DNA from: Clostridia bacterium
GTDB lineage: Bacteria > Bacillota > Clostridia > CAKSNL01 > HGM11501
DNA length: 64,000 nucleotides
Direction of reading: 5' to 3'
Assembly (NCBI GenBank): GCA_045545475.1
Contig: JAZQAZ010000019.1
Span: 1-64,000, forward strand
In this document: positions 1 to 64,000 of the stretch, piece by piece
How positions within the stretch are numbered: the first letter of the stretch is position 1
How the letters are laid out: every line of letters starts with the position of its first letter
Notes under the pieces: model-generated
What the model was told of the DNA's origin: nothing
The model's database searches: none
What the model saw: the letters and a program-made list of their open reading frames with translations, nothing else
Made by a program: the position numbers and the translations under genes

Positions 1-12
1 TTTCATTCATTA

Positions 13-48
13 ACAAAAAAAGATACCCTTGCGGGTATCTTTTTTTGT
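13..48. terminator. Intrinsic terminator (bidirectional form) downstream of tRNA-Ser
   Basis: Perfect hairpin ACAAAAAAAGATACCC-TTGC-GGGTATCTTTTTTTGT directly abutting the tRNA CCA end. Confidence 0.85.
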
Positions 49-140
49 TGGCGGACAGAGAGGGATTCGAACCCTCGAACGGGTATTAGCCGTTACACGA
101 TTTCCAGTCGTGCGCCTTAGACCAGCTCAGCCATCTGTCC
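49..140 (-). tRNA. tRNA-Ser (anticodon GGA)
   Basis: Reverse complement reads GGACAGATGGCTGAGCTGGTCTAAGGCGCACGACTGGAAATCGTGT...GGTTCGAATCCCTCTCTGTCCGCCA: acceptor stem GGACAGA/TCTGTCC, anticodon loop CT-GGA-AA, long variable arm, TTCGAA T-loop, encoded CCA. Confidence 0.97.
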
Positions 141-152
141 ACAACAAAAAAT

Positions 153-181
153 ATTATAGCATAAGTAATATCTTTTGTCAA
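153..181 (-). promoter_or_regulatory. Sigma-A promoter of tRNA-Ser
   Basis: Minus strand TTGACA-17 bp-TATAAT with an extended -10 TG. Confidence 0.85.
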
Positions 182-217
182 TAGTTTTTTTCTTTAATTT
201 GTATTTTTAGTTTAGAT

Positions 218-1057
218 TTAAAGGGGGTGTATTATTGTTTTTTTTGCTCTGTAATCAGATGGGGTAGAACCGGTTGTCATTTTAAATACCCTAAGAAAAT
301 TCGACATGGAATCAAAGCCGGAATTGAAGCATATTTCCGTGATTGACATATCACTTATTCTGAGTAAAACCTCAGCACATTCGGTTTTTCTCTTGTTAAG
401 GTATTCGCTGTATCCGCATCCGACATGTTTTTTGAAATATTTACTGAAATAATCAGGGCTCTTTCCAATGGCTTCAGCAACCGTTCCTACACTTGGATTA
501 TCACGGAAGTGCAAATCTATATACTGCAGCATCTGTTCAATGTCTGATTGCTTTTTATCTTTTATTTTATGCCCCTGGTTATTGTATTCCTTGATAATAA
601 TTAGGAGAGTGGATTCAATCAGATTTTTTATTAGCTTATTTTTTAATGGCTTATCGTAGTCTTTTACAGAATCGATAACTCGGAAAAGGTTTTCAAGAGA
701 TTTTGTCTTTTCTTCGCTTAAGATTACAGAACGGCTGATTTCTCTTGAAAAAACCTGTGAAGCCATTCCTCCGGGAAGATACTTTTCTTCGAACATAAGG
801 TCCGCCACATCGGTAGAACCATTTACTTCAAAGCTGTGAAAGTCTGCCGGAGAAAGGATTGACACGGTACCCCGCTTTTTTAAGCAGGGCTCCCCGTTTA
901 TATATTCTGTCGTTTCTCCCGATAAGGTGAGCTCTAATTCGTAAAAGGTGTGGGAATGTATTGGAGATATATGACCGGGAGGAAAGTTTTGCCATAAAAG
1001 ACCTATACCGTCGTCATTTATGTGCTTGACATTACCGAGTCTAATGGGAGTGCTCAT
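218..1057 (-). CDS. AraC-family transcriptional regulator (cupin sensor plus double HTH)
   Basis: N-terminal cupin motif HSHTFYEL and C-terminal AraC signature (SITEICFNSGFDSMSNFLRVFK...TPSDYR). Divergent from module 1. Confidence 0.93.
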   Translation of the reverse strand: MSTPIRLGNVKHINDDGIGLLWQNFPPGHISPIHSHTFYELELTLSGETTEYINGEPCLKKRGTVSILSPADFHSFEVNGSTDVADLMFEEKYLPGGMASQVFSREISRSVILSEEKTKSLENLFRVIDSVKDYDKPLKNKLIKNLIESTLLIIIKEYNNQGHKIKDKKQSDIEQMLQYIDLHFRDNPSVGTVAEAIGKSPDYFSKYFKKHVGCGYSEYLNKRKTECAEVLLRISDMSITEICFNSGFDSMSNFLRVFKMTTGSTPSDYRAKKTIIHPL

Positions 1058-1144
1058 ATAATCACCTCACGCTAATTATATATCTTGAAGGTATAAAAAT
1101 CAAGAAAAATTAACAAAAAGTAGTTAAATAACATTAAAATGTCG

Positions 1145-1209
1145 GAATGTTGGCAGAATTGTAACTGAATGTTGATAGACATAGACTATCAGATGTTGTA
1201 TTATATAAT
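1145..1209 (+). promoter_or_regulatory. Promoter of module 1 with tandem direct-repeat operator
   Basis: GAATGTTGgcAGA (1145) and GAATGTTGatAGA (1167), 22 bp period, just upstream of TAGACT...TATAAT (1204-1209). Lies in the intergenic region next to the divergent AraC gene. Confidence 0.55.
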
Positions 1210-1236
1210 CAGATACTTTGAAAGGTGGAGAAATAA

Positions 1237-3909
1237 ATGAAATTTGCTAAAAGTTTTTTGGGAATTCTTCTGGCACTCACATTAATTCCCTGCACGGCGA
1301 TTGCAGCAGATAAAACTTACAGCGTTGAAGAATCTGTATCGCTTGGTAAAAACGTTGCTATTCGAGATGGGAGTGCTGTTTTCGGAATTGAAGAGAGTTT
1401 TATGGTAATTAAAGGCGTAAACATGACCGGTATAAATTCCATTACCGTAGAAGCTCTTTGCGATAAAGTTGGCGGAAACGGAGACCTTATTCTTGTAAGA
1501 CTTGACAGCGAAAAGGGAAAGTGTATCGGAAGAATAGATCTTAATGTGGGAACAGATTTTTCTCAGTTTACAGGTGCTATAGAAAAGACCGAAGGAATTC
1601 ACGATGTGTACTTACAGAGCCTTCTTTCTGCAAATTCCACAAAGATTAAATCGATAACATTTTGTGAAGATGAATATAAGTATAACTATGAGCCTGTTTC
1701 TGCGGACAAGATAATTGATAAGCACGAGACTACCTGGGCTATTACTGATTCCCTTGGCAGAAAAATGGCAGACTACGAAGAAGTCGGCACGCTTAAAGAC
1801 GGTAAAGATGTAGGCATTTTTTATTGGACGTGGCATAAGCTTTCTGGAGAGGCTACCCCTGTTAACAATACGGAGTTTATGAAAAGCCATCCCGATGCAA
1901 AGTATGATTACAATCACCCTTCCTGGCCGAAAGGTAAGGTGGTACACTACTGGAATGAACCTCTCTTTGGTTATTATACCGCTGAAGACTATTGGGTTAT
2001 GAGAAAACATGCCGTTATGCTTGGGAATGCCGGTGTTGATGTTATGTTTTTTGACTGCACAAATGGAAAGGCAACTTTCAGGGCATCATCTGAGGTGCTT
2101 TTTAAAGCACTGCGGGATGCAATGAACGATGGTAATAGGGTTCCAAAAATCGGCTATGTAAGTAATTTTGCATCAACTAATCCCGATGCAAAGTATAATA
2201 TTCTGTCCACATATTTTGGTGCTTATTATAACGGGAAATATTCAGACCTCTGGTATTATCTGGATGGAAAACCGTTAATAATAGCTCATCCGGATCAGCT
2301 TAAGGCAGAGGGAGACGAGGAACTTTCTGCAATCATGGAGGAAGTGAAAAACTTCTTTACGTTCCGACTTCCACAGCCTGACCATACAGAAAAAATTACT
2401 AAGGACAACGAATGGGGTTGGCTCAGAACATACGGAAATACATTTTCCAAGGAACGAGCAGACGGAAGTTTTGAGGCGGCAAATGTCGGTGTCGCTGTAA
2501 ACAGATCTTACGAAACCGGGAAAATTGATGCCATGAATACTCCCTACGTTATGGGAAGAGGATATATGGAAACCTTGGGAGACGATCATTCGGCAGATGC
2601 CCACAAGTATGGCTATTTCTTCAGGGAACAGCTTTCTGCAGCTTTATCAAATGATGTTGATATTATGCTTGTAACAGGATGGAATGAATGGACAGTTGTT
2701 CGTCATATCGAATGGAACACAACTAAAAATGCATTCCCGGATCAGTACGATGATAAGGCGAGTCGTGATATGGAACCTACAAAGGGCGAGCTTAAAGATA
2801 TATATTACTGTCTTTTAATTGATGCTGTAAGGCGTTTTAAGGGGGCTGAGCCATTAAAGGCGGCGAGTGCAGAAGCGACAATTGATATAAATGACCTTAG
2901 TGCATGGAATTGTATAACTGATGAGTATTTCGGCGACAGAGGTACTTATGAAAGAAACAGCGTTGGTCTTGGAAATACAGTATACAAAAACAGTTCAATG
3001 AGAAATAACCCTGTTTATATGAAAGTTGCAAGAGATTCTTCATTTATGTACTTTATGGCAGAGACGGAAAACGCACTTAAGGGCGAAGGCGACGAGGGAT
3101 TTATGAACCTTTACATAAACTCCGACAGACTTTACTATACCGGCTGGGAAGGCTATGATTATGTGCTTTCAAAGGGAAAAGCTTACAGTCTCTCAACAGA
3201 CGGAAGCAAGACGGAAAAGGGAGCATACGAATATAAGGCTATTGATAAAAACCTTGTTATAAAGATAGACAGAGCACTTCTTAATCTTTCCGGAACTCTT
3301 GATTTTGAATTCAAGTGGGTGGATAACTGTAATGCGAAGGACATTCTTGATTTCTATGTAAACGGAAATTCCGCCCCCACGGGACGCTTTAATTATGTAT
3401 ATAAAGAATTGGGTGACAATGCTCCTGCAAATGATGAGAGAGCAGCACTTAAGGGAACTGCGATTGTAAAACCGGGAAGCGCAAAAATGCTTGTTTCGGG
3501 CGGAAAATCAAATCTTTCCGAGACAAATCCTGTGCTTTTGTGTCAAGAGATAAATGGAATGGCTTACATCCCTTATGATGCACTTAATAAAATTTTAGGC
3601 TTTGGACTGACAAAGGTAAAATACGAAGCCTTCTATAATATTTTATTTGTCTACACATCGGATTCTGACGGAAAGACAGTTAAAGAATTTAATTGGGCAG
3701 GCACAATTCTTGGTACTAACGAAGTGAGAGTAAACGGTGTATTAAAGACTCTTACTAATCCGGTAATAGCCAATAACGGTACTGTTTATGTTCCGCTCAC
3801 TTTGCTTTCAGATTGCTTTGGCAAAACCATTACAAAAACTGAAGGCGGACTTTATGTGATAAACGGAGACGGTACTTTGGCGGACAAATATTCCGTATAT
3901 TTTAACTGA
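1237..3909 (+). CDS. Secreted GH99/GH71-like glycoside hydrolase, module 1 enzyme (CBM6-like, TIM barrel, beta-sandwich, stalk domain)
   Basis: Sec signal peptide; CBM6-like N-domain (RLDSEKG...GIHDVY); GIFYWTW, WNEPLFGYY, AGVDVMFFD and TGWNEW...SRDMEP motifs; C-terminal Cu-amine-oxidase N-terminal-like region (NGTVYVPL). Confidence 0.75.
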   Translation: MKFAKSFLGILLALTLIPCTAIAADKTYSVEESVSLGKNVAIRDGSAVFGIEESFMVIKGVNMTGINSITVEALCDKVGGNGDLILVRLDSEKGKCIGRIDLNVGTDFSQFTGAIEKTEGIHDVYLQSLLSANSTKIKSITFCEDEYKYNYEPVSADKIIDKHETTWAITDSLGRKMADYEEVGTLKDGKDVGIFYWTWHKLSGEATPVNNTEFMKSHPDAKYDYNHPSWPKGKVVHYWNEPLFGYYTAEDYWVMRKHAVMLGNAGVDVMFFDCTNGKATFRASSEVLFKALRDAMNDGNRVPKIGYVSNFASTNPDAKYNILSTYFGAYYNGKYSDLWYYLDGKPLIIAHPDQLKAEGDEELSAIMEEVKNFFTFRLPQPDHTEKITKDNEWGWLRTYGNTFSKERADGSFEAANVGVAVNRSYETGKIDAMNTPYVMGRGYMETLGDDHSADAHKYGYFFREQLSAALSNDVDIMLVTGWNEWTVVRHIEWNTTKNAFPDQYDDKASRDMEPTKGELKDIYYCLLIDAVRRFKGAEPLKAASAEATIDINDLSAWNCITDEYFGDRGTYERNSVGLGNTVYKNSSMRNNPVYMKVARDSSFMYFMAETENALKGEGDEGFMNLYINSDRLYYTGWEGYDYVLSKGKAYSLSTDGSKTEKGAYEYKAIDKNLVIKIDRALLNLSGTLDFEFKWVDNCNAKDILDFYVNGNSAPTGRFNYVYKELGDNAPANDERAALKGTAIVKPGSAKMLVSGGKSNLSETNPVLLCQEINGMAYIPYDALNKILGFGLTKVKYEAFYNILFVYTSDSDGKTVKEFNWAGTILGTNEVRVNGVLKTLTNPVIANNGTVYVPLTLLSDCFGKTITKTEGGLYVINGDGTLADKYSVYFN

Positions 3910-3923
3910 GGGAGAGTGAAACG

Positions 3924-6338
3924 ATGAAAAAGATATTTTCTTTAATATTGGCGTTTGCTTTAGCTGTGACATCACTCGTTTTTGCTTCTGCGGATGAACA
4001 AATTGTAATAGAAAGAAGCTCTTCGTGGAAAATTTCTGCAAGTACGGAAATGAATGCGGCGTTTTCCGTTGAAAAGGCTTTTGACGGAAACGATGCTACG
4101 CTCTGGCACTCTCTTTATACCGTAGTTGACGGGGGAGCAGTACCATCTGAAATTCCAAGTTCGATAACAGTTGATTTCGGAAAAGAAGAAACGGTTTCCG
4201 GCTTCACTTATGTGAGAAGAAAAGACAATCCTTCGGGACTTTTTACAAGCTTTGAAGTATTTGCGTCAAGCGACGGAGCAAACTTTACATCCATTTATAC
4301 AGGCACCTTTGATTTCGGTTCCGACAGAAGCGATATGAGCGACAAAACCGCATCCTGGGGCAACAGAAAAATGCGTGCAATAAGAATTCTCTTTACCGGA
4401 AGAGGTGTTGCAACAGCGGCTGAAATCAAGTTTCTCCGTGAGGGAAAAGCGGATAGTAACGTCAAGGAAGAAACAACAACCATTCCTTCGAGCGGAGAAA
4501 CAAAAATCCTTGAAAAGACTTCCGACTGGAAGATTTCTGCAAGTACTGAAATGAATGCAAATCTTTCTGCAGAAAAAGCCTTTGACGGAAACGAAGCAAG
4601 CATATGGCACTCCCTTTATACCGTAGTTGACGGGGGAGCTGTACCGTCCGAAATTCCAAGTTCGATAACAGTTGATTTCGGAAAAGAAGAAACGGTTTCC
4701 GGCTTCACTTATGTGAGAAGAAAAGACAATCCTTCGGGACTTTTTACAAGCTTTGAAGTATTTGCATCAAGCGACGGAGCAAACTTTACATCTATCTATA
4801 CAGGCACCTTTGATTTCGGTTCCGACAGAAGCGATATGAGCGACAAAACCGCATCCTGGGGCAACAGAAAAATGCGTGCAATAAGAATTCTCTTTACCGG
4901 AAGAGGCGTTGCAACAGCGGCTGAAATTAAGTTCATTACTAACAGTGCAGCAATTGAACAGGTACTGCCTGAAGTAAAAAAGGCATCAAACGGAGCATCG
5001 TTACTTGAAAGAAGCACGTGGACTATTACGGCAGATTCCGAAATAAAAAGTGTGCCGATAACCAATGTGCTTGACGGTGATAAAAACACTTTCTGGCATT
5101 CTTTCTACACAGCGACGGGCGGAAGCGTAACAAGTAAGGATGAACCTCCCTTTACAATTGAAATTGACTTAAAGAAAAAGGAAAAAATTTCGGGTATCAT
5201 CTTTACTCCCAGAGACAGCAAAGCGGGTATTATTACGAAGTTCGACCTTTATGCATCCGCTGACGGCGGAGAATACAAAAAGCTTCTTGAGGATAGGGTG
5301 CTTCTTGATAATACCGACGAAAAGGAAGTGCTTTTCAAAAATAACGTAGAGGCAGATAAATTAAAAATTGTTGTTACAGAAGGTACATCAAAGTACGGAA
5401 CCCTTGCTGAGCTTAATGTGGCAGGTGAAAACAAAAACGCACCGACAATAAGCTTTGAAGAGTTCTTCTCGGAGGACAGCTTAGAGCGAATGGTTCCTAT
5501 TGATAAAACCGATATTACAGTTAATTGTGAAGCACCCTTCTGGGCAAGCTTTAAGCCCGGCAATATAATTGACGGAAACACCAATACCTTCTGGCAGACA
5601 GAAGCGGGAAGTGACTTTGTTTTAAGCGTTGATTTTAACAGGGTTGAGAAGTTCGGAGAAATTGAATATATTCCGAGAAACAGCGAAGACTATCACGGCT
5701 TCTGGCTTGATTTTGATATAGCCGTAAGTGTGGACGGAGAAAATTGGGAAACCGTGATAGAGAATTATACCCTTGAAAAAAATCTCGGCGTAAACAAGAT
5801 TAGCCTTGATAAAGAAGTTGAAGCAAGATACGTTGAAATTTTATTTAACGAAACCGTTGAAAGAAGAGTTTCATGTGCAGAGCTTACTTTCTATCAGACT
5901 GTCGCAGCAAAGAAGCAGATGGCTGAGAGAAATAAGGAAAGCTATACTTTAACAATAGGCAGTAACGTAATAGAAGTTTACAAAAACGGTGAAAGCTATA
6001 ATAAAGAGCTTGACGTTGCACCTTATATCGTAAACGGCTCCACACTTATTCCTTTAAGAGGACTCATGGAGGAGATGGGAGCAACAGTCGATTGGGTAGG
6101 TCACAACCAGATGATTTACATAGATAACGGGGTTTATTATATTGAAATGCAGATTTGGAACAAAATCGTTTATGTTGAAAGTCAGAGCTTCGGAAGAGTA
6201 CGGTATGCACTTCTTAATTTCCCGGTTATCAAGGATTCGAGAACCTTTATTCCGGTAAGATTCGTATCCGAACAGCTTGGCTATGATGTTACATGGGTGG
6301 CAGAAGAACAAAAGATTATAATTACAAAAGCAGCGTGA
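3924..6338 (+). CDS. Secreted protein with four F5/8 type C (discoidin/CBM32-like) domains and a stalk domain, module 1 binder
   Basis: Signal peptide; four AFDG/LDG...WHS/WQT...R...AE repeats; C-terminal APYIVNGSTLIPLR...SRTFIPVRFVSEQLGYDVTW stalk motif. Confidence 0.88.
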   Translation: MKKIFSLILAFALAVTSLVFASADEQIVIERSSSWKISASTEMNAAFSVEKAFDGNDATLWHSLYTVVDGGAVPSEIPSSITVDFGKEETVSGFTYVRRKDNPSGLFTSFEVFASSDGANFTSIYTGTFDFGSDRSDMSDKTASWGNRKMRAIRILFTGRGVATAAEIKFLREGKADSNVKEETTTIPSSGETKILEKTSDWKISASTEMNANLSAEKAFDGNEASIWHSLYTVVDGGAVPSEIPSSITVDFGKEETVSGFTYVRRKDNPSGLFTSFEVFASSDGANFTSIYTGTFDFGSDRSDMSDKTASWGNRKMRAIRILFTGRGVATAAEIKFITNSAAIEQVLPEVKKASNGASLLERSTWTITADSEIKSVPITNVLDGDKNTFWHSFYTATGGSVTSKDEPPFTIEIDLKKKEKISGIIFTPRDSKAGIITKFDLYASADGGEYKKLLEDRVLLDNTDEKEVLFKNNVEADKLKIVVTEGTSKYGTLAELNVAGENKNAPTISFEEFFSEDSLERMVPIDKTDITVNCEAPFWASFKPGNIIDGNTNTFWQTEAGSDFVLSVDFNRVEKFGEIEYIPRNSEDYHGFWLDFDIAVSVDGENWETVIENYTLEKNLGVNKISLDKEVEARYVEILFNETVERRVSCAELTFYQTVAAKKQMAERNKESYTLTIGSNVIEVYKNGESYNKELDVAPYIVNGSTLIPLRGLMEEMGATVDWVGHNQMIYIDNGVYYIEMQIWNKIVYVESQSFGRVRYALLNFPVIKDSRTFIPVRFVSEQLGYDVTWVAEEQKIIITKAA
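4026..4933 (+). repeat. Near-identical intragenic tandem duplication of an F5/8C domain
   Basis: About 4026-4432 is repeated at about 4527-4933 (offset 501 bp), nearly base-identical over most of its length. Confidence 0.95.
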
Positions 6339-6351
6339 AAGAAGGATTAAT

Positions 6352-7800
6352 ATGACAAAACCTTTATATAAAAAGAAAAGCTATTGTAACCCCTTGTCAC
6401 TTCCCGAGCTTCCACTCGGGGATAACTACGGTGCGGACCCGCTAAAGTATACAGGAGAGCCTTATCTTGACTTCAGATCAATATCAGACCCCAGCGTACT
6501 TTACTATGATAACAAATGGTTTCTATATCCCAGTTACGGAATGTGCTATGTGTCTGAGGACTTTACAAACTTTAAGCACGTTCGTACGGAGCCTTACAAT
6601 ATCGGTTATTCTCCGTCGGTTATACCTCACAGAGATAAGTTTTTACTTACAGCACATTCAAACGGTCTTTTTATTGGTGATAGCCCTACGGGTCCTTTCA
6701 CTTATGTTGACGATTTTATCAAGGTAGACGGAAGCAAAATTCGTCCCATTGATTCGGCACTTTTCCGAGACGATGACGGAAAAATCTATATCTACTGGTT
6801 TGAGCAGACTATTCCGGATGAGCGTGGACGCTTTATTGCAAGAACAATGGGTGTCGAGCTTGACGGAGATGACCCTAGAAAGTTTAAGACGGAGCCGGTT
6901 TTGATTCATCAGTTTAATCCCAACCACTACTGGGAGAGAGGCGGAGCATATAATCAGAACTATGAAAGCGGCTGGGTTGAAGGTCAGTGGATGATGAAGC
7001 ACAACGGAAGATATTATATGATATATTCTTCTTCCGGCACGGAGTTTCCTAACTATTCCATGGCGGCATACTATTCTGACGAAGGTCCTTTAACCGGCTT
7101 TAAGTGTCAGAAGCACAATCCCATCTGCCGTCACGACCACGGAATTGTAAGCGGTGCAGGACACGGCTGTATTGAACACGGCCCCGACAACACCCTTTGG
7201 GCGTTTTATACGATAACGGCTCCGGCACTTCATCCCTTCGAGAGAAGAATCGGTATGGATCAGGTGTTTGTTGACGAAAACGGTGAGCTTTACTGTAACG
7301 TTACGGATACTCCTCAGCTTGGCTACGGCGAGACGCCTGGAAACAACGATGCGGGACTTCTTCCCGTAAATGCAAGACTGAGGCACAGAGTGAGAGCTTC
7401 AAGCTATGCAAGCGGAAGAAACGGATTTTACGCCATGGACGAAAGCATGCTAACCTGGTGGCAACCTGAAGAAAACGATGACGAGCCATGTCTTTATATG
7501 GATCTTACTGCAGACTATACCTGTGAGGCTATAAGAATAGTATGGCGAGATATAAATATGAATGTAAAAAACGGAATAGTTCCAGGCCCCTATAAGTATG
7601 TTGTGGAACAGCGTCTCATGGTAGGCTCGGGAGAATGGGAGACTGTTCTTGATATGAGCAAAAATGCCGAAGACAGAAACATTGATTATAAGACTTTCCC
7701 ACCAATTTTATGCCGTGAGGTACGCCTTCGTATTACAGAATGGCCCGCTGGAATCACTCCGGGTGTTGTAAGCTTTACGCTTTTCGGAAAGATGAAATAA
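6352..7800 (+). CDS. GH43-family glycoside hydrolase with C-terminal F5/8C domain
   Basis: Five-bladed propeller motifs SDPSV, IDSALFRDDDGKIY, WVEGQW, GAGHG; C-terminal discoidin-like domain; no signal peptide. Confidence 0.85.
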   Translation: MTKPLYKKKSYCNPLSLPELPLGDNYGADPLKYTGEPYLDFRSISDPSVLYYDNKWFLYPSYGMCYVSEDFTNFKHVRTEPYNIGYSPSVIPHRDKFLLTAHSNGLFIGDSPTGPFTYVDDFIKVDGSKIRPIDSALFRDDDGKIYIYWFEQTIPDERGRFIARTMGVELDGDDPRKFKTEPVLIHQFNPNHYWERGGAYNQNYESGWVEGQWMMKHNGRYYMIYSSSGTEFPNYSMAAYYSDEGPLTGFKCQKHNPICRHDHGIVSGAGHGCIEHGPDNTLWAFYTITAPALHPFERRIGMDQVFVDENGELYCNVTDTPQLGYGETPGNNDAGLLPVNARLRHRVRASSYASGRNGFYAMDESMLTWWQPEENDDEPCLYMDLTADYTCEAIRIVWRDINMNVKNGIVPGPYKYVVEQRLMVGSGEWETVLDMSKNAEDRNIDYKTFPPILCREVRLRITEWPAGITPGVVSFTLFGKMK

Positions 7801-7809
7801 GAGGTGGCT

Positions 7810-10014
7810 ATGTTAAAAGATGCAAAATGGATAAAGGCACCTTGCGATATTGATGACGGATGCTTTATATTCAAACGGGAGTTCCCCTTTGATAAAAAAG
7901 TTGAAAAAGCAATTCTTCATGTAACGGCTCTGGGACTTTACAGGGCATACTTAAACGGAAAAGAGCTTAACTTAAGTCTTTTCACTCCGGGATTTACTTC
8001 ATATGATAAAAGAGTTCAGTATCAGGAATACGATGTGACGGAGATAATCGGTCAAAATAACAGTCTTTTAATTGAAGCGGCCGAGGGCTGGGCTGTTGGT
8101 AATATGACGATTCTTCCCGGCAAAAAGCACCGTTATTCGGATCACATCAAGGTGATTTTTTCCCTTGAAGTAACATTTTCCGACGGAAGCAGTGAAGCTA
8201 TAAACTCAGACAGTGAAACTACGGTTACAACAAGTAATGTTATATCTTCATCCATTTATGACGGAGAAAATGTTGATATGACAGCCGAAATAAAGTCTCT
8301 CGGTAATGCTTTAATAACTGAGTATGAAACGAAGCTTGTCCCTGATGAGGGAGAAAGAGTTTCGGAGCACGAAGTATTTTATCCTACAGAGCTTATAATA
8401 ACGCCTAAAGGTGAAAGGGTAATTGACTTCGGTCAAAACCTTGCAGGCTATGTTGAAATTTCCGTTTCCGGGAAAAAGGGAGAGTGCATAACCTTAAGTC
8501 ATGCGGAAATACTTGATTCCGAGGGAAACTTTTACACCGATAATTTAAGAAGTGCAAAGGCCGTAAATACTTATGTGCTGTCGGGCGACGGCAAGGAAGT
8601 GTTTAAGCCTAAATATTCCTGGCAGGGGTTTAGATATATAAGACTTGACGAATATCCATTTGATACGGTGGATTTATCTTGCTTTAAGGCTATTGCGGTT
8701 TATTCTGACATAAGAAGAATTTCTGATTTTTCCTGCGGTAATGAAAAAATCAATCAGCTTTACAGAAATATAATTTGGGGACAGAAGGGGAACTTTCTTG
8801 ACATTCCTACGGATTGTCCGCAGAGAGATGAGCGAATGGGCTGGACGGGAGATGCACAGATTTTCGTCCGTACTGCAGCTATAAATTTCGATGTTGAAAA
8901 GTTTTTCACAAAGTGGCTTTCAGACCTTGCTGAAAATCAATATGAAGACGGTTCGGTTCCGCTTTTTGTGCCCGATTGCAGGTTGGCATTTCCGAAGGAA
9001 AAGGTTTCCTCGGCCTGGGGAGATGCGGCAACAATTTGCCCCTGGGAAATTTATATGGCATACGGCAATAAGGAAATCCTTGAAAGGCAGTTTGACTCTA
9101 TGAAAAAATGGGTGGACTACATAACAAAGGCAACAGAGAAAGAATTTTTATGGTTCGGCGGAAAGCAGATGGGCGATTGGCTTGCTCTTGATACAGAGGA
9201 GTCTAGAAAAAGTAATAATCCCGTTTCCGGAAGAACTCCACGTGAGTTTATTGCATCGGCTTTTTATGCTAAAAGCACTGAAATTTTAGTTAACTCGGGA
9301 AAAATTCTGGGAAAAGATATGTCGGAGTATGAAGTTTTATACAAAAACATAGTTAAAGCCTTTAAGGAAACCTTTATAAAGGACGGATTCCCCGTTGAGG
9401 ATACTCAGACAGCCTATGCTATGGTACTTTACTTCAATCTCTGCGATGATAAGAAAAAGGTAGCAGACGAGCTTTCAAGAATGGTCAGAGCTAACGGGAA
9501 CCGCCTTACAACCGGCTTTGTGGGAACGCCTTATCTTCTTCACGCACTATCTGAAAACGGTGAGGCAGAAACGGCTTACGACCTTCTTTTTCAGGAAGGT
9601 TTTCCGTCCTGGCTCTATTCTGTAAACAGAGGTGCGACAACTATGTGGGAACACTGGGACGGAGTGAAGGAAGACGGAAGCTTTTGGGACAAGGTTATGA
9701 ATTCATATAACCATTACGCCTATGGTGCGGTGGGAGACTGGATATTCGGTGCATCAGCAGGAATCAGGTGCCTTCCTGACGGAGCGGGCTATAAGCATAT
9801 AGAAATAAAACCGTATACAGATAAGCGCATGGGATACGTTAAATATACCATGGAAACCCGTAACGGCAAGCTTTCAAGTCATTGGTATTACGGGTGCGAA
9901 GGCGAAATTCATTTCGACTTTGAAATTCCCGAAAATTCAACGGCAGAGATAATTTTGCCTGACGGAAGAAGTTATAGTGTTAAGGGCGGAAAATACAGCT
10001 TCATATGCAAATAA
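7810..10014 (+). CDS. GH78 alpha-L-rhamnosidase
   Basis: DFGQNLAG, IPTDCPQRDERMGWTGD, GATTMWEHW and SYNHYAYG motifs; no signal peptide. Alternative GTG start at 7804. Confidence 0.93.
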   Translation: MLKDAKWIKAPCDIDDGCFIFKREFPFDKKVEKAILHVTALGLYRAYLNGKELNLSLFTPGFTSYDKRVQYQEYDVTEIIGQNNSLLIEAAEGWAVGNMTILPGKKHRYSDHIKVIFSLEVTFSDGSSEAINSDSETTVTTSNVISSSIYDGENVDMTAEIKSLGNALITEYETKLVPDEGERVSEHEVFYPTELIITPKGERVIDFGQNLAGYVEISVSGKKGECITLSHAEILDSEGNFYTDNLRSAKAVNTYVLSGDGKEVFKPKYSWQGFRYIRLDEYPFDTVDLSCFKAIAVYSDIRRISDFSCGNEKINQLYRNIIWGQKGNFLDIPTDCPQRDERMGWTGDAQIFVRTAAINFDVEKFFTKWLSDLAENQYEDGSVPLFVPDCRLAFPKEKVSSAWGDAATICPWEIYMAYGNKEILERQFDSMKKWVDYITKATEKEFLWFGGKQMGDWLALDTEESRKSNNPVSGRTPREFIASAFYAKSTEILVNSGKILGKDMSEYEVLYKNIVKAFKETFIKDGFPVEDTQTAYAMVLYFNLCDDKKKVADELSRMVRANGNRLTTGFVGTPYLLHALSENGEAETAYDLLFQEGFPSWLYSVNRGATTMWEHWDGVKEDGSFWDKVMNSYNHYAYGAVGDWIFGASAGIRCLPDGAGYKHIEIKPYTDKRMGYVKYTMETRNGKLSSHWYYGCEGEIHFDFEIPENSTAEIILPDGRSYSVKGGKYSFICK

Positions 10015-10074
10015 CGGTTGCGGAATTTTTAAAAGTGTGATATACTGATAAAAAATAACGAAAGGTGATATATT

Positions 10075-10647
10075 ATGAAAAAAGTTAAAGATAAAGAAAT
10101 ATTAGTCGGAGCAGACTTTGCCGGTTTTCCGCTTAAAGAAGCGGTTTGCGAGCATTTAAGATCAAAGGGATGGAAAATTACCGATGTCGGCGTTAAGGTT
10201 GATTCCGATCCCGACGATACGGACTTAATGTTCCACAGGGTAGGTCTTCGTGCCGGTGCCATGATTTCTGAAGGCGAATTTGAAAGAGCTCTTCTTTTCT
10301 GCGGAACAGGTATGGGTATCCATATCGCTGCAAGCAAGTGTCCTCACGTTCACGCAGGCGTTGTTGAAAGCGTTCCTGCAGCACTTCGTGCAATCACCGG
10401 TAACGGCGTAAACGTGCTTGCCATGGGTGCTTTCTATGTTGCTCCTGCTATGGGATGCGATATTGCAGATGCATATCTAAATGCAGAGCTTGGATCAGGC
10501 TATGAATGGTGGAAGAATTTCTATGAATTCCACAAGCTTGCAATTGACGAGCTTGAAGCCTTTGACTATGAAGAATATAAAAAGAACGGTTTCAAGGTAA
10601 ACAAGCTTGGTGATTTCCCCTTAAAGCTTGAAAAGAAACCTGAATAA
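10075..10647 (+). CDS. RpiB/LacA/LacB-family sugar-phosphate isomerase
   Basis: GADFAGFPLKE and CGTGMG...IAASK...NVLAMG family motifs. Confidence 0.88.
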   Translation: MKKVKDKEILVGADFAGFPLKEAVCEHLRSKGWKITDVGVKVDSDPDDTDLMFHRVGLRAGAMISEGEFERALLFCGTGMGIHIAASKCPHVHAGVVESVPAALRAITGNGVNVLAMGAFYVAPAMGCDIADAYLNAELGSGYEWWKNFYEFHKLAIDELEAFDYEEYKKNGFKVNKLGDFPLKLEKKPE

Positions 10648-10651
10648 TCGT

Positions 10652-10680
10652 AAACAGCCCTCTTGTGAGGGCTGTTTTTT
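10652..10680 (+). terminator. Intrinsic terminator
   Basis: AAACAGCCCTC-TTGT-GAGGGCTGTTT followed by a T run. Confidence 0.85.
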
Positions 10681-10703
10681 CTATTCTTTCGAAATCAAAA
10701 GTG

Positions 10704-10732
10704 TTGACAAGAAAAATGAAAGGTGGTATACT
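10704..10732 (+). promoter_or_regulatory. Sigma-A promoter of the GH20 gene
   Basis: TTGACA-17 bp-TATACT with TG extension. Confidence 0.8.
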
Positions 10733-10760
10733 TTATATAATATTTATAAGGAGGCTTCTC

Positions 10761-12206
10761 ATGAATATTATACCTAAAGCTAAAAAAATAATAGAAAAAG
10801 GAAATTTGGAAATTTCTTCAGAGTTTGCAGCAGATGAAAAGCTCAGGTTCTGCAAAAAAGCATTTCTTAGGATGGTTTTTAAGCTTTATGATGTGAGGCT
10901 TTCGGAAGGAGATGGCGGATTAAAGCTTTTATACGATGAAAAGCTGGAAAAGGATGAATACAGGATAAACGGTGCGGAAGTTTACGCCTCAGATATTGAG
11001 GGTGCACGCTACGGACTTGCTACAATGCTTCAGCTTATGGAAAGAACAGAAACAGGCTTTACCATAAAAAATACTGAAATAAGGGAAAAACCCGATAAGG
11101 ATTTTAGAGGTTTCATGACAGACCTTGCAAGGCAGTGGCATGACTTTGATATATTAATATCTTATGTTGATTTATGTTATTTAAACAAGATAAAATATCT
11201 CCAGCTTCATTTTACGGACAATCAGTCCTGGACACTTCCGCTTAAGTCTTTTCCTGATGCGGCAACTAAAGGCAGATCATATAAAAGGACGGAAATCGAC
11301 TATCTTGTGGAATATGCTTATGAAGCGGGAGTAGAGCTTATCCCAGAATTTGAAGGGATAGGACACTCGAAAGAACTTATCTTAAATTGCCCCGATGAAT
11401 TCGGAAATGTATATGATGAAGAAATAACTTCTGCTTCAGCACTTACTTCGGGAGTTGACAAAAAAATCGGCAGAGTTGACAACATAATGTGTCTTGGAAA
11501 ACCGGGGATTTTTGAAAATATTCGCAAAATGCTTTCAGAAATTGCAGATACATTCAAATATTCAAAATACATTCATGTCGGATGCGACGAAGCAAAGCAC
11601 GAAAACTGGAATCACTGTGCTCTGTGCCGTGATTATATGAAAAGACAGAAACTTACAAGTACAAAAGCCGCATACACCCATTTTGCTGAAAAAATAATCG
11701 ATATATGTATTTCTCTCGGAAGAACCCCCATAGTGTGGGAAGGGTTTCCCTATGAAGGAACGGAAAATATCTCCCGTGACTGCATAGTGGTTTCCTGGGA
11801 AAATGTGTATCAGACAGGACCTGAGCTTTTAGAATCCGGCTTTAAGGTGATAAATGCATCCTGGTCTCCTATGTACATTGTTCCGCAAAGGACAAAGGAC
11901 GCACTTCATATAACAAGGGACTGGACGGTTGTGGGAGATAACTGGAATGTGCATGAGGTTTGGCATTGGGCAAAAGGCTCAAAGGCCTTCGGAGGGCTTA
12001 AATTAACTAAGCATGAAAATGTTCTTGGCGGAATGCTTTGCCAGTGGGAATGTACTCCTTCTGAGGAAAGAGAAAGGGTAATTGACCTTCTTTCCGAGAC
12101 GGCGGACAGAACATGGAACAGTGAAGATTATTATTCCGAAGAGGAATATTATAAAAATGCAGAAAAGATTAATAAGCTATCAGAAAAGCTTTATAAAAGG
12201 AGATAA
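10761..12206 (+). CDS. GH20 beta-N-acetylhexosaminidase
   Basis: FRGFMTDLAR, LHFTDNQSW, IPEFEGIGH and catalytic HVGCDEA motifs. Start moved from 10665 to the ATG at 10761 behind AAGGAGG. Confidence 0.9.
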   Translation: MNIIPKAKKIIEKGNLEISSEFAADEKLRFCKKAFLRMVFKLYDVRLSEGDGGLKLLYDEKLEKDEYRINGAEVYASDIEGARYGLATMLQLMERTETGFTIKNTEIREKPDKDFRGFMTDLARQWHDFDILISYVDLCYLNKIKYLQLHFTDNQSWTLPLKSFPDAATKGRSYKRTEIDYLVEYAYEAGVELIPEFEGIGHSKELILNCPDEFGNVYDEEITSASALTSGVDKKIGRVDNIMCLGKPGIFENIRKMLSEIADTFKYSKYIHVGCDEAKHENWNHCALCRDYMKRQKLTSTKAAYTHFAEKIIDICISLGRTPIVWEGFPYEGTENISRDCIVVSWENVYQTGPELLESGFKVINASWSPMYIVPQRTKDALHITRDWTVVGDNWNVHEVWHWAKGSKAFGGLKLTKHENVLGGMLCQWECTPSEERERVIDLLSETADRTWNSEDYYSEEEYYKNAEKINKLSEKLYKRR

Positions 12207-12288
12207 TAGGTGTCAGGTTTTATGAAAAAATATTTACATTTGAAGTAATATGCTGTATAATACCTTTATCAATAAAGGAGGAGTTAAT

Positions 12289-15048
12289 GTGAAAAAAATA
12301 CTTGCATTAATGCTTTCGGCTATGCTGTGTCTGGCGTTTTTCACGGTTGCCGAAGCGAAAGAGGTTAAAACCTTTATTCCTGCGGATATAAACGAAGGAA
12401 GGGAAAATATCACAGAATCTGGAGATAAAACTTCCGGTGAATATTTTTCCGTGAAGGAAGGTATGACTTATTTCGGAATTAAAAATGTTGACCTTACGGG
12501 AGTAAAATCCATAAGCGTTGATGCCTTAATCGGTATGAACGGCACAAACAACGGTCAGATTTTAAGAATTAAGGTAGATGATCCTTATGCAGAGTCCATC
12601 GGACATATTGCGCTTAATCAGTATTCTCCCGATAAGAGCGTGACCGTAAGCGGAAATATAAAGGAAGTAAACGGTGTACATAATCTTTATTTTGCAACAA
12701 CCCTTACAAAAAATACCGGTGACTGGAAAATAAAGAAAATCACCTTGAATGATGAAGAATATAAAACTGAGCCGACCACGCCCGACTCTGCCATAGTTGA
12801 TTTTTATTCAGACACATGGGTGGCGGTTGACGATTACGGCAGAAAGGTTTCCGACTTTGAAGAAGTGGGCCCCGTAAAAGAAGGGGAAAGAGATGTGGCT
12901 ATGTTTTACTGGAACTGGCACGTGGGTCTAAATGAAACCGACAATCTCGTAATTCCCGATGTTTACAGAGAATATCCCGAAGCAAAGAACAATATGCTTC
13001 ATCCTGCCTGGGGATCTATGCACTCAAAGGGATGGTGGGGCGAGCCCATCTACGGCTTTTACTCAAGCTATGACTATTTTGTATACCGTAAGCAGGCAGA
13101 GCTTTTTGACCTTGCCGGTGTGGATGTTCTCTTCTTTGACTACACCAACGGAACAAACTGCTTTATCCGTCCTTTAATCTGTATGATTGAAGCTTTTGAC
13201 GATGCAAAGGCAGCAGGCGTAAATGTTCCGAAGCTTTCTGCTTTTTGTGCTATGAGCAATACAAACACCACCACCTATGATCAGGTTATGGCAATATACT
13301 ATAACATAATACTTGATGAAAGATATAATGACTTCTGGTATTACAAAGACGGTCTTCCATATCTTGTAGCATATGAGCCTACTAATGTTACTCACGGAGA
13401 TGTTAACTACAAAGATAAAGATACCGTGAAAATGATAAATGAGATTGCAGGCAAGTTCAATTTAAGGCATTGCGGAAGGCGTGATAAGTCAACCGGAAAT
13501 GATGCCCTTGTTCATTGGCTCGATAACTACCCTCAGCCCGTAAGAGGATTTAAGATGACAGATGGCAGAAACGAATGGATGGCTGTCGGTATGGCGGTAA
13601 ACGAATCCTATGTTGACCACGGTGCAAAAACAGGCGTATTCTCTGATCCTTATTCCAAGGGCAAAGGTTATTCTGAGGCATTCGGCGAAGATTATTCTGC
13701 AGACTGTGCAAGAAAGCCTTACTTCTTCCGTGAGCAGGCAGCCCTTTCACTTGAGGCTGATCCTCACATTATGTTTGTTGACGGCTGGAATGAATGGAAT
13801 ACTGTTAAGTATACGGAATATTCGGGCTATAAAAATGCCTTCGTTGACCTTTGCGATGAAGAGGGCAGCCGTGACTTTGAGCCTTCGAGAAGCTATATAA
13901 AGGACGACTATTTCAATCTTTTGGTTGACTTTACAAGAAAGTACAAGGGCGTTCGTCCCGCACCCGTTGCATCGGCTGAAAAGACAATTGATATAGAAGG
14001 CGATGCAAAAGTATGGAGCGATGTGGCACCCGAATTCTTAAACTACAACGGGGAATACACCCGTGACGAAATCGGTTTCCTTGATAAGGAAACGGGCAAG
14101 AGTCTTCACTATACATCAACCACCTACAATTCTGTTGTTAAATCTAAGGTTGCAAGAGACAAGGATAACTTCTATTTCTATGCTGAAACCGCAGAAGATT
14201 TAGTTGAATCTCCCGCCTGGATGCATCTATATATCAATGCCGACAGAAACATTGCAACAGGCTGGATAGGCTATGATTATGCGGTAAACGTAAACGGCAA
14301 AGGTGTTGTTTCAAAGTACGAAAATGGTACCTGGATAAATATAGGCACAGCATCGCTTAACGAATCGGGCAGAATTTTACAGCTTTCCTTTGCAAGAAGC
14401 TTAATCGGCGAAACAGGCATCGTTGATATTGAATTTAAGTGGACAGACAACTTTACAGGCACGGATTATCTTGATTTTTATGACAAGGCATCCGTCGCAC
14501 CCGCAGGAAAGTTTAACTATCTCTATACAGAAATTCAGCAGACCGCTTTGACGGCCGATGAGCGAAAAGCTCTTTATGAAACCACAATCGTTAAAGCCGG
14601 AAGCAATAAGATGATAATTGACGGCGGTAAAGTGGGAGTTTTTGAGGCTGATACAAGAATTACACCTTTTGAAGCAAACGGCACAGTTTACGTTCCTTTT
14701 ATGACCTATGAGGATATACTGGGCTATGGGTATGCAAAGGTTGAATATGATTCTGAGGATAATATCCTCTATATGGCACGCCACGACCTTTCCGAGGACA
14801 AGAGGGAGATTACAAACTATCAGTGGACGTATAATGAGATTGGTACGCTTGCTGCCAGAATTAACGGAAGAGAAGTTTCACTCAGCAAGCCGGTAATGGT
14901 TGTAGACGGTCTTATTTATGTACCGCTTACTTATGTGAGTGATACTTTCGGATGGAACATAAAGAGCTTCGGAAACGGAGTATATGCACTGTCAAGAAAT
15001 GCGATAGACGATAATCTTATATTAAGCGTTGTATCGCATATTGAATAA
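12289..15048 (+). CDS. Secreted GH99/GH71-like enzyme, module 2
   Basis: GTG start behind AAGGAGG; signal peptide; same architecture as 1237-3909 (MFYWNW, DGWNEW, SRDFEP, stalk). Confidence 0.75.
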   Translation: MKKILALMLSAMLCLAFFTVAEAKEVKTFIPADINEGRENITESGDKTSGEYFSVKEGMTYFGIKNVDLTGVKSISVDALIGMNGTNNGQILRIKVDDPYAESIGHIALNQYSPDKSVTVSGNIKEVNGVHNLYFATTLTKNTGDWKIKKITLNDEEYKTEPTTPDSAIVDFYSDTWVAVDDYGRKVSDFEEVGPVKEGERDVAMFYWNWHVGLNETDNLVIPDVYREYPEAKNNMLHPAWGSMHSKGWWGEPIYGFYSSYDYFVYRKQAELFDLAGVDVLFFDYTNGTNCFIRPLICMIEAFDDAKAAGVNVPKLSAFCAMSNTNTTTYDQVMAIYYNIILDERYNDFWYYKDGLPYLVAYEPTNVTHGDVNYKDKDTVKMINEIAGKFNLRHCGRRDKSTGNDALVHWLDNYPQPVRGFKMTDGRNEWMAVGMAVNESYVDHGAKTGVFSDPYSKGKGYSEAFGEDYSADCARKPYFFREQAALSLEADPHIMFVDGWNEWNTVKYTEYSGYKNAFVDLCDEEGSRDFEPSRSYIKDDYFNLLVDFTRKYKGVRPAPVASAEKTIDIEGDAKVWSDVAPEFLNYNGEYTRDEIGFLDKETGKSLHYTSTTYNSVVKSKVARDKDNFYFYAETAEDLVESPAWMHLYINADRNIATGWIGYDYAVNVNGKGVVSKYENGTWINIGTASLNESGRILQLSFARSLIGETGIVDIEFKWTDNFTGTDYLDFYDKASVAPAGKFNYLYTEIQQTALTADERKALYETTIVKAGSNKMIIDGGKVGVFEADTRITPFEANGTVYVPFMTYEDILGYGYAKVEYDSEDNILYMARHDLSEDKREITNYQWTYNEIGTLAARINGREVSLSKPVMVVDGLIYVPLTYVSDTFGWNIKSFGNGVYALSRNAIDDNLILSVVSHIE

Positions 15049-15060
15049 GGAGGTTTTGGT

Positions 15061-17529
15061 ATGAAAAAAATATTTGCACTTATTTTAAGCATCGTACTTA
15101 TGATATCCTCTTTATACATCTGTGTAAATGCAAAGGTTACGGAAGTTCCGGTTGAAAACTTAAAGGAATCTGAAGCACTTCCTGCAAGAAGCACTTGGAC
15201 TATTACGGCATCAAACTCATGGAAATGGGGGCCTGCCGAGAAAATGCTTGACGGCGATATAAAGACAATGTGGCATTCATATTATAAGGAACAGGACGGA
15301 AAGGCAGTCGATAAAGCACCTGCACCTTATTATATTGATATCGAACTTCCCAAAAAAGCAGAAATAACCGGCTTTGTATATGCACCCAGGCAGGATATTG
15401 ATTCGGGCTATGTGTTTAACTGGGAAGCTTATTCCGTTTCAGATGACGGGAAAGAAGAATTGCTTGCAACAGGTGAATTTGCCAGAAACAAAAATGCAAA
15501 GGTTGCATCATGGCAGGGCAAGGAAACCAAGAAAATCCGCATTGTGTTTACAAAGACTACAGGTGTAGGTACCTGTGCAGAGCTTTACCTTTTAGGCAAA
15601 GGGGAGGATGCATCGCTTTTCGCATCATCCGGCAATGCTACTGCTGATGAAAAAGAAAGCGTTGACGCTTCCCTTGAATCCAAGGTTCTCCCCGAAAGAA
15701 GCACCTGGACCATTACCTCATCAAGCTCATTGTCCTGGGCAGGACCTGAAAGAATGCTTGACGGAAACGTGAAAACCTATTGGCATTCTTACTATAAGGA
15801 GCAGGACGGAAAGGCTGTTGATAAAGCACCCGCACCTTATTATATAGATATTGAACTTCCTGAAGAAAGCGTTGTAAAAGGCTTTACCTATGTGCCGAGA
15901 ATTGATAATAATTCAGGTTATGTATTTAACTGGGAAGCATATGCTGTTTCAGATGACGGAACGGAAACAAGACTTGGTGCAGGCACCTTCGCCAATGATG
16001 CAAACCCCAAAAGTGCAATCTGGAACGAAGTGAGCCTTAAAAAAATTCGCATAGTGTTTACTAAAACCACAGGCGTTGGTACCTGTGCAGAGCTTTACTT
16101 AATCGGTAAAGGCGAAAGCGGAGTAAAGGCTCCTGCAACCGAAAAAAAGGAAGAGGTCAAAGATTCAAATGTAAACGACAAAGGCTGGATTGTAACGGCA
16201 TCATCTGAAAAGAACTGGGCCCCCGGCATAAGAGCATTTGACGGCAAAATGAATACCTACTGGCATACAGATTACGAGGAGGAAGGCGGCAAAGTAATAA
16301 GCCACGATATGCCTCCTCACGATCTTAAGGTGACCTTCCCCGAAAAGAAGGTTATCAGCGGATTTACCATTTATCCGAGAGAAGGGGCAACTTCTCAGGC
16401 GGGACTTGTAGAAAAGATTAACTTCTATGTATCCGATTCTGACGAAGGGGAATATTATCTTCTTTGCACAGAGGAGTTTAATGCAACAACAACGGCAAAG
16501 GTTGTTGACTTTGCCTGCAGTATAGAAGTAAAAAGAATTTGGGTTGAAATAACAACAAGCTTTGGCGGCTATGCTGTTATTGCGGAAATGGAATTTTCAG
16601 AGCCGGGAGAAGATACGAAAATTGTTTCTTATGAGGATTTTGCTGCCACAAGAGATGAAAACCGTCTCTATAAGATTGATTCCTCGGGATTTACGGTAAC
16701 GGATCCTGATAATACGCCTACATGGTCAGGAAACCCCGGAACACTTGTGGACGGAACAGAGAGAGGATTCTGGCAGACAGAAAAGCTTGCACCGGGAACA
16801 GTGATATTTATCAATATGGATTTAGGCGAGGTTAAGGAATTTACACATATGTCAATTATTCCCAGACCTTCTGACGATTATCACGGCTATTGGGAAAAGT
16901 TTAATGTTTATGTGTCGGAGGACGGCGTTGACTATAAAGAGCTTTTATACGATTATTCCTTTGAAGAGGAAGAAAAGGATATATCCGAAAAATTCATTTT
17001 CTTTGAGGAAGGCGTAAAGGCGAGATATGTGGAGTTTGAAATAACGGAATATTTCAACGCCCGTGTAAGCTGTGCCGAAATAAGCTTCTGGCAGAACAAG
17101 GAAATGCACGATAAAACTTCCGATTCAGGTAAATATGTACTTAAAATAGGCTCTCCCGAAATTGAAATCACAAAGGGAGGAAAGACCTATATCAAAACAA
17201 TGGATGTTGCACCTTTCATAACTGCAAAAGGACAGACAATGATACCCTTGCGTGGACTTGTCGAAGAAATGGGTATGGAGATAGAATGGATTGCTGAGAC
17301 CCAGGAAATCATTCTTTCCAAAGGGATAAGAAAAATTAATCTTCAGATCAGAAACAAACTTGTAAAGGTGGAGGGTACGCCATACGGTGATGTGGTATAC
17401 ACTCTTTATTCTCCTCCGAAAATCAAGGATTCAAGAACCTTTGTGCCGGTAAGATTCTTATCCGAGCAGATGGGCTATACCGTAAATTGGGACGGCGAAA
17501 GCCAGACTGTAACAATTGAAAAAGAATAA
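15061..17529 (+). CDS. Secreted four-F5/8C plus stalk protein, module 2 binder
   Basis: Signal peptide; four discoidin repeats; C-terminal SRTFVPVRFLSEQMGYTVNWDG motif. Confidence 0.88.
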   Translation: MKKIFALILSIVLMISSLYICVNAKVTEVPVENLKESEALPARSTWTITASNSWKWGPAEKMLDGDIKTMWHSYYKEQDGKAVDKAPAPYYIDIELPKKAEITGFVYAPRQDIDSGYVFNWEAYSVSDDGKEELLATGEFARNKNAKVASWQGKETKKIRIVFTKTTGVGTCAELYLLGKGEDASLFASSGNATADEKESVDASLESKVLPERSTWTITSSSSLSWAGPERMLDGNVKTYWHSYYKEQDGKAVDKAPAPYYIDIELPEESVVKGFTYVPRIDNNSGYVFNWEAYAVSDDGTETRLGAGTFANDANPKSAIWNEVSLKKIRIVFTKTTGVGTCAELYLIGKGESGVKAPATEKKEEVKDSNVNDKGWIVTASSEKNWAPGIRAFDGKMNTYWHTDYEEEGGKVISHDMPPHDLKVTFPEKKVISGFTIYPREGATSQAGLVEKINFYVSDSDEGEYYLLCTEEFNATTTAKVVDFACSIEVKRIWVEITTSFGGYAVIAEMEFSEPGEDTKIVSYEDFAATRDENRLYKIDSSGFTVTDPDNTPTWSGNPGTLVDGTERGFWQTEKLAPGTVIFINMDLGEVKEFTHMSIIPRPSDDYHGYWEKFNVYVSEDGVDYKELLYDYSFEEEEKDISEKFIFFEEGVKARYVEFEITEYFNARVSCAEISFWQNKEMHDKTSDSGKYVLKIGSPEIEITKGGKTYIKTMDVAPFITAKGQTMIPLRGLVEEMGMEIEWIAETQEIILSKGIRKINLQIRNKLVKVEGTPYGDVVYTLYSPPKIKDSRTFVPVRFLSEQMGYTVNWDGESQTVTIEKE

Positions 17530-17563
17530 AATAAACCCGCAGACAAAAGTCTGCGGGTTTATT
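17530..17563. terminator. Bidirectional intrinsic terminator
   Basis: AATAAACCCGCAGAC-AAAA-GTCTGCGGGTTTATT between convergent genes. Confidence 0.85.
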
Positions 17564-17564
17564 A

Positions 17565-18326
17565 CTATCTGTGTTTGTAAAGCTTCGAAGGAGGAACACC
17601 GTATTCTTTTTTTACCACACGGCTGAAATAATTGGCGTCGGTAAAGCCTGACATAAGCGCGACTTCACTTATAGAGTGGTTTCCCGACAACAATAATTGT
17701 TCTGCAAATTTAAGCCTCTCCGAGATTAAAAATTCCGTGGGCGAACAGCCTGTTTTTTCAGCAAACAGTCGCCTGAAATAGGTTCCGCTTATGCCGGAGG
17801 CGGCAATTACGCTGTCAATGGATAAATCCGGGTTTTTAAAATTTTCCTTGATGTATAAAAATGACTTTTCAAATAAATCTTCGCCTTTACTTTTATTAGA
17901 TGAGAAAGACCTGTCCATAAGTGCTTTCATTATATCACAAAACAGAGAAAGGGAATTAATAGCATAGCCTGCTTCTTTTTTATCCCATACGGCAGAAATC
18001 TTTTTGAAAATTTCTTTTGTATCTCGGGCATTCGGGAAGTTTTCGGGCAAAGCTATTATGTCAGAATAAAAGTTTATGTATAAAATTTCGTTGTATGAAT
18101 GGTATTTGGCAAAGTAAGGGGTATCTTTGGGCATAAAAAACACATCTCCGGCATTGCTGTCAAGGGAAAAACCGTCTCCCGTCATACTTCCGCTTCCTTT
18201 AAGGCGGTATACAAGAGCGTTATAGCCCCTTGGTGCAACATTTGCTTCGTGGGCATTCCAGCGAAGTGAGCCCGCATGTGTTATTTTTATACTCATGTTT
18301 TTGTTTAAGATTGACATTTTTATCAC
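17565..18326 (-). CDS. AraC-family transcriptional regulator
   Basis: C-terminal SISEVALMSGFTDANYFSRVVKKEYGVPPS signature. The true start may be the ATG at 18317. Confidence 0.93.
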   Translation of the reverse strand: MIKMSILNKNMSIKITHAGSLRWNAHEANVAPRGYNALVYRLKGSGSMTGDGFSLDSNAGDVFFMPKDTPYFAKYHSYNEILYINFYSDIIALPENFPNARDTKEIFKKISAVWDKKEAGYAINSLSLFCDIMKALMDRSFSSNKSKGEDLFEKSFLYIKENFKNPDLSIDSVIAASGISGTYFRRLFAEKTGCSPTEFLISERLKFAEQLLLSGNHSISEVALMSGFTDANYFSRVVKKEYGVPPSKLYKHR

Positions 18327-18362
18327 CAGTTACATTATAGCAGTAAAGAAAACAAAAATCAA

Positions 18363-18427
18363 GTGTTGAAAAGTCCTGATTTGTGTTGAAATGTCTTCTT
18401 GAAACGTTATTAAAGCCGTGGTATCCT
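18363..18427 (+). promoter_or_regulatory. Promoter with direct-repeat operator (probable AraC site)
   Basis: GTGTTGAAAAGTC (18363) and GTGTTGAAATGTC (18383) abut TTGAAA-17 bp-TATCCT (TG-extended). Adjacent to the divergent AraC gene. Confidence 0.7.
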
Positions 18428-18448
18428 TGAATAGAAGGAGTGATTTAT

Positions 18449-19771
18449 ATGAGTTTTGTTTTAGACGAAAAAATGTTATTTTCGTTCCCCGAAAAGGCAA
18501 ATAATGAAGCTTTGATGGAAATCTTCGGGAATTTCACACACGGAAAGTTTAAGAATGTGAAGTTCTCATCGGAAGAAAATGTTATTGTTATTGGCGAAGG
18601 TGAAGCTGCTGACATCGCTGACGCAGAAAATGTAATCAATGCTACGGATAAAGGCGTTTACATCAAGGGTACAAACTATACAAATTTAGTACACGGATTT
18701 TTCCTTTTCCTTGAAGGGCTTTCCTATGACAGAAAGAGCGATTCCTATTCCTTTAAGCAAGGCACTTTCAGAAGAAGCGGAGAAGTTTCCTTCAGAAGCA
18801 TCCATTTTTGCATATTTCCTGAGACGGAGCTTAAATTTTTGAGAAAAAGCATCCGTACTGCGGCTCTTTCTAAATTCACTCACGTAGTGCTTGAATTCTG
18901 GGGGATGATTAAATTTGATTGCCTTAAAGAGCTTGCCTGGCCGATGGCTTATGAAAAAGATGAAATACGTGCCATAGTTGCAGAGGCAAATGCCCTTGGG
19001 CTTGAAGTAATTCCTATGTTTAACCACCTTGCACACGCATCAGGATGTCGTGAAGCAAACGGTAAGCACGTAGTACTCGATCAGAACCTTTCCCTTGACT
19101 ATATGTTTAACTGCTACGGCTGGAGCTGGAACTTCAAAAATGACGAGGTATTGTCGCTTTTGAGAAAGGTGAGAGCAGAGCTTATTGATGTCTGCGGAGA
19201 AGGAAAATATTTCCACATTGGCTGTGATGAAGAGTACATCTGCGTTCACGACATTGAAAAAATGGACGAGGTTATTGATTATATGAACGGCCTTTCCGAT
19301 GAACTTAAAAAAGTGGGAAGACGAGCTATAATGTGGTGCGACATACTTTGTCCCAATGTCGGTGAGTTTTATGAATATGCCCAGAAAAAACTTTCAAAGG
19401 ACATTCTTATTGTATACTACGATTATACCAGATCGTTGGTTGATTCTTTTAAGAGAATAGATATGTTCGCTGAATCTGGATTCGACTTTATAACAGGTCC
19501 CTGGGAGGGAAGGGAAAATGTAAAAGCGGCATCGGACAAAGCGAAGGAATATAAGCTTCCGGGCGTTATGATGACAACCTGGCATTCGCTTTTCAGAAAC
19601 TTCGGCGAAATCGTTTATATGGGAGAAGAATCTTATGGGGGTTATCCCGATTTGCCCGTGCAAATAAGACGTTTCCATCAGGCTGAAGTGGCAAGGCGTG
19701 CCTTTTTCTCTGATGATGATTATAAAATAGCGGGTTGGTCCGAAAAGATGACAGGCCCCGGTCTTATGTAA
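18449..19771 (+). CDS. GH20-family hexosaminidase-like protein
   Basis: FRSIHFC, IPMFNHLAH and FHIGCDEE (GH20 H-x-G-x-D-E) motifs; no signal peptide; ATG at 18449 behind AAGGAG. Confidence 0.8.
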   Translation: MSFVLDEKMLFSFPEKANNEALMEIFGNFTHGKFKNVKFSSEENVIVIGEGEAADIADAENVINATDKGVYIKGTNYTNLVHGFFLFLEGLSYDRKSDSYSFKQGTFRRSGEVSFRSIHFCIFPETELKFLRKSIRTAALSKFTHVVLEFWGMIKFDCLKELAWPMAYEKDEIRAIVAEANALGLEVIPMFNHLAHASGCREANGKHVVLDQNLSLDYMFNCYGWSWNFKNDEVLSLLRKVRAELIDVCGEGKYFHIGCDEEYICVHDIEKMDEVIDYMNGLSDELKKVGRRAIMWCDILCPNVGEFYEYAQKKLSKDILIVYYDYTRSLVDSFKRIDMFAESGFDFITGPWEGRENVKAASDKAKEYKLPGVMMTTWHSLFRNFGEIVYMGEESYGGYPDLPVQIRRFHQAEVARRAFFSDDDYKIAGWSEKMTGPGLM

Positions 19772-19873
19772 TTGAGGAAAAATAAAAGTATTCCGAAGCA
19801 GTTCAATTTATTGACAGTTTCAGTCCTTTGTGGTATATTATTAAGTAAGTAATTTGACTAAAAGAGAAGGACG

Positions 19874-20809
19874 ATGCATATGGAAAATTTAACTGAGCAC
19901 AATGGTTATCCTGTGTATTACGGAGACTTTTCTTGCAAGGCAGATAAATGCAGAAATTCCTGCTGTGTAGGATGGGTGATAAACGTTGATTCCGACACGC
20001 TTTCCTTGTATGAAAATTTAGAAGGCGAATATTCGGATATAATCAGGAAAAGCATAAAAACGAAAAAAGGGAAATCGTTTTTTGATTACGGAAAAGGCGA
20101 AAGATGCCCACACCTTAACGAAAATGGACTTTGTAATATAATAACGGAATACTCGGAGACGGCACTTTGCGAAATTTGCCGCCTTCATCCAAGATTCAGA
20201 CACTTTTTCACAGGCTATGTTGAAACAGGCCTTGGCCTTTCCTGTGAGGAAGTGGCAAGAATTATTGTTAATACCGAAGAGCCCTTTCACATAATAACGG
20301 ATTCCAATTATGATGAAAGCCTTTCAGATGCGGAAAGAAAAATTTTAGGAATGAGGGAGGACGTATTTGCCATACTTGCTTCCAGAGAACGTAAGCTTTC
20401 GGAGAGGCTTAAATATCTTTGCAAGATATTTGAAATAAATATTGAAAAACTCAATCCCAAAAAGTTCATGAATAAACTTTTAAGGATTGAAATATTAACC
20501 GATGAGTGGAAGAAAACACTTAAAGCGGCAAAGAAAAACGAGTTCAGTTTTGAACTATTGGATTCCGAAAAACTTGAAATAGCGTATGAGCAACTTTCTG
20601 CCTATTTTATTTTCAGACATTTCCCGGCGTGTTTTGAAGATGGAGACATACAGTCAAAAGTTAAGTTTTCGGTTTTTGCGGTGTTGCTTTTAGCTTTTTT
20701 GATGAATGGAAATGAAGATAAAGAAATGCTTTCGGAATACGCAAGAGTTTTTTCCACGGAAATTGAATACTCTGAAGAAAATACATGTAAATTATATAAA
20801 AAATTGTGA
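19874..20809 (+). CDS. fliB: FliB-family (flagellin lysine-N-methylase-like) Cys-cluster protein
   Basis: FSCKADKCRNSCCVGW, CPHLNENGLC, CEICRLHPR, LSCEE and EIEYSEEN motifs. Confidence 0.75.
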   Translation: MHMENLTEHNGYPVYYGDFSCKADKCRNSCCVGWVINVDSDTLSLYENLEGEYSDIIRKSIKTKKGKSFFDYGKGERCPHLNENGLCNIITEYSETALCEICRLHPRFRHFFTGYVETGLGLSCEEVARIIVNTEEPFHIITDSNYDESLSDAERKILGMREDVFAILASRERKLSERLKYLCKIFEINIEKLNPKKFMNKLLRIEILTDEWKKTLKAAKKNEFSFELLDSEKLEIAYEQLSAYFIFRHFPACFEDGDIQSKVKFSVFAVLLLAFLMNGNEDKEMLSEYARVFSTEIEYSEENTCKLYKKL

Positions 20810-20822
20810 GGGGGAACTAAGA

Positions 20823-21686
20823 ATGAAAACATCAACAGAAATCAATTCAGCATCAAGAATAGTGGGCGAGGAAAAGGCGATAGAATTAATCGCAAAAGCA
20901 GGCTTTGATGCCTGGGACTTTTCAATGTTCAGTATGGGAGTTTATGATTGGGGAAAGAAAACCTTTAATTTTGAAACAGGCCATCCGCTGTCGGGAAATG
21001 ATTATCTTGCGTTTGCCCGCAAGCTTAAAAAGATAGGCGAGGACAACGGTATTCACTGCAATCAGTCCCACGCACCGTTTCCGTCGGGAAGCGAGGAAGT
21101 TTTTCCTTATCTTTTGCGTGCCATAGAATGTACTGCAGAAGCCGGCGGTGAAATATGCGTAATTCACCCTGAGAGCTTTTCGACTCCCGAGGAAAACAGA
21201 GAAATGTATGCGAAATTACTTGAATTTTCAAAGCCTATGGGTGTAAAGATTGCAACCGAGAACATGTGGGGCTGGAACAGCGAAAAAAACAGAGCAGATT
21301 TTGCGGCTTGTGCAACCCCCGAAAGCTTTGTTGCCCACGTTGATGCTTTGAATGACGATTATATGGTAGCATGCCTTGATATCGGACACGCCGAAATGAT
21401 GGATGATACCAATGCCGTAGAGCTTATCAAGGCACTTTCGCACAGACTTAAGTCACTTCATATTCACGATAATGATAAGTGGCACGATTCACATCAGATT
21501 CCCTTTACTATGCAGATTGATTTCCCACCCATTATAAAGGCTCTTAAAGAAATAAATTATGATGGATATTTCACACTTGAATGTGACTCGTATTTGAAGG
21601 CGTTTAATACAGAAAATGTTGAAGAAGGTGTTAAAAACTTAAGCGATTCTGTAAAAAAGCTTGCAGTTATGTTTGAGGAAATGTAA
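20823..21686 (+). CDS. Sugar phosphate isomerase/epimerase (xylose isomerase-like TIM barrel)
   Basis: IATENM, CLDIGH, LHIHDN and TLE metal ligands. Start at 20823 behind GAGGGGG. Confidence 0.9.
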   Translation: MKTSTEINSASRIVGEEKAIELIAKAGFDAWDFSMFSMGVYDWGKKTFNFETGHPLSGNDYLAFARKLKKIGEDNGIHCNQSHAPFPSGSEEVFPYLLRAIECTAEAGGEICVIHPESFSTPEENREMYAKLLEFSKPMGVKIATENMWGWNSEKNRADFAACATPESFVAHVDALNDDYMVACLDIGHAEMMDDTNAVELIKALSHRLKSLHIHDNDKWHDSHQIPFTMQIDFPPIIKALKEINYDGYFTLECDSYLKAFNTENVEEGVKNLSDSVKKLAVMFEEM

Positions 21687-21780
21687 ATTTGTTGCAGAAT
21701 TTCGCAACCTACATACCTTGTCTTATTTTATGAAAAATGATAAAATATTTATACCGACATAAATAAAGGAGGATAAAAAT

Positions 21781-24519
21781 ATGAAAAAAGTTGTATCGCT
21801 GCTTCTGACATTAATTATGATTATGTCTTTGGCAGCAACAGCATTTGCTGAAGGCGATATTGTGCTTGAAGCAAAAAATGCAACGCTTAATTCCGGTGCT
21901 ACTGTGGACACAAGCGGTGCATATAACATTGTAAGAGGAGATTATTTCGGCTTTAAAGGTGTTGACCTTACCGGGATAAATTCCATAGGATTTCAGGTCA
22001 AGAGTAAAATCACAGGCGGAAACAACGGTGAAACCTATGCAATAAAGATTGACCATCCCGACTCGGGTCAGACAATCGGCTACATAACCGTTGAAAAGGA
22101 GTATGATAATGCGGTTATTATGACCGGAGTTGACTCGGCATCCGGCACACACGACCTTTATTTCAAGGGTACCTACGGATTTCAGATTGCAAACGAAATT
22201 ATCGTAGAAAAGGTAATTCTTTCAAAAGATGTGTATACCTACGATAATACTGCCGCTCAGGTTTCAGATGACTACATAAAGGATTTTTATCAGGATACCT
22301 GGGTTGCGGTTGACGATTTGGGCCGTAAGGTTGCAGACTTTGAAGAAGTAGGTCCTGTGAAGGAAGGCAAGAGAGAGTTTGGTCTTATCTACTGGAACTG
22401 GTTCGGAAGAAGAAATTCTCCTGCTATTGTTATCGAAGAGATAATCAAAAACAATCCCGATGCAAAGGACGATTACAACCATCCTGCGTGGATTGTAGGT
22501 GCTAACTGTTATTGGGGCGAGCCTCTTTTAGGTTTTTATGATTCCTATGATTACTGGGTTTACAGAAAGCACGGCGAAATGTTTGCGACTGCAGGAGTCG
22601 ATGCCATTTTCTTTGATTATTCAAACCAAGGATTAAACTTTCCCGGTGCTGTCGATGCAATAGTAGAGGCGTTCCGTGATGCTAAAAAGGCAGGCGTTGA
22701 CGTTCCCGGAATTACCGGTATGTTCTCTCTGGGTGATAATCCTGAATTAAACACCCGTGCACTTCAGGAAATTTATCTTCACTGCTTTGTGAAAGAGGAT
22801 TATTCCGATGTTTGGTTCCATATGGACGGAAAGCCCATGCTCTATTCCGGCAAAAAAATGTCACCCAACAAAAAAGATCCGTATGAAGTTGCACTTACAG
22901 AAGAAATTACTGAATTTTTCACTTTCCGCACAAATGGTTACAGAAACCGTTACGATGAGCCTGATTACTGGATGTGGCTTGAAAACTATCCACAGGTTAA
23001 GAGAATGGTAAATAAAGAAACCGGAAGAGTCGGATTTATGGTTGTTGGTACCGGTATAAATCAGTCTACCGTTAATGCGGGTACGACAGGCGTATTCTCC
23101 GATCCTTATGCAAAAGGAAGAGGCTATTCAGAAGCCTTTGGTGAAGATTATACTGCTGATGGTATGAGGAAGGCATATTTCTTCCGCGAACAGGGAGGAT
23201 TGGCTCTTTCCACCGATCCCGAGTTTGTTTTAGTTGATGGTTGGAACGAATGGAATACCGCGAGATATGCAAACTATCAGAATCACAGAGGAAATGTTTT
23301 CGTTGACCTTTACGATCCTGAAAACAGCCGTGACTTCGAGCCCAACAACGGCCCCTTAAAAGACGACTATTATCTCCTTATGACAGACTTTATAAGAAAG
23401 TATAAGGGCGTTCGTCCCGCTCCCGTTGCAAGCGGCGCAAAGACAATTGATATAGCAGGGGATATGGCTCAGTGGAATGGCGTTGGTCCCGAATTCTTAA
23501 ACTTCGACCAGAGCTATGAGCGTGATTCTTACGGTGCAATTGACCCTTCGACAAACGCAAAGATTCACTATACAACAACTGTTTCAAATGCAATTCTTTC
23601 GTCCAAGGTATCTTTTGATACAGAAAACATCTACTTCCTTGCAACAACAAAGGAAGCAATTGATGAAAATTCCAAGGGCTTTATGAACCTTTACATTAAT
23701 ATCGACCGCAACCGTGCAACAGGCTGGGAAGGCTATGACTTTGCCGTAAACGTTGAAGGTAAGGGTATAATTTCCAAAGCAAACGGAAACACCTGGGCGT
23801 GGACTAATGCAGGAAATGTTGCAACAAAGGTAAACGGAAACAATTATATGGTTGTAATTCCGAGAAGCGTACTTTCCGAAACAGCAACTGTTGACTTTGA
23901 ATTCAAGTGGACAGATTCTGTAGAATGTAATGGAGATATATTAAGATTCTATGTTGACGGCTCAACTGCTCCTTACGGAAGATTTAACTATCTCTACACC
24001 GAAATAGAGCAGACATCACTTTCCGCAAGCGAAAGAGCGGCACTTTCAGGTACTTCTATTCTTAAAGCCGGTGCAGAAAATATGATAGTTTCCGGTGCAA
24101 AGATGGATATTTATGAAAAGGATACAACGGTGCGTGCATTTGAAATGAACGGCACACTTTATGTTCCTTCTGATGTATTTGAAGAGATTATGGGCTTTGG
24201 TAAGGCAAAGGTTGAATACGATCCCAACTACAACGTATTCTTCACACATCACATCACTTTAACTGAGGATGAACAGGCGATAAAAGAACATAACTGGACA
24301 GTATCTGCTCTTAATTCTCTTGAAGTAAGAGTCGACGGCTCCGTTAAGACTATGTCAGCTCCCGTAATCGCAAAGGATAATATGGTATGGGCTCCTCTTT
24401 CATTAATAGCTGATTGCTACGGATGGAATGTAACAAACTTAGGCAACGGTGTATATACAGTAGGAGAAAATGCCCCTGATATGAATACTGTAAACGCTGT
24501 ACTTTCACATCTTAATTAA
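21781..24519 (+). CDS. Secreted GH99/GH71-like enzyme, module 3
   Basis: Signal peptide; GLIYWNW, DGWNEW and SRDFEP motifs; stalk C-terminus. Confidence 0.75.
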   Translation: MKKVVSLLLTLIMIMSLAATAFAEGDIVLEAKNATLNSGATVDTSGAYNIVRGDYFGFKGVDLTGINSIGFQVKSKITGGNNGETYAIKIDHPDSGQTIGYITVEKEYDNAVIMTGVDSASGTHDLYFKGTYGFQIANEIIVEKVILSKDVYTYDNTAAQVSDDYIKDFYQDTWVAVDDLGRKVADFEEVGPVKEGKREFGLIYWNWFGRRNSPAIVIEEIIKNNPDAKDDYNHPAWIVGANCYWGEPLLGFYDSYDYWVYRKHGEMFATAGVDAIFFDYSNQGLNFPGAVDAIVEAFRDAKKAGVDVPGITGMFSLGDNPELNTRALQEIYLHCFVKEDYSDVWFHMDGKPMLYSGKKMSPNKKDPYEVALTEEITEFFTFRTNGYRNRYDEPDYWMWLENYPQVKRMVNKETGRVGFMVVGTGINQSTVNAGTTGVFSDPYAKGRGYSEAFGEDYTADGMRKAYFFREQGGLALSTDPEFVLVDGWNEWNTARYANYQNHRGNVFVDLYDPENSRDFEPNNGPLKDDYYLLMTDFIRKYKGVRPAPVASGAKTIDIAGDMAQWNGVGPEFLNFDQSYERDSYGAIDPSTNAKIHYTTTVSNAILSSKVSFDTENIYFLATTKEAIDENSKGFMNLYINIDRNRATGWEGYDFAVNVEGKGIISKANGNTWAWTNAGNVATKVNGNNYMVVIPRSVLSETATVDFEFKWTDSVECNGDILRFYVDGSTAPYGRFNYLYTEIEQTSLSASERAALSGTSILKAGAENMIVSGAKMDIYEKDTTVRAFEMNGTLYVPSDVFEEIMGFGKAKVEYDPNYNVFFTHHITLTEDEQAIKEHNWTVSALNSLEVRVDGSVKTMSAPVIAKDNMVWAPLSLIADCYGWNVTNLGNGVYTVGENAPDMNTVNAVLSHLN

Positions 24520-24530
24520 AGGAGGCGGTA

Positions 24531-27104
24531 ATGATGAAAAAAATAATAGCAATACTTTCAGCAATTTCAATTATTTTCACACTTTTAACTGTGACATCCT
24601 TTGCCGCAGGCAGTGAAATTCCTTATAATTCATCCTGGGTTGTTACCGAAAGCTCGCATTTTGGCAACAACAATGCAACACTTTGCTTTGACGATAAACC
24701 GACATCCTACTGGCACTCATTATATACAGTTGTAGACGGTAAGGTTGCATCCAAGGTTGAATGTCCTCACACAATAACCGTTGATTTCGGTGAAACATTA
24801 GAGGTTTCCGGTTGGAGATATACCCCAAGAACAGACAACAATAACGGTACTTTTAAGACATATAACATTTATGCATCCGAAGACGGTACTACATTCAAGA
24901 AGATTTTCGAGGGTGCATTTGAATACGCAGGCTCTGCAAAGGATTTTACACCTTCCGAGGCTTCCTGGGGCAATGTTTCAATGAGAGCGATAAAAATCGA
25001 AGTAGTTTCATCCATATCAAATTATGGAACCTGTGCTGAAATTGATTTCTTCACAGGTACAAGCGGAACAAAAATCGAAAACGGTGAAATCTATAAGGGA
25101 GAAGAAACTCCCAAGGCTGATGAAAAGAAGGAAGAAGTAACATCCGCTGAAATCGGAACACTCATTCCCACAAATTCGTCCTGGACCATTACCGAAAGCA
25201 CACATTTCGGTAACAACAAGGCAACACTTTGCTTTGATGGTAACGCAAAATCTTACTGGCACACTTTATATACAGTTGAAGACGGTAAGGTTGCATCCAA
25301 GGTTGAATGCCCCCATACAATAACTGTTGATTTCGGTGAAACACTTAAAGTTTCAGGTTGGAGATATACCCCCAGAACCGATAATGCATCAGGTACAATT
25401 ACAAAGTACAACATCTATGCATCTGAAGACGGCAGCACATTTACCAAAATTTACGAAGGTGCATTCGAATACAAACCCGGCCCTGCAGCGGATTATAAGC
25501 CCTCTGTAGCTTCCTGGGGCGATGTTTCCATGAGAGCAATAAAAATCGAAGCTACCGCAACAATTTCCGGCTACGGCACCTGTGCTGAGATTGATTTCTT
25601 AACCGGCGGCAGCGGAGATGCAATAAAAGGCGGAGACTCCTATAAAGAGCAGTCAGGCTCTACAACAAAGGTTGAAACCACTCCTGCTGAAAAGAAGGAA
25701 GAGACAAATACGGATGACGTAAAGAAAGCATCAAACGGAACACCCATGCTTGACAGAACAGGTTGGAGTGCAACTGTTAACTCTGAAATGGGTTCCTGTG
25801 TAAATAAAATATTTGACGGCAAAATTGAAACCTACTGGCATTCTCACTACACCTTTGAGGGAACCAAGGTAACAGGACACGACAATCCTCCTTACTACCT
25901 TGAGGTTACACTTCCCGAAGCGAAGTATGTTTCCGGTATAACTCTTTGCCCCAGAACAGACAACTCAAACGGACGTATTCTTACAACCGATATTCTTGTT
26001 TCTGATTCTGACGACGGTGAATTTTACTGCATTTATGAAGATTATGAATTCGACAATACATCAACAGAGAAGGAAATACTCTTTGCTTCAAACATCCTTG
26101 TTAAGAAGGTTAAGCTTGAAATAACTGTTACCGCCGGAGGATACGGAACACTTGCAGAGTTTTATCTTGCAGGAGAAAACGAAGCTTTCAATAAGGTTTC
26201 CTTTGAAGACTTCGCCAAGAATGAAGCTGAAAACAGGCTTTATAAATTAAATGCTGCAGATATGCGCGTTGAGTGCGATTATCTCCACTGGGCAAACAAT
26301 CACGTAAACAATATACTTGACGGTAATGCTACAAGCTTCTGGCAGACGGAACATGTTCCTAACGGCACAATTCCTCCCACACTTAAAATTGACTTAGGTT
26401 CTGTTCAGACTTTCTCGAGGTTTGACTATACACCCAGACAGTCAGCTGACTGCCACGGTTATTGGTATGTAATTAATCTCTGGGGAAGTATTGACGGAGA
26501 AAACTGGGATATTATCGAAGAGGGAATTGATTGCGGCGAAAAGACCACAAACACATTTATTTACAACTTCGAAGTTCCCGCTACTGCAAGATACCTTGAA
26601 ATTGAATTCGTTGAATTTAATGCCCAGCGAATTTCCTGTGCAGAGCTTGTGTTCTACCAGACAAAGGCTGACCGTGATGCATCAGGAGCAGGTCTTTCAG
26701 AGAAGTACGAGCTTAAGATTGGATCCAATACAATCAAGGTTACAAAGGGCGAAGAAAGCTATGAAAAGACTATTGACGTTGCTCCTTACATCGTAAACGG
26801 TTCGACTTTAATTCCCCTTCGAGGATTGCTCGAGGAAATGGGTGCGGAGATCGAATGGGAAGCTGCAAAGGAAAAGGTGCATATCACAAAGGGTAACTTA
26901 AAGCTTACTCTTCAGATATGGAACAAGCTTGTGTATGCGGATGATCCGAGATACGGTGAGATAAGATATACACTTCTTAACTATCCTGTGATAAACAATT
27001 CAAGAACATTCATCCCGGTACGTTTCGTATCCGAACAGCTCGGCTATAACGTGGCCTGGGACGGTGCAACACAGACAATTACAATAACATCGGTAACAGA
27101 ATAA
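24531..27104 (+). CDS. Secreted four-F5/8C plus stalk protein, module 3 binder
   Basis: Signal peptide; four discoidin repeats, the first two highly similar; stalk motif. Confidence 0.88.
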   Translation: MMKKIIAILSAISIIFTLLTVTSFAAGSEIPYNSSWVVTESSHFGNNNATLCFDDKPTSYWHSLYTVVDGKVASKVECPHTITVDFGETLEVSGWRYTPRTDNNNGTFKTYNIYASEDGTTFKKIFEGAFEYAGSAKDFTPSEASWGNVSMRAIKIEVVSSISNYGTCAEIDFFTGTSGTKIENGEIYKGEETPKADEKKEEVTSAEIGTLIPTNSSWTITESTHFGNNKATLCFDGNAKSYWHTLYTVEDGKVASKVECPHTITVDFGETLKVSGWRYTPRTDNASGTITKYNIYASEDGSTFTKIYEGAFEYKPGPAADYKPSVASWGDVSMRAIKIEATATISGYGTCAEIDFLTGGSGDAIKGGDSYKEQSGSTTKVETTPAEKKEETNTDDVKKASNGTPMLDRTGWSATVNSEMGSCVNKIFDGKIETYWHSHYTFEGTKVTGHDNPPYYLEVTLPEAKYVSGITLCPRTDNSNGRILTTDILVSDSDDGEFYCIYEDYEFDNTSTEKEILFASNILVKKVKLEITVTAGGYGTLAEFYLAGENEAFNKVSFEDFAKNEAENRLYKLNAADMRVECDYLHWANNHVNNILDGNATSFWQTEHVPNGTIPPTLKIDLGSVQTFSRFDYTPRQSADCHGYWYVINLWGSIDGENWDIIEEGIDCGEKTTNTFIYNFEVPATARYLEIEFVEFNAQRISCAELVFYQTKADRDASGAGLSEKYELKIGSNTIKVTKGEESYEKTIDVAPYIVNGSTLIPLRGLLEEMGAEIEWEAAKEKVHITKGNLKLTLQIWNKLVYADDPRYGEIRYTLLNYPVINNSRTFIPVRFVSEQLGYNVAWDGATQTITITSVTE

Positions 27105-27116
27105 TCAAATACAACC

Positions 27117-27150
27117 AAAGCCTCAGGGAGAAATCCCTGAGGCTTTTTTA
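27117..27150 (+). terminator. Intrinsic terminator
   Basis: AAAGCCTCAGGGA-GAAA-TCCCTGAGGCTTT followed by further T residues. Confidence 0.88.
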
Positions 27151-27167
27151 TTGCATTTCAAGTGAAA

Positions 27168-27236
27168 AATAGCAACTTTGTCCAAGTGTAATAGCAACAA
27201 TTTCATATTGAAATCGATATTTTTGTATGCTATAAT
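27168..27236 (+). promoter_or_regulatory. Promoter with direct-repeat operator
   Basis: AATAGCAAC at 27168 and 27190 (22 bp period) upstream of TTGAAA-17 bp-TATAAT (TG-extended). Confidence 0.65.
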
Positions 27237-27263
27237 ATGGATAAATAGCAAAGGAGGGAGCTT

Positions 27264-28532
27264 ATGCTAAAAAAAGAAAGAATAAGAATAGGTGCATACA
27301 GCCCTGTTTTAACCTTTGACGAGGAGCATGTGAAAATGCTTTCTGAAGCCGGAGTTGACTTTGCCATATATTTAATGGATCACGTTGATGTTATTCCCGA
27401 TGAATACAAGGAAAAAATACTTCGCTGGATGGAAAAGTACAACATTGAGGCGGCGTTAAGAGATGCATCTATTGACAAGGTTATAAACAATGCCAACGTG
27501 GCAGACCTTAACAATATTGATAAAATGTTCTTTAAGGATTCGCCTTCCTTTGCGGCATATTGTTTTATGGATGAGCCGGGAATGGTTCATTTTGACATAC
27601 TGGGTGAGGAAGCTAAAAAATTCAAGGAAGCTTTTCCGGGCAAAGAAGTTTACTTAAATCTCCTCCCGATGTATGCAAACAATACTCAGCTTAAAAACGG
27701 CGCCTGGGGAACCGGCGACGATACTTTTCCCGAAGGGTGTGACCCTTATGAGGTATATCTTGACGAGTTCGTGAAAAAAGTAGATGTTAACCACATCGGG
27801 GTTGATATTTATCCTTGCATGAAAAGACCGTGTAAGAATAACCCCGAAAGCTTTCCTGAAAAATATACACCTTATACATATAACAGATATTTAAGAAGTA
27901 TCGAGGCTGTGGCGGACAAGTGCAGAGAATCGGGAAGGGAGCTATGGACTTGCGTTCAGACCTGCTCGGATTTAAGAAATTTCCGTGCAATAAATCCATC
28001 GGAGCTAAGGTGGCAGACATACACAATGCTTTCCTTCGGTGCAACGGCAATTATCTATTTCATTTTCTCGTCAAGAAACGGATGTAAGGGCTGTATACTT
28101 GATGAGGACGGAAATCCTACGGAGCTTTTCTATGCCTCTTCAAAGATGTGCAAAGGACTTAAAAAGCTTTCTGATTTATATATGAGCTTCAAAAACGTCG
28201 GTGCATTTGTGCTTGGTTATGACGAAGCAAAAACGCCATATCTTTATCTTAAAAATCCTTATGCTATAAATGATTTCGGCGTGATTTCCGATATTGAAAC
28301 AAACACACCGCTCCTTATCGGCTGTTTCGAAAAAAAGGACGGTAAGGGCAAAGCCTTTACACTTGTAAACCAGCAGGACTGGGCAGAGCCGCTTGACTCG
28401 GTTATAAAAATGAAAATTTCAGGCAAGGTAACAAAATATTACGACGGTGAGCCGGAAGTTATGAAGTCGGAAAACGGTGTCTACGAATTTCACCTCGCTC
28501 AGGGTGACGGAATATTTGTGACTGTTGAATAA
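27264..28532 (+). CDS. Hypothetical cytoplasmic TIM-barrel glycoside-hydrolase-like protein
   Basis: MDEP, NLLPMYA, VDIYP and WTCVQ motifs spaced like a clan GH-A-type barrel, plus a C-terminal beta domain. Family not assignable by eye. Confidence 0.55.
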   Translation: MLKKERIRIGAYSPVLTFDEEHVKMLSEAGVDFAIYLMDHVDVIPDEYKEKILRWMEKYNIEAALRDASIDKVINNANVADLNNIDKMFFKDSPSFAAYCFMDEPGMVHFDILGEEAKKFKEAFPGKEVYLNLLPMYANNTQLKNGAWGTGDDTFPEGCDPYEVYLDEFVKKVDVNHIGVDIYPCMKRPCKNNPESFPEKYTPYTYNRYLRSIEAVADKCRESGRELWTCVQTCSDLRNFRAINPSELRWQTYTMLSFGATAIIYFIFSSRNGCKGCILDEDGNPTELFYASSKMCKGLKKLSDLYMSFKNVGAFVLGYDEAKTPYLYLKNPYAINDFGVISDIETNTPLLIGCFEKKDGKGKAFTLVNQQDWAEPLDSVIKMKISGKVTKYYDGEPEVMKSENGVYEFHLAQGDGIFVTVE

Positions 28533-28535
28533 TCT

Positions 28536-28600
28536 TGTCCGAAAAGAACAAATAAATGTCCGAAAGGCACATTTACAAGAAGTGTGTTTTACGACATAAT
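28536..28600 (+). promoter_or_regulatory. Module 4 promoter with 21-bp-period direct-repeat operator
   Basis: TGTCCGAAAAGAACA (28536) and TGTCCGAAAGGCACA (28557) abut TTTACA-17 bp-CATAAT. Confidence 0.7.
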
Positions 28601-28628
28601 ATAAGGAACTAAAAAAGGAGGAATAAAA

Positions 28629-31370
28629 ATGGTGAAAAGACTTATTTCTGCATTGCTTGCACTTCTTATGCTTTCATCAATGGCATTTGTAATTAATGCG
28701 GAAGAAACAAAAACCTTTACCAAGGCTGACATAACGGAAAATGTTGCCGACTTAAAGGTGGATGGGGATTATTTTACCCTCAAGACAAAAATGTCCTATT
28801 TCGGTATTAAAAACGTGGATCTGACAGGTGTTAAATCCATCGGTTTAACCGGAATGTGCACAATCAACGGTGGCGAAAATGCGGAAATTTTCCGTATTAA
28901 AATTGACGATCCTTACGGAAAAGCCATCGGATTTGTTGCATTTAATGAAAATTCCGGCTCTTCCGACGTTACCATTTACGGAAACATTTCCGAAGTAACA
29001 GGTGTCCATACACTTTATTTTGCAACAACCACAACAAAGAATACCGATAACTGGAAATTAAAATCCATTAGCTTAAGCAATACTCTGTTAGAAACAGAAA
29101 AAGCTGTGCCTGATTCTGCGATTGTTGATACCTTTGCGGATACTTGGGTTGCAACAGATAGCTATGGAAGAAAAGTGGCAGACTTTGAAGAAGTTGGTAC
29201 CGTTAAAGAGGGAACTCGTAAGGTTTTGATGTTCTATCATAACTGGCATACAGGAACAAGCAGTAACTACAATCAGGTTGTTCCGGACATTCTGAAAAAA
29301 GCACCTGAAGCACGCTATGACTTCACACACGAGGCGTGGGGGAATCATATGAGCAAGTACTACTGGGGCGAGCCCGTTTTCGGTTTCTATACAAGCACAG
29401 ATTATTGGGTATACCGTAAGCAGGCAGAGCTTTTTGCAACTGCAGGGGTTGACGCATTGGTGCTTGACTACACAAATGCGGGACTTTGCTTTGTTCAGCC
29501 TATGAAGGTTATGTTTGACGCTTTGGCGGAGGCAAAAGCTGATGGTGTTAATGTTCCCAAGGTTACATCCTATAACGGTATGGCGCAGACAAATGAAAAC
29601 AGCTATGATGAAATGATGACACTTTATTACAACATTTATATGAATGAAAAATACCGTGATTTGTGGTTCTATTGGGAAGGTAAGCCCTTTGTTGCGGGAT
29701 ATGCTCCTACTAAAACTAAGATAACAACAAAAGATGCCGACATAGTGGAAACAAAAAATCTTATTGAAGAGCTTTTTACATACAGATATCATGGTGATCG
29801 TAAAGAGTCCGAAGGCTATATGGACGACATTTCTTGGCTTGACGGTTATCCTCAGCCTCTCCGAGGAATTGAAAGAGCAGACGGAAGAGTTGAATCAGTT
29901 TCCGTTGGTGTAGCGTTAAACGAGTCCACGGTTGACAAGGGAGCAAAGACAGGCGTTTTTTCCGATCCATATTCTCAGGGACGAGGATTTTCCAAGGCAT
30001 TCGGTGAAGATTATTCCGTTGATAACGGAAGAAAGGCATACTTCTTCCGTGAGCAGGCAGCCTTGGCTCTCAGTGTTGACCCCGCAATGGTTATGATTGA
30101 CGGCTGGAACGAATGGACAACTCCGAAGTATTCTGAATACAAGGGACACAAGGTTGCCTTTGTCGACCTTTTTGACGAAGAAAACAGCCGTGACTTTGAA
30201 CCCACAAGAAATTACATAAAGGACGACTATTACAACCTTCTTTGCGACTTTGTGAGAAAATATAAGGGAGTTCGTCCTGCTCCCATAGCAAGCGAAAAGG
30301 TAACGATTGATATTAACGGTGATGCATCGGCATGGGATGTAGTTGCTCCCGAATTTATCAACTATACAGGTCAATATGAGCGTGATGCATATGGCTTTAA
30401 GGATACTGCGACGGACAAAAATATTCACTATACCACAAAAGTAAATAATGCGGTATTAAGAGCAAAGGTTGCCAGAGATGATAATAATCTCTATTTCTAT
30501 GCAAAAACAGTAATGTCTATAAAAACCGATAACGACGGTTGGATGAATCTTTATATAAATGCAGACAGAAATTATGCAACCGGTTGGGAAGGATATGACT
30601 ATGCGGTAAACAAGCTTGGTGCAGGTACTGTCGCAAAATATGAAAACGGTGCATGGAGCATAATCGGTAATGCGGAATATAATATTTCCGGTAATGTTTT
30701 ACAGATGTCACTTCCCAAAGCGTTAATAGGCGAAACAGGCATATCTGACTTTGAATTCAAGTGGGTAGACTCTGTAACATCCGATGACCTTCTTGATTTC
30801 TATTCAGAAGGAAGCGTTGCACCTACCGGAAGATTTAACTATCTTTATACAGAAATAGAGCAGACTGCCTTATCTGACGCAGAAAGAAAAGCTCTTTCTG
30901 AAACAACAATCGTTAAAGCCGGCTCATCAAAGATGATAATTGACGGCGGAAAGGTAAATGTTCATGAGGCGGATACAAGAATTACACCCTTCGAAATGAA
31001 CGGAACAATTTATATTCCTTATATGACATATGAGGATATTTTAGGCTACGGACTTGCCAAAGTTGAATATGATGCAGAACAGAATATTTTACACCTTTCA
31101 AGACATGACCTTTCAGAGGACTATAAGGAAATTACAAACAAGGAATGGACATACACTGTCGTAGGTTCTTTGGAAGCACGAAACAACGGCAGAATTAAGA
31201 CGATTTCAGCACCAGTTGTGGTGGCTGACGGACTTATCTATGTTCCGCTTTCCTATGTTTCCGAAGTGTTCGGATGGAATTATCAGAGTCTGGGCAATGG
31301 ATTTTATGCCGTTTCGAGAAATACAATAGATGCTTCGCTTGCAGTAAGCGTAGCGAGTCACATTCAGTAA
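28629..31370 (+). CDS. Secreted GH99/GH71-like enzyme, module 4
   Basis: Signal peptide; MFYHNW, DGWNEW and SRDFEP motifs; stalk. Visibly closest to the module 2 enzyme. Confidence 0.75.
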   Translation: MVKRLISALLALLMLSSMAFVINAEETKTFTKADITENVADLKVDGDYFTLKTKMSYFGIKNVDLTGVKSIGLTGMCTINGGENAEIFRIKIDDPYGKAIGFVAFNENSGSSDVTIYGNISEVTGVHTLYFATTTTKNTDNWKLKSISLSNTLLETEKAVPDSAIVDTFADTWVATDSYGRKVADFEEVGTVKEGTRKVLMFYHNWHTGTSSNYNQVVPDILKKAPEARYDFTHEAWGNHMSKYYWGEPVFGFYTSTDYWVYRKQAELFATAGVDALVLDYTNAGLCFVQPMKVMFDALAEAKADGVNVPKVTSYNGMAQTNENSYDEMMTLYYNIYMNEKYRDLWFYWEGKPFVAGYAPTKTKITTKDADIVETKNLIEELFTYRYHGDRKESEGYMDDISWLDGYPQPLRGIERADGRVESVSVGVALNESTVDKGAKTGVFSDPYSQGRGFSKAFGEDYSVDNGRKAYFFREQAALALSVDPAMVMIDGWNEWTTPKYSEYKGHKVAFVDLFDEENSRDFEPTRNYIKDDYYNLLCDFVRKYKGVRPAPIASEKVTIDINGDASAWDVVAPEFINYTGQYERDAYGFKDTATDKNIHYTTKVNNAVLRAKVARDDNNLYFYAKTVMSIKTDNDGWMNLYINADRNYATGWEGYDYAVNKLGAGTVAKYENGAWSIIGNAEYNISGNVLQMSLPKALIGETGISDFEFKWVDSVTSDDLLDFYSEGSVAPTGRFNYLYTEIEQTALSDAERKALSETTIVKAGSSKMIIDGGKVNVHEADTRITPFEMNGTIYIPYMTYEDILGYGLAKVEYDAEQNILHLSRHDLSEDYKEITNKEWTYTVVGSLEARNNGRIKTISAPVVVADGLIYVPLSYVSEVFGWNYQSLGNGFYAVSRNTIDASLAVSVASHIQ

Positions 31371-31383
31371 GGAGGGGATAGCT

Positions 31384-33786
31384 GTGAAAAAATTATTATC
31401 TGTACTTTCAGCACTTACATTAATATTAGCATTGTTTGCAGTTCCTTCCTTTGCGGAGGAGTATCTTGACAGAAGCGACTGGACTTTTAAGGCATCCTCT
31501 GAAATCTCCTGGGGCTTTATCGACGAAGCGTTTGACGGAAAGGCTGACACCTTCTGGCATACATTTTATAAAGCAGAAGGCTCAACCGTAACGGAAAAGG
31601 ATAAGCCTCCCCATACGGTTGAAATAACCCTTCCTACGGCAGAAAACATTTCGGGTATTGCATATTTGCCCCGTCAGGATCATCAGTCGGGAAGACTTCT
31701 TTCCTTCGAGGTTTACATTTCAAGCACGGGAAATGATAAGGGAGAAAAGGCGGCAACCGTTACAATTTCCGACCAGACCTCGACAGACGAAGTTAAGACA
31801 ATGTTTGCTAAGACATATTCTGCAAAGAAAATCACCATTGTTATAACCAAAACCGCGGGCGATATAGGAGCCTGTGCGGAGTTTAACTTTATCGGCGGAA
31901 CAGACGGTGTTAAAACCGAAGAAAGCAAAGCAGAAAGCACAACAACTGCGACTCTTGATAAGTCCAACTGGACAGCAAAGGCAAGTACGGAAATCGGCTG
32001 GGGGCTTGTTGAAGAATCTTTTGACGGCAAGGAAGATACCTACTGGCATACAATGTATACAGCGGAAGGCTCAACCATAACAAGCAAGGCAGAGCTTCCT
32101 CATATCCTTGAATTTACATTCCCGAAGGCTGAAACCGTTACCGCCATGAAGTACCTGCCCCGTCAGGACGGACAGTCTGGACGTTGGCTTGAAGCAGAAG
32201 TTTACGCATCGGCGGACGGAAGCAGCAAGGGCGACCTTGTTACAAAAGCAACCTTTAAGCAGGAAGATGCCGCATGGCAGACGGTGGATTTTAGCAAGAG
32301 CGTAACAGCGAAGAAAATCACCATAGTTATAACAAAATCTGCAGGCGGTCACGGTACCTGTGCGGAAATCGATTTCCTTACAACTGCGGTTGAATCGGAA
32401 AAAGAAGAAGCATCTGACGGCCACATTAAAAACGGCAAGTTTGATACATCAAAATGGCAGATAACTGCAACCAGCGAAAAAGCGGGATGGGGTGCTATTA
32501 CAAAGGCTTTTGACGGAGATGTCTCCACATTCTGGCACACACACTATGACGAGGCTGACGGTAAGGTTTTAGGCCACGATATGCCTCCTTATGATGTAGA
32601 TATAATTCTTCCCGAACTTTCCGTAATTACCGGCTTTGCCGTAACTCCAAGACCGGGAAATGCGGCAGGTAAAATTAAGGCGTATAAGCTTTATATGTCC
32701 AAGGAAGACGAAGGCGAATTTACCCTTCTTATGGAAGGAACACTCCTTGGTGCAATTGCTACGGAAAAAATTGAATTCAACTGCGGTGTTGAAGCAAAGA
32801 GAATACGATTTGAGGTTTTGGAAGGTCAGGGAGGTTATGCCACAATGGCAGAGCTTGAATTCTTCCCAGGAGATTCTTCGACACAGATTGTAGCCTATGA
32901 AGATTTAGAAAAGACAATGAATGAAAACTCCCTTCACAAAATTGATTCATCCATCTTCAAGGCGGAAAACGAATTGCCCACATGGGCAAATTGCTCTGCG
33001 GGAATGGTGTTTGACGGAACTATGTCGGGACTCTGGCAGACAGACGATTTATCCGGCAGAACTGACCCTGTTATACTTTCAACAGACCTTGGTAAAGTTC
33101 ATGAGTTTTCAGCTATTTCTATCACTCCCAGACAGTCGGCAGACTATCACGGCTATTGGCTTGAATTTAATATCTGGGCAAGTGAAGACGGAGAACATTT
33201 CGAACCCTTGGTTGAAAATTACAGCTTTTCCAAGAGAACTCTTGACGAAAAGTTTATTCACTTTGATGAGCCAGTAAAGGCACGTTATGTAGAGTTTGAA
33301 ATTACCAAATATAATGCATACCGTGTAAGCTGCGGAGAAATTTCCTTCTGGCAGAATTATAATCAGAAAATGGCAAGTGAAGACGGCGGCTCCTTCGTTA
33401 TGCAGATAGGCTCTAAGGATATTAAGGTAGAAAAGGGCGGAGAGAGCTATACAAAAACTATCGACGTTGCACCTTATATCACATCTGCAGGCTCTACACT
33501 TATTCCTTTAAGAGGATTACTCGAGGAAATGGGTGCTGAAATTGAGTGGATTGGTGATACACAGACAATCAAGGTTACAAAGGATTCGCTTAAAATTGAA
33601 CTTCAGATTCAGAATAAGCTTGTTTATGTTGACGACCCTGTTTACGGACTAACAATGTATACACTTACTTCTGCTCCGAGAATCAAGGATTCAAGAACCT
33701 TTATTCCTGTCCGTTTCGTATCAGAACAGCTTGGCTATACAGTTTCCTGGGACGGCGAAACTCAGACTATTACGATTACAAAATGA
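31384..33786 (+). CDS. Secreted four-F5/8C plus stalk protein, module 4 binder
   Basis: GTG start behind AGGAGG; signal peptide; four discoidin repeats; stalk motif. Confidence 0.88.
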   Translation: MKKLLSVLSALTLILALFAVPSFAEEYLDRSDWTFKASSEISWGFIDEAFDGKADTFWHTFYKAEGSTVTEKDKPPHTVEITLPTAENISGIAYLPRQDHQSGRLLSFEVYISSTGNDKGEKAATVTISDQTSTDEVKTMFAKTYSAKKITIVITKTAGDIGACAEFNFIGGTDGVKTEESKAESTTTATLDKSNWTAKASTEIGWGLVEESFDGKEDTYWHTMYTAEGSTITSKAELPHILEFTFPKAETVTAMKYLPRQDGQSGRWLEAEVYASADGSSKGDLVTKATFKQEDAAWQTVDFSKSVTAKKITIVITKSAGGHGTCAEIDFLTTAVESEKEEASDGHIKNGKFDTSKWQITATSEKAGWGAITKAFDGDVSTFWHTHYDEADGKVLGHDMPPYDVDIILPELSVITGFAVTPRPGNAAGKIKAYKLYMSKEDEGEFTLLMEGTLLGAIATEKIEFNCGVEAKRIRFEVLEGQGGYATMAELEFFPGDSSTQIVAYEDLEKTMNENSLHKIDSSIFKAENELPTWANCSAGMVFDGTMSGLWQTDDLSGRTDPVILSTDLGKVHEFSAISITPRQSADYHGYWLEFNIWASEDGEHFEPLVENYSFSKRTLDEKFIHFDEPVKARYVEFEITKYNAYRVSCGEISFWQNYNQKMASEDGGSFVMQIGSKDIKVEKGGESYTKTIDVAPYITSAGSTLIPLRGLLEEMGAEIEWIGDTQTIKVTKDSLKIELQIQNKLVYVDDPVYGLTMYTLTSAPRIKDSRTFIPVRFVSEQLGYTVSWDGETQTITITK

Positions 33787-33790
33787 TGAT

Positions 33791-33821
33791 AAAAGCTCCG
33801 AACAGCGTTCGGAGCTTTTTT
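33791..33821 (+). terminator. Intrinsic terminator
   Basis: AAAAGCTCCGAAC-AGC-GTTCGGAGCTTTT followed by further T residues. Confidence 0.88.
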
Positions 33822-33870
33822 ACGGAAAAAATATGTTGGCAATTGCGAAATTATGTGATATAATACACAC

Positions 33871-33972
33871 AAAAGGGCATAGCCCAAAGCCGCCCGTGGC
33901 GTCTTTGCAGATTATATCTGCTTTGTGTTCCTTGACGGCTTCGTAAAAAAGTCCTTGCAAGCAAGCTTTTTT
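33871..33972 (+). ncRNA. Candidate structured small RNA (about 100 nt), family unknown
   Basis: Preceded by TTGGCA-17 bp-TATAAT (TG-extended; 33836-33864). GC-rich stems GGGC/GCCC, AAGCCG/CGGCTT and GCAGAT/ATCTGC. Ends in a CTTGC-AA-GCAAG hairpin with a T run. No RBS-led ORF. Confidence 0.45.
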
Positions 33973-34029
33973 ACTCATGGTATAATGTAAAAGTATTATT
34001 GTAATTACTTAGAAAAAGGAGGGTGAAAA

Positions 34030-36390
34030 ATGATCTTAGATAAAAAACAAATGACAGAAGAAGATATAAAATTGCAATATATAACTCCTGCTATACAAGC
34101 CAAATGGGGGCTTGAGCGCATCACAATGGAAACCAAGATAACCGATGGCAGAATTAATCTTAAAGGGAACATGGTTACACGTGAAAAACCTAAAAAGGCA
34201 GACTATGTTTTGTATATAAACAAAAATAAGCCAATTGCAATTGTTGAGGCAAAGGATAACAATCATTCAATATCATACGGTCTTCAACAGGCAATTACTT
34301 ATGCGAAAATGCAGGATATTCCGTTCGCATTCAGCTCTAACGGTGACGGATTTCAGGAACACGATCTTCTTACAGGTTTTGAACGCACTATTTCTATGGA
34401 AGAGTTTCCTACGATGGAAGAACTGCGGGAGCGTTGGGAGAGAGAGGCTAACAGCGGAAAAGGAATCTCTGCTGATGAGAAAAAGGTCATAGAACAGCCT
34501 TATTATACAAGTCAAAATACTTATGATCCGAGATATTATCAACGAAATGCAATTAACCGCACAGTAGAAGCAATTGCTAAAGGACAAGAACGCTTACTGC
34601 TTGTTATGGCTACAGGTACCGGAAAGACATATACGGCATTTCAAATTGTTTATCGCTTATTGCAAAGCGGATTAAAGAAAAAAGTTTTATATCTGGCAGA
34701 CCGTAATATTCTTGTGGATCAGTCCATTCAACAGGACTTTGCACCTCTTGAAAAAACGATTCATAAAATAAACTTTGCAAAAGATGATCCCACAACTATC
34801 ACTTCATATGAAGTATATTTTTCGCTTTATCAACAGCTTGCGGGAAATGAAGAAAGTGAAGATGAAGGAAATGACGAAGAAACAGTGGCAAGATTTGCAA
34901 AGCTTTTCAGTAAAGATTTCTTCGACCTTATCATCGTAGACGAGTGTCACAGAGGATCGGCGAAGAAGGATAGTAATTGGCGTAAAATTCTTGATTACTT
35001 TTCTTCTGCGACACAAATAGGTATGACAGCAACACCGAAAGAAACGAAATATATTTCAAATATAGATTATTTTGGTGAGCCTGTATACACTTATAGTTTA
35101 CGTGAAGGGATTGAAGACGGATTTCTCGCACCGTTCAAGGTTGTCAATATTAAAACCGATATTTCTGATGGATGGAGACCTTGTAAAGGACAGCTTGATA
35201 AGTTCGGAAACGTAATTGAAGATCGCATATATACTAACAGTGACTTTGACTATAACATAATTTTAGAAGACAGAACCTATGAAGTTGCGAAAGAAATAAC
35301 CGAATACTTAAAGAGCACCGACAGAATGCAAAAAACAATCGTTTTCTGTGCAACTGAAGACCATGCGGAACGTATGAGGATTGCACTTAATAATTTAAAT
35401 GCAGATATGGTAAAAGAGAATCCCGATTATGTTGTGAGAATTACAGGATCCGATACCTATGGAAAAAGCAAACTTGATTATTTCATTTCTGTTGCGGCTC
35501 CTTATCCTGTTATAGCAACTACATCGAAGCTTTTATCTACCGGTGCAGACTGCAAAATGACAAAACTTATTGTGCTTGATGAAATGATAAGTTCCATGAC
35601 GGAATTTAAGCAGATTATTGGCCGTGGCACACGTTTGCGTGAAAAGGAAGGAAAAAATCATTTTGTTGTAATGGATTTCAGAAATGTAACAAGATTGTTT
35701 TCTGATCCCGACTGGGATGGGCCGATTGAAATTGTTGATGGCTTTGATCCCGATCATAAACCAACGCCAAAGCCTCCTGTTTCACCGGGGCCTGAACCTC
35801 CTTTGCCTCCGACTGTGGAAAAATACATTGTGGATGAAAATGGCTGTGATGTTCACGTCATCGGAAAACGAGTTGAAGTTTATGATGTTGACGGAAAACT
35901 TCTCCGTCAGGAAAGCATAGTCGATTATACAAAATCAAATATTCTTGGCAAATATGCATCACTCGATAACTTTATTTTGAAATGGAAGACTGAAGAAAAG
36001 AAGGAAGCTATTCGTGAACTCTTAAGAGAGCAGGGAATAGACCTTGACAGGATGAAAGAAGAAAAAGAAATGACCGATGTGGATGACTTTGACTTTATTT
36101 GTCATGTTGCATTTGACCAAAAACCACTGACTCGTAGGGAAAGAGCGGACAATGTTAAAAAACGTGATTTTTTAAGTAAGTATAGTGGTGTGGCAAGGGA
36201 TGTTTTAGAGGCTCTTCTTGACAGATACATGAATAGCGGAATTTATGAGATTGAAAAAACAGAGATCCTGCAGCTTGATCCCTTTAATAAGTTTGGTAAA
36301 CCTTCAAGAATTGCTACTTATTTTGGAGGAAAAGATGGGTATCTGGCTGCAATTAAAGAACTGGAAGAAGAATTATATAAGGCGGTTTGA
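34030..36390 (+). CDS. hsdR: Type I restriction endonuclease subunit R (EcoAI/EcoEI-like)
   Basis: ADY...EAK nuclease motif, MATGTGKT, DECHRG, TATP, QIIGRGTR helicase motifs and an EcoEI-type C-terminus (LTRRERA). Confidence 0.95.
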   Translation: MILDKKQMTEEDIKLQYITPAIQAKWGLERITMETKITDGRINLKGNMVTREKPKKADYVLYINKNKPIAIVEAKDNNHSISYGLQQAITYAKMQDIPFAFSSNGDGFQEHDLLTGFERTISMEEFPTMEELRERWEREANSGKGISADEKKVIEQPYYTSQNTYDPRYYQRNAINRTVEAIAKGQERLLLVMATGTGKTYTAFQIVYRLLQSGLKKKVLYLADRNILVDQSIQQDFAPLEKTIHKINFAKDDPTTITSYEVYFSLYQQLAGNEESEDEGNDEETVARFAKLFSKDFFDLIIVDECHRGSAKKDSNWRKILDYFSSATQIGMTATPKETKYISNIDYFGEPVYTYSLREGIEDGFLAPFKVVNIKTDISDGWRPCKGQLDKFGNVIEDRIYTNSDFDYNIILEDRTYEVAKEITEYLKSTDRMQKTIVFCATEDHAERMRIALNNLNADMVKENPDYVVRITGSDTYGKSKLDYFISVAAPYPVIATTSKLLSTGADCKMTKLIVLDEMISSMTEFKQIIGRGTRLREKEGKNHFVVMDFRNVTRLFSDPDWDGPIEIVDGFDPDHKPTPKPPVSPGPEPPLPPTVEKYIVDENGCDVHVIGKRVEVYDVDGKLLRQESIVDYTKSNILGKYASLDNFILKWKTEEKKEAIRELLREQGIDLDRMKEEKEMTDVDDFDFICHVAFDQKPLTRRERADNVKKRDFLSKYSGVARDVLEALLDRYMNSGIYEIEKTEILQLDPFNKFGKPSRIATYFGGKDGYLAAIKELEEELYKAV

Positions 36391-36394
36391 TTAA

Positions 36395-37873
36395 ATGAGT
36401 AATTTATCAGGATTTGTAAAAAGATTTCGTGACATTATGAGAAACGATGCCGGCATCAACGGCGATGCACAGCGAATCGAGCAAATTGCGTGGATGCTTT
36501 TCTTAAAAGTATATGATGCCAAGGAGCAGGACTGGGAATTTGATGATGAAGCCTTTGTTTCCATTATTCCTGAAACCTGCCGTTGGCAGAACTGGGCACA
36601 CGATGATAAATCAGGCACTGCTATGACCGGGGAAACGCTTTTGAATTTTGTAAATAATACGCTGTTTCCAACATTGAAAAAACTGCCGGTGGATGCTTCT
36701 ACGCCTATTAAAAAGGCTATTGTCCAAACCACCTTTGCCGACGCCAATAACTATATGAAAGACGGTGTCCTGCTTCGTCAGGTTATTAATGTTATTGATG
36801 AACTTGACCTTTCCGATTACGAGGAAAGCCATGCTTTCGGAGATATTTATGAATCAATCTTGAAAGAACTGCAGAGTGCGGGTTCAGCGGGAGAATTTTA
36901 TACCCCTCGTGCAGTAACTGACTTTATGGCACAGATGATCGGTCCGAAAATTGGTGAAACTATGGCAGACTTTGCTTGTGGTACCGGTGGATTTATTGTT
37001 AGTTGGTTAAAAGAACTCCAAAAACAAATTCGCAGCACTGCGGATGCCGAAAAATACGGTGAATCCATTTACGGTATCGAGAAAAAACAGTTTCCGTATA
37101 TGCTTTGCATCACAAATTTATTGCTACACGGTCTCGATGTTCCGCAGGTGTTCCATGATAACACTCTTTTGAAAGATGTGCTTGACTATACCGTGGAAGA
37201 TCAGTTTGACGTTATACTTATGAATCCGCCATATGGCGGTAGCGAAAAGGCAGACGTAAAGAATCATTTTCCGTCTGACCTTGCAAGCAGCGAGACGGCA
37301 GACCTATTTATGTCGGTTATTATGTATCGTTTAAAGCAGAACGGTCGTGTGGCTGTAATTTTGCCTGACGGTTTCTTGTTCGGTACCGATAATGCAAAAG
37401 TAAATATTAAGAAGAAATTATTGTCAGAGTTCAACCTTCATACCGTTATCCGTATGCCGGGTAGTGTTTTTGCTCCTTATACGTCTATTACAACAAATAT
37501 TCTGTTCTTTGACCGCACAGGAGCAACGGAAGAAACTTGGTTTTACCGACTTGATATGCCGGAGGGATATAAGCATTTTTCAAAAACAAAACCCATGAAG
37601 CTGGAACATTTTGAACCCGTGATGGAATGGTGGAATAATCGCCGTGAGATTACGTTAGATGGTTTTGATAAGGCAAGATGTTTTACTGCAGAGCAGCTTA
37701 CCGAAGAATTCGGCTATAACCTTGACCAATGCGGATATCCCCATGTGGAAGAAGAAATTTTAGATCCTATGGACTTGATTCAAAGATACCAGGAAGAACG
37801 TGCGTCTCTTAATGCAGAGATTGACCGTGTATTAGCTGATATTACTGCAATTCTTGGAGGTGGTCAGGAATGA
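36395..37873 (+). CDS. hsdM: Type I DNA methyltransferase subunit M (m6A)
   Basis: GEFYTPR, DFACGTGGF and NPPY motifs. Confidence 0.95.
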   Translation: MSNLSGFVKRFRDIMRNDAGINGDAQRIEQIAWMLFLKVYDAKEQDWEFDDEAFVSIIPETCRWQNWAHDDKSGTAMTGETLLNFVNNTLFPTLKKLPVDASTPIKKAIVQTTFADANNYMKDGVLLRQVINVIDELDLSDYEESHAFGDIYESILKELQSAGSAGEFYTPRAVTDFMAQMIGPKIGETMADFACGTGGFIVSWLKELQKQIRSTADAEKYGESIYGIEKKQFPYMLCITNLLLHGLDVPQVFHDNTLLKDVLDYTVEDQFDVILMNPPYGGSEKADVKNHFPSDLASSETADLFMSVIMYRLKQNGRVAVILPDGFLFGTDNAKVNIKKKLLSEFNLHTVIRMPGSVFAPYTSITTNILFFDRTGATEETWFYRLDMPEGYKHFSKTKPMKLEHFEPVMEWWNNRREITLDGFDKARCFTAEQLTEEFGYNLDQCGYPHVEEEILDPMDLIQRYQEERASLNAEIDRVLADITAILGGGQE

Positions 37874-39369
37874 CACCGCAGGAATTATTAGGAAGTGCAT
37901 TAAGTCTAGCTGTGCAAGGAAAACTTGTTGAACAATTGGAGGTTGAAGGAACTTCCGATGATTTATATAAATATCTTATTGAAACAAAAAGCGGTCTTAT
38001 AAAAAAAGGAATCGCCAAAAAATCCAAAACACTTTCTCAAATAACAGAAGATGAAAAACTGTTTGATATTCCTGACAGTTGGCGCTGGATAAAGATAGGA
38101 GAAATATCGTCGTTAATTACTAAAGGGACAACGCCACGCGGAGGAAATGTTAGCTATTTGGATGCTGGCGTTGGATTCTTGCGAGCAGAAAATGTTGCGG
38201 GGTTAGATAGACTTGATAAATCTAATCTAAAGTATATAGATGAAAACACCCATTTTGGTTTTCTTAAAAGGTCGGTACTCGAAGCTAATGATATTCTAAT
38301 TACTATTGCTGGAACATTGGGGCGAACCGCGATTGTTAGAGAAGTTGATTTACCGCTCAATGCAAATCAAGCGGTTTCGATGATTCGTCTTGCGGATCCA
38401 GATGCGTTGAATTTAACATATCTTGTTTATGCTTTGAATTCTCCTGAAATACAGGATTACTTAACAAAGCAAAAAAAAGTTACAGCGATTCCCAATTTAA
38501 CATTAGAGATAATAGAAAACTGTTTGTTGCCTCTTCCACCTCTTGCTGAACAGAAGCGCATTGTAGCAAAGATTGAGGAACTGTTACCTCTTATCGACCG
38601 CTATGAGCAAGCATGGAGCAAACTTGAAGACTTCAATAAGCGTTTCCCCGTGGATATGCAGAAATCCATTCTCCAGATGGCAATTCAGGGCAAACTTGTT
38701 GAACAACGTCCCGAAGAAGGTACCGGAGAAGATTTGTTCCGTATAGTTCAAAAGAAAAAAGAGCAGCTGGTAAAAAACGGAGCAATAAAAAAGGATAAGC
38801 CGTTGCCAGAAATAACTGATGAAGAAATACCTTTTGAAATACCGACATCATGGAAATGGGTAAGAATACAGGATTTGTTTAATGTTCGATCGGCAATGAG
38901 AATTCACCAAACAGACTGGAAAACAAGTGGTATCCCGTTTTTTAGAGGCCGAGAATTGGTGCAACTTGTAAAAACAGGAACGGTTAATTTTGAAATATAC
39001 ATTTCCAGAGAATTGTATGAAGCGAACAAAGCTAAAGGTGGAGTTCCACAAAAGGATGACCTTCTTATTTCGGCAGTTGGTACTTTGGGTAAGGTGTATG
39101 TTGTTCAAGGCACTCATGAGTTTTATTACAAAGATGCCTATATTCTATGCTTGGAGAATATAGGAAATGTTTATCCAAAATACATTAAGTATGTTTTGGA
39201 GAGTCCATATAATCAAACGGAAATACACCGAGATTCAATGGCGACTACCGTTGCACAATTAACGATTATTAAAACAAAAAAACTATTAGTTCCACTCCCG
39301 CCTCTTGCCGAGCAGAAGCGTATCGTAGCCAAACTGGAAGAAATCCTGCCGTTGTGCGAGCAGATATAA
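37870..39369 (+). CDS. hsdS: Type I specificity subunit S
   Basis: Two TRDs with repeated QGKLVEQ, IPxSWxW and PLPPLAEQKRIVAK conserved blocks; ATGA overlap with hsdM. Confidence 0.93.
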   Translation: MTPQELLGSALSLAVQGKLVEQLEVEGTSDDLYKYLIETKSGLIKKGIAKKSKTLSQITEDEKLFDIPDSWRWIKIGEISSLITKGTTPRGGNVSYLDAGVGFLRAENVAGLDRLDKSNLKYIDENTHFGFLKRSVLEANDILITIAGTLGRTAIVREVDLPLNANQAVSMIRLADPDALNLTYLVYALNSPEIQDYLTKQKKVTAIPNLTLEIIENCLLPLPPLAEQKRIVAKIEELLPLIDRYEQAWSKLEDFNKRFPVDMQKSILQMAIQGKLVEQRPEEGTGEDLFRIVQKKKEQLVKNGAIKKDKPLPEITDEEIPFEIPTSWKWVRIQDLFNVRSAMRIHQTDWKTSGIPFFRGRELVQLVKTGTVNFEIYISRELYEANKAKGGVPQKDDLLISAVGTLGKVYVVQGTHEFYYKDAYILCLENIGNVYPKYIKYVLESPYNQTEIHRDSMATTVAQLTIIKTKKLLVPLPPLAEQKRIVAKLEEILPLCEQI

Positions 39370-39388
39370 TTAAAAAGGAGGAAACGAA

Positions 39389-40468
39389 ATGGGAAAATAT
39401 AATAGCTTCAGACCGGGCGAGGTGTGGCTTGATACAAACGGAAACAGAATTCAGGCACACGGCGGTTCTGTAATGTTCATTGACGGAACATATTATTTTT
39501 ACGGCGAAAACAAGGAAAAGACCGACGGCAAAAACGGAATATGGCATTGGGGCGTAAGATGCTACAGTTCCAAGGATTTATACAACTGGGAAGACCTTGG
39601 AATTATAATTCCGCCCGATTTGGAGGACGAAAATTCACCTCTTCATCCCACAGCCTGCATGGACAGACCGCACATCATCTACAACAAGGATACGAAAAAA
39701 TATGTGTGCTGGCTTAAGATTATGCAAAAGGACGGTATACAGTCGGAAACCGTTCTTACAGCGGATAAAATCACGGGGCCCTATGAAATGGTTAAAAAGG
39801 GACTTCGTCCTCTCGGTATGAGCGCAGGAGACTTTGACCTGGTTGTAGCTCCCGACGGTAAAGGCTATTACTATTTTGAGAGAGTGCATAGTGAAACAAT
39901 CTGTGCAGACCTGACAAGCGACTACACCGATGTTACGGGCTATTATTCAACGCATTTTCCGCATCCTCATCCGCCTTATGTAAGAGAGGCGACAGCTCAT
40001 TTTACCCGTAATTACAAGCATTATCTTGTAACCTCGGGAACAACAGGTTATTACCCCAATCCTTCCGAGGTTGCTATAGCCGATACCTATCACGGTCCTT
40101 TTACGGTACTTGGAAATCCCCATCCGGATGATGAAACAAACACAAGCTTCCATTCGCAGATTTCATCCGTATTCAAGGTAGAGGGTAAGAAGGATTTGTA
40201 CATAGCCTGTGCTGACAGATGGCTTCCCGGATATATGGATATTCCGTATGAACAATACGAAGAAATGTTTAATCTCCTGTTTTCGGATGAAAGAAATTCG
40301 GAGCGCTGTCGTGAGCTTCTTGCCAAGCACAGAGAAGTTGTTGAAAAAACAATGGAGGCAAATTATGTATGGCTTCCTTTAAGATTTGTTGAGCCCTCTG
40401 AAGAGCATCCCCACGGTATGGTTTATATCGACTGGTATGACGAATGGAAATGGGAAGACTGGGAATAA
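39389..40468 (+). CDS. GH43-family glycoside hydrolase (resembles the exo-beta-1,3-galactanase-like subgroup)
   Basis: PGEVWLDTNGNRIQAHGG, YYFYGE, SGTTGYYPN and ADRW motifs; no signal peptide. Confidence 0.82.
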   Translation: MGKYNSFRPGEVWLDTNGNRIQAHGGSVMFIDGTYYFYGENKEKTDGKNGIWHWGVRCYSSKDLYNWEDLGIIIPPDLEDENSPLHPTACMDRPHIIYNKDTKKYVCWLKIMQKDGIQSETVLTADKITGPYEMVKKGLRPLGMSAGDFDLVVAPDGKGYYYFERVHSETICADLTSDYTDVTGYYSTHFPHPHPPYVREATAHFTRNYKHYLVTSGTTGYYPNPSEVAIADTYHGPFTVLGNPHPDDETNTSFHSQISSVFKVEGKKDLYIACADRWLPGYMDIPYEQYEEMFNLLFSDERNSERCRELLAKHREVVEKTMEANYVWLPLRFVEPSEEHPHGMVYIDWYDEWKWEDWE

Positions 40469-40475
40469 GATAATA

Positions 40476-40505
40476 AAACGCTGGATTTTAAAAATCCGGC
40501 GTTTA
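40476..40505 (+). terminator. Probable terminator hairpin
   Basis: AAACGCTGGATTTT-A-AAAATCCGGCGTTT inverted repeat after the GH43 stop. Confidence 0.6.
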
Positions 40506-40624
40506 TGCATTAAAGCATTTTTCATTCATGCACAAAATCATCCGATTTTTCCGGTTTTTCAAAAAATACTTGAAAAACGGTGAGAATGTGATAAGATTAA
40601 ACTATCACAAAGTGAGGTGTTTGC

Positions 40625-42955
40625 ATGAGAGAAACATTGCTTTTTAACGACAATTGGCGTTTTCATGAAGGGGATATTGACACATCAATACCCAACAAAA
40701 AAGGACCGTTATACATAAGCTCCAAAACCGAGAGAGCAAAGTGGGGACCTGCTTCTCTTTACTACAGAGATATGCCGGATGACTATTCTATGACAGCGGA
40801 GCTTAACAACCGTGATGCGTGGGATAGTGTAACGCTTCCCCATGACTATGTTATACTTCATACTCCAAAAGAAAACGAAAATAATACGCTTGGGTATCTT
40901 CCGTATAACAACGCCTGGTACAGAAAGCATTTTACATTATCCGAAGATGAGAGAGGTAAAAGGTTCGTTTTGCATTTTGACGGTGTGGCAACCAATGCAA
41001 CTGTTTATTTCAACGGAAGCTTGATGAAGCATAACTTCTGCGGATACACGCCATTTGATGTTGATATAACCGACTATATCCGTTTTGGACAGGATAATGT
41101 TGTTGCAGTTTATGTGAATACCGAAAATCATGAGGGTTGGTGGTATGAAGGCGGCGGCATATACAGAGACGTTTTCCTCATCAAAACTAACCGTGTTTCG
41201 GTTGATACTTACGGTGTTTATGTTCACCCTGAAAAGAAGGAAAAGAACTGGGATATAAACATCGAAACAACCATTGCCAATGAAGACTATGAAGATGCAT
41301 ATGTAAAGCTTATAAGTACCGTTAAAGATAATGATGGAAATACGGTGGCAACCGCAACAAGTGAACTTTATATCCCTACAAAAGAAGCAGCGACAGCCGT
41401 ATATAAAACGGAAATTACCAACCCCGTTTTGTGGAATCTGGATAATCCCTGTCAGTACAAGGTTATAACCGAAGTGGAAAAAGACGGGGAAACAATAGAC
41501 GTTTACGAAACAAAAACAGGATTCAGAACCTTTAGAGCAGATCCCAACGAAGGCTTTTTCCTGAACGGAAATTATGTGAAAATTAAAGGCGTTTGTGCAC
41601 ACTCTGACTGCGGTCTTACAGGTAAAGCCGTTGCTGACAATGTTAACAGGTATAAAGCAGAGCTTCTTAAGGAAATGGGAGCAAACGGCTACAGAACAAG
41701 TCATTATCCTCAAAATCCCGCCATGATGGATGCACTTGACGATCTCGGATTCATCGTTATGGCAGAAACCCGCTGGTTCGACTCTACGGATGAGGGCAAA
41801 GAGCAGCTCAAAACCCTTATTAAGCGTGACAGAAACCGTCCATCAATTTTCTTTTGGTCCATAGGAAATGAAGAACCGTTTTTTGTAACCGAACAGGGAC
41901 AAAATATAGCAAAAGCCTTGAAGCGTGAAATTAACAAACTTGACAAGACAAGACTTATAATGACTGCAGTTGACAGAACGCCGGAACAAGCGACGGTTTA
42001 TTCCGAGCTTGATGCGGTAGGTGTAAACTATAACCTTCAGTCATATGACATACTGCACGAAACATATCCCGATATACCGGTATTTTCATCTGAATGTTGC
42101 GCAACCGGCTCCACAAGAGGCTGGTATTATGACGATTGCCCCGATAAAGGATATATTTCTGCATATGACAAGGCCACTAATAACTGGTTTCTCGGCAGGG
42201 AGCAGACCTGGAAGTTTATGTGCGAGCGTAAATGGCTTCTCGGTAGTTTTCAGTGGGCAGGCTTTGAACACAGAGGAGAAACAGTATGGCCACGTCTTTG
42301 CTCGCAGTCGGGAGCGATTGACTTGTTCCTTCAGAAAAAGGATGCTTTCTATCAGAATCAGTCCCATTGGCTCGAAAATCCCATGATACACATGATTCCT
42401 CACTGGAACCTTAAAACCGCTTTCCCTGGTGAAGATATAAAGGTGTGGGCATACACAAACTGTGAAGAAGCCGAGCTTATATTAAACGGAAAAAGCTATG
42501 GAAAAGTTTCTGTTGAAAAATATGGCCATGCCCAGTGGTTTGTTCCTTATGAAGAGGGTACAATCGAAGTTATCGGATATATCGGTGGCAGGGAGGTTTG
42601 CCGTGACGGTCACGAAACCACAAAAGCTCCCGCTAAATTAAAGCTTCGTCTCGAAAACAAGGTTACAGGCTCAGGCAGAGATGTGGCTATTTTGACTTGT
42701 TACACGGAGGATGAAGACGGACTCTTTGTTCCCGATGCATCACCGTTTGTTGAATTCCATACAAATGCCAAAGGAAATATCATCGGAACAGGAAGTGATA
42801 TTTCCGACCACAATCCCGTTACGGAAAAGAACCGTAAAATGAGAGAAGGCCTTATCTCGGTTGCAGTAGCTGTAAAGGGCGGAGCAGGTAAACTTTCTGT
42901 CTATGCAAAAGCAGAAGGACTTATTCCTGCAAGACTTGACATCGAAATTGATTAA
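40625..42955 (+). CDS. GH2 beta-galactosidase-like glycoside hydrolase
   Basis: FDGV, WWYEGGGIYR, MGANGYRTSHYP, RDRNRPSIFFWSIGNEE and SSECC motifs. Confidence 0.92.
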   Translation: MRETLLFNDNWRFHEGDIDTSIPNKKGPLYISSKTERAKWGPASLYYRDMPDDYSMTAELNNRDAWDSVTLPHDYVILHTPKENENNTLGYLPYNNAWYRKHFTLSEDERGKRFVLHFDGVATNATVYFNGSLMKHNFCGYTPFDVDITDYIRFGQDNVVAVYVNTENHEGWWYEGGGIYRDVFLIKTNRVSVDTYGVYVHPEKKEKNWDINIETTIANEDYEDAYVKLISTVKDNDGNTVATATSELYIPTKEAATAVYKTEITNPVLWNLDNPCQYKVITEVEKDGETIDVYETKTGFRTFRADPNEGFFLNGNYVKIKGVCAHSDCGLTGKAVADNVNRYKAELLKEMGANGYRTSHYPQNPAMMDALDDLGFIVMAETRWFDSTDEGKEQLKTLIKRDRNRPSIFFWSIGNEEPFFVTEQGQNIAKALKREINKLDKTRLIMTAVDRTPEQATVYSELDAVGVNYNLQSYDILHETYPDIPVFSSECCATGSTRGWYYDDCPDKGYISAYDKATNNWFLGREQTWKFMCERKWLLGSFQWAGFEHRGETVWPRLCSQSGAIDLFLQKKDAFYQNQSHWLENPMIHMIPHWNLKTAFPGEDIKVWAYTNCEEAELILNGKSYGKVSVEKYGHAQWFVPYEEGTIEVIGYIGGREVCRDGHETTKAPAKLKLRLENKVTGSGRDVAILTCYTEDEDGLFVPDASPFVEFHTNAKGNIIGTGSDISDHNPVTEKNRKMREGLISVAVAVKGGAGKLSVYAKAEGLIPARLDIEID

Positions 42956-42957
42956 TT

Positions 42958-42990
42958 AAAGGGCGGAGAAGCATTGCTTCTCCGCCCTTT
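42958..42990 (+). terminator. Intrinsic terminator
   Basis: AAAGGGCGGAGAAGC-ATT-GCTTCTCCGCCCTTT. Confidence 0.8.
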
Positions 42991-42999
42991 CGCAAAAAA

Positions 43000-43071
43000 G
43001 ATAAAAAAGCTAAGAAAATCAACAATGATGACAAAAAAACTAAGGAATTTACAGTTTTTATGTGTTATAAT
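43000..43071 (+). promoter_or_regulatory. Module 5 promoter with 30-bp-period direct-repeat operator
   Basis: GATAAAAAAGCTAAGAAA (43000) and GACAAAAAAACTAAGGAA (43030), then TG-n-TATAAT (43066-43071). The same motif recurs at 48226. Confidence 0.75.
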
Positions 43072-43102
43072 GATTGCAGGAATATTAACAGGAGGAGATT
43101 AT

Positions 43103-45862
43103 ATGAAAAAAATTGTATCAACCTTGCTCATTATATCTATGCTGGCATCCTTTTCTTTAGCAATTTCTGCGGAAACAGAAAAGGAATTAGATATACTTAA
43201 GCCTGACTTTAAAAATAATATTATGGTTTATGAAGATTGCATCAGATACAATACTAAAGACAGCTATTTCGGATTTAAGGCAGTTGACCTCACCGGAATA
43301 AAATCCATTGGAATCAGGGTGCTCAATACGTTTATAAGAGGCGCCGGAGAAAACGGAGATACTCTTGTTGTTAAGGCGGATGATCCGTTAAAAGGCGATG
43401 TGCTCGGATATATAGTTATGGCAGAAGCGGGAGAGCACATTTTCAAAACATCAATCTTTGAAACGGAGGGCGTTCACGATTTATACTTTGTTTCGCTTTA
43501 CGGAGAAAACAGAGGAAATTCCAATATATATGAAATAAACTTATATAAAGATGAGTATGTTCAGGACAAATCCGCCTGTGTACCGGACTCATATATTAAA
43601 GACCTTTATTCGGATACCTGGGCAGCAACAGATTCCTACGGAAGAAAGGTGGCAGACTATTGTGAAACCGGGGCTGTTAAAACCGACGGACGTGAAGTGG
43701 GAATTATGTACTGGAACTGGTTTGTTGCAGATACTGCTAAATACCGCGGAAGGGTTATTTCAGACGTATTAAAGGAACACCCCGAAGCAAGAGACGATTA
43801 TTACCACGAAGCCTGGGGGAAGAACAATAAATATTTCTGGACAGAGCCGGTGCTGGGATTTTACGATTCCTATGACTACTGGGTATACCGTAAACACGCC
43901 GAAATGCTTGCAGTTGCAGGCGTCGATGTGATATTTACCGACTGTACAAATGCGGGATATACATATACCGAGCCTCTTACAATTCTTGCAAAAGCTTTTC
44001 GTGATGCGAAAAGGACGGGAATTGATGTTCCGAAAATTTCGGTTATAGGCTCCCTTGGCCGCGGTAAATATGCATTTACCCAGCCTATGGCGATATATAT
44101 GAATTTCTTTGTGGGAAACGATTATTCCGATATATGGTATTACCGCGACGGAAAGCCTATGATTTTTTCTACGGTATATAAAGCGGATACAAAGAAATAT
44201 GCCAATGAAAAAGATACTGCACAGATGGATCTGGCGGAAGAAATACACGACTTTTTCACTTTCAGATATGCCGGGGCGTACAGAAACAGTAAGGTTGCTC
44301 CCAATGAATGGTTCTGGCTTGAAGAATTTCCGCAGCAGCTTCGTAATCCCGATGAAACCGGACGGCCTGAAATGGTGGCGGTGGGATGCTCTATAAACAC
44401 AACAGTCAATGCGGCAATGGGCGTGGCTACAGCTGCATCCAATCCCTGTGCAAAGGGCAGAAGCTTTTCCGAGGTATTCAACCGCGACTATTCTGCTGAC
44501 AGTGCAAGAAAGGCATATTTCTTCCGTGAGCAGGCAGCGCTTGCTTTAGCGGCTGATCCTGAGTTTGTATTTATTAACGGATGGAACGAGCTTTCGGCAG
44601 AACGAAAGAGCGAATGGTACGGGCAGACCAACACCTTTGTAGATACCTTTGATGACGAAAACAGCCGTGATTTCGAGCCGTCAAGAGGTGCTCTGAAGGA
44701 TGATTATTATATGCTCCTTTGCGATTTTGTAAGAAAATTCAAGGGTGTTCGCCCTGCACCTGTTGCAAGCGGAATGAAAGCTATAGATATTAACGGTGAG
44801 CTTTCACAGTGGAGCGAAGTGGGTCCTGAATTTTTAAATACAAATCAGGATTACGAAAGAGATTCTGTGGGCTATGCAAAAGCGGGTACTGATTTTGAAC
44901 CGAATATCTATAAAACAACTGTAAACAATGCTGTAAAGAGTGCAAAGGTGTCTTTTGACAATGAAAATTTCTATTTCCTTGTATCCTGTGAAAAGGACAT
45001 AAAGGAACACGACAAAAGCTTTCTTAATCTCTATATAAACACAGACAGGATGTATAATACCGGGTGGGAAGGTTATGACTATGCCTTTAATGTATCCGGA
45101 AAAGGTGTAATTTCAAAAAATGCAGGAAATGTATGGTGTTGGGAAAGTATCGGTAATGCAGAATACAGGATAACCGGAAATTCTATGATGGTTTCCTTTC
45201 CGAGAAGCTTTATCGGAGAGACGGAAAAGGTAGATTTTGAATTTAAATGGACAGATTCTGTTTCAGCGGAAGACGACTTTATGAATTTCTATTCTGACGG
45301 CTCGGTTGCACCCTATGGTCGCTTTAATTATCTCTATACAGAAAAAGAGCAGACAGCACTTACGGATTATGAAAGAATGATGCTGTCGGATACGGCAATT
45401 ATAAAAGCCGGTGCTGAAAATATGATAGTTGCAGGCGGAAAAATGCCGGTTTACGAAAAGAACAGAAATGTACGTGCTTTTTCACAGAACGGAACACTTT
45501 ATATCCCTGAAGATACATTGTGCGAAGTGCTGGGCTACGGCAGAACAAAAACAGACTATAATTCATTCTACAATGTTTCTAGAACCTATCATTACGAGAT
45601 GAACGACGAACTGACAGAAGTAATTAATTATAAGTGGACATATACAACCCTCGGCACTAATGAAGCGAGAGTGGACGGAAAGCTTACCGGGCTTTCAAAC
45701 CCCGTTATCTCAAGGGACGGAATTGTATTCATTCCCTTAAGCTTTATTGAAGAATGCTACGGATATGAAGTGAAGGCAATAGGAGAGGACGTTTATACCG
45801 TATGCACAAGGGGAACAGCACCGATTGATACGGTTATGAGTGTTTTGCATCACTTTGATTGA
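43103..45862 (+). CDS. Secreted GH99/GH71-like enzyme, module 5
   Basis: Start moved from 42974 to the ATG at 43103 behind AGGAGG; signal peptide; GIMYWNW, NGWNEL and SRDFEP motifs; stalk. Confidence 0.75.
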   Translation: MKKIVSTLLIISMLASFSLAISAETEKELDILKPDFKNNIMVYEDCIRYNTKDSYFGFKAVDLTGIKSIGIRVLNTFIRGAGENGDTLVVKADDPLKGDVLGYIVMAEAGEHIFKTSIFETEGVHDLYFVSLYGENRGNSNIYEINLYKDEYVQDKSACVPDSYIKDLYSDTWAATDSYGRKVADYCETGAVKTDGREVGIMYWNWFVADTAKYRGRVISDVLKEHPEARDDYYHEAWGKNNKYFWTEPVLGFYDSYDYWVYRKHAEMLAVAGVDVIFTDCTNAGYTYTEPLTILAKAFRDAKRTGIDVPKISVIGSLGRGKYAFTQPMAIYMNFFVGNDYSDIWYYRDGKPMIFSTVYKADTKKYANEKDTAQMDLAEEIHDFFTFRYAGAYRNSKVAPNEWFWLEEFPQQLRNPDETGRPEMVAVGCSINTTVNAAMGVATAASNPCAKGRSFSEVFNRDYSADSARKAYFFREQAALALAADPEFVFINGWNELSAERKSEWYGQTNTFVDTFDDENSRDFEPSRGALKDDYYMLLCDFVRKFKGVRPAPVASGMKAIDINGELSQWSEVGPEFLNTNQDYERDSVGYAKAGTDFEPNIYKTTVNNAVKSAKVSFDNENFYFLVSCEKDIKEHDKSFLNLYINTDRMYNTGWEGYDYAFNVSGKGVISKNAGNVWCWESIGNAEYRITGNSMMVSFPRSFIGETEKVDFEFKWTDSVSAEDDFMNFYSDGSVAPYGRFNYLYTEKEQTALTDYERMMLSDTAIIKAGAENMIVAGGKMPVYEKNRNVRAFSQNGTLYIPEDTLCEVLGYGRTKTDYNSFYNVSRTYHYEMNDELTEVINYKWTYTTLGTNEARVDGKLTGLSNPVISRDGIVFIPLSFIEECYGYEVKAIGEDVYTVCTRGTAPIDTVMSVLHHFD

Positions 45863-45898
45863 ATTAAAGTTATACATCAATTGAAAGGGTGAATTATT

Positions 45899-48214
45899 TT
45901 GAAAAAGAGACTTTTTAGCTTAATATCAGCACTGTTTATTGTTACAGGAAGTGTTTTTGCGGCAGCCAATGATGTTGACTTTGTCAAAGTCGAAGGCAGC
46001 GGAGGATCTGTCGGATATTATTCTGATTTACAGGAAGCTTTTAATTCTGTTTCAGAGGGGGATACGGTTACTTTACTTAAGGACTATACCTTTAATTATA
46101 CAGGAAAAAGCATAACAGGAATTGATTTTCCTGAAGTGAAGTTCACATTTGACGGCGGGGGATTTACAATAACTGACGCCTTTGACAGAAAGCTGCACGG
46201 AAATCATGACGACAGAGGATCGTATAAAATCTCCGGCGGTGATGTAACCGTAAAAAACGTAACCTTCAGAATGGATAACGCCATCACATCGGAGGATCAG
46301 GGGCATACAAACGGATGCTTTCTTGTTACAAACGGAACAGTCCGGCTTAATAATGTAACCATCACACATTATTACGGACATAACGGAAGTGCCTTCTGGG
46401 GACAGGGCAACGGAAAAATAATCATAGAGGATAAAGTGACCGTTTCCGATTGTCACGCCAAAACGCGCGGAATTATCGGCCTTTACTTTCTCGATGCTGA
46501 AATTAACGGACTTACCGTAGATGGCGGAACGGGTGATGCGATAGTTGCAGGACCTGTAGGAGCAAAGGTAGAGCTTAAGCTTTCGGACACATCCATAAGC
46601 GGTGTTACAGGAAGCGGAATTGTGGCAGGCGGAACAAAAAGTGAAGAAAAGACGACAGTTGTTAACATCAGTGGAGGTATAAAAATAACAAATTGTGAAG
46701 GCAGCGGAATACATATTAATCCCGGAGCACAGGTAAAGGTGAGAGGGGAAGCCGATTTATCCGGAAACAAAGGTGGGAATATAAAGATAACCGGAAGCGG
46801 TATTTTAGACGCCGATCCTCCGATTATTGCAGAGGGTGAAAAAATTGTTGCCGGTGAAATTTCAAAAGCAGGGTGGACTGTTTCTGCAACCTCTGAATTT
46901 GTTAAAAATCCCGCTAAATATCTTATTGATAATGATACAAAAACCTTCTGGCATTCAAAGTATGATGAGATTGACGGAAAAGCGAAAAATATTGAGCCTG
47001 CACCGTACACTTTGGATTTTATACTTCCTGAAGTTACGGATATTTCCGGCTTCGCCCTCCTTTCAAGAAAGGATTCAAATTCAGGAGACCTTAAAAGCTA
47101 TGATATTTTGGTATCGGATTCCGATGACGGAGAATTTTATGCTGTAGCTAAAGATATTACGGTTCCATCGTATATGTATGAAGCAAAAGGATATACAAAG
47201 GTTATAAACCTTGTTGCAAATGTAAATGCAAAAAGAATAAGGCTTTATATAAAAGAGGGCTCGGTTGCGGCATTTGCGGAATTTTCCGTAATAAAAGGAG
47301 ATGATGGGAAAGAAACGATGACTCCTGCGTCATACCTTGAGTATGCATCGCAGAACACTCCGCAGCTGATTCCTTCCGATAAGTTTAAGGTTTCGTGTGA
47401 AGAAGAAGCCTGGATGCAATTTACAATAGTAAAGGCGTTTGACGGAACAAATCAGTCAATGTGGCAGACGGAGGCTGTAGGCAGTCGTCCGGTTAAAATC
47501 TGCATAGATCTCGGAGAGGTTTACGAAATCGAAGAAATACATTATTTACCAAGACTTACAGAGGATAAACACGGACTCTGGCTTAAAGCAAATATATCTT
47601 ATTCAACAGATAAAACCGTATATGAGAAAATTGAAAATTACACTTTCAAAGAGAATCTTGACGAGAAAATCATAAGCTTTGGCGAAGGGTGCAAAATGCG
47701 CTATGTCGAGATAGAAGTAACCGAATATGTTGCAAACAGAGTATCGGCATCGGAAATCAGCTTCTATGAAACAGGAAAAGGACATCGCGAAAGAATAGAA
47801 GAGAATAAAACCACTTATACACTTACCATAGGCTCAGATGTAATAAAAATAGCAAAAGGTAAAAACAATGAAATTTCGGAAAAGAAAATAGATGTTGCAC
47901 CTTATATTGTAAACGGTTCCACATTTATTCCTTTAAGAGGACTTCTTGAGGAAATGGGTGCGGAAATCTCCTGGGATGGAGAAAGACAGCTTATTACCGT
48001 AAAAAACAATGCACTCACCATTGAGCTTCAGATATGGAATAACACGGTTTGGGTAACAAATTCAAAGGTTGACGGCAGAATGATGTATTCTGTTCCGAAT
48101 CCGCCCGTAATAAGTGACAACCGTACTTTTGTGCCGGTAAGATTTCTTTCGGAGATTCTTGGGTATACCGTTTCCTGGGACGGTACTGCGCAGACTGTCA
48201 CCATAAAAAATTAA
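45899..48214 (+). CDS. Secreted protein with beta-helix-like N-domain, two F5/8C domains and stalk, module 5 binder
   Basis: TTG start; signal peptide; YSDLQEAF...GDTVTLLKD followed by Gly/Asn/Ile-rich beta-helix-like repeats; two discoidin domains; stalk motif. Confidence 0.8.
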   Translation: MKKRLFSLISALFIVTGSVFAAANDVDFVKVEGSGGSVGYYSDLQEAFNSVSEGDTVTLLKDYTFNYTGKSITGIDFPEVKFTFDGGGFTITDAFDRKLHGNHDDRGSYKISGGDVTVKNVTFRMDNAITSEDQGHTNGCFLVTNGTVRLNNVTITHYYGHNGSAFWGQGNGKIIIEDKVTVSDCHAKTRGIIGLYFLDAEINGLTVDGGTGDAIVAGPVGAKVELKLSDTSISGVTGSGIVAGGTKSEEKTTVVNISGGIKITNCEGSGIHINPGAQVKVRGEADLSGNKGGNIKITGSGILDADPPIIAEGEKIVAGEISKAGWTVSATSEFVKNPAKYLIDNDTKTFWHSKYDEIDGKAKNIEPAPYTLDFILPEVTDISGFALLSRKDSNSGDLKSYDILVSDSDDGEFYAVAKDITVPSYMYEAKGYTKVINLVANVNAKRIRLYIKEGSVAAFAEFSVIKGDDGKETMTPASYLEYASQNTPQLIPSDKFKVSCEEEAWMQFTIVKAFDGTNQSMWQTEAVGSRPVKICIDLGEVYEIEEIHYLPRLTEDKHGLWLKANISYSTDKTVYEKIENYTFKENLDEKIISFGEGCKMRYVEIEVTEYVANRVSASEISFYETGKGHRERIEENKTTYTLTIGSDVIKIAKGKNNEISEKKIDVAPYIVNGSTFIPLRGLLEEMGAEISWDGERQLITVKNNALTIELQIWNNTVWVTNSKVDGRMMYSVPNPPVISDNRTFVPVRFLSEILGYTVSWDGTAQTVTIKN

Positions 48215-48225
48215 TACTGTGAAAA

Positions 48226-48297
48226 GACAAAAAAACCAAGAAATTGAATAAAGAGGACAAAAAAACTAAGGAAATGACGTTTGCGTTGTGATATACT
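48226..48297 (+). promoter_or_regulatory. Phosphoesterase promoter with the same 30-bp-period operator
   Basis: GACAAAAAAACCAAGAAA (48226) and GACAAAAAAACTAAGGAA (48256), then TG-n-TATACT (48292-48297). Confidence 0.75.
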
Positions 48298-48327
48298 GAA
48301 GCCAAAATGATAAAAGGAGTGGGTTAA

Positions 48328-49224
48328 ATGAAAGAATCAGTAAAATTTGCAGCATTGGCAGACTTTCATCAGGCAATGTTTCCCGACAGGGCAGAAGATA
48401 TGCTTGATCAGTTTATAGAAGCGGCTAAAAAAGAAAAGGTTGATTTTGTTATTGACCTCGGAGACTTTGCTTATCCGCTTCCTGCAAACGATATTCCTGT
48501 AGAAAACAGCAAACCTCTCATAGATAAATTCAATTCGGCATTCGATGTTCCCGTTTACCACGTGCTCGGAAACCACGAATGCGATTATTTCACCAAAAAG
48601 AAAAGTCTTGAGTTCCACGGCTTCGGAACAGAAGGAACTTATTACTCCTTTGATTCAGAGCCTTTCCACTTCGTTGTGCTTGATGCAAACTTTATGAAGC
48701 TTCCTGAAGGCTATGTAGCATACGAAAACAGAAACTATTATAAATGGTCTTATGAAAATCCGCCCGTAATTCCTTATCTTCCGGATTACGAACTTGAGTG
48801 GCTTCGTGAAGACCTTTTAAAGGCAAAATATCCCACAATACTTTTTTCACATCAGCGTTTATCTCCCGGATATTTTAACTCAGGCATCAGAAACCGTGAC
48901 GAATTTCTTGAAGTTGTAAATTCAGCACCCAACAAAGTCGTTCTTTCCATCAACGGACACGAACACGTTGACTATGTGGAAAAAATAGATAACATCTGGT
49001 ACTACAGCCTGATAAGCGGAAGCAATATGTATGCAGGAAGCAAATATAAACAGTCTGTATGCCCATATTCAAAGACACAGTACGGAATCATAACACTGGA
49101 CAATAAAGGTGCTTATGTCAAGAAAACAGATGGGGAATATATCGGTCTTACACCGGTTGATATCGGCTATCCCCACGGCGAAAGGTATTTACCCTACGTT
49201 ACCGAAAAATATCTTGAATTTTAA
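48328..49224 (+). CDS. Calcineurin-like metallophosphoesterase, copy 1
   Basis: DFH, DLGD, GNHE, FSH and NGHEH motifs. Confidence 0.9.
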   Translation: MKESVKFAALADFHQAMFPDRAEDMLDQFIEAAKKEKVDFVIDLGDFAYPLPANDIPVENSKPLIDKFNSAFDVPVYHVLGNHECDYFTKKKSLEFHGFGTEGTYYSFDSEPFHFVVLDANFMKLPEGYVAYENRNYYKWSYENPPVIPYLPDYELEWLREDLLKAKYPTILFSHQRLSPGYFNSGIRNRDEFLEVVNSAPNKVVLSINGHEHVDYVEKIDNIWYYSLISGSNMYAGSKYKQSVCPYSKTQYGIITLDNKGAYVKKTDGEYIGLTPVDIGYPHGERYLPYVTEKYLEF

Positions 49225-49241
49225 CATAGGAGAAGTTGATT

Positions 49242-50189
49242 ATGAAAGAAAAAGTTAAATTTGCAGTACTTGCAGACTTTCATCAGGCGATGTTTGCAGA
49301 CACCGCAGAAGAAAAGCTCGATCAGTTTATCGAAGCGGTAAACAGCGATAAAGAGATAGAATTTGTTGTTGACCTTGGTGACTTTGCATTTCCGCTTCCT
49401 GCAAACAATATCCCGATAGAAAACAGCAAGCCTTTAATCGATAAATTCAATTCAGCTTTTAATGTTCCCTTATATCACGTACTGGGAAATCACGAGTGCG
49501 ACTATTTCACCAAAAAAGAAAGCCTTGAGTTTCACGGCTTTAACACAGAGGAAACCTATTATTCCTTCGATGCAGAGCCTTTCCACTTCGTTGTACTTGA
49601 TGCAAACTTTATGAAACTTCCTGAAGGCTATGTTGCTTACGAAAACAGAAACTATTATAAGTGGTCATATGAAAATCCTCCTGTAATTCCTTATTTGCCG
49701 GATTATGAGCTTGAGTGGCTTCGTGAGGATTTGGCAAAAGCGAAATATCCTACGATTTTATTTTCACATCAGCATCTTGCAGACAAGGTATTCGGCACAG
49801 GAATAAGAAACTACGATGAGCTTAAAAAGATAATGGACGAATCTCCGAATGGCGTTGTTATGTCCATAAACGGACACGAGCATTTAGACTTTGCTCACAA
49901 GCTTGACGGAAGATGGTTCTACAGCCTTATCAGCGGAACAAATATGATGATAGGAAGTAAGCACCCCTTAAAGGGAAGATATACAGAAGACTATATGCGT
50001 TCACTTCCTTGCATACATATGACACTTCCTTATTCAAAGACGCAATACGGTATATTTACAGCTGATAAAAACGGAGTTTTCGTAAAGGGAACGGAAGGCG
50101 GCTTCGAAGGTCCTGACCTTTACGAGGTTGGCTATCCGGATCCGGAATATTTTGTCCCTTATGTAAAAGAAAGATATTTTGAATTTTAA
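49242..50189 (+). CDS. Calcineurin-like metallophosphoesterase, copy 2
   Basis: Same five motifs; close paralog of the upstream gene. Alternative TTG start at 49236. Confidence 0.9.
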   Translation: MKEKVKFAVLADFHQAMFADTAEEKLDQFIEAVNSDKEIEFVVDLGDFAFPLPANNIPIENSKPLIDKFNSAFNVPLYHVLGNHECDYFTKKESLEFHGFNTEETYYSFDAEPFHFVVLDANFMKLPEGYVAYENRNYYKWSYENPPVIPYLPDYELEWLREDLAKAKYPTILFSHQHLADKVFGTGIRNYDELKKIMDESPNGVVMSINGHEHLDFAHKLDGRWFYSLISGTNMMIGSKHPLKGRYTEDYMRSLPCIHMTLPYSKTQYGIFTADKNGVFVKGTEGGFEGPDLYEVGYPDPEYFVPYVKERYFEF

Positions 50190-50191
50190 TT

Positions 50192-50223
50192 TATACGGGC
50201 ATCTGTCGGATGCCCGTATATTT
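50192..50223 (+). terminator. Intrinsic terminator
   Basis: TATACGGGCATC-TGTCG-GATGCCCGTATA followed by TTT. Confidence 0.75.
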
Positions 50224-50279
50224 ATGCAAAACTTATGAAGAAAAGAACAAAAACTTATGGAAAATGCCGCTTTTATCCC

Positions 50280-50308
50280 TTGACAAATCAACGCGGAATT
50301 GCTATAAT
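50280..50308 (+). promoter_or_regulatory. Consensus sigma-A promoter of PFOR
   Basis: TTGACA-17 bp-TATAAT with TG extension. Confidence 0.85.
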
Positions 50309-50372
50309 AAAGTGATGCATAATGTAAAGTTATCAAAAAACATCAAATATATATCTAAGGAGGAATTGTCTT

Positions 50373-53300
50373 ATGGCAAGAAAAATGAAGACTATGGACG
50401 GTAACAACGCTGCCGCTTGGGCGTCTTATGCGTTTACCGACGTAGCCGCAATCTATCCTATTACTCCTTCTTCTGTTATGGCTGAAGTAACAGACGAATG
50501 GGCAGTAGAAGAAAGAAAGAACATTTTCGGACAGCCTGTTAAGGTAGTTGAAATGCAGTCCGAAGCAGGTGCAGCAGGTGCTGTACACGGTTCACTCGGA
50601 GCAGGTGCTCTCACCACAACTTATACAGCTTCTCAGGGTCTTCTTCTTATGATCCCCAATATGTATAAGATGGCAGGTGAATTACTTCCCTCTGTTATCC
50701 ATGTAAGTGCAAGATGCGTAGCTTCTCATGCCCTTAACATTTTCGGTGACCACTCCGACGTTATGGCATGCCGTCAGACCGGTTATGCTATGCTTTGCTC
50801 CAACAGCCCCCAGGAAGTTATGGACTTAGGTGCTGTTGCTCACCTTGCAGCAATCAAGGGAAGAGTACCCTTCCTTCACTTCTTTGACGGTTTCAGAACT
50901 TCTCACGAAATCGAAAAGATCGAAGTATGTGATTATGAAGACCTTAAAGAAATGGTTGATATGGACGCTCTTCAGGAATTCAGAAACGGCTCCTTAAACC
51001 CCGAGCATCCTGTTTTAAGAGGTTCTGCTCAAAACCCCGACATCTTCTTCCAGAACAGAGAAGCTTGTAATAAATATTATGACAACGTTCCCGCAGTAGT
51101 AGAAGAATACCTTGCAAAGGTAAACGCTAAGATCGGCACAAACTACGGTCTTGTTAACTACTATGGTGCTCCCGATGCTGAAAAGGTATTGGTTGCCATG
51201 GGTTCTGTTTGCGAAACAATCGAAGAAACAGTTGATTATTTAACTGCAAAGGGCGAAAAGGTTGGTCTTATCAAGATTCACCTTTACAGACCTTTCCCTG
51301 TTGATGCATTCTTAAAGGCAGTTCCTGCTACATGTAAGAAGATTGCAGTTCTCGACAGAACAAAGGAACCCGGTTCCATCGGTGAACCCTTATATCTTGA
51401 CGTTTGCGCTTGCTACAACGGCATGACAGACGTTCCCATGATCATTGGCGGAAGATACGGCCTTGGTTCTAAGGACACAGTTCCCGCTGACATCATCGCA
51501 GCTTACAGAAACTTAGATGCTGAAAAGCCCGTTAAGGGATTCACTCTTTCCATCGAAGACGACGTAACAAACCTTTCTCTTGCACGTGTTGAAAATCCCG
51601 ACACATCTGCTGAGGGCAACACATCCTGTAAGTTCTGGGGTCTTGGTTCCGACGGTACAGTTGGTGCTAACAAGAACTCCATCAAGATTATCGGTGACCA
51701 CACAGACCTCTTTGCTCAGGCATATTTCTCATATGACTCCAAGAAGTCCGGCGGTATCACAGTATCTCACTTAAGATTCGGTAAGAAGCCCATCAAGTCT
51801 ACTTACCTCATCAATAAGGCTAACTTCGTTGCCTGCCACAATCCTTCTTATGTTGATAAGTACGATATGGTAGAAGACCTTGTGCCCGGTGGAAGCTTCC
51901 TTCTTAACTGTGCTTGGGATGTTGAAGAACTCTCTAAGAGACTTCCCGGTAAGATGAAGAAGTTCATCGCTGAAAACGACATCAACTTCTACACAATCGA
52001 TGCTATCGGCATTGCTAAGGAACTTGGTCTTGGCAATAAGACTTCTATCGTGCTCCAGTCTGCATTCTTCAAGATTGCTAACGTAATTCCCTTCGAGGAT
52101 GCTGTTGGCTACATGAAGGACGCTGTTGTTAAGTCCTTCGGTGCGAAGGGTGAAAAGATTGTAAGCATGAACCACGCTGCAATCGCAGAAGGCGAAAAGA
52201 ACATCAAGAAGATTGAAGTTCCCGCTGACTGGAAGAACGCTACAGACGAAGCTAAGGTTGAAGCTGACGTTCCCGAATTCGTTAAGAATATCCAGATGCC
52301 CTGTAACGCACAGGCAGGTGACAAGCTTCCCGTATCTACATTTATGGGTATGGTTGACGGTCATATGCCTCAGGGTAGCGCAGCATACGAAAAGAGAGGT
52401 ATCGCTGTTGACGTTCCCGTTTGGGATAACACAAAGTGTATCCAGTGTAACCAGTGTTCTGTTGCTTGTCCTCACGCTGCAATCCGTCCTATCGCATTAA
52501 ATGCTGACGAAGTTGCAAAGGCTCCTGCTAACCTTAAGCATAAGCCCATGACAGGCAAGAAGGAATACGAGTTCACAATGGCTATTTCTGTTCTCGACTG
52601 TTCCGGATGCGGAAACTGCGTAAAGGTTTGTCCCGAAAAGGTTCAGGCTCTTTCCATGGCTCCCATCGATACACAGAGAGATCAGCAGGCTTGCTTCGAC
52701 TATGCAGTTAAGGAAGTTACAACCAAGGAAGACCTCTTAAGCCTTCCTCTCAACGTTAAGAACTCTCAGTTCCGTCAGCCTCTCCTTGAATTCTCCGGCG
52801 CTTGTGCAGGCTGCGGTGAAACACCTTATGCTAAGCTTATCACTCAGATCTGCGGTGACAGAGCTTACATCTCCAACGCTACAGGATGCTCCTCTATCTG
52901 GGGCGGTAGTGCACCGTCTACTCCTTACACAACCAACTATAAGGGACACGGTCCTGCTTGGGCTAACTCCTTGTTCGAGGATAACGCTGAGCACGGTTTA
53001 GGTATGGCAGTTGCTAATAAGCAGCTTCGTTCCAGACTTGCTGAGCAGGTTAAGGCTATTGACGATGCAGCTGTTAAGGCAGCAGCAGAAACTTGGTTTG
53101 CAACCTATGAAGACGGCGACGCTAACGGTGCTGCAACAGATGCGTTAATCGCAGCTCTTGAAGCAAACGGCTCTGCAGAGGCTAAGGCAATCCTTGAAAA
53201 CAAGGAATTCCTTTCCAAGAAGGCTATCTGGATCTTCGGTGGTGACGGTTGGGCATACGATATCGGTTTCGGCGGTCTTGACCACGTAATCGCTTCCGGT

Positions 53301-53873
53301 GAAGATGTAAACATCATGGTATTTGATACAGAAGTTTACTCCAACACAGGCGGACAGGCTTCCAAGGCTACACCCACAGGTGCAGTTGCTCAGTTCGCAG
53401 CAGGCGGTAAGCCCATCACAAAGAAGAACCTTGCTGAAATCGCAATGTCTTACGGTTATGTATACGTAGCTCAGATCGCTCTCGGTTACGATATGGCTCA
53501 GTCTGTAAAGGCTATTAAGGAAGCTGTAAGCTACAACGGTCCTTCTATCATCATCGGTTATGCTCCCTGTATCAACCACGGTATCAAGGGCGGTATGACA
53601 AATACTCAGAACGTTATCAAGAATGCAGTTATGGCAGGTTACTGGCATACATTCAGATACGACCCCAGGCTCAAGGAAGAGGGTAAGGTTCCCTTCCAGA
53701 TGGATTCCAAGGATCCTTCTACTTCCTACAGAGACTTCATCATGAACGAGGTTCGTTACAGCTCTCTTGCTCGTAAGTTCCCCGAAAAGGCTGAAGAGCT
53801 CTTCGCTGAGGCTGAAAAGCAGGCTAAGGCTAAGTATGAGCACTGGACAAAGTACGGTAAGCTCTACGAATAA
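50373..53873 (+). CDS. nifJ: Pyruvate:ferredoxin (flavodoxin) oxidoreductase
   Basis: YPITPSS, MQSEAGAAG, GLGSDGTVG, two CxxCxxCxxxCP clusters, GACAGCGET and GGDGWAYDIG motifs; strongly biased codon usage typical of a highly expressed gene. Confidence 0.97.
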   Translation: MARKMKTMDGNNAAAWASYAFTDVAAIYPITPSSVMAEVTDEWAVEERKNIFGQPVKVVEMQSEAGAAGAVHGSLGAGALTTTYTASQGLLLMIPNMYKMAGELLPSVIHVSARCVASHALNIFGDHSDVMACRQTGYAMLCSNSPQEVMDLGAVAHLAAIKGRVPFLHFFDGFRTSHEIEKIEVCDYEDLKEMVDMDALQEFRNGSLNPEHPVLRGSAQNPDIFFQNREACNKYYDNVPAVVEEYLAKVNAKIGTNYGLVNYYGAPDAEKVLVAMGSVCETIEETVDYLTAKGEKVGLIKIHLYRPFPVDAFLKAVPATCKKIAVLDRTKEPGSIGEPLYLDVCACYNGMTDVPMIIGGRYGLGSKDTVPADIIAAYRNLDAEKPVKGFTLSIEDDVTNLSLARVENPDTSAEGNTSCKFWGLGSDGTVGANKNSIKIIGDHTDLFAQAYFSYDSKKSGGITVSHLRFGKKPIKSTYLINKANFVACHNPSYVDKYDMVEDLVPGGSFLLNCAWDVEELSKRLPGKMKKFIAENDINFYTIDAIGIAKELGLGNKTSIVLQSAFFKIANVIPFEDAVGYMKDAVVKSFGAKGEKIVSMNHAAIAEGEKNIKKIEVPADWKNATDEAKVEADVPEFVKNIQMPCNAQAGDKLPVSTFMGMVDGHMPQGSAAYEKRGIAVDVPVWDNTKCIQCNQCSVACPHAAIRPIALNADEVAKAPANLKHKPMTGKKEYEFTMAISVLDCSGCGNCVKVCPEKVQALSMAPIDTQRDQQACFDYAVKEVTTKEDLLSLPLNVKNSQFRQPLLEFSGACAGCGETPYAKLITQICGDRAYISNATGCSSIWGGSAPSTPYTTNYKGHGPAWANSLFEDNAEHGLGMAVANKQLRSRLAEQVKAIDDAAVKAAAETWFATYEDGDANGAATDALIAALEANGSAEAKAILENKEFLSKKAIWIFGGDGWAYDIGFGGLDHVIASGEDVNIMVFDTEVYSNTGGQASKATPTGAVAQFAAGGKPITKKNLAEIAMSYGYVYVAQIALGYDMAQSVKAIKEAVSYNGPSIIIGYAPCINHGIKGGMTNTQNVIKNAVMAGYWHTFRYDPRLKEEGKVPFQMDSKDPSTSYRDFIMNEVRYSSLARKFPEKAEELFAEAEKQAKAKYEHWTKYGKLYE

Positions 53874-53886
53874 GATTAATAAAAAT

Positions 53887-53918
53887 AAAGCGTTTCTTCT
53901 GAAACGCTTTGTTTTTTT
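53887..53918 (+). terminator. Intrinsic terminator
   Basis: AAAGCGTTTC-TTCT-GAAACGCTTT followed by a T run. Confidence 0.82.
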
Positions 53919-54006
53919 GTCACCGAGGTGCTGTTACTCAGACAATAAGTCATTATATGTTAGCTTGCGACCGGAAAATCTTTTTTTACAAGCCTTCGTC
54001 CTATCA

Positions 54007-54173
54007 GGAGGCTCTTCACTCCGCCTGAAGGCAAAGTTTAGGATGACATTATAGAGTTAGTCATCCTTCTGCCGCATTGTCATTCTGAGTTGCAGGAGTT
54101 TTTTAACGCAGAAAACGAAGAATCCCATCCTCTGAAAATCTAAATTCTTTGGAGATTCTTCGCTCCGCCTGAC
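54007..54173. repeat. Degenerate REP-like palindromic repeat cluster
   Basis: TCTTC(a/g)CTCCGCCTGA occurs twice (about 54013 and 54157). Inverted pairs AGGATGAC/GTCATCCT and CGAAGAATC/GATTCTTCG, plus a GTCATTCTGAG...CGAAGAATC unit. Confidence 0.55.
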
Positions 54174-54298
54174 ATCTTCGTTAAGAAAATAATTGTGAAA
54201 AAATTAACATTTATTTTAAATAAATTTATTGACGGGGGAATATAATTAATGGTAAAATAAAGTTAAACAATATTGCATTTTAAGAAAGGCGTGATTTA

Positions 54299-57200
54299 AT
54301 GAAAAAATCAAGAAAATTAACAGCGTGGGTTTTAAGCCTTGTTATGCTTGTTTCCCTCATTCCGGGCGTTACGCTGACCGCAAGTGCGGCAACAACAAGT
54401 GGCACTACAGGCGAATGTACCTGGACATTTGACGACAGCACAGGCACGCTGACCATCAGCGGCGAAGGCATAGTAGGCAATGAACAGTCGTGGATAGAGC
54501 ATATAGATTCAATTACTTCAATCGTTATTGAAGATGGAATTACATATATTACCAACTATGCTTTTTGTGAATGCTCAAGCGTTAAGAGCGTCTCGCTTCC
54601 TACAAGCTTGACGAAGATTGGGAATTATGCTTTTACCGGCTGTTCAAATCTTGAAAGCATAACAATTCCCGCAAACGTGTCAACGATTGGAAATGCAGCT
54701 TTCTACGGATGCTCTTCTTTGACGACAGTAAACTATCTCGGTACGTCAGAACCTTCGACGATGGGTAGTTATGTTTTCGATGGATGCTCCTTAACCCACA
54801 TTACCGTTTCGGAGGCTTATACGGGAAGCAGTTTTGGAGAACTGCCCATAGTGAAGAGTGGCTCTTCCACACCTGTTACCTACACAGTAACTGTAAACAC
54901 AAGTGCAAACGGCACAGTTGCAGCCAACGTTGATGAAGCGAAAGAGGGCGACACAGTTACTCTTATCGTAACACCTGCAACAGGATACGAGCTTGATACA
55001 CTTAGCGTTAAGGATGCTGACAGTGGTGATGTTACTGTTAACGACAATAAATTCACAATGCCTGCAAAAAACGTTACTGTTACCACTACATTTAAGGCGG
55101 TAACTCCTGCTACTTATACCGTAAGCTTCAACGCAAACGGCGGTAGCGGTGAGATGGATGACCAGACAATAACTTCGGGCGTTGCAACCGCACTTTCAGA
55201 AAACACCTTCACAAGAGATAAATACACATTTAAGGGTTGGGCAACCTCAGCAAACGGTTCTGTTACATATACAGACAAGGAGTCAGTTACTGACATTGCG
55301 ATAGCAGATGGCAGCATTACACTTTACGCTGTCTGGGAATCAATTTATAAAAACTACCTTGTGAATTCTACAACCCTTTCTGATGTGCAGGATGTATTCA
55401 AAGACCTTGCAGAGGTAACAAAGACGGGGGATGTAATCACAATAAAGCTTCTTTCAGACATCACAGGCAGAATTGAGTTTAACGATATTGGCAGCGAATT
55501 CGTTATGGACTTAAACGGAAAGACTGTTGATGCAGGTTCTGTCATCCAGGAAGCACTCTGTCTGAATAACAACTTCAGCGGCACCGTAACCGTAACCGGT
55601 AACGGTACTTTTACAAGCGGAAGCAATAATGTAATTTATAAATCTTTCAGAGCCACGCTTAAGTTTGCACCAGCTGAAGGATATGATTGTTTTACACTTA
55701 AAGACGGCACAAGAAATGTACTGGCAAACGAGAATAATTTTGAAGCAACAAGCTTGACGGGCACCTACAACAGAGGTACAAGCTATGTTCTTACACAAAA
55801 GATTCTTCCTGACTACACTGTAACGTTTGACGCAAACGGCGGCAGCGGCACTATGGCAAGTGTTACTGTTAAGGAGGGTAAGAAATATACCTTACCCGAA
55901 AACGGTTTTACCGCACAGACCGGTTACAGATTTGCAGGCTGGGATAAAGGTGCCGCGGGCGATGAAATTACGGTTTCTTCCGATACCGCCATTAAGGCAG
56001 AGTGGGAGAAAATCCCCGCAGAAACACCGGGAATCACATCGGAGCCTCAGGGCTTTGATGGTGCTGCTGCCTTGACATATGGCGAAATCGGCACAGATAA
56101 AAAGTTAAGCGTCGAAACCGATGCCGATACAGATTTATACGATGTAGCATATCAGTGGTATAAAAACACCGAAAGCTCCAAAGATGGTGCTGCTTTAATC
56201 GGAACATCCGATGAGCTTTCGATAGAAAGCAATCTTTCTGCAGGAGATTATTACTACTACTGCGTCATTACCGTTACAAGAAAAGACAACGGTGAAGATA
56301 CATCTGTCGAAACCGCATTGGTAAAGGTTACGGTTAATAAAGCCGATCCTTTGTATACTGTCCCCGAAGGGCTTGAAGCAATCTATGGCGATACCCTTTC
56401 GGATGTTATATTGCCTGCCGGATGGAGCTGGAAATTGGAAAGCTCGATGCCTGTAGGTGAAACGGGAACAAACACCTTTGTTGCAGTATTCACGCCCGAA
56501 GACACAGAAAACTATAACACCATTGAAGCCGACGTTGATATAACTGTTGCAAGGCAGAAGGTTACAATGCCTGTGGCAGATGCCACTACATTTACCTACA
56601 ATGGACAGTTGCAAGTATATAAGATTACTGCAAACGATAACTATACCATTACAGACAACACGAGAACAGATGCAGGAAGTCAGACTGTTACGGTTTCGCT
56701 TAACTATCCCACAAATTATGAATGGACTGACGGCACTACGGATGATTTAACCTTCAATTTTGAAATAGGCAGAAAAGATATTTCCGATGCCGTAATCACT
56801 CTCGGCGAAGAACTTACCTATACAGGAGAAGAGCAGGAGAGAGATTTTACCGTAGCACCTCTTGAAGGACTTACCATTACTTATGATGTTTCCGGAAACA
56901 AGGGAATAAATGCAGGGGATTATACGCTTACCCTGACAGGTAACGGCAATTTTAAGGGAACCGTTGAAAAGGCATGGGATATAAAAAAGGCGAACCATGC
57001 TATAAGCGATGAAGATATTCCTTCAGCGGAGCGTCTTGTAGCAGGAAAGCCGCTTTCTACATCGACTCTTACACCTTCTGAACTCTACGATGAAGGTGAT
57101 AACCTTTTGGGTATATTCGTATGGGATGATGAGGATAGCACAATTGAAGAAAGCGGAACATATACAAAAACAGTAAGATTTATCCCTGAAGACAGCTTGA

Positions 57201-58102
57201 ACTACAACGAGCAGACCTTTGAAGTAAGTATCAGAGTATTTATTAACGTTGGTAGTGTCGGCGGAGACGAAACACGTTATTTCAACATTCAGTTTGAATC
57301 AAACGGCGGAAGCTATGTGAAGATTCAGAATGTTGAAGAAGGATCTAGAGTCAAAGAACCTGCCGAACCCACAAAGGAAGGCTTTATCTTTGACGGCTGG
57401 TATACCAATAAGAAGCTTACCGATGAATATAACTTCAAAAACAAAGTTGATGAAGGCTTTATTCTTTATGCAAAGTGGGTAGAAGAAGAGATAAAGGATG
57501 AGAATAAAGAGGAAGAGGAAGATAAGGATAAGAATGAACACGATTGTCCTTCTGAGGCCTTTGATGATCTTGATTCAGATGCGTGGTATCATTCTGACAT
57601 TGACTTCGTTCTTTCAGAAGGTCTTATGAAGGGAATGAGCGAGGATAGCTTTGAACCTTCTCTTAACCTTACCAGAGCAATGCTAGTAACTATTCTTTAC
57701 CGACTTGAAGGAGAGCCTGCTACTAACAGAAGCATACCTTTCAGTGATGTAGATATGGGTTCGTACTATGCAAATGCGGTATCATGGGCAAAGCAGAACG
57801 GTATTGTAATGGGTGTAACAGAAAACGAATTTGCTCCCGATGAAAATGTAACAAGAGAGCAGATTGCGACAATCATGTTCCGCTATGCAGTTTTTAAGGG
57901 AATGAACGCTGTTACAATGGAAGAAAATCTTCATTTTGATGATACGGAAGAAATTTCCGAGTATGCAATTTCCGCACTTAACTGGGCGGTAGGAACAGGA
58001 CTTATAAAGGGCAGAGGCGAAAACACCCTGGCACCAAAGGAAAACGCGACGAGAGCCGAAATCGCGGCAATCCTTCACAGATTTATAGAATCTGATAAAT
58101 AA
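54299..58102 (+). CDS. SLH-anchored surface protein with BspA-like leucine-rich repeats and InlB B-type (Flg_new) repeats
   Basis: Signal peptide; IGNYAFxGCxxL repeats; YTVxFxANGGSG...F.GW...LYA.W repeats; three C-terminal SLH motifs (TRAML, TREQI, TRAEI). Confidence 0.88.
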   Translation: MKKSRKLTAWVLSLVMLVSLIPGVTLTASAATTSGTTGECTWTFDDSTGTLTISGEGIVGNEQSWIEHIDSITSIVIEDGITYITNYAFCECSSVKSVSLPTSLTKIGNYAFTGCSNLESITIPANVSTIGNAAFYGCSSLTTVNYLGTSEPSTMGSYVFDGCSLTHITVSEAYTGSSFGELPIVKSGSSTPVTYTVTVNTSANGTVAANVDEAKEGDTVTLIVTPATGYELDTLSVKDADSGDVTVNDNKFTMPAKNVTVTTTFKAVTPATYTVSFNANGGSGEMDDQTITSGVATALSENTFTRDKYTFKGWATSANGSVTYTDKESVTDIAIADGSITLYAVWESIYKNYLVNSTTLSDVQDVFKDLAEVTKTGDVITIKLLSDITGRIEFNDIGSEFVMDLNGKTVDAGSVIQEALCLNNNFSGTVTVTGNGTFTSGSNNVIYKSFRATLKFAPAEGYDCFTLKDGTRNVLANENNFEATSLTGTYNRGTSYVLTQKILPDYTVTFDANGGSGTMASVTVKEGKKYTLPENGFTAQTGYRFAGWDKGAAGDEITVSSDTAIKAEWEKIPAETPGITSEPQGFDGAAALTYGEIGTDKKLSVETDADTDLYDVAYQWYKNTESSKDGAALIGTSDELSIESNLSAGDYYYYCVITVTRKDNGEDTSVETALVKVTVNKADPLYTVPEGLEAIYGDTLSDVILPAGWSWKLESSMPVGETGTNTFVAVFTPEDTENYNTIEADVDITVARQKVTMPVADATTFTYNGQLQVYKITANDNYTITDNTRTDAGSQTVTVSLNYPTNYEWTDGTTDDLTFNFEIGRKDISDAVITLGEELTYTGEEQERDFTVAPLEGLTITYDVSGNKGINAGDYTLTLTGNGNFKGTVEKAWDIKKANHAISDEDIPSAERLVAGKPLSTSTLTPSELYDEGDNLLGIFVWDDEDSTIEESGTYTKTVRFIPEDSLNYNEQTFEVSIRVFINVGSVGGDETRYFNIQFESNGGSYVKIQNVEEGSRVKEPAEPTKEGFIFDGWYTNKKLTDEYNFKNKVDEGFILYAKWVEEEIKDENKEEEEDKDKNEHDCPSEAFDDLDSDAWYHSDIDFVLSEGLMKGMSEDSFEPSLNLTRAMLVTILYRLEGEPATNRSIPFSDVDMGSYYANAVSWAKQNGIVMGVTENEFAPDENVTREQIATIMFRYAVFKGMNAVTMEENLHFDDTEEISEYAISALNWAVGTGLIKGRGENTLAPKENATRAEIAAILHRFIESDK

Positions 58103-58106
58103 TTTT

Positions 58107-58134
58107 AAAGGAGCTGTATTTACAGCTCCTTTTT
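58107..58134 (+). terminator. Intrinsic terminator
   Basis: AAAGGAGCTGTA-TT-TACAGCTCCTTT followed by further T residues. Confidence 0.85.
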
Positions 58135-58199
58135 CTTGACAAACAGCCCAAATTATGCCATAATATTAAAGTTAGAAATTTAACAAGCGGGGGACGGAA

Positions 58200-59693
58200 A
58201 TGATTAATAAAAGCATAAAAAAACTTGTTACATACGGGATAGAAAAAGAACTTATAGAAAAAGAAGATAAGATATATATAACCAATCAGATTATGGCACT
58301 TCTTAACCTTTCGGAATATGACGAGCCGGAAGAGGATTTTTCGGAGATTAATCTCCGGGAGACTCTAGAAGAAATTTTGGATTTTGCAGTAAAAAACGGC
58401 ATTGTCGAAGACAGTATCGTATACCGGGATTTATTTGACACAAAAATTATGGGCGTTCTTACTGAAAGACCTTCGGAAGTCATCAAAAAATTCAATGCAT
58501 TACGCGAAGAATCGGGAGAAAAGGCGACAGATTGGTTTTATAAATTTTGTCAGGACACCGATTATATAAGACGCTACAGAATTAAAAAGGACGTAAAATG
58601 GGTTACGGAAAGCAAATATGGAGATATTGATATAACAATTAATCTTTCCAAACCCGAAAAAGATCCCAAGGCAATTGCTGCAGCAAAATTAAAAAAGCAG
58701 ACCGGATACCCCAAATGTCAGCTTTGCAGAGAAAGCGAAGGCTATGCCGGAAACGAAAGTTTTCCTGCAAGGGAAAATCATAGAATTATACCGATTACGG
58801 TAAACGGAAAGCCATGGTGCTTCCAGTATTCGCCTTATGTTTATTATAACGAGCATTGCATAGTGTTTAATTCCGAGCATACGCCTATGCAGATTAATCC
58901 TGATACATTCAGAAAGCTTTTATCCTTTGTAGAGCAGTTTCCCCATTATTTTGTGGGTTCTAATGCGGATTTGCCTATTGTGGGCGGCTCTATTCTTACT
59001 CACGATCACTTCCAGGGCGGAAGGTATGAATTTGCTATGGCGAAAGCACCTATAGAAGAAAAGATAGAATTTACAGGCTTTTCAGATATAGAAGCAGGGA
59101 TTGTAGTCTGGCCTATGGCAACAATAAGACTCCGTAGCAAAGATAAAGACAGAATATGTCTTCTTGCAGATAAAATTCTTGCTTCATGGAGAGTTTACAC
59201 TGATGAGGAAGCATTTATATTCGCAGAAACAGACGGAGAACCTCATAATACTATAACACCCATAGCAAGAATGAAGGACGGTCTTTTTGAACTTGACCTT
59301 GTTCTTCGTAATAATATAACAACTGCGGAGCATCCTTTGGGATTATATCATCCCCATTCGGAACTTCACAATATTAAGAAAGAAAATATTGGCCTTATCG
59401 AAGTTATGGGACTTGCGGTTCTTCCTGCAAGACTCAAGGAAGAACTCAGCTTGGTAGGAGAATTCATCGTTTCGGGAAAGAACCTTGCATCCGATGAGCG
59501 TACCGCAAAGCACGAAGATTGGGTTAATAGTTTTCTTGGCAATTATAACAACATTACCGCCGAAAACGTTGACTCTGTAATAAGAGACGAAGTCGGTAAG
59601 GTATTTATAAAAGTTTTAGAGCATGCCGGAGTTTATAAATGCACTAAAGAGGGAAGGAAAGCTTTCCGTAGGTTTACTGAATCTGTAAAATAA
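58200..59693 (+). CDS. galT: UDP-glucose--hexose-1-phosphate uridylyltransferase (Gram-positive type)
   Basis: ITINLSKPEKDPK, QYSPYVYYNEH and GSNADLPIVGGSILTHDHFQGG motifs; TTGACA-17 bp-CATAAT promoter at 58136-58164. Confidence 0.95.
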   Translation: MINKSIKKLVTYGIEKELIEKEDKIYITNQIMALLNLSEYDEPEEDFSEINLRETLEEILDFAVKNGIVEDSIVYRDLFDTKIMGVLTERPSEVIKKFNALREESGEKATDWFYKFCQDTDYIRRYRIKKDVKWVTESKYGDIDITINLSKPEKDPKAIAAAKLKKQTGYPKCQLCRESEGYAGNESFPARENHRIIPITVNGKPWCFQYSPYVYYNEHCIVFNSEHTPMQINPDTFRKLLSFVEQFPHYFVGSNADLPIVGGSILTHDHFQGGRYEFAMAKAPIEEKIEFTGFSDIEAGIVVWPMATIRLRSKDKDRICLLADKILASWRVYTDEEAFIFAETDGEPHNTITPIARMKDGLFELDLVLRNNITTAEHPLGLYHPHSELHNIKKENIGLIEVMGLAVLPARLKEELSLVGEFIVSGKNLASDERTAKHEDWVNSFLGNYNNITAENVDSVIRDEVGKVFIKVLEHAGVYKCTKEGRKAFRRFTESVK

Positions 59694-59710
59694 ATGTAAG
59701 GAGTATAAAA

Positions 59711-60649
59711 ATGAAAAAATTAGTGGTAGGAATAATAACTTTACTAGCCTTGCTTGCGATTTATACTGTTGGGATTTGTGCCGAACAAAAAACCGTGAAT
59801 GTAGGAGCGTTAAAAGTAGTTGGATACGATTCTCATTCGTTGAACGAGGAAACAAATGCCAGAGGCGAAAAAATTCTGGTAAATAAAATATGCATGAATT
59901 ACGGGGGAAGCATATCAACTCTTTATGACGGTGATATGTATGTCACTTGTCACTATAAGTGGGATTCGTCAAGACCCGAATACACAGCTTCTTACAATCA
60001 TGGAGCAAAGCCTACAACAGAAGACTGTTCGGTATACACAAGTCTCTATACCTTAGGCATATCTTGCTCTAATGTGTCCAGAAAAGACGGAGTATTTGCT
60101 GCAGGTTATACCTGGACGTTCAAGGACAAAGGTTACACCCCTCATATCATCATTGTGGAATGTAACGGACGGGAATATTATTATTCAATTAAGTTTAAAT
60201 ACGGAAGTATTTTGCTTGAAAATTACGCCTATCCGTCTAATTCGAAACTTATTGTTAACGGGAACGAAGTTTCGTGCGGAGCGTATAAGATTATTGGAAA
60301 TAATTATTTTAAAATCCGAGATATTGCACAGATGCTGAAAGGAACCAATGCACAGTTTTCCGTGGAATGGGATGATAATCTTAAGGCTATAAATCTTGTT
60401 TCGGGAGGAATTTACCAAAGTCTTGGTAATGAATTGGCGGCGGTGCCAATCAAAGATAAGAAAACCGCAAAGTTTCCTCCTCCCAGTCTTTACAAAGACG
60501 GTATAGCCGAAGTTGTCAGAAGTTATAATATAGATGGCAGTAATTATTTCAAATTAAGAGATATAGGAATGATTTTTAATTTTTATATCGGCTGGGATGA
60601 AGTTACAAACTGCATTACTATAGACACAACGAAACCTTATACAGAATAA
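59711..60649 (+). CDS. Secreted hypothetical protein with a C-terminal stalk-like domain
   Basis: Signal peptide; duplicated G(N/S)NYFK(I/L)RDI...WD motif at the C-terminus. Confidence 0.65.
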   Translation: MKKLVVGIITLLALLAIYTVGICAEQKTVNVGALKVVGYDSHSLNEETNARGEKILVNKICMNYGGSISTLYDGDMYVTCHYKWDSSRPEYTASYNHGAKPTTEDCSVYTSLYTLGISCSNVSRKDGVFAAGYTWTFKDKGYTPHIIIVECNGREYYYSIKFKYGSILLENYAYPSNSKLIVNGNEVSCGAYKIIGNNYFKIRDIAQMLKGTNAQFSVEWDDNLKAINLVSGGIYQSLGNELAAVPIKDKKTAKFPPPSLYKDGIAEVVRSYNIDGSNYFKLRDIGMIFNFYIGWDEVTNCITIDTTKPYTE

Positions 60650-60683
60650 AAATGTATCCGTTCGAAAGAACGGATACATTTTT
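60648..60683. terminator. Bidirectional intrinsic terminator
   Basis: AAAAATGTATCCGTTC-GAAA-GAACGGATACATTTTT between convergent genes. Confidence 0.88.
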
Positions 60684-61494
60684 ATATTTTGATGCAAAAC
60701 GGCTGTCTTTTTTTGTAGTAATAATATTCTGAGAAACCAATTGCTTTCAGTTTTTCTTTAGTTTCGCTGAAAGCTTTTCCGACATTTTGTGCTATATGAG
60801 CATCGCTGCCTAAGGTTATAAGTCTTCCGCCCATATTATAATACATTTCAACAACATTTAGCGGAGGCATATATTCACTGTAAAATGAGTAAAGTCCGGA
60901 GGTGTTTATTTCAAGGGCGATATTTCTTTTTATGATTGCAAATAAGATTTTTTCAATTATATCCATATGGTTGTTAACGTCAATTCCTTTACCGTATTTG
61001 CCATTAATGTATCTCAGCGGACATGTCAGATGAGCAAGGATGTCAATATCGGAGTTTTCAGCTGTATATAAAACTTCGGACAAATATTTCCTGAAATAAT
61101 TATTGAGAAAGTTCGAAGTAAAACCGGAAAAATCAATCAATGAATAAAAGGTGTTCACATCTTCCATTAAGGTGCAGTGTACCGACCCTATTACAACGTC
61201 AAGGTCGGGGAGGGCGAGGATGCTTTTCGTGTAATCTGAATCAAGGAATCCTTCTGCTAGTTCTACTCCTTTGAAAATGGTGAGTTTATCTCCGTATTTT
61301 GCTCTTGCTGCATCAACAGCTTTATGACTGCTTTTTATTCGCTGATACGCGTTGGTCCTTTTGGAACTTGGTATATCAACGTGATCGGTTATGCATATAC
61401 CGGAAAGTCCTTTCCTTATAGCATAGGAACAAAGACCGTCAAGATCCTGCATGCAGTCATCCGAGTTATCTGTATGGGTATGAGAATCGAACAT
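60682..61494 (-). CDS. HisJ-family histidinol-phosphatase (PHP domain)
   Basis: DSHTH, ITDH, GVE, GSVH, LAH, EINTSG and GSDAH motifs; minus-strand promoter TTGATA-17 bp-TAAAAT at about 61523-61551. Confidence 0.88.
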   Translation of the reverse strand: MFDSHTHTDNSDDCMQDLDGLCSYAIRKGLSGICITDHVDIPSSKRTNAYQRIKSSHKAVDAARAKYGDKLTIFKGVELAEGFLDSDYTKSILALPDLDVVIGSVHCTLMEDVNTFYSLIDFSGFTSNFLNNYFRKYLSEVLYTAENSDIDILAHLTCPLRYINGKYGKGIDVNNHMDIIEKILFAIIKRNIALEINTSGLYSFYSEYMPPLNVVEMYYNMGGRLITLGSDAHIAQNVGKAFSETKEKLKAIGFSEYYYYKKRQPFCIKI

Positions 61495-61555
61495 ATAAAC
61501 GCCACCTTTCTAATGTTGATTTATTTTATCACATTAAGGCTTTTTTATCAAGTTA

Positions 61556-61599
61556 TATTTCGTCTTTACACATTCATTCCAATGATAATCGGAGAGATA
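61556..61599. other. Putative recombination (att-like) site at the sigG breakpoint
   Basis: 21-bp arms flank a central TT (61577-61578) and match as an inverted repeat at 11 of 21 positions, including CATT-nn-TT-nn-AATG. SigG similarity starts exactly here. Confidence 0.5.
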
Positions 61600-62067
61600 A
61601 GGAGGTATTTAAGAGATTATAACACAATTAGAGTGAGTCGCTCTGTAAGGGATCTTGCATATAAAGTGATTGCGGTCAGAGAAAAACTTTCCAACGAAAA
61701 ACAAACTGAAGTCACTAACGAAGATATTGCAAAAGTCCTTGAGGTAGAAAAAAAGGATGTTGATATGGCTCTTGATGCAATCGCTGATCCGGTTTCGATT
61801 TTCGACCCGGTTTATCACGATGGAGGAGATGCAGTATATCTTATGGATCAGATATCCGATGAAAAGAATACGGATGAAAACTGGACGGAATCCATAGCTC
61901 TTTCGGAAGCTATGAAAAAGCTTGGGGAAAGAGAAAAAAAGATATTGAAGCTTCGCTTTTTTGAAGGGAAAACGCAAATGGAAGTGGCTGAAGAAGTGGG
62001 AATAAGCCAAGCTCAGGTGTCGCGTCTCGAAAAGAGTGCGATTGATATTATGAGAAGAAATATTTGA
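61576..62067 (+). CDS. sigG: 3' half of forespore sigma factor SigG (5' part missing; no own RBS or start)
   Basis: PMIIGEIRRYLRD...IRVSRSVRDLAYK...DAIADPVSIFDPVYHDGGD...GKTQMEVAEEVGISQAQVSRLEK matches SigG from region 2.4 to the end. The upstream in-frame sequence is not sigma-like and overlaps the HisJ-family gene and its promoter. Confidence 0.85.
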   Translation: MPMIIGEIRRYLRDYNTIRVSRSVRDLAYKVIAVREKLSNEKQTEVTNEDIAKVLEVEKKDVDMALDAIADPVSIFDPVYHDGGDAVYLMDQISDEKNTDENWTESIALSEAMKKLGEREKKILKLRFFEGKTQMEVAEEVGISQAQVSRLEKSAIDIMRRNI

Positions 62068-62113
62068 AAAGAAAAATATTGTCAGAATATATTAATCTAA
62101 AGTAAAATAGTCT

Positions 62114-62142
62114 TTGACAAATTATGGGGTTTGTGCTATAAT
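62114..62142 (+). promoter_or_regulatory. Consensus sigma-A promoter of lysA
   Basis: TTGACA-17 bp-TATAAT with TG extension. Confidence 0.85.
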
Positions 62143-62181
62143 TTACTAGTGAGAATTTGTTCAATTGAGGAGTAGACAATT

Positions 62182-63471
62182 ATGTTTGGCGATTATGAAG
62201 TAAGAAACGGACATTTATATATTTCAGGAGCTGATACAGTCAGTCTTGCCCGTAAATACGGCACACCGCTTTATGTGATGAGTGAAGATGTGGTGAGAGC
62301 ATCTTGCCGAGAACTAAAAGGAGCACTTGATAAGTATTATGATTCTTGCGGGATGATTACCTATGCGTCGAAAGCAATGTGCATTAAAGAAATGTGCAGA
62401 ATCGTTTCTTCGGAAGGTCTTGGTATAGATTGTGTATCCGGTGGAGAACTCTACACAGCCAAAGAAGCCGGAGTTGCCATGGAAAAAATCCACTATCACG
62501 GAAACAATAAAACTGATGAAGAAATAAAATTCGGCCTTTCAATGGGCGTTGGAAAGTTCATCGTAGACAGCGAGGAAGAGCTTATAAAAATAAACCGCTT
62601 TGCAAAAGAAAAAGGAATGGTGCAGAAAATACTCATTCGTGTAACACCGGGAGTTGACGCACATACCCACGATTTTATAAAGACAGGTCAGATTGATTCA
62701 AAATTCGGCTTCGCAATCGAAACGGGTGCTGCTGAAGAAATTTGTAAAAAGGCCCTGACTCTCGAAAATGTTCATCTTAGCGGTTTTCATTGTCATATTG
62801 GCTCACAAATTTTTGAAAAAGAACCGTTTGTAGAAACTGCCGAAATAATGCTTGATTTTATAAACGATATGGAAAATAAATACGGAAAAGCGTTTACAAA
62901 TCTTGTACTAGGCGGAGGATTTGGAATTAAATATACCGAAGAGGATAATCCCTTACCTTTTGATGAAATATTGAAACCCGTTCTTTGTTATATAAAGGAG
63001 CGCAGAGTAAAAGAGGGCAAGGATCTTATAAGACTCGGTTTTGAACCAGGAAGAAGCATAGCAGGGCCTGCGGGAGTTACTCTTTATACAGTCGGCAGTG
63101 TGAAAGAAATTCCCAATATCCGTACTTATGTTTCTGTTGACGGAGGAATGGGGGATAATCCGAGATATATTTTATATCAGGCAAAATATGAATTTCTTAT
63201 TGCAGAAAGAGCGGACCAGGCCAAAGAAAAAACAGTCTCCGTATGTGGCAAATGCTGTGAATCAGGAGATATGCTTGGTGAAAACGTACCGCTCGGAGAG
63301 GTTTCGGAAGGCGATATATTAGCCGTTAAAGCTACAGGTGCTTATAATTATTCTATGGCCAGCAACTACAACAGGATTCCACGTCCTCCGGTTGTATTTA
63401 TAAAAAACGGCGAAGACAGACTTTGTGTAAAGAGAGAAACTTACGAAGATTTAATTAAACTTGATATATAA
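62182..63471 (+). CDS. lysA: Diaminopimelate decarboxylase
   Basis: YGTPLYV, YASKA (PLP lysine), HCHIGSQ, GGGFG, EPGR, CESGD and GAYNYSMASNYN motifs. Confidence 0.96.
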   Translation: MFGDYEVRNGHLYISGADTVSLARKYGTPLYVMSEDVVRASCRELKGALDKYYDSCGMITYASKAMCIKEMCRIVSSEGLGIDCVSGGELYTAKEAGVAMEKIHYHGNNKTDEEIKFGLSMGVGKFIVDSEEELIKINRFAKEKGMVQKILIRVTPGVDAHTHDFIKTGQIDSKFGFAIETGAAEEICKKALTLENVHLSGFHCHIGSQIFEKEPFVETAEIMLDFINDMENKYGKAFTNLVLGGGFGIKYTEEDNPLPFDEILKPVLCYIKERRVKEGKDLIRLGFEPGRSIAGPAGVTLYTVGSVKEIPNIRTYVSVDGGMGDNPRYILYQAKYEFLIAERADQAKEKTVSVCGKCCESGDMLGENVPLGEVSEGDILAVKATGAYNYSMASNYNRIPRPPVVFIKNGEDRLCVKRETYEDLIKLDI

Positions 63472-63501
63472 GGCGATAGCCTTTTAGAGGAGGTGTTAAA
63501 A

Positions 63502-64000
63502 ACGGAGGAGGTAATTTTTAAAACTGAAGAATTTGAAGGTCCTCTCGATCTGCTTTTACACCTTATCAGCAAGAATAAATTAAGTATCGTTGATGTTTCC
63601 CTTGCAAAAATAACCGATCAGTATTTCTCTTATATAGAACAGTGGAAGAATGAAAATATAGAGTTCTCAAGTGAATTTTTGGTTGTGGCGTCGGAACTTC
63701 TCTATATTAAATCTAAATTCTTACTTCCACGTCACGAAGAGGAAGAGGCAAATCCGGAAGATGAAGAACAAAACCTTCTTGCACGACTTAAAGAATATAA
63801 ACTCTTTAAATATACTGCCACAAAAATCGGTGACAGACAATTTGAGTCAAAATATCTTTTCTTCCGTTTGGCAGAAGCTTTGAAATTCAAAGCTAAACCT
63901 ATGAAAAAAATGCCTAAGGAAAAACTATTATCGGCACTTTATGGCTTGGCAGAAAGAAAGGCATCGTTGCTTCCACCCGGAAAAGAAACCCTTAAAGATG
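63502..64000 (+). CDS. scpA: Segregation/condensation protein A (partial, runs off the window end)
   Basis: Translated by hand: EEVIFKTEEFEGPLDLLLHLISKNK...ITDQY...SEFLVVASELLYIKSKFLLP...LKEYKLFK. Absent from the ORF track; start codon ambiguous (ACG 63502 or GTG 63493). Confidence 0.9.

Follow-up and report, generated by a model that had tools for sequence, protein, structure and literature searches.

Of the described systems that dock an enzyme at the bacterial surface, those closest to the locus considered here are the cell-surface single-cohesin scaffoldins OlpC of C. thermocellum and ScaG of A. cellulolyticus and C. clariflavum, which are reported to be non-catalytic proteins with a PF07833-like wall-binding module that dock their enzyme by a cohesin–dockerin contact (PMC4582956, PMC3413522). 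The PF07833-like, or stalk, domain of OlpC reportedly binds secondary cell wall polymers (PMC4582956, citing Pinheiro et al.), and the N-terminal PF07833-annotated domain of PaSOD from Paenibacillus lautus (8IMD) is described as making a protein–protein contact within a homodimer (PMC10432803). The role of the stalk, called poorly defined in the first-pass annotation of the present DNA, is therefore better defined than was supposed, if not wholly so. In regard to the enzymes, the catalytic dyads of the GH99 and GH71 glycosidases are described as lying in EWHE and DYGE motifs, respectively (PMC13421300, PMC12394665).

In the 64-kb window (the whole stretch of DNA that was analysed) there are five modules, in each of which a gene E is followed by a gene B after a gap of 14, 12, 11, 13 and 36 bp in modules 1 to 5, respectively, and all ten open reading frames lie where the first-pass annotation had placed them (Table 1). 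Pfam models match F5/8C and PF07833 domains among the ten products; each B contains 2–4 F5/8C stretches and matches PF07833 strongly (96–108 bits), each E weakly (24–39 bits), in keeping with the earlier proposal that all ten proteins contain a stalk domain in one of two flavours. The terminators that had been proposed for modules 2–4 are present as hairpins followed by T, the one after module 4 having been found by eye and missed by the automated hairpin scan; scanning of the sequence found no hairpin terminator after modules 1 and 5.

Table 1. Positions of the E–B modules and accompanying features in the window
Feature	Position	Strand	Description
AraC regulator	218..1057	-	Divergent from module 1
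E1	1237..3909	+	890 aa; secreted; CBM6, GH99/71-fold barrel, second domain, degenerate stalk
B1	3924..6338	+	804 aa; secreted; 4 F5/8C (CBM32-type) domains, canonical stalk
Accompanying genes	6352..12206	+	GH43, GH78 alpha-L-rhamnosidase, RpiB-type isomerase, GH20; the three GH without signal peptide
E2	12289..15048	+	919 aa; GTG start behind ribosome-binding site
B2	15061..17529	+	822 aa; 4 F5/8C, stalk
Terminator-like hairpin	17530..17563	.	Between B2 and convergent AraC gene
AraC regulator	17565..18326	-	3' of module 2
Genes 5' of module 3	18440..21686	+	GH20-like (no signal peptide), FliB-like, xylose-isomerase-like TIM-barrel
E3	21781..24519	+	912 aa; modelled copy: CBM6 26–150, barrel 168–545, stalk about 794–882
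E3 stalk	24160..24426	+	Degenerate, without canonical arginines
B3	24531..27104	+	857 aa; two duplicated N-terminal CBM32, core F58a, F58b, stalk
B3 last F5/8C domain	26244..26696	+	F58b, cassette-specific subtype nearest ZmpB CBM32-1/-2
B3 stalk	26769..27086	+	Canonical
Terminator-like hairpin	27117..27146	+	3' of module 3
E4	28629..31370	+	913 aa
B4	31384..33786	+	800 aa; 4 F5/8C, stalk
Terminator-like hairpin	33791..33820	+	3' of module 4, with T run; read by eye, position approximate
Genes 5' of module 5	39389..42955	+	GH43, GH2; both without signal peptide
E5	43103..45862	+	919 aa
B5	45899..48214	+	771 aa; N-terminal region without domain assignment, 2 F5/8C, stalk

Beyond the window, the source genome (G000; 2.74 Mb, 95% complete, from a gut Clostridia lineage) contains 42 E–B cassettes, which make up 8.2% of its DNA. 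B lies directly 3' of 41 of the 42 full-length E paralogues, and the E–B gap is 9–18 bp in 39 of the 42 cassettes. In related genomes E is directly followed by B in 75 of 77 cases, both exceptions being cut short by contig ends, and B comes next in all 12 stalk-bearing metagenome E sequences that have downstream DNA. Recurrence of the cassette is far beyond chance, and the near-obligate pairing of enzyme and binder that had been suggested from the window holds for the genome and its relatives. Moreover, across the homologues surveyed, pairing follows the presence of the E stalk: B adjoins none of 75 stalk-less E homologues, a set drawn mostly from distant taxa, in which the effects of lineage and of the stalk cannot be told apart. 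Some weak-stalk E-like proteins of the sister-genus genome G012 have no neighbouring B, which lies beside one of nine such reading frames. In those genomes for which the E search ran to completion, the numbers of E and B agree (E/B 4/4, 17/17, 9/9, 12/12, 3/4, 12/10, 12/10 and 17/12), and copy number varies tenfold within one genus. Diversification by cassette copying, as first proposed, is consistent with the 42 copies, but these are mostly dispersed; only 6 of 42 have their closest E paralogue at a distance of 20 kb or less, and tandem duplication was rejected as the main route. The contig ends C16 and C35 possibly hold two halves of one B gene, and no overlap was found between them. In RNA runs only small parts of the relatives' sequence are present as contigs; one such contig, from run X4 (about 92% alike), crosses the E3–B3 junction, which shows neither a single transcript nor expression.

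We consider it probable, if well short of assured, that each cassette encodes a cell-surface E–B heterodimer, in which B anchors the pair, binds glycan and docks E, and E cuts the glycan. The architecture, pairing, expansion, residue asymmetry and co-divergence on which this model draws were computed on sequence, and the complex was predicted; wall binding, catalysis, substrate and uptake route we infer. In this model B would be a non-catalytic adaptor, the canonical stalk of which holds a cell-wall polymer, as in OlpC, and the 2–5 CBM32 domains of which capture glycan. An insert specific to B, on the opposite face of its stalk, is predicted to dock the E of the same operon through the E stalk, which has lost the canonical residues. 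The E barrel may then cut the captured glycan beside the cell, the candidate acids being E490 with D509 or D518, after which the products would be taken up by a small number of shared importers and finished in the cytoplasm by exo-glycosidases that local AraC regulators control. In other words, the lineage would reach more substrates through copies of the pair, from 4 to over 40 per genome, without extra ABC importers.

The E protein consists of a signal peptide, a CBM6 domain, a barrel of the GH99/GH71 fold, a second domain and the degenerate PF07833 stalk. Its N-terminus resembles CBM6 2v4v (Z 17.3, rmsd 1.7, 117 aligned) and, by profile, 1gmm (E 1.5e-5), Pfam CBM6 scores falling just below the cut-off. 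In structure comparisons of the predicted model, the E3 barrel matches GH99 4acy_A (Z 19.4, rmsd 4.9, 271 aligned) and GH71 (Z 15.5), and a structure search gave human MANEA as the top row among 48,161 chains (Z 18.2); sequence identity of the barrel to GH99/GH71 is 13–16%. The GH99 endo-alpha-1,2-mannosidases/mannanases and GH71 alpha-1,3-glucanases thus share a barrel fold with E, with the first acid in a WNE context, and a second domain after the barrel is, as reported, also a feature of GH71 (PMC12394665, PMC13421300). The first-pass label of a GH99/GH71-like enzyme stands as far as the fold is concerned but does not extend to the family: Pfam, NCBIfam and PDB sequence searches with the barrel returned no named family, a search of the ESM Atlas with E returned unnamed clusters only, and the dyad motif is absent. 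Indeed, only one of 106 stalk-bearing E has an acid at +3, as in ExxE/DxxE, and none of the 109 distant homologues scored does (19 of the 128 did not match the search pattern), the Glu at +3 of the GH71 DYGE and the EWHE of GH99 being alike missing. WNE is invariant (106/106), as are E490, D509, R517, D518, D279 and N282 in the same 106, D509 being kept also in 109/109 distant homologues; the barrel has an inserted hairpin, then an invariant Asp and an S/T-R-D motif. In GH71 the barrel is packed on a C-terminal beta-sandwich; the second domain of E (residues 546–742) is mostly beta strands, and its Atlas matches to Glucodextran_C and CBM9-like clusters, which score under 0.9, serve as leads only. 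Since E lacks the GH99/GH71 dyad yet has invariant acids of its own, it probably represents a new family, putatively of hydrolases, for which a rhamnose-rich glycan is a lead as to substrate. Candidate catalytic residues are thereby at hand for a large family of glycosidase-like proteins (1,598 clusters at 50% identity) that is so far unclassified.

The missing dyad is also what would be expected if E were a non-catalytic, oligosaccharide-binding GH99-like barrel, with E and B forming a pure capture pair, comparable to SusD and SGBP, that feeds shared importers. The loops around the barrel do differ between paralogues, and sugar solute-binding proteins are few in the source genome (5 PF01547 matches), such that another binder could fill their role. 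The six invariant residues and the universal D509 argue for catalysis, however, E homologues elsewhere carry dockerin, SLH or CBM6, as enzymes do, and homologues in Bacteroidota follow SusC/SusD, where a SusD is already present (of 44 locus clusters of stalk-less homologues, 11 have SusC/SusD alongside). A capture pair is, in our view, unlikely.

The B protein consists of a signal peptide, 2–5 CBM32-type domains and the canonical stalk. In the source genome PF00754 is above cut-off in all 42 B, and PF07833 is C-terminal in 40, internal and degenerate in one, the remaining B being cut by a contig end. F58a resembles the CBM32 of NanJ (E 2.8e-23; 2V72, galactose complex) and F58b the ZmpB pair CBM32-1/-2 (E 8e-24; 7JNF, GalNAc complex), although, unlike those of NanJ and ZmpB, the CBM32s of B sit in a protein without a recognised catalytic domain. 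Most F58a and extra domains retain the His and Arg that, from their positions, we take to be sugar-site residues; in F58b, of which the search pattern caught 22 of 41, Gln/His/Arg stand in their place. This grouping comes from a quick tree of 132 pattern-caught domains, in which some F58a are mislabelled as extras. CBM32 domains bind Gal, GalNAc or GlcNAc, and those of B may likewise bind glycan.

Assembly through the stalks, as earlier proposed, is backed by a prediction of the E–B complex with controls and by covariation on the same contacts. The predicted E3–B3 complex has a score of 0.79, against 0.00 for the best of 3 controls, the mark applied to such scores being reached by 116 of 157 solved pairs and 2 of 215 mismatched pairs; at least 93% of contacts recur between runs, and partner pLDDT is at least 84. 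The predicted interface is mainly stalk on stalk, with a contribution from a barrel loop, and includes E3 stalk residues 814–821, 839–841 and 850–854. The four inter-chain pairs that covary most strongly were identified ahead of the model, and all four fall on contacts to which it gives the lowest errors. The 17 stalk contacts have a mean covariation z of 1.78 versus -0.34 to 0.00 in 8 shuffles. Model and covariation are not independent, the former having been given the alignments used for the latter, with their rows matched. The covariation maxima do not exceed those of the shuffles (5.9 versus 5.5–5.8; in a second analysis 6.7 versus 5.5–6.7), and covariation alone is not significant by magnitude. 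The amine oxidase of E. coli, like PaSOD, is a solved homodimer containing a PF07833 domain, and part of the complex score may be owed to the predictor having learned such solved homodimers. Co-divergence of the E stalk is highest with F58b (0.50) and the stalk (0.47) of B, some co-divergence being expected from co-duplication alone.

Residue patterns distinguish the two stalks. R764, R825 and R831 are each present in 40 of 41 B stalks and 19–22 of 23 other stalks, and in none of 42 E stalks, while Y813 of the insert is found in 39 of 41 B and is a gap in 20 of 23 other stalks and in all 42 E. In B3, the three arginines together with W776 and W843 lie outside the listed interface and the insert (811–814) lies inside it. 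The flavours look like a division of labour, B both anchoring and docking and E docking only. Alternatively, E and B might be co-expressed with each wall-bound or released separately, the contact being an artefact of homologous stalks: shared regulation would suffice for gene linkage, the covariation maxima do not stand out from those of the shuffles, similar domains are found in solved homodimers, and PF07833 has at least 108 matches in this genome, on many single proteins. This is improbable given that canonical residues have been lost in E and an insert gained in B at the predicted interface, that the stalk-less homologues never had a B, that the B of C18, with an internal stalk that has lost the arginines, retains the insert, and that swaps at contact pairs look complementary (821/797, F-W, Y-R, K-E; 817/820, D-K, Y-V).

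In regard to anchoring, the first-pass statement that the proteins have no dockerin, SLH, LPxTG or evident lipobox was upheld by Pfam on the ten window proteins and by motif scans of the 84 E and B proteins of the source genome, among which LPxTG occurs in none and a loose lipobox pattern in one E and one B, neither convincing. Cohesin and dockerin matches are absent from the five window E and all 42 B; the other 37 E align end to end with the five. Lipoprotein, sortase, SLH and transmembrane anchoring of E and B were rejected. By analogy with OlpC, the B stalk may bind the cell wall. The genome has 56 SLH matches, and by coordinates compared by eye stalk and SLH lie in different proteins, as expected of alternative anchors. 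That an SLH anchor is available and not used by E or B, and that wall binding of a stalk is reported for OlpC only, would also suit a heterodimer released to the medium or residing on the substrate, with a B stalk that does not bind the wall; we hold this to be quite improbable, since the canonical face of the stalk has been kept in B, as in unrelated stalk proteins, and lies outside the listed interface, and since the separation of stalk and SLH would be expected of alternative anchors.

The surroundings of the cassettes point to catabolism. An AraC gene lies within 1.5 kb of 18 of 42 cassettes (null mean 3.7), and the neighbouring reading frames scanned include GH20, 42, 43, 78, 95, 29, 106, 2 and 3. 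ABC importers are near only two cassettes (L017, L033), with a lone solute-binding gene near a third (L020), among about 205 of 258 neighbour reading frames scanned, and Pfam on the neighbours found no sugar importer within the window. Among the relatives compared, ABC permease matches number 8–14 per genome while B copies span 4 to 44; GH counts that rise with cassette number also rise with genome size (rho 0.84). Only 5 of 42 cassettes have a rhamnosidase within 6 kb, and 6 have a GH20 within that distance, so the substrate is not defined by any one neighbour. The source genome gives no support for a classical specialist on plant fibre or mucin, having no GH5 over the cut-off, no sulfatase, no M60 peptidase and one weak GH10 match; 7 weak GH28-like and 2 BNR matches make pectin and host glycans possible. 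An adhesion or antagonism device against the surfaces of living neighbours, rather than for feeding, would fit the multivalent lectin domains, the absence of a linked importer and the tenfold copy-number variation but is very improbable given the linked AraC regulators, cytoplasmic exo-glycosidases, isomerases and dehydrogenases and the location of distant homologues in utilisation loci.

More tentatively, the E–B heterodimer might constitute a third modular surface glycan-foraging system beside cohesin–dockerin and Sus, in which a duplicated wall-binding stalk has become a receptor–ligand pair with a cognate residue code and presents as many as 44 variants of a new endo-glycosidase of the GH99 superfamily, possibly an endo-rhamnanase, with the uncultured gut lineage living on the diverse polysaccharides at the surface of other microbes. 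Even partial insulation of cognate pairs would make the 40 natural stalk pairs a new set of small docking modules for enzyme display, and if the substrate is a microbial polysaccharide, a little-studied gut cross-feeding niche would be indicated. No description of enzyme display via paired stalks was found in the literature covered, CAZy's newest families and paywalled work lying outside it.

The analogy with cohesin–dockerin and Sus pairing drawn at the outset holds for the predicted docking of a surface enzyme by a surface binder but not for the components, there being no cohesin, dockerin or SusC/SusD in the proteins scanned. B is like OlpC and ScaG in its general design; in place of their cohesin–dockerin contact, docking is predicted to use a second, degenerate stalk, and, unlike the two as they are described, each B is co-encoded with one cognate E and carries its own CBM32 array (PMC4582956, PMC3413522). 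The domain of PaSOD, as reported, is shorter and forms a homodimer, as against the two full, unlike stalks and barrel loop of the predicted heterodimer (PMC10432803). With Bacteroidota Sus-like PULs the cassettes share a repeated, regulated module of surface binder and surface enzyme, but they have no TonB-dependent transporter, SusD homologue or lipoprotein anchors (no SusC/SusD pair occurs among the cassette neighbours scanned), and the host is a spore-forming member of the Clostridia. The gpPULs of Roseburia, E. rectale and Blautia similarly cluster glycoside hydrolases with a regulator in a Firmicute genome, but are described as including a carbohydrate transporter, which most E–B loci lack, and as having their binder as a CBM on the enzyme, where here it is a separate, paired protein (PMC10318527). 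A Gram-positive gut lineage that scales its glycan range by copies of a surface pair, and not by transporters, would depart from the gpPUL pattern.

The five two-gene cassettes proposed for the window by the first-pass annotation are borne out. Each consists of E, a secreted protein in which a CBM6, a GH99/GH71-fold barrel and a second domain precede a degenerate PF07833 stalk (890–919 codons), followed after 11–36 bp by B, a secreted protein of CBM32-type F5/8C domains with a canonical PF07833 stalk (771–857 codons). The B proteins here contain two to four F5/8C domains and match the stalk strongly; the E proteins match it weakly, and two of them also give a sub-threshold CBM6 match. A terminator-like hairpin lies 3' of each of modules 2, 3 and 4, also as proposed, an AraC gene adjoins each of modules 1 and 2, and the inter-module glycosidases (GH43, GH78, GH20, GH2) have N-termini that are not hydrophobic. 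Across the whole genome (2.74 Mb, 95% complete), 8.2% of which is occupied by cassettes, there are 42 full-length E paralogues of 31–82% pairwise identity, and the pairing holds in that the next gene encodes a secreted F5/8C protein in 41 of them, a 274-aa isomerase-like gene intervening in the last. The E–B gap is 9–18 bp in 39 of the 42 cassettes, and the N-terminus is hydrophobic in 84/84 E and B proteins, one of which has a borderline further hydrophobic stretch. Other features of these loci are collected in the table; speculatively, the metallophosphoesterases might act on phosphodiester-linked glycans.

Features in the window and at cassette-associated loci elsewhere
Feature	Location	Remarks
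FliB-like flagellin lysine N-methylase match	window 19874-20809	inside glycan locus; NCBIfam 182.5 bits vs cut-off 85
422-aa protein	window 27264-28532	between modules 3 and 4; no Pfam/NCBIfam match, no signal peptide
Type I restriction-modification set, complete	window 34030-39369	hsdR, hsdM, hsdS; between modules 4 and 5
Cytoplasmic metallophosphoesterases, tandem pair	window 48328-50189	3' of module 5
ABC cluster (same genome, contig C20)	L042:9971-19487 and L043:1484-3586	1019-aa solute-binding protein, Yip1 protein, DUF5696 protein, four permeases
Giant secreted protein near cassettes, same genome, 3070 aa	C30:100142-109354	F5/8C-like repeats and SLH domains
Giant secreted protein near cassettes, same genome, 2668 aa	C37:28695-36701	F5/8C-like repeats and SLH domains
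PrsA-like rotamase	L018:4565-5779	stalk domain at N-terminus
Reverse transcriptase gene	L019:725-1681	~6 kb from a cassette
E proteins with F5/8C domains fused N-terminally	L105:3014-6676	P0105, P0111, P0125

E is present in 13 of 13 family genomes and in one of 27 other families sampled, and matches to the B core (the F5/8C domains F58a and F58b, the latter being the last, plus the stalk) were obtained in 13 of 14 genomes from the family, with copy numbers of 4–44, G012 having none at E 1e-40; the two counts agree wherever E counts are full. The named relatives are mainly metagenome-assembled Clostridia or Bacillota, several with gut-sample titles. In two genomes with few cassettes (G007 with 4, G009 with 9), GH10-like genes number 7 and 5 respectively, a different expansion within the same genus. 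Several E genes are split or have one internal stop (genomes G004 and G005; loci L056 and L066), which fits cassette turnover.

Genome contigs of relatives gave 90 E-like ORFs at 72 loci, from which seven running off the 3' end and two N-terminal halves of split genes were excluded, as were four more with no downstream ORF in view; in the 77 that remain an F5/8C protein is next in 75, the other two showing an ORF truncated by the contig end, and the adjacency seen in the window extends to relatives. Among 73 metagenome loci, B stands beside 12 of 14 stalk-bearing E (the other two are without downstream DNA) and beside 0/75 stalk-less homologues. In 14 regions retrieved for 29 matches, it stands beside none of eight stalk-less homologues in genome G027 and one of nine E-like ORFs in G012. 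Pairing tracks the presence of the E stalk, on counts which are not independent tests since the stalk-bearing set are kin and the stalk-less set come from distant taxa. Stalk-less homologues are often tandem pairs of two diverged subtypes (L139, L148, L152, L160, L168, L175, L181, L182), several adjoining SusC/SusD or rhamnosidase genes. Downstream of the one F5/8C-fused E seen in context, a minimal B still follows.

In the model of E3, the module 3 copy (pLDDT 93.5, pTM 0.92), residues 26–150 form the CBM6 (structure comparison Z 17.3) and the stalk, 794–882, matches E. coli amine oxidase (Z 11.4, rmsd 1.6, 74 aligned). The earlier label of GH99/GH71-like enzyme is sound for the barrel fold (168–545), for which GH99 is the nearest structural match (Z 19.4, rmsd 4.9, 271 aligned), GH71 coming second (Z 15.5), but not for family membership, the catalytic dyads, EWHE in GH99 and DYGE in GH71 according to PMC13421300 and PMC12394665, being absent. 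E has WNE, and as an acid at +3 is found in 1/106 near and 0/109 distant sequences, it lies outside both families; what all 106 and 109 do share is an Asp that follows an inserted hairpin. Barrels of this kind make up a broad family of 1,598 clusters, members of which carry dockerin, SLH, CBM6 or GDSL domains (44 proteins scanned) and also adjoin SusC/SusD, company typical of secreted glycosidases, an activity that is presumed for E.

The model of the B core (pLDDT 93.0, pTM 0.69) suggests less rigidly positioned domains. F58a resembles the galactose-binding NanJ CBM32 and F58b resembles ZmpB CBM32-1/-2, solved with GalNAc, the F58b subtype being confined to the B genes of 41 cassettes plus a single fragment at a contig end. 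The minimal B has two F5/8C domains and a stalk; N-terminal extra domains often cluster with a sister from the same protein in a quick tree, which indicates internal duplication.

Binding of E to B via the stalks, as originally predicted, is favoured by the modelled complex of E3(195–908) with B3(570–853), which scores 0.79 against 0.00 for the best control, a mark reached by 116/157 solved complexes and 2/215 mismatched pairs, counts that are only rough for the alignments used here. The runs share at least 93% of contacts, with partner pLDDT of at least 84; stalk-like domains are, it should be said, known in solved homodimers. The predicted interface involves 814–821, 839–841 and 850–854 of E, with barrel loops 430–433 and 454–457, and 755–756, 779–781, 795–800 and 808–820 of B; F58b contributes none of the listed residues. 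The four strongest covarying pairs between the chains (106 pairs, effective 70), picked out before the complex was modelled, R850–E781, V819–W797, Y817–V820 and F821–W797, are all stalk–stalk and fall among the lowest-error contacts of the complex, with scores showing no excess over shuffled maxima. Over 17 stalk contacts the covariation z averages 1.78 (−0.34 to 0.00 in eight shuffles), model and covariation using common input, and residues at these contacts show complementary swaps. In 40 E–B pairs taken from the same cassette, the best correlations of E stalk distances are with F58b (0.50) and the B stalk (0.47), the barrel giving 0.37. The nearest B core belongs to the cassette of the nearest E paralogue in 27/39 cases, agreement that could arise from co-duplication alone.

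The two stalks are not alike. R764, R825 and R831, all outside the listed interface, are each present in 40/41 B stalks, in 21, 19 and 22 of 23 further stalks encoded by this genome, and in 0/42 E stalks. The Y813 insert, inside the predicted interface, occurs in 39/41 B and is missing from 20/23 other stalks and every E; one B with an internal stalk has lost the arginines and kept the insert, its C-terminal domains being of other kinds. PMC4582956, citing Pinheiro et al., reports that a similar domain in OlpC attaches to secondary cell wall polymers. B is accordingly put forward as the presumed anchor and E as its docking partner, such that B would attach to the wall, presumably by the arginine face, and E would dock on B.

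An AraC gene lies within 1.5 kb of 18/42 cassettes (null mean 3.7, maximum 12, 2,000 draws). The genome has 90 AraC-type matches (88 over cut-off), 9 of PF17389, 10 of GH20, 14 of ABC permease, 5 of sugar-type solute-binding proteins and 0 of MFS_2; at 95% completeness it contains no sulfatase, no M60 peptidase and no GH5 over cut-off. In 12 genomes from the genus, permease matches stay within 8–14, B ranging from 4 to 44 (rho 0.45, p 0.14); GH78-like (rho 0.90) and GH28-like (0.80) counts increase with B, as does genome size (0.84). The tabulated ABC cluster may be an importer that the cassettes share for their products. A rhamnosidase-type gene occurs at 14 of 44 stalk-less clusters, against 3 for GH2 and 0 for GH20 and GH43 (on a small number of queries for each family, and without a background rate), and lies within 6 kb of just 5/42 cassettes. 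Since L-rhamnose is 6-deoxy-L-mannose, action of a GH99-like fold on rhamnosides is plausible. As leads only, microbial surface polysaccharides rank first as substrate, at somewhat under an even chance, pectic or arabinogalactan side chains come second as a doubtful possibility, and host glycans third, as an improbable one.

The E–B system is real, large and coherent. Neither the pair nor the E family was found described in a literature search mostly outside subscription journals and without CAZy, and the system is probably a surface display pair not described before, assembled from known domains about a glycosidase-like family that is itself new; the full model is rated somewhat more likely than not. 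Although the pair falls outside cellulosomes, its cassettes outside Sus PULs and gpPULs (the latter as characterised in PMC10318527), and E outside GH99 and GH71, the pair appears to work as a one-enzyme anchoring scaffoldin does, and as a Sus surface pair does.

Follow-up and report, generated by a model that had tools for sequence, protein, structure and literature searches.

The gene for the forespore sigma factor SigG is divided into two intact halves in the genome of a Clostridia bacterium (assembly GCA_045545475.1, here G000) and in its relatives, and both halves end at what look like attachment sites of a large serine recombinase (LSR). We consider it likely that the split gene is rebuilt by this recombinase in a programmed reaction, probably specific to the forespore. 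A full-text literature search, which did not extend to the supplementary tables of intervening-element surveys, returned no paper on a split sigG.

Two complementary halves of sigG

The window (the whole 64,000-nucleotide stretch analyzed, positions 1 to 64,000 of contig JAZQAZ010000019.1) carries the 3′ half of sigG at 61579..62067 on the plus strand, encoding 162 residues and a stop. The first-pass annotation had described an abrupt onset of SigG similarity followed by an unbroken frame, and this description held. The first matching residues are P-M-I-I-G-E-I (Pro codon, 61579-61581; Met, 61582), and from there the frame runs through 62067 with no internal stop, covering the end of region 2.4 and regions 3 and 4. 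Its best NCBIfam match was the SigG equivalog NF006071 (TIGR02850; positions 96-257 of 258, 258.4 bits).

The N-terminal part of sigG and the spoIIGA-sigE genes were absent from the window, as had been stated, and were found on contig C34 of the same assembly. There, sigE (94715-95434), with spoIIGA linked upstream, is directly followed by 97 codons of sigG (95446-95745; order spoIIGA-sigE-sigG5′). The 99-amino-acid (aa) product ends in ...FSTYAVPMNV*, matching the predicted ending TYA(V), and the presence of this half rules out a simple deletion. Its best match was again NF006071 (positions 1-98 of 258, 163.3 bits), so that the two halves (1-98 plus 96-257) tile the whole SigG profile; scored singly, each piece stays below the NF006071 cutoff of 372. 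For both halves, SigG models ranked first and SigF second. Searches of the G000 assembly revealed no further, complete sigG: the 3′-half query gave one match at E<=1e-30 and, among eight Sigma70_r2 matches, the sole candidate sigG piece was the short frame beside sigE.

The gene beyond the 3′ half is lysA (order attR-sigG3′-lysA). On the other side lies a divergent PHP-domain (HisJ-like) gene (60682..61494, minus strand; PF02811, E 7.8e-18), for which a scan gave a sigma-70-like promoter at 61551-61523 on the minus strand. The annotation had put about 25 bp between the break and the HisJ-family promoter; by our measurement, 85 bp separate the break from the start codon of the HisJ-like gene. 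This gene is merely the flank on the P side: it is ordinary chromosomal DNA and not part of a compact mobile element. The tRNA-Ser noted in the window is present (49-140, minus strand), and the window side also carries galT and a PHP phosphatase.

Since G000 is a 50-contig draft, unrelated DNA might have been joined at 61578 during assembly or binning, and a chimera at 61577 had been named as a possible objection. However, contigs from four public gut-metagenome runs (two of which may be one data set filed twice) bridged hisJ, the junction, and the 3′ half at ~99% identity, and at least 15 other genomes and 25 metagenome contigs are broken at the identical base. These data refute an artefact, and we give it practically no weight.

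A shared CC flanked by inverted-repeat arms

At the 3′ half, the putative attR consists of a P arm (61555..61578, plus strand; ATATTTCGTCTTTACACATTCATT), which would be the recombinase half-site on the non-sigG side, the dinucleotide CC (61579..61580, plus strand), which opens the Pro codon, and a B′ arm on the sigG coding side (61581..61604, plus strand; as entered in our B/B′ arm table). The corresponding attL follows the 5′ half. Both sites have CC in common, and when the two loci are compared, CC is the symmetry center of P and P′; it was invariant across all 17 attR/attL pairs or singles listed. From this symmetry, we infer that crossover occurs at CC within the Pro codon of V-P-M. Joining at CC yields GTG CC|A ATG, in frame. 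The earlier proposal of a crossover at TT that would restore a Val codon (G|TT) was thus off in both dinucleotide and codon. In G000, the base after CC is G in attL and A in attR, so the identical overlap need not extend beyond these two bases.

The two non-sigG arms, of ~24 bp each, are inverted repeats of one another. P matched the reverse complement of P′ at 16/24 positions in G000 and at 15-21/24 in all 11 genomes with both arms, and the next 24 nt outward, used as a control in the same 11 genomes, matched at just 3-10/24. The partner of 61555-61578 is the arm after the 5′ half on C34, and not, as first thought, a sequence within the window. The palindrome seen in the window does exist, but it is weak (10/21 positions by hand count) and amounts essentially to TCATT-CC-AATGA.

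Within the genus, the P arm is kept while the sequence further upstream is wholly different; likewise, the att arms are conserved across species with differing outer flanks, and P and P′ covary between lineages. A scan of G000 with the 15-nt arm core gave the two known sites as the only best matches, over a chance background of 287 matches at <=3 mismatches (153 expected). In the attL and attR of an LSR, a host-type and an element-type half-site meet at a non-palindromic 2-bp crossover, and the two element-type half-sites are inverted repeats; as far as sequence can tell, the arm-CC-arm layout has this anatomy. The original suggestion that sigG is split at a serine-recombinase-type site is upheld by these arms and by the co-occurring LSR described below. 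We also considered joining at the RNA level through 21-nt complementarity of the transcripts and rejected it, since the repeats are accounted for by the presence of a DNA recombinase and of compact or invertible layouts at the DNA level.

An LSR with a coupled 40-aa open reading frame

The recombinase has 449 aa and the three domains of a large serine recombinase (serine integrase), all above cutoffs: PF00239 Resolvase (1.4e-41), PF07508 Recombinase (1e-07), and PF13408 Zn_ribbon_recom (6.9e-10). The catalytic residue S11, in Y-x-R-V-S-T (Y-I-R-V-S-T), was invariant in 32 sequences. Against the XisF equivalog NF041201 it scored 141.5 bits (cutoff 375), so it is not an XisF orthologue.

The first-pass annotation had advised looking for a serine recombinase near the 5′ half. 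In G000 itself, the LSR gene is on a separate contig (C18). In a sister genus (G013), the LSR abuts attR, with its stop 24 bp from the 3′ half, and in G007 and G009 it lies 15 kb upstream of the 3′ half, inside the P side and on the same strand. In these three genomes, the recombinase is thus encoded inside the intervening DNA, and it is between the halves in the compact metagenome loci L300, L332, and L292; linkage is also seen in other metagenome loci (see below).

A 40-aa open reading frame (ORF), translationally coupled to the LSR, was found directly upstream of it in 17/17 genomes. Neither Pfam nor NCBIfam gave it a family, and every atlas match scored < 0.9. A predicted complex of the small protein and the LSR scored 0.62 (best control, 0.01); the mark we applied is reached by 58/80 solved complexes and 2/110 mismatched pairs, counts that are rough owing to custom alignments. 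Runs of the complex model agreed in at least 93% of contacts, with partner pLDDT of at least 79, and the predicted contacts fell on LSR residues 316-334, 406-432, and 441-449. The model supports the idea that the 40-aa protein may bind the LSR.

Upstream of the small ORF, 15 to 16 of the 17 genomes share a promoter-like element, G-x-A/T-T-A, N14, GG-n-n-A-n-A-n-T, although the DNA around it is unrelated. The spoIIR gene of G000 is preceded by the same architecture (GTATA-N14-GGGTATACTT), and we take the element before both genes to be the sigmaF consensus; spoIIR is sigmaF-dependent. This argues for a sigmaF-like promoter of the cassette, which would point to expression in the forespore. Among metagenome loci, a sigmaF-like motif was upstream of the LSR in only 11/73 (controls, 1/73 and 3/73), so the sigmaF promoter reading may not be general. 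A genome-wide scan of G000 with a loose sigmaF pattern gave 31 mixed, uninformative matches, and a motif search of the gpr upstream region gave no clear motif.

The halves could also be joined as polypeptides, with no recombination of DNA. In such a two-piece sigma factor, a 99-aa N-terminal and a 161-aa C-terminal chain would assemble on RNA polymerase, and the arms would be expression signals: a stop and terminator after the 5′ half and a leaderless start of the 3′ half. A natural two-subunit sigma factor exists in SigO-RsoA of Bacillus subtilis. In addition, neither half is disrupted and both show purifying selection, the 3′ half starts at a natural Met, and the 5′ half ends in a stop codon of its own, followed by a hairpin (-26 kcal/mol, z -5.5, by folding) with a U run, whose loop of >8 nt is beyond the reach of a simple terminator scan. 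However, of the 71 positions of Sigma70_r2 the 5′ half spans only 5-56, and the break therefore falls inside domain sigma-2, off any domain boundary, and not between whole domains as in SigO-RsoA. Upstream of the 3′ half, we found neither a Shine-Dalgarno sequence nor a plus-strand promoter-like site. A two-piece factor also leaves unexplained the co-varying inverted-repeat arms, the co-occurrence of the LSR and its abutment at the site, and the inverted 3′ half beside the LSR in L292. We regard it as improbable. Intein halves were not found at the break: the 5′ half stops two codons past the junction (NV*), and upstream of the 3′ half there is just the 24-nt arm.

The split is conserved together with the recombinase

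In a sample of 399 genomes of the class, the LSR occurred in 17, limited to two families: 12 in family f1 and five of the eight genomes in family f11. The 3′ half is broken at the same CC in 5/5 LSR-bearing f11 genomes and in 10/12 f1 genomes. In one further f1 genome (G006), the 3′ half is present; in another (G001, 59% complete), sigG was not found. Full-length sigG frames were found in an f11 genome without the LSR (G023) and in 21 other, non-f1 genomes searched. Every LSR-carrying genome with a checkable sigG had the same split, and it was seen in all other genomes of the genus of G000 that gave a match (9/10 in the 3′-half search and 8/8 in the 5′-half search). Relatives thus share the breakpoint, a point that the first-pass annotation had proposed to check. 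In G013, a 94%-complete draft, neither the 5′ half nor sigE was found; this locus is simply missing from the draft. The LSR is inherited together with the sigG split and is in this sense a dedicated recombinase. Throughout one order-level lineage of gut Clostridia the split is fixed, as it is in a portion of a second family.

The system is also common in gut metagenomes. A split sigG half lay beside an LSR-family locus in 38/68 evaluable loci: 15 had the arrangement LSR>attR>sigG3′, 10 had LSR><sigG5′, and 13 had the sigG half elsewhere in the locus. In the other 30/68, no sigG half was nearby.

For the 3′ half, dN/dS within the genus was 0.044, based on 10 usable pairs out of 28; for the 5′ half it was 0.058, based on 25 usable pairs out of 36. 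In both, dS was ~1.7-1.9. No stop was found inside either half in any of at least 15 genomes. Judged by these ratios, both halves have stayed under strong purifying selection long after the split. This contradicts the view that sigG was lost to an ancient integration or rearrangement, with the halves and the recombinase left behind as unused remnants. Sporulation has been lost in many gut Clostridia, and a wide separation of the halves, with ordinary genes around them, would suit remnants. Besides the selection data, however, the arms, LSR, and small ORF are conserved across two families, and spoIIGA, sigE, sigF, spoIIR, and gpr were all detected. A fossil is accordingly very improbable in our estimation.

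Chromosomal positions of the halves and the search for a joined gene

In the genus of G000, the halves were never on one contig in any genome examined. They are separated by at least 71.6 kb in G000 and by at least 315 kb in G007. The G000 5′ half is ~77 kb from dnaA/oriC (103 kb in G008, 33 kb in G203), and the 3′ half is ~31 kb from the GC-skew terminus. In G007, the 3′ half is 25-30 kb from the terminus, with the recombinase gene close by too. An exception to this geometry is G151, in which the 3′ half is 17 kb from dnaA. The DNA following attL contains ileS at a distance of ~6 kb in G000 and, in G007, directly the spoIIA operon (spoIIAA-AB-sigF). In the genus, the intervening DNA is thus ordinary chromosome, not a discrete, prophage-like element.

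Among contig ends of G000, an exact 141-nt overlap linked C19 to C8; C34 and the start of C19 had no useful link, and in G151 and G203 there were no overlaps between the relevant contig ends. Synteny among G007, G000, G008, and G011 is broken into blocks of 5-20 kb, too short for chaining the contigs. We discarded a symmetric inversion around oriC as a candidate because G008 has 110 kb left of dnaA without a 3′ half.

Discrete elements were found only in compact metagenomic relatives, where they hold the LSR and one or two small ORFs. Two loci have the direct, excision-type layout (L300, 2,553 bp; L332, 2,669 bp), and one has the inverted, inversion-type layout (L292, 2,884 bp), with the LSR and the 3′ half inside the invertible segment. 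It had been argued that a split germ-line gene would need inversion or re-integration and that excision was less likely. The first part is sound, and L292 has just such an invertible layout, but the preference for inversion over excision is unsupported, given the direct layout of L300 and L332. In G000, the event could be either an inversion of half the chromosome or an excision into two circles, the small relatives having both topologies.

A joined form (attB or attP) was not seen in database homologues or metagenome contigs. Among the best 120 homologues listed for the 3′ half, all those with at least 76% identity were ~161 aa long, and the contigs of four metagenome runs (Logan contigs, which drop rare variants) showed the split state only. 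In a scan of genome contigs with the 3′ half, the matches listed, which crowd on the conserved PMIIGEIR pattern, were all relatives at 70% identity or less. These results bear on a population-level switch, in which the LSR would flip or excise the segment stochastically in growing cells and give a bet-hedging subpopulation with intact sigG. Serine recombinases drive phase variation in other systems, L292 shows that an invertible layout exists, and the reverse reaction would need no special germination step. However, a frequent ON state should sometimes assemble, and neither the listed homologues nor the four runs contained a joined allele. Moreover, the conserved sigmaF-like promoter favors expression inside the forespore, and replication would be thrown out of balance if growing cells switched half of their chromosome. 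We therefore think such a switch unlikely.

Discussion

We favor a programmed rebuilding of sigG in the forespore, which would proceed as follows. During sporulation, sigmaF-RNA polymerase in the forespore would transcribe the LSR along with the small ORF. The product of this ORF would serve as a kind of recombination directionality factor, acting on the zinc-ribbon/coiled-coil region at the C terminus of the LSR, and together they would convert attL x attR to attB, with an intact sigG behind sigE, and attP. Because the forespore is the germ line and all sequenced genomes are split, the reaction would have to be undone at germination, or one chromosome copy would have to be spared. At germination, the LSR without the small protein could drive attB x attP. 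A difficulty is that a small protein that sets the direction and is always made with the LSR would leave nothing evident to drive this reverse reaction. A germ-line rearrangement of about half a chromosome would also be hazardous, and we know of no precedent.

The positions of the halves invite a bolder reading, in which the split is a physical checkpoint for chromosome delivery. With the 5′ half near oriC, it would enter the forespore first; with the 3′ half near the terminus, it would be pumped in last, so that sigG could be assembled only once the whole chromosome is inside. The spore would then hold a megabase-scale germ-line inversion or a two-circle state, reversed at germination by the LSR alone. 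We find this doubtful.

If sigG is rebuilt as we propose, either the germ line must undergo a rearrangement that can be reversed or the spore must contain a spare copy of the chromosome. The old question of how SigG is held back until the right moment would have a new answer at the DNA level. The system would also offer a compact natural set of recombinase, small protein, and att sites, apparently able to work in either direction and with either topology (excision or inversion).

In the parts of PMC4191935 that treat sporulation genes rebuilt by site-specific recombination, all described cases are mother-cell genes or events, as the first-pass annotation had said of sigK, spsM, and gerE, and the accepted rationale is that the mother-cell genome is thrown away. 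A conserved, selected split of a forespore sigma factor breaks this mother-cell-only rule. Both the identity of the split gene and the resemblance of the cassette promoter to that of spoIIR point away from a rearrangement limited to the mother cell. The closest parallel is sigK, split by skin and rejoined by SpoIVCA in Bacillus subtilis and Clostridioides difficile. According to the relevant parts of PMC4191935 (see also PMC5025042), it too is a sporulation sigma gene split in frame and rejoined by an LSR at att sites with inverted repeats and a common core, and a small directionality factor, found in C. difficile, gives cell-type control. As far as these sources go, sigK is a mother-cell gene whose rearranged chromosome is discarded, whereas SigG is a forespore (germ-line) factor. 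Moreover, skin is a prophage-like island, while the sigG halves are separated by ordinary chromosome from near oriC to near the terminus, and the cassette promoter here looks like a sigmaF and not a sigmaE type.

LSRs also rebuild sporulation genes in SPbeta SprA/SprB-spsM, gin-gerE, vfbin-spoVFB, and vrin-spoVR, and gin is a non-prophage element, according to the relevant sections of PMC5595907 (see also PMC5499854). In the pertinent part of PMC4191935, spsM, gerE, spoVFB, and spoVR appear as mother-cell genes, none of them forespore genes as sigG is. The compact sigG elements (2.5-2.9 kb) are smaller than the 28.6-kb gin.

Outside this group, the XisF/fdxN element of Anabaena is alike in that an LSR restores a gene during terminal differentiation, but heterocysts are terminal cells, and the sigG LSR, which scores below the family cutoff, is not an XisF orthologue. 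In Listeria, reversible excision of phage phi10403S restores the host regulator comK and is followed by re-integration, and progeny follow. This active lysogeny has the kind of reversibility that a germ-line sigG switch would need; it differs in involving a full prophage, no tie to sporulation, and no chromosome-scale interval.

The two halves of sigG

As the first-pass annotation had described, SigG similarity in the window begins abruptly at P-M-I-I-G-E-I and continues in a frame without stops. This open frame runs on the plus strand from the CCA codon at 61579 to the stop at 62065-62067 and encodes 162 residues (beginning P-M-I-I-G-E-I-R-R-Y-L-R-D). In a profile search it matched positions 96-257 of 258 in the NCBIfam SigG equivalog NF006071 with 258.4 bits, and SigG models outranked SigF. 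A divergent PHP-domain (HisJ-like) gene, recognized by a domain match, lies 85 bp upstream (60682-61494, minus strand), and a diaminopimelate-decarboxylase-type gene and an scpA-like frame are located downstream. Inspection of the upstream sequence revealed no Shine-Dalgarno sequence before the Met codon at 61582. A promoter scan of the 85-bp gap found no plus-strand site; the sole promoter-like site there is on the minus strand. A 312-aa secreted-looking protein without a Pfam match is encoded between galT and the PHP-domain gene (59711-60649, plus strand).

The missing 5' half was found on another contig, C34, of the source assembly (G000), in which the window corresponds to C19:1-64000. A Sigma70_r2 search of the whole assembly detected a short frame directly 3' of sigE (C34:94715-95434), in the locus that also contains spoIIGA (PF03419). 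This 99-codon frame (C34:95446-95745) starts 11 nt after sigE, ends with ...Q-F-S-T-Y-A-V-P-M-N-V-stop, and corresponds to positions 1-98 of the SigG profile (NCBIfam search). It covers only positions 5-56 of the 71 in Sigma70_r2; therefore, the break falls within domain sigma-2. Folding predicted a hairpin of -26 kcal/mol (z -5.5) followed by a U run 3' of the 5' half. The idea that a complete sigG might be present elsewhere was not borne out in G000, where the 3' half used as a query matched itself alone at E<=1e-30.

Anatomy of the junctions

The junction after the 5' half (attL) reads ...GCA GTG CC|G ATG AAT GTA TAA AGG CAT GAA AA..., and the one before the 3' half (attR) reads ...ATATTTCGTCTTTACACATTCATT CC|A ATG ATA ATC GG.... 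The DNA after CC in attL and the DNA before CC in attR are reverse complements, with 16 of 24 positions alike in G000. Among 11 genomes with both junctions, complementarity of these arms was 15-21/24, versus 3-10/24 for the adjoining 24 nt. The paired arms are symmetric about CC, with which the Pro codon begins, and joining at CC yields GTG CCA ATG ATA (V-P-M-I) with the frame kept. The crossover had originally been placed at a TT inside an imperfect palindrome in the window site. The palindrome exists, amounting essentially to TCATT-CC-AATGA, but TT lies two bases left of CC and is not part of the shared core. The base 3' of CC differs between the G000 sites (G in attL, A in attR). This speaks against a tyrosine-recombinase type of site, with its long identical overlap, and would, judged from the sequence, fit a 2-bp serine-recombinase crossover.

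A genus comparison showed that the arms beside the break are conserved, while outside them the species share no related sequence: spoIIAA-spoIIAB-sigF come next after attL in two relatives (G007 and G009), and a terminator plus a PqqD/S24-peptidase cluster in G000. The latter cluster (C34:95805-97226; L005:1725-3146, minus strand) encodes an S24-like peptidase, a PqqD-family protein and a 226-aa protein without a Pfam match, and may be a peptide-maturation (RiPP-type) locus.

Conservation and selection

An assembly chimera at the junction was considered, and contigs of four public animal-gut metagenome runs speak against it: they bridge the hisJ-arm-sigG3' junction at ~99% identity, although two of these runs (X3 and X4) may be one data set filed twice. 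The 3' half was present in 9 of 10 other genomes of the genus as a short open frame of 165-226 aa, and the tenth (G010) carries the 5' half. Separate 5' halves (frames of 104-112 aa) were detected in all eight genus genomes searched. In G001, which is 59% complete, neither half was found. Among the best 120 homologues of the 3' half listed from a 5.8-billion-protein collection, all those with at least 76% identity are ~161 aa long, and the first full-length homologue has 74% identity. The dN/dS ratio was 0.044 for the 3' half (10 of 28 pairs usable) and 0.058 for the 5' half (25 of 36), pairs with saturated dS or dS <0.05 being dropped; median dS was ~1.7-1.9. Both halves are under strong selection, and the split is neither an artefact nor a fossil.

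A co-inherited serine recombinase

Eight large-serine-recombinase matches were found in G000, of which only one has a genus-wide orthologue. This 449-aa protein (C18:57640-58986) contains the Pfam domains Resolvase, Recombinase and Zn_ribbon_recom, and the Ser in Y-I-R-V-S-T is invariant in the family alignment. A search of 41 relatives placed the recombinase, at 72-91% identity, in G000, 10 of 11 other genus genomes and the sister-genus genome G013, and in 0 of 28 genomes of other families. It was not found in G012, which has an intact sigG and a genome only 65% complete. The neighbouring serine recombinase that the first-pass annotation had suggested looking for is indeed present beside attR in G013, where 24 bp separate the end of the gene from the 3' half and the final codons overlap the arm; in G007 and G009 it lies on the same strand as attR, 15 kb upstream.

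In a class sample of 399 genomes, the recombinase was present in 17, namely 12 of family f1, which includes the source genus, and five of eight of a second family, f11. In all five f11 carriers, the sigG break falls at the same CC, and the arms are homologous and co-varying; the breakpoint, which the first-pass annotation had proposed checking in relatives, recurs across the genus and in these five genomes. G023, an f11 genome without the recombinase, has a full-length sigG frame. Class-wide, the 150 of 306 sigG entries covered included two further short frames. In an unrelated genome (G209:C198:5000-9500, L282), a frameshift in the 5' part leaves an open frame of 228 aa, the result of a sequencing error or the mark of a true pseudogene. 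In G377, which belongs to a different family, an intact gene is broken between two contigs, and 0 of 22 genomes of that family have a recombinase orthologue. The two G377 contigs (C26 end at 115941 and C1:1-450; L281, L283) overlap by 132 nt, and one stops exactly at the CC crossover base, as though the assembly graph branched there.

Two other elements were observed in G000. A separate mobile element, which carries two large serine recombinases in tandem (C34:103163-105712 and C37:1723-9660; L010, L015, L009, L012), sits just after ileS at the C34 end, where one recombinase is interrupted by TAG; a similar pair (518 and 528 aa) is on C37. These enzymes are unrelated to the sigG recombinase. 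Contig C7 (6,064 bp) shares 141 nt between its end and its start and also overlaps C29, which suggests a small element that is circular or tandemly repeated.

A coupled small ORF and its putative promoter

In all 17 recombinase-bearing genomes, the recombinase start codon is reached or overlapped by the end of an ORF of 40-44 codons (M-K-I-E-R-Y-V-x-G-K...). The ORF gave no family match in Pfam, NCBIfam or the atlas. Complex modelling supports binding of its product to the C-terminal region of the recombinase, with predicted contacts at residues 316-334, 406-432 and 441-449. The model scored 0.62 (best control, 0.01). Solved complexes attained this mark in 58 of 80 cases and mismatched pairs in 2 of 110, these counts being rough because custom alignments were used; contact agreement between runs was at least 93% and partner pLDDT at least 79. 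Because directionality factors are thought to act on this region, the small ORF is regarded as a candidate for such a factor.

About 25-30 nt upstream of the small ORF, the motif G-x-(A/T)-T-A, a 14-nt spacer and GG-n-n-A-n-A-n-T was found in 15 to 16 of the 17 genomes, in DNA otherwise unrelated between species. The G000 element upstream of spoIIR, which is sigmaF-dependent, is GTATA-N14-GGGTATACTT, and we take the motif upstream of both genes to be the sigmaF consensus. A loose version precedes 11 of 73 metagenome recombinase genes (controls, 1/73 and 3/73). On these counts, a sigmaF promoter is well supported in f1 and f11 and unproven beyond them.

Compact cassettes in metagenomes

Scanning metagenome contigs with the recombinase alignment yielded 80 loci (50-79% identity). 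The recombinase is followed by attR and the 3' half within 200 nt on the same strand in 15 loci, and by attL and a convergent 5' half in 10; 13 have a sigG half elsewhere in the locus, and 30 have none, with at least 250 nt downstream available. Downstream sequence was too short in 10, and the recombinase gene end was outside the locus in two. The family is tied to split sigG in 38 of 68 evaluable loci. The ten loci with the recombinase abutting attL instead of attR (L302, L303, L313, L320-L322, L326, L342, L345 and others) show that, with respect to the CC core, the cassette is found in either polarity.

Both halves are present in three loci. In L300 and L332 they are in direct orientation, with 2,553 and 2,669 bp between the CC cores. 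In L292 a 2,884-bp segment contains the recombinase and, at its distal end and on the opposite strand, the 3' half; inverting the segment would restore sigG. The elementary unit is thus a minimal cassette, with the recombinase set into sigG, and its natural layouts comprise excision, inversion, and far-apart sites as in G000.

Chromosomal positions and proposed mechanism

In G000, attL is ~77 kb from oriC and co-directional with replication (dnaA at C34:18850, GC skew changing from minus to plus at ~20 kb); it is 103 kb from dnaA on the same contig in G008 and 33 kb from dnaA in G203 (f11). The attR site is ~31 kb from the terminus in G000, where C19, the window's contig, overlaps the reverse of C8 by 141 nt and the C8 skew flips at ~170 kb. 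In G007, on a 371-kb contig, the skew flips 25-30 kb away from attR, with the recombinase gene ~16 kb further out, and in G011 the distance to the flip is ~100 kb; no flip was found within 45 kb in G008. Core genes such as ileS lie in the DNA that separates the halves, which spans no less than 71.6 kb in G000 and no less than 315 kb in G007. G151 is a counter-example: its 3' half lies 17 kb from dnaA, and the genes around it converge in an odd way. There (G151:C28:1-47074; L267-L269), genes on both flanks of a dnaA island at ~11.5-29.5 kb point inward and the 3' half is on the opposite strand, which could reflect an atypical setting of the origin, a rearrangement of recent date or a draft mis-join. 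Wherever checkable, both halves are co-directional with replication. This fits either direct sites on the same replichore or inverted sites on opposite replichores, and the event in G000 may be either an inversion or an excision.

The split of sigG is real, conserved and selected; both junctions are att-like, and a large serine recombinase, often adjacent, is co-inherited together with the coupled small ORF. Apart from the crossover at TT, the first-pass observation was largely right and more far-reaching than noted. We propose that sigmaF would drive the cassette in the forespore, and that the recombinase and the small protein would recombine attL with attR, placing an intact sigG behind sigE. 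At germination the recombinase, acting alone, would undo this state, or else one copy of the chromosome would be spared. More speculatively, with the 5' half near oriC and the 3' half and recombinase near the terminus, SigG production could wait for complete chromosome translocation.

Relation to known systems

Searches of full texts turned up no relevant account of a split or interrupted sigG/spoIIIG, and a mention in supplementary tables is possible. The closest systems are skin/SpoIVCA-sigK, SPbeta SprA/SprB-spsM and gin-gerE, which are described as mother-cell events with discarded products (PMC4191935; PMC5595907). Two further papers on such systems are PMC5025042 and PMC5499854. The sigG split has in common with these systems the enzyme class, the site anatomy and the logic. 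In contrast to them, it concerns the germ-line cell type and includes an inversion variant, and in the genus of G000 it also differs in the scale and nature of the intervening DNA.
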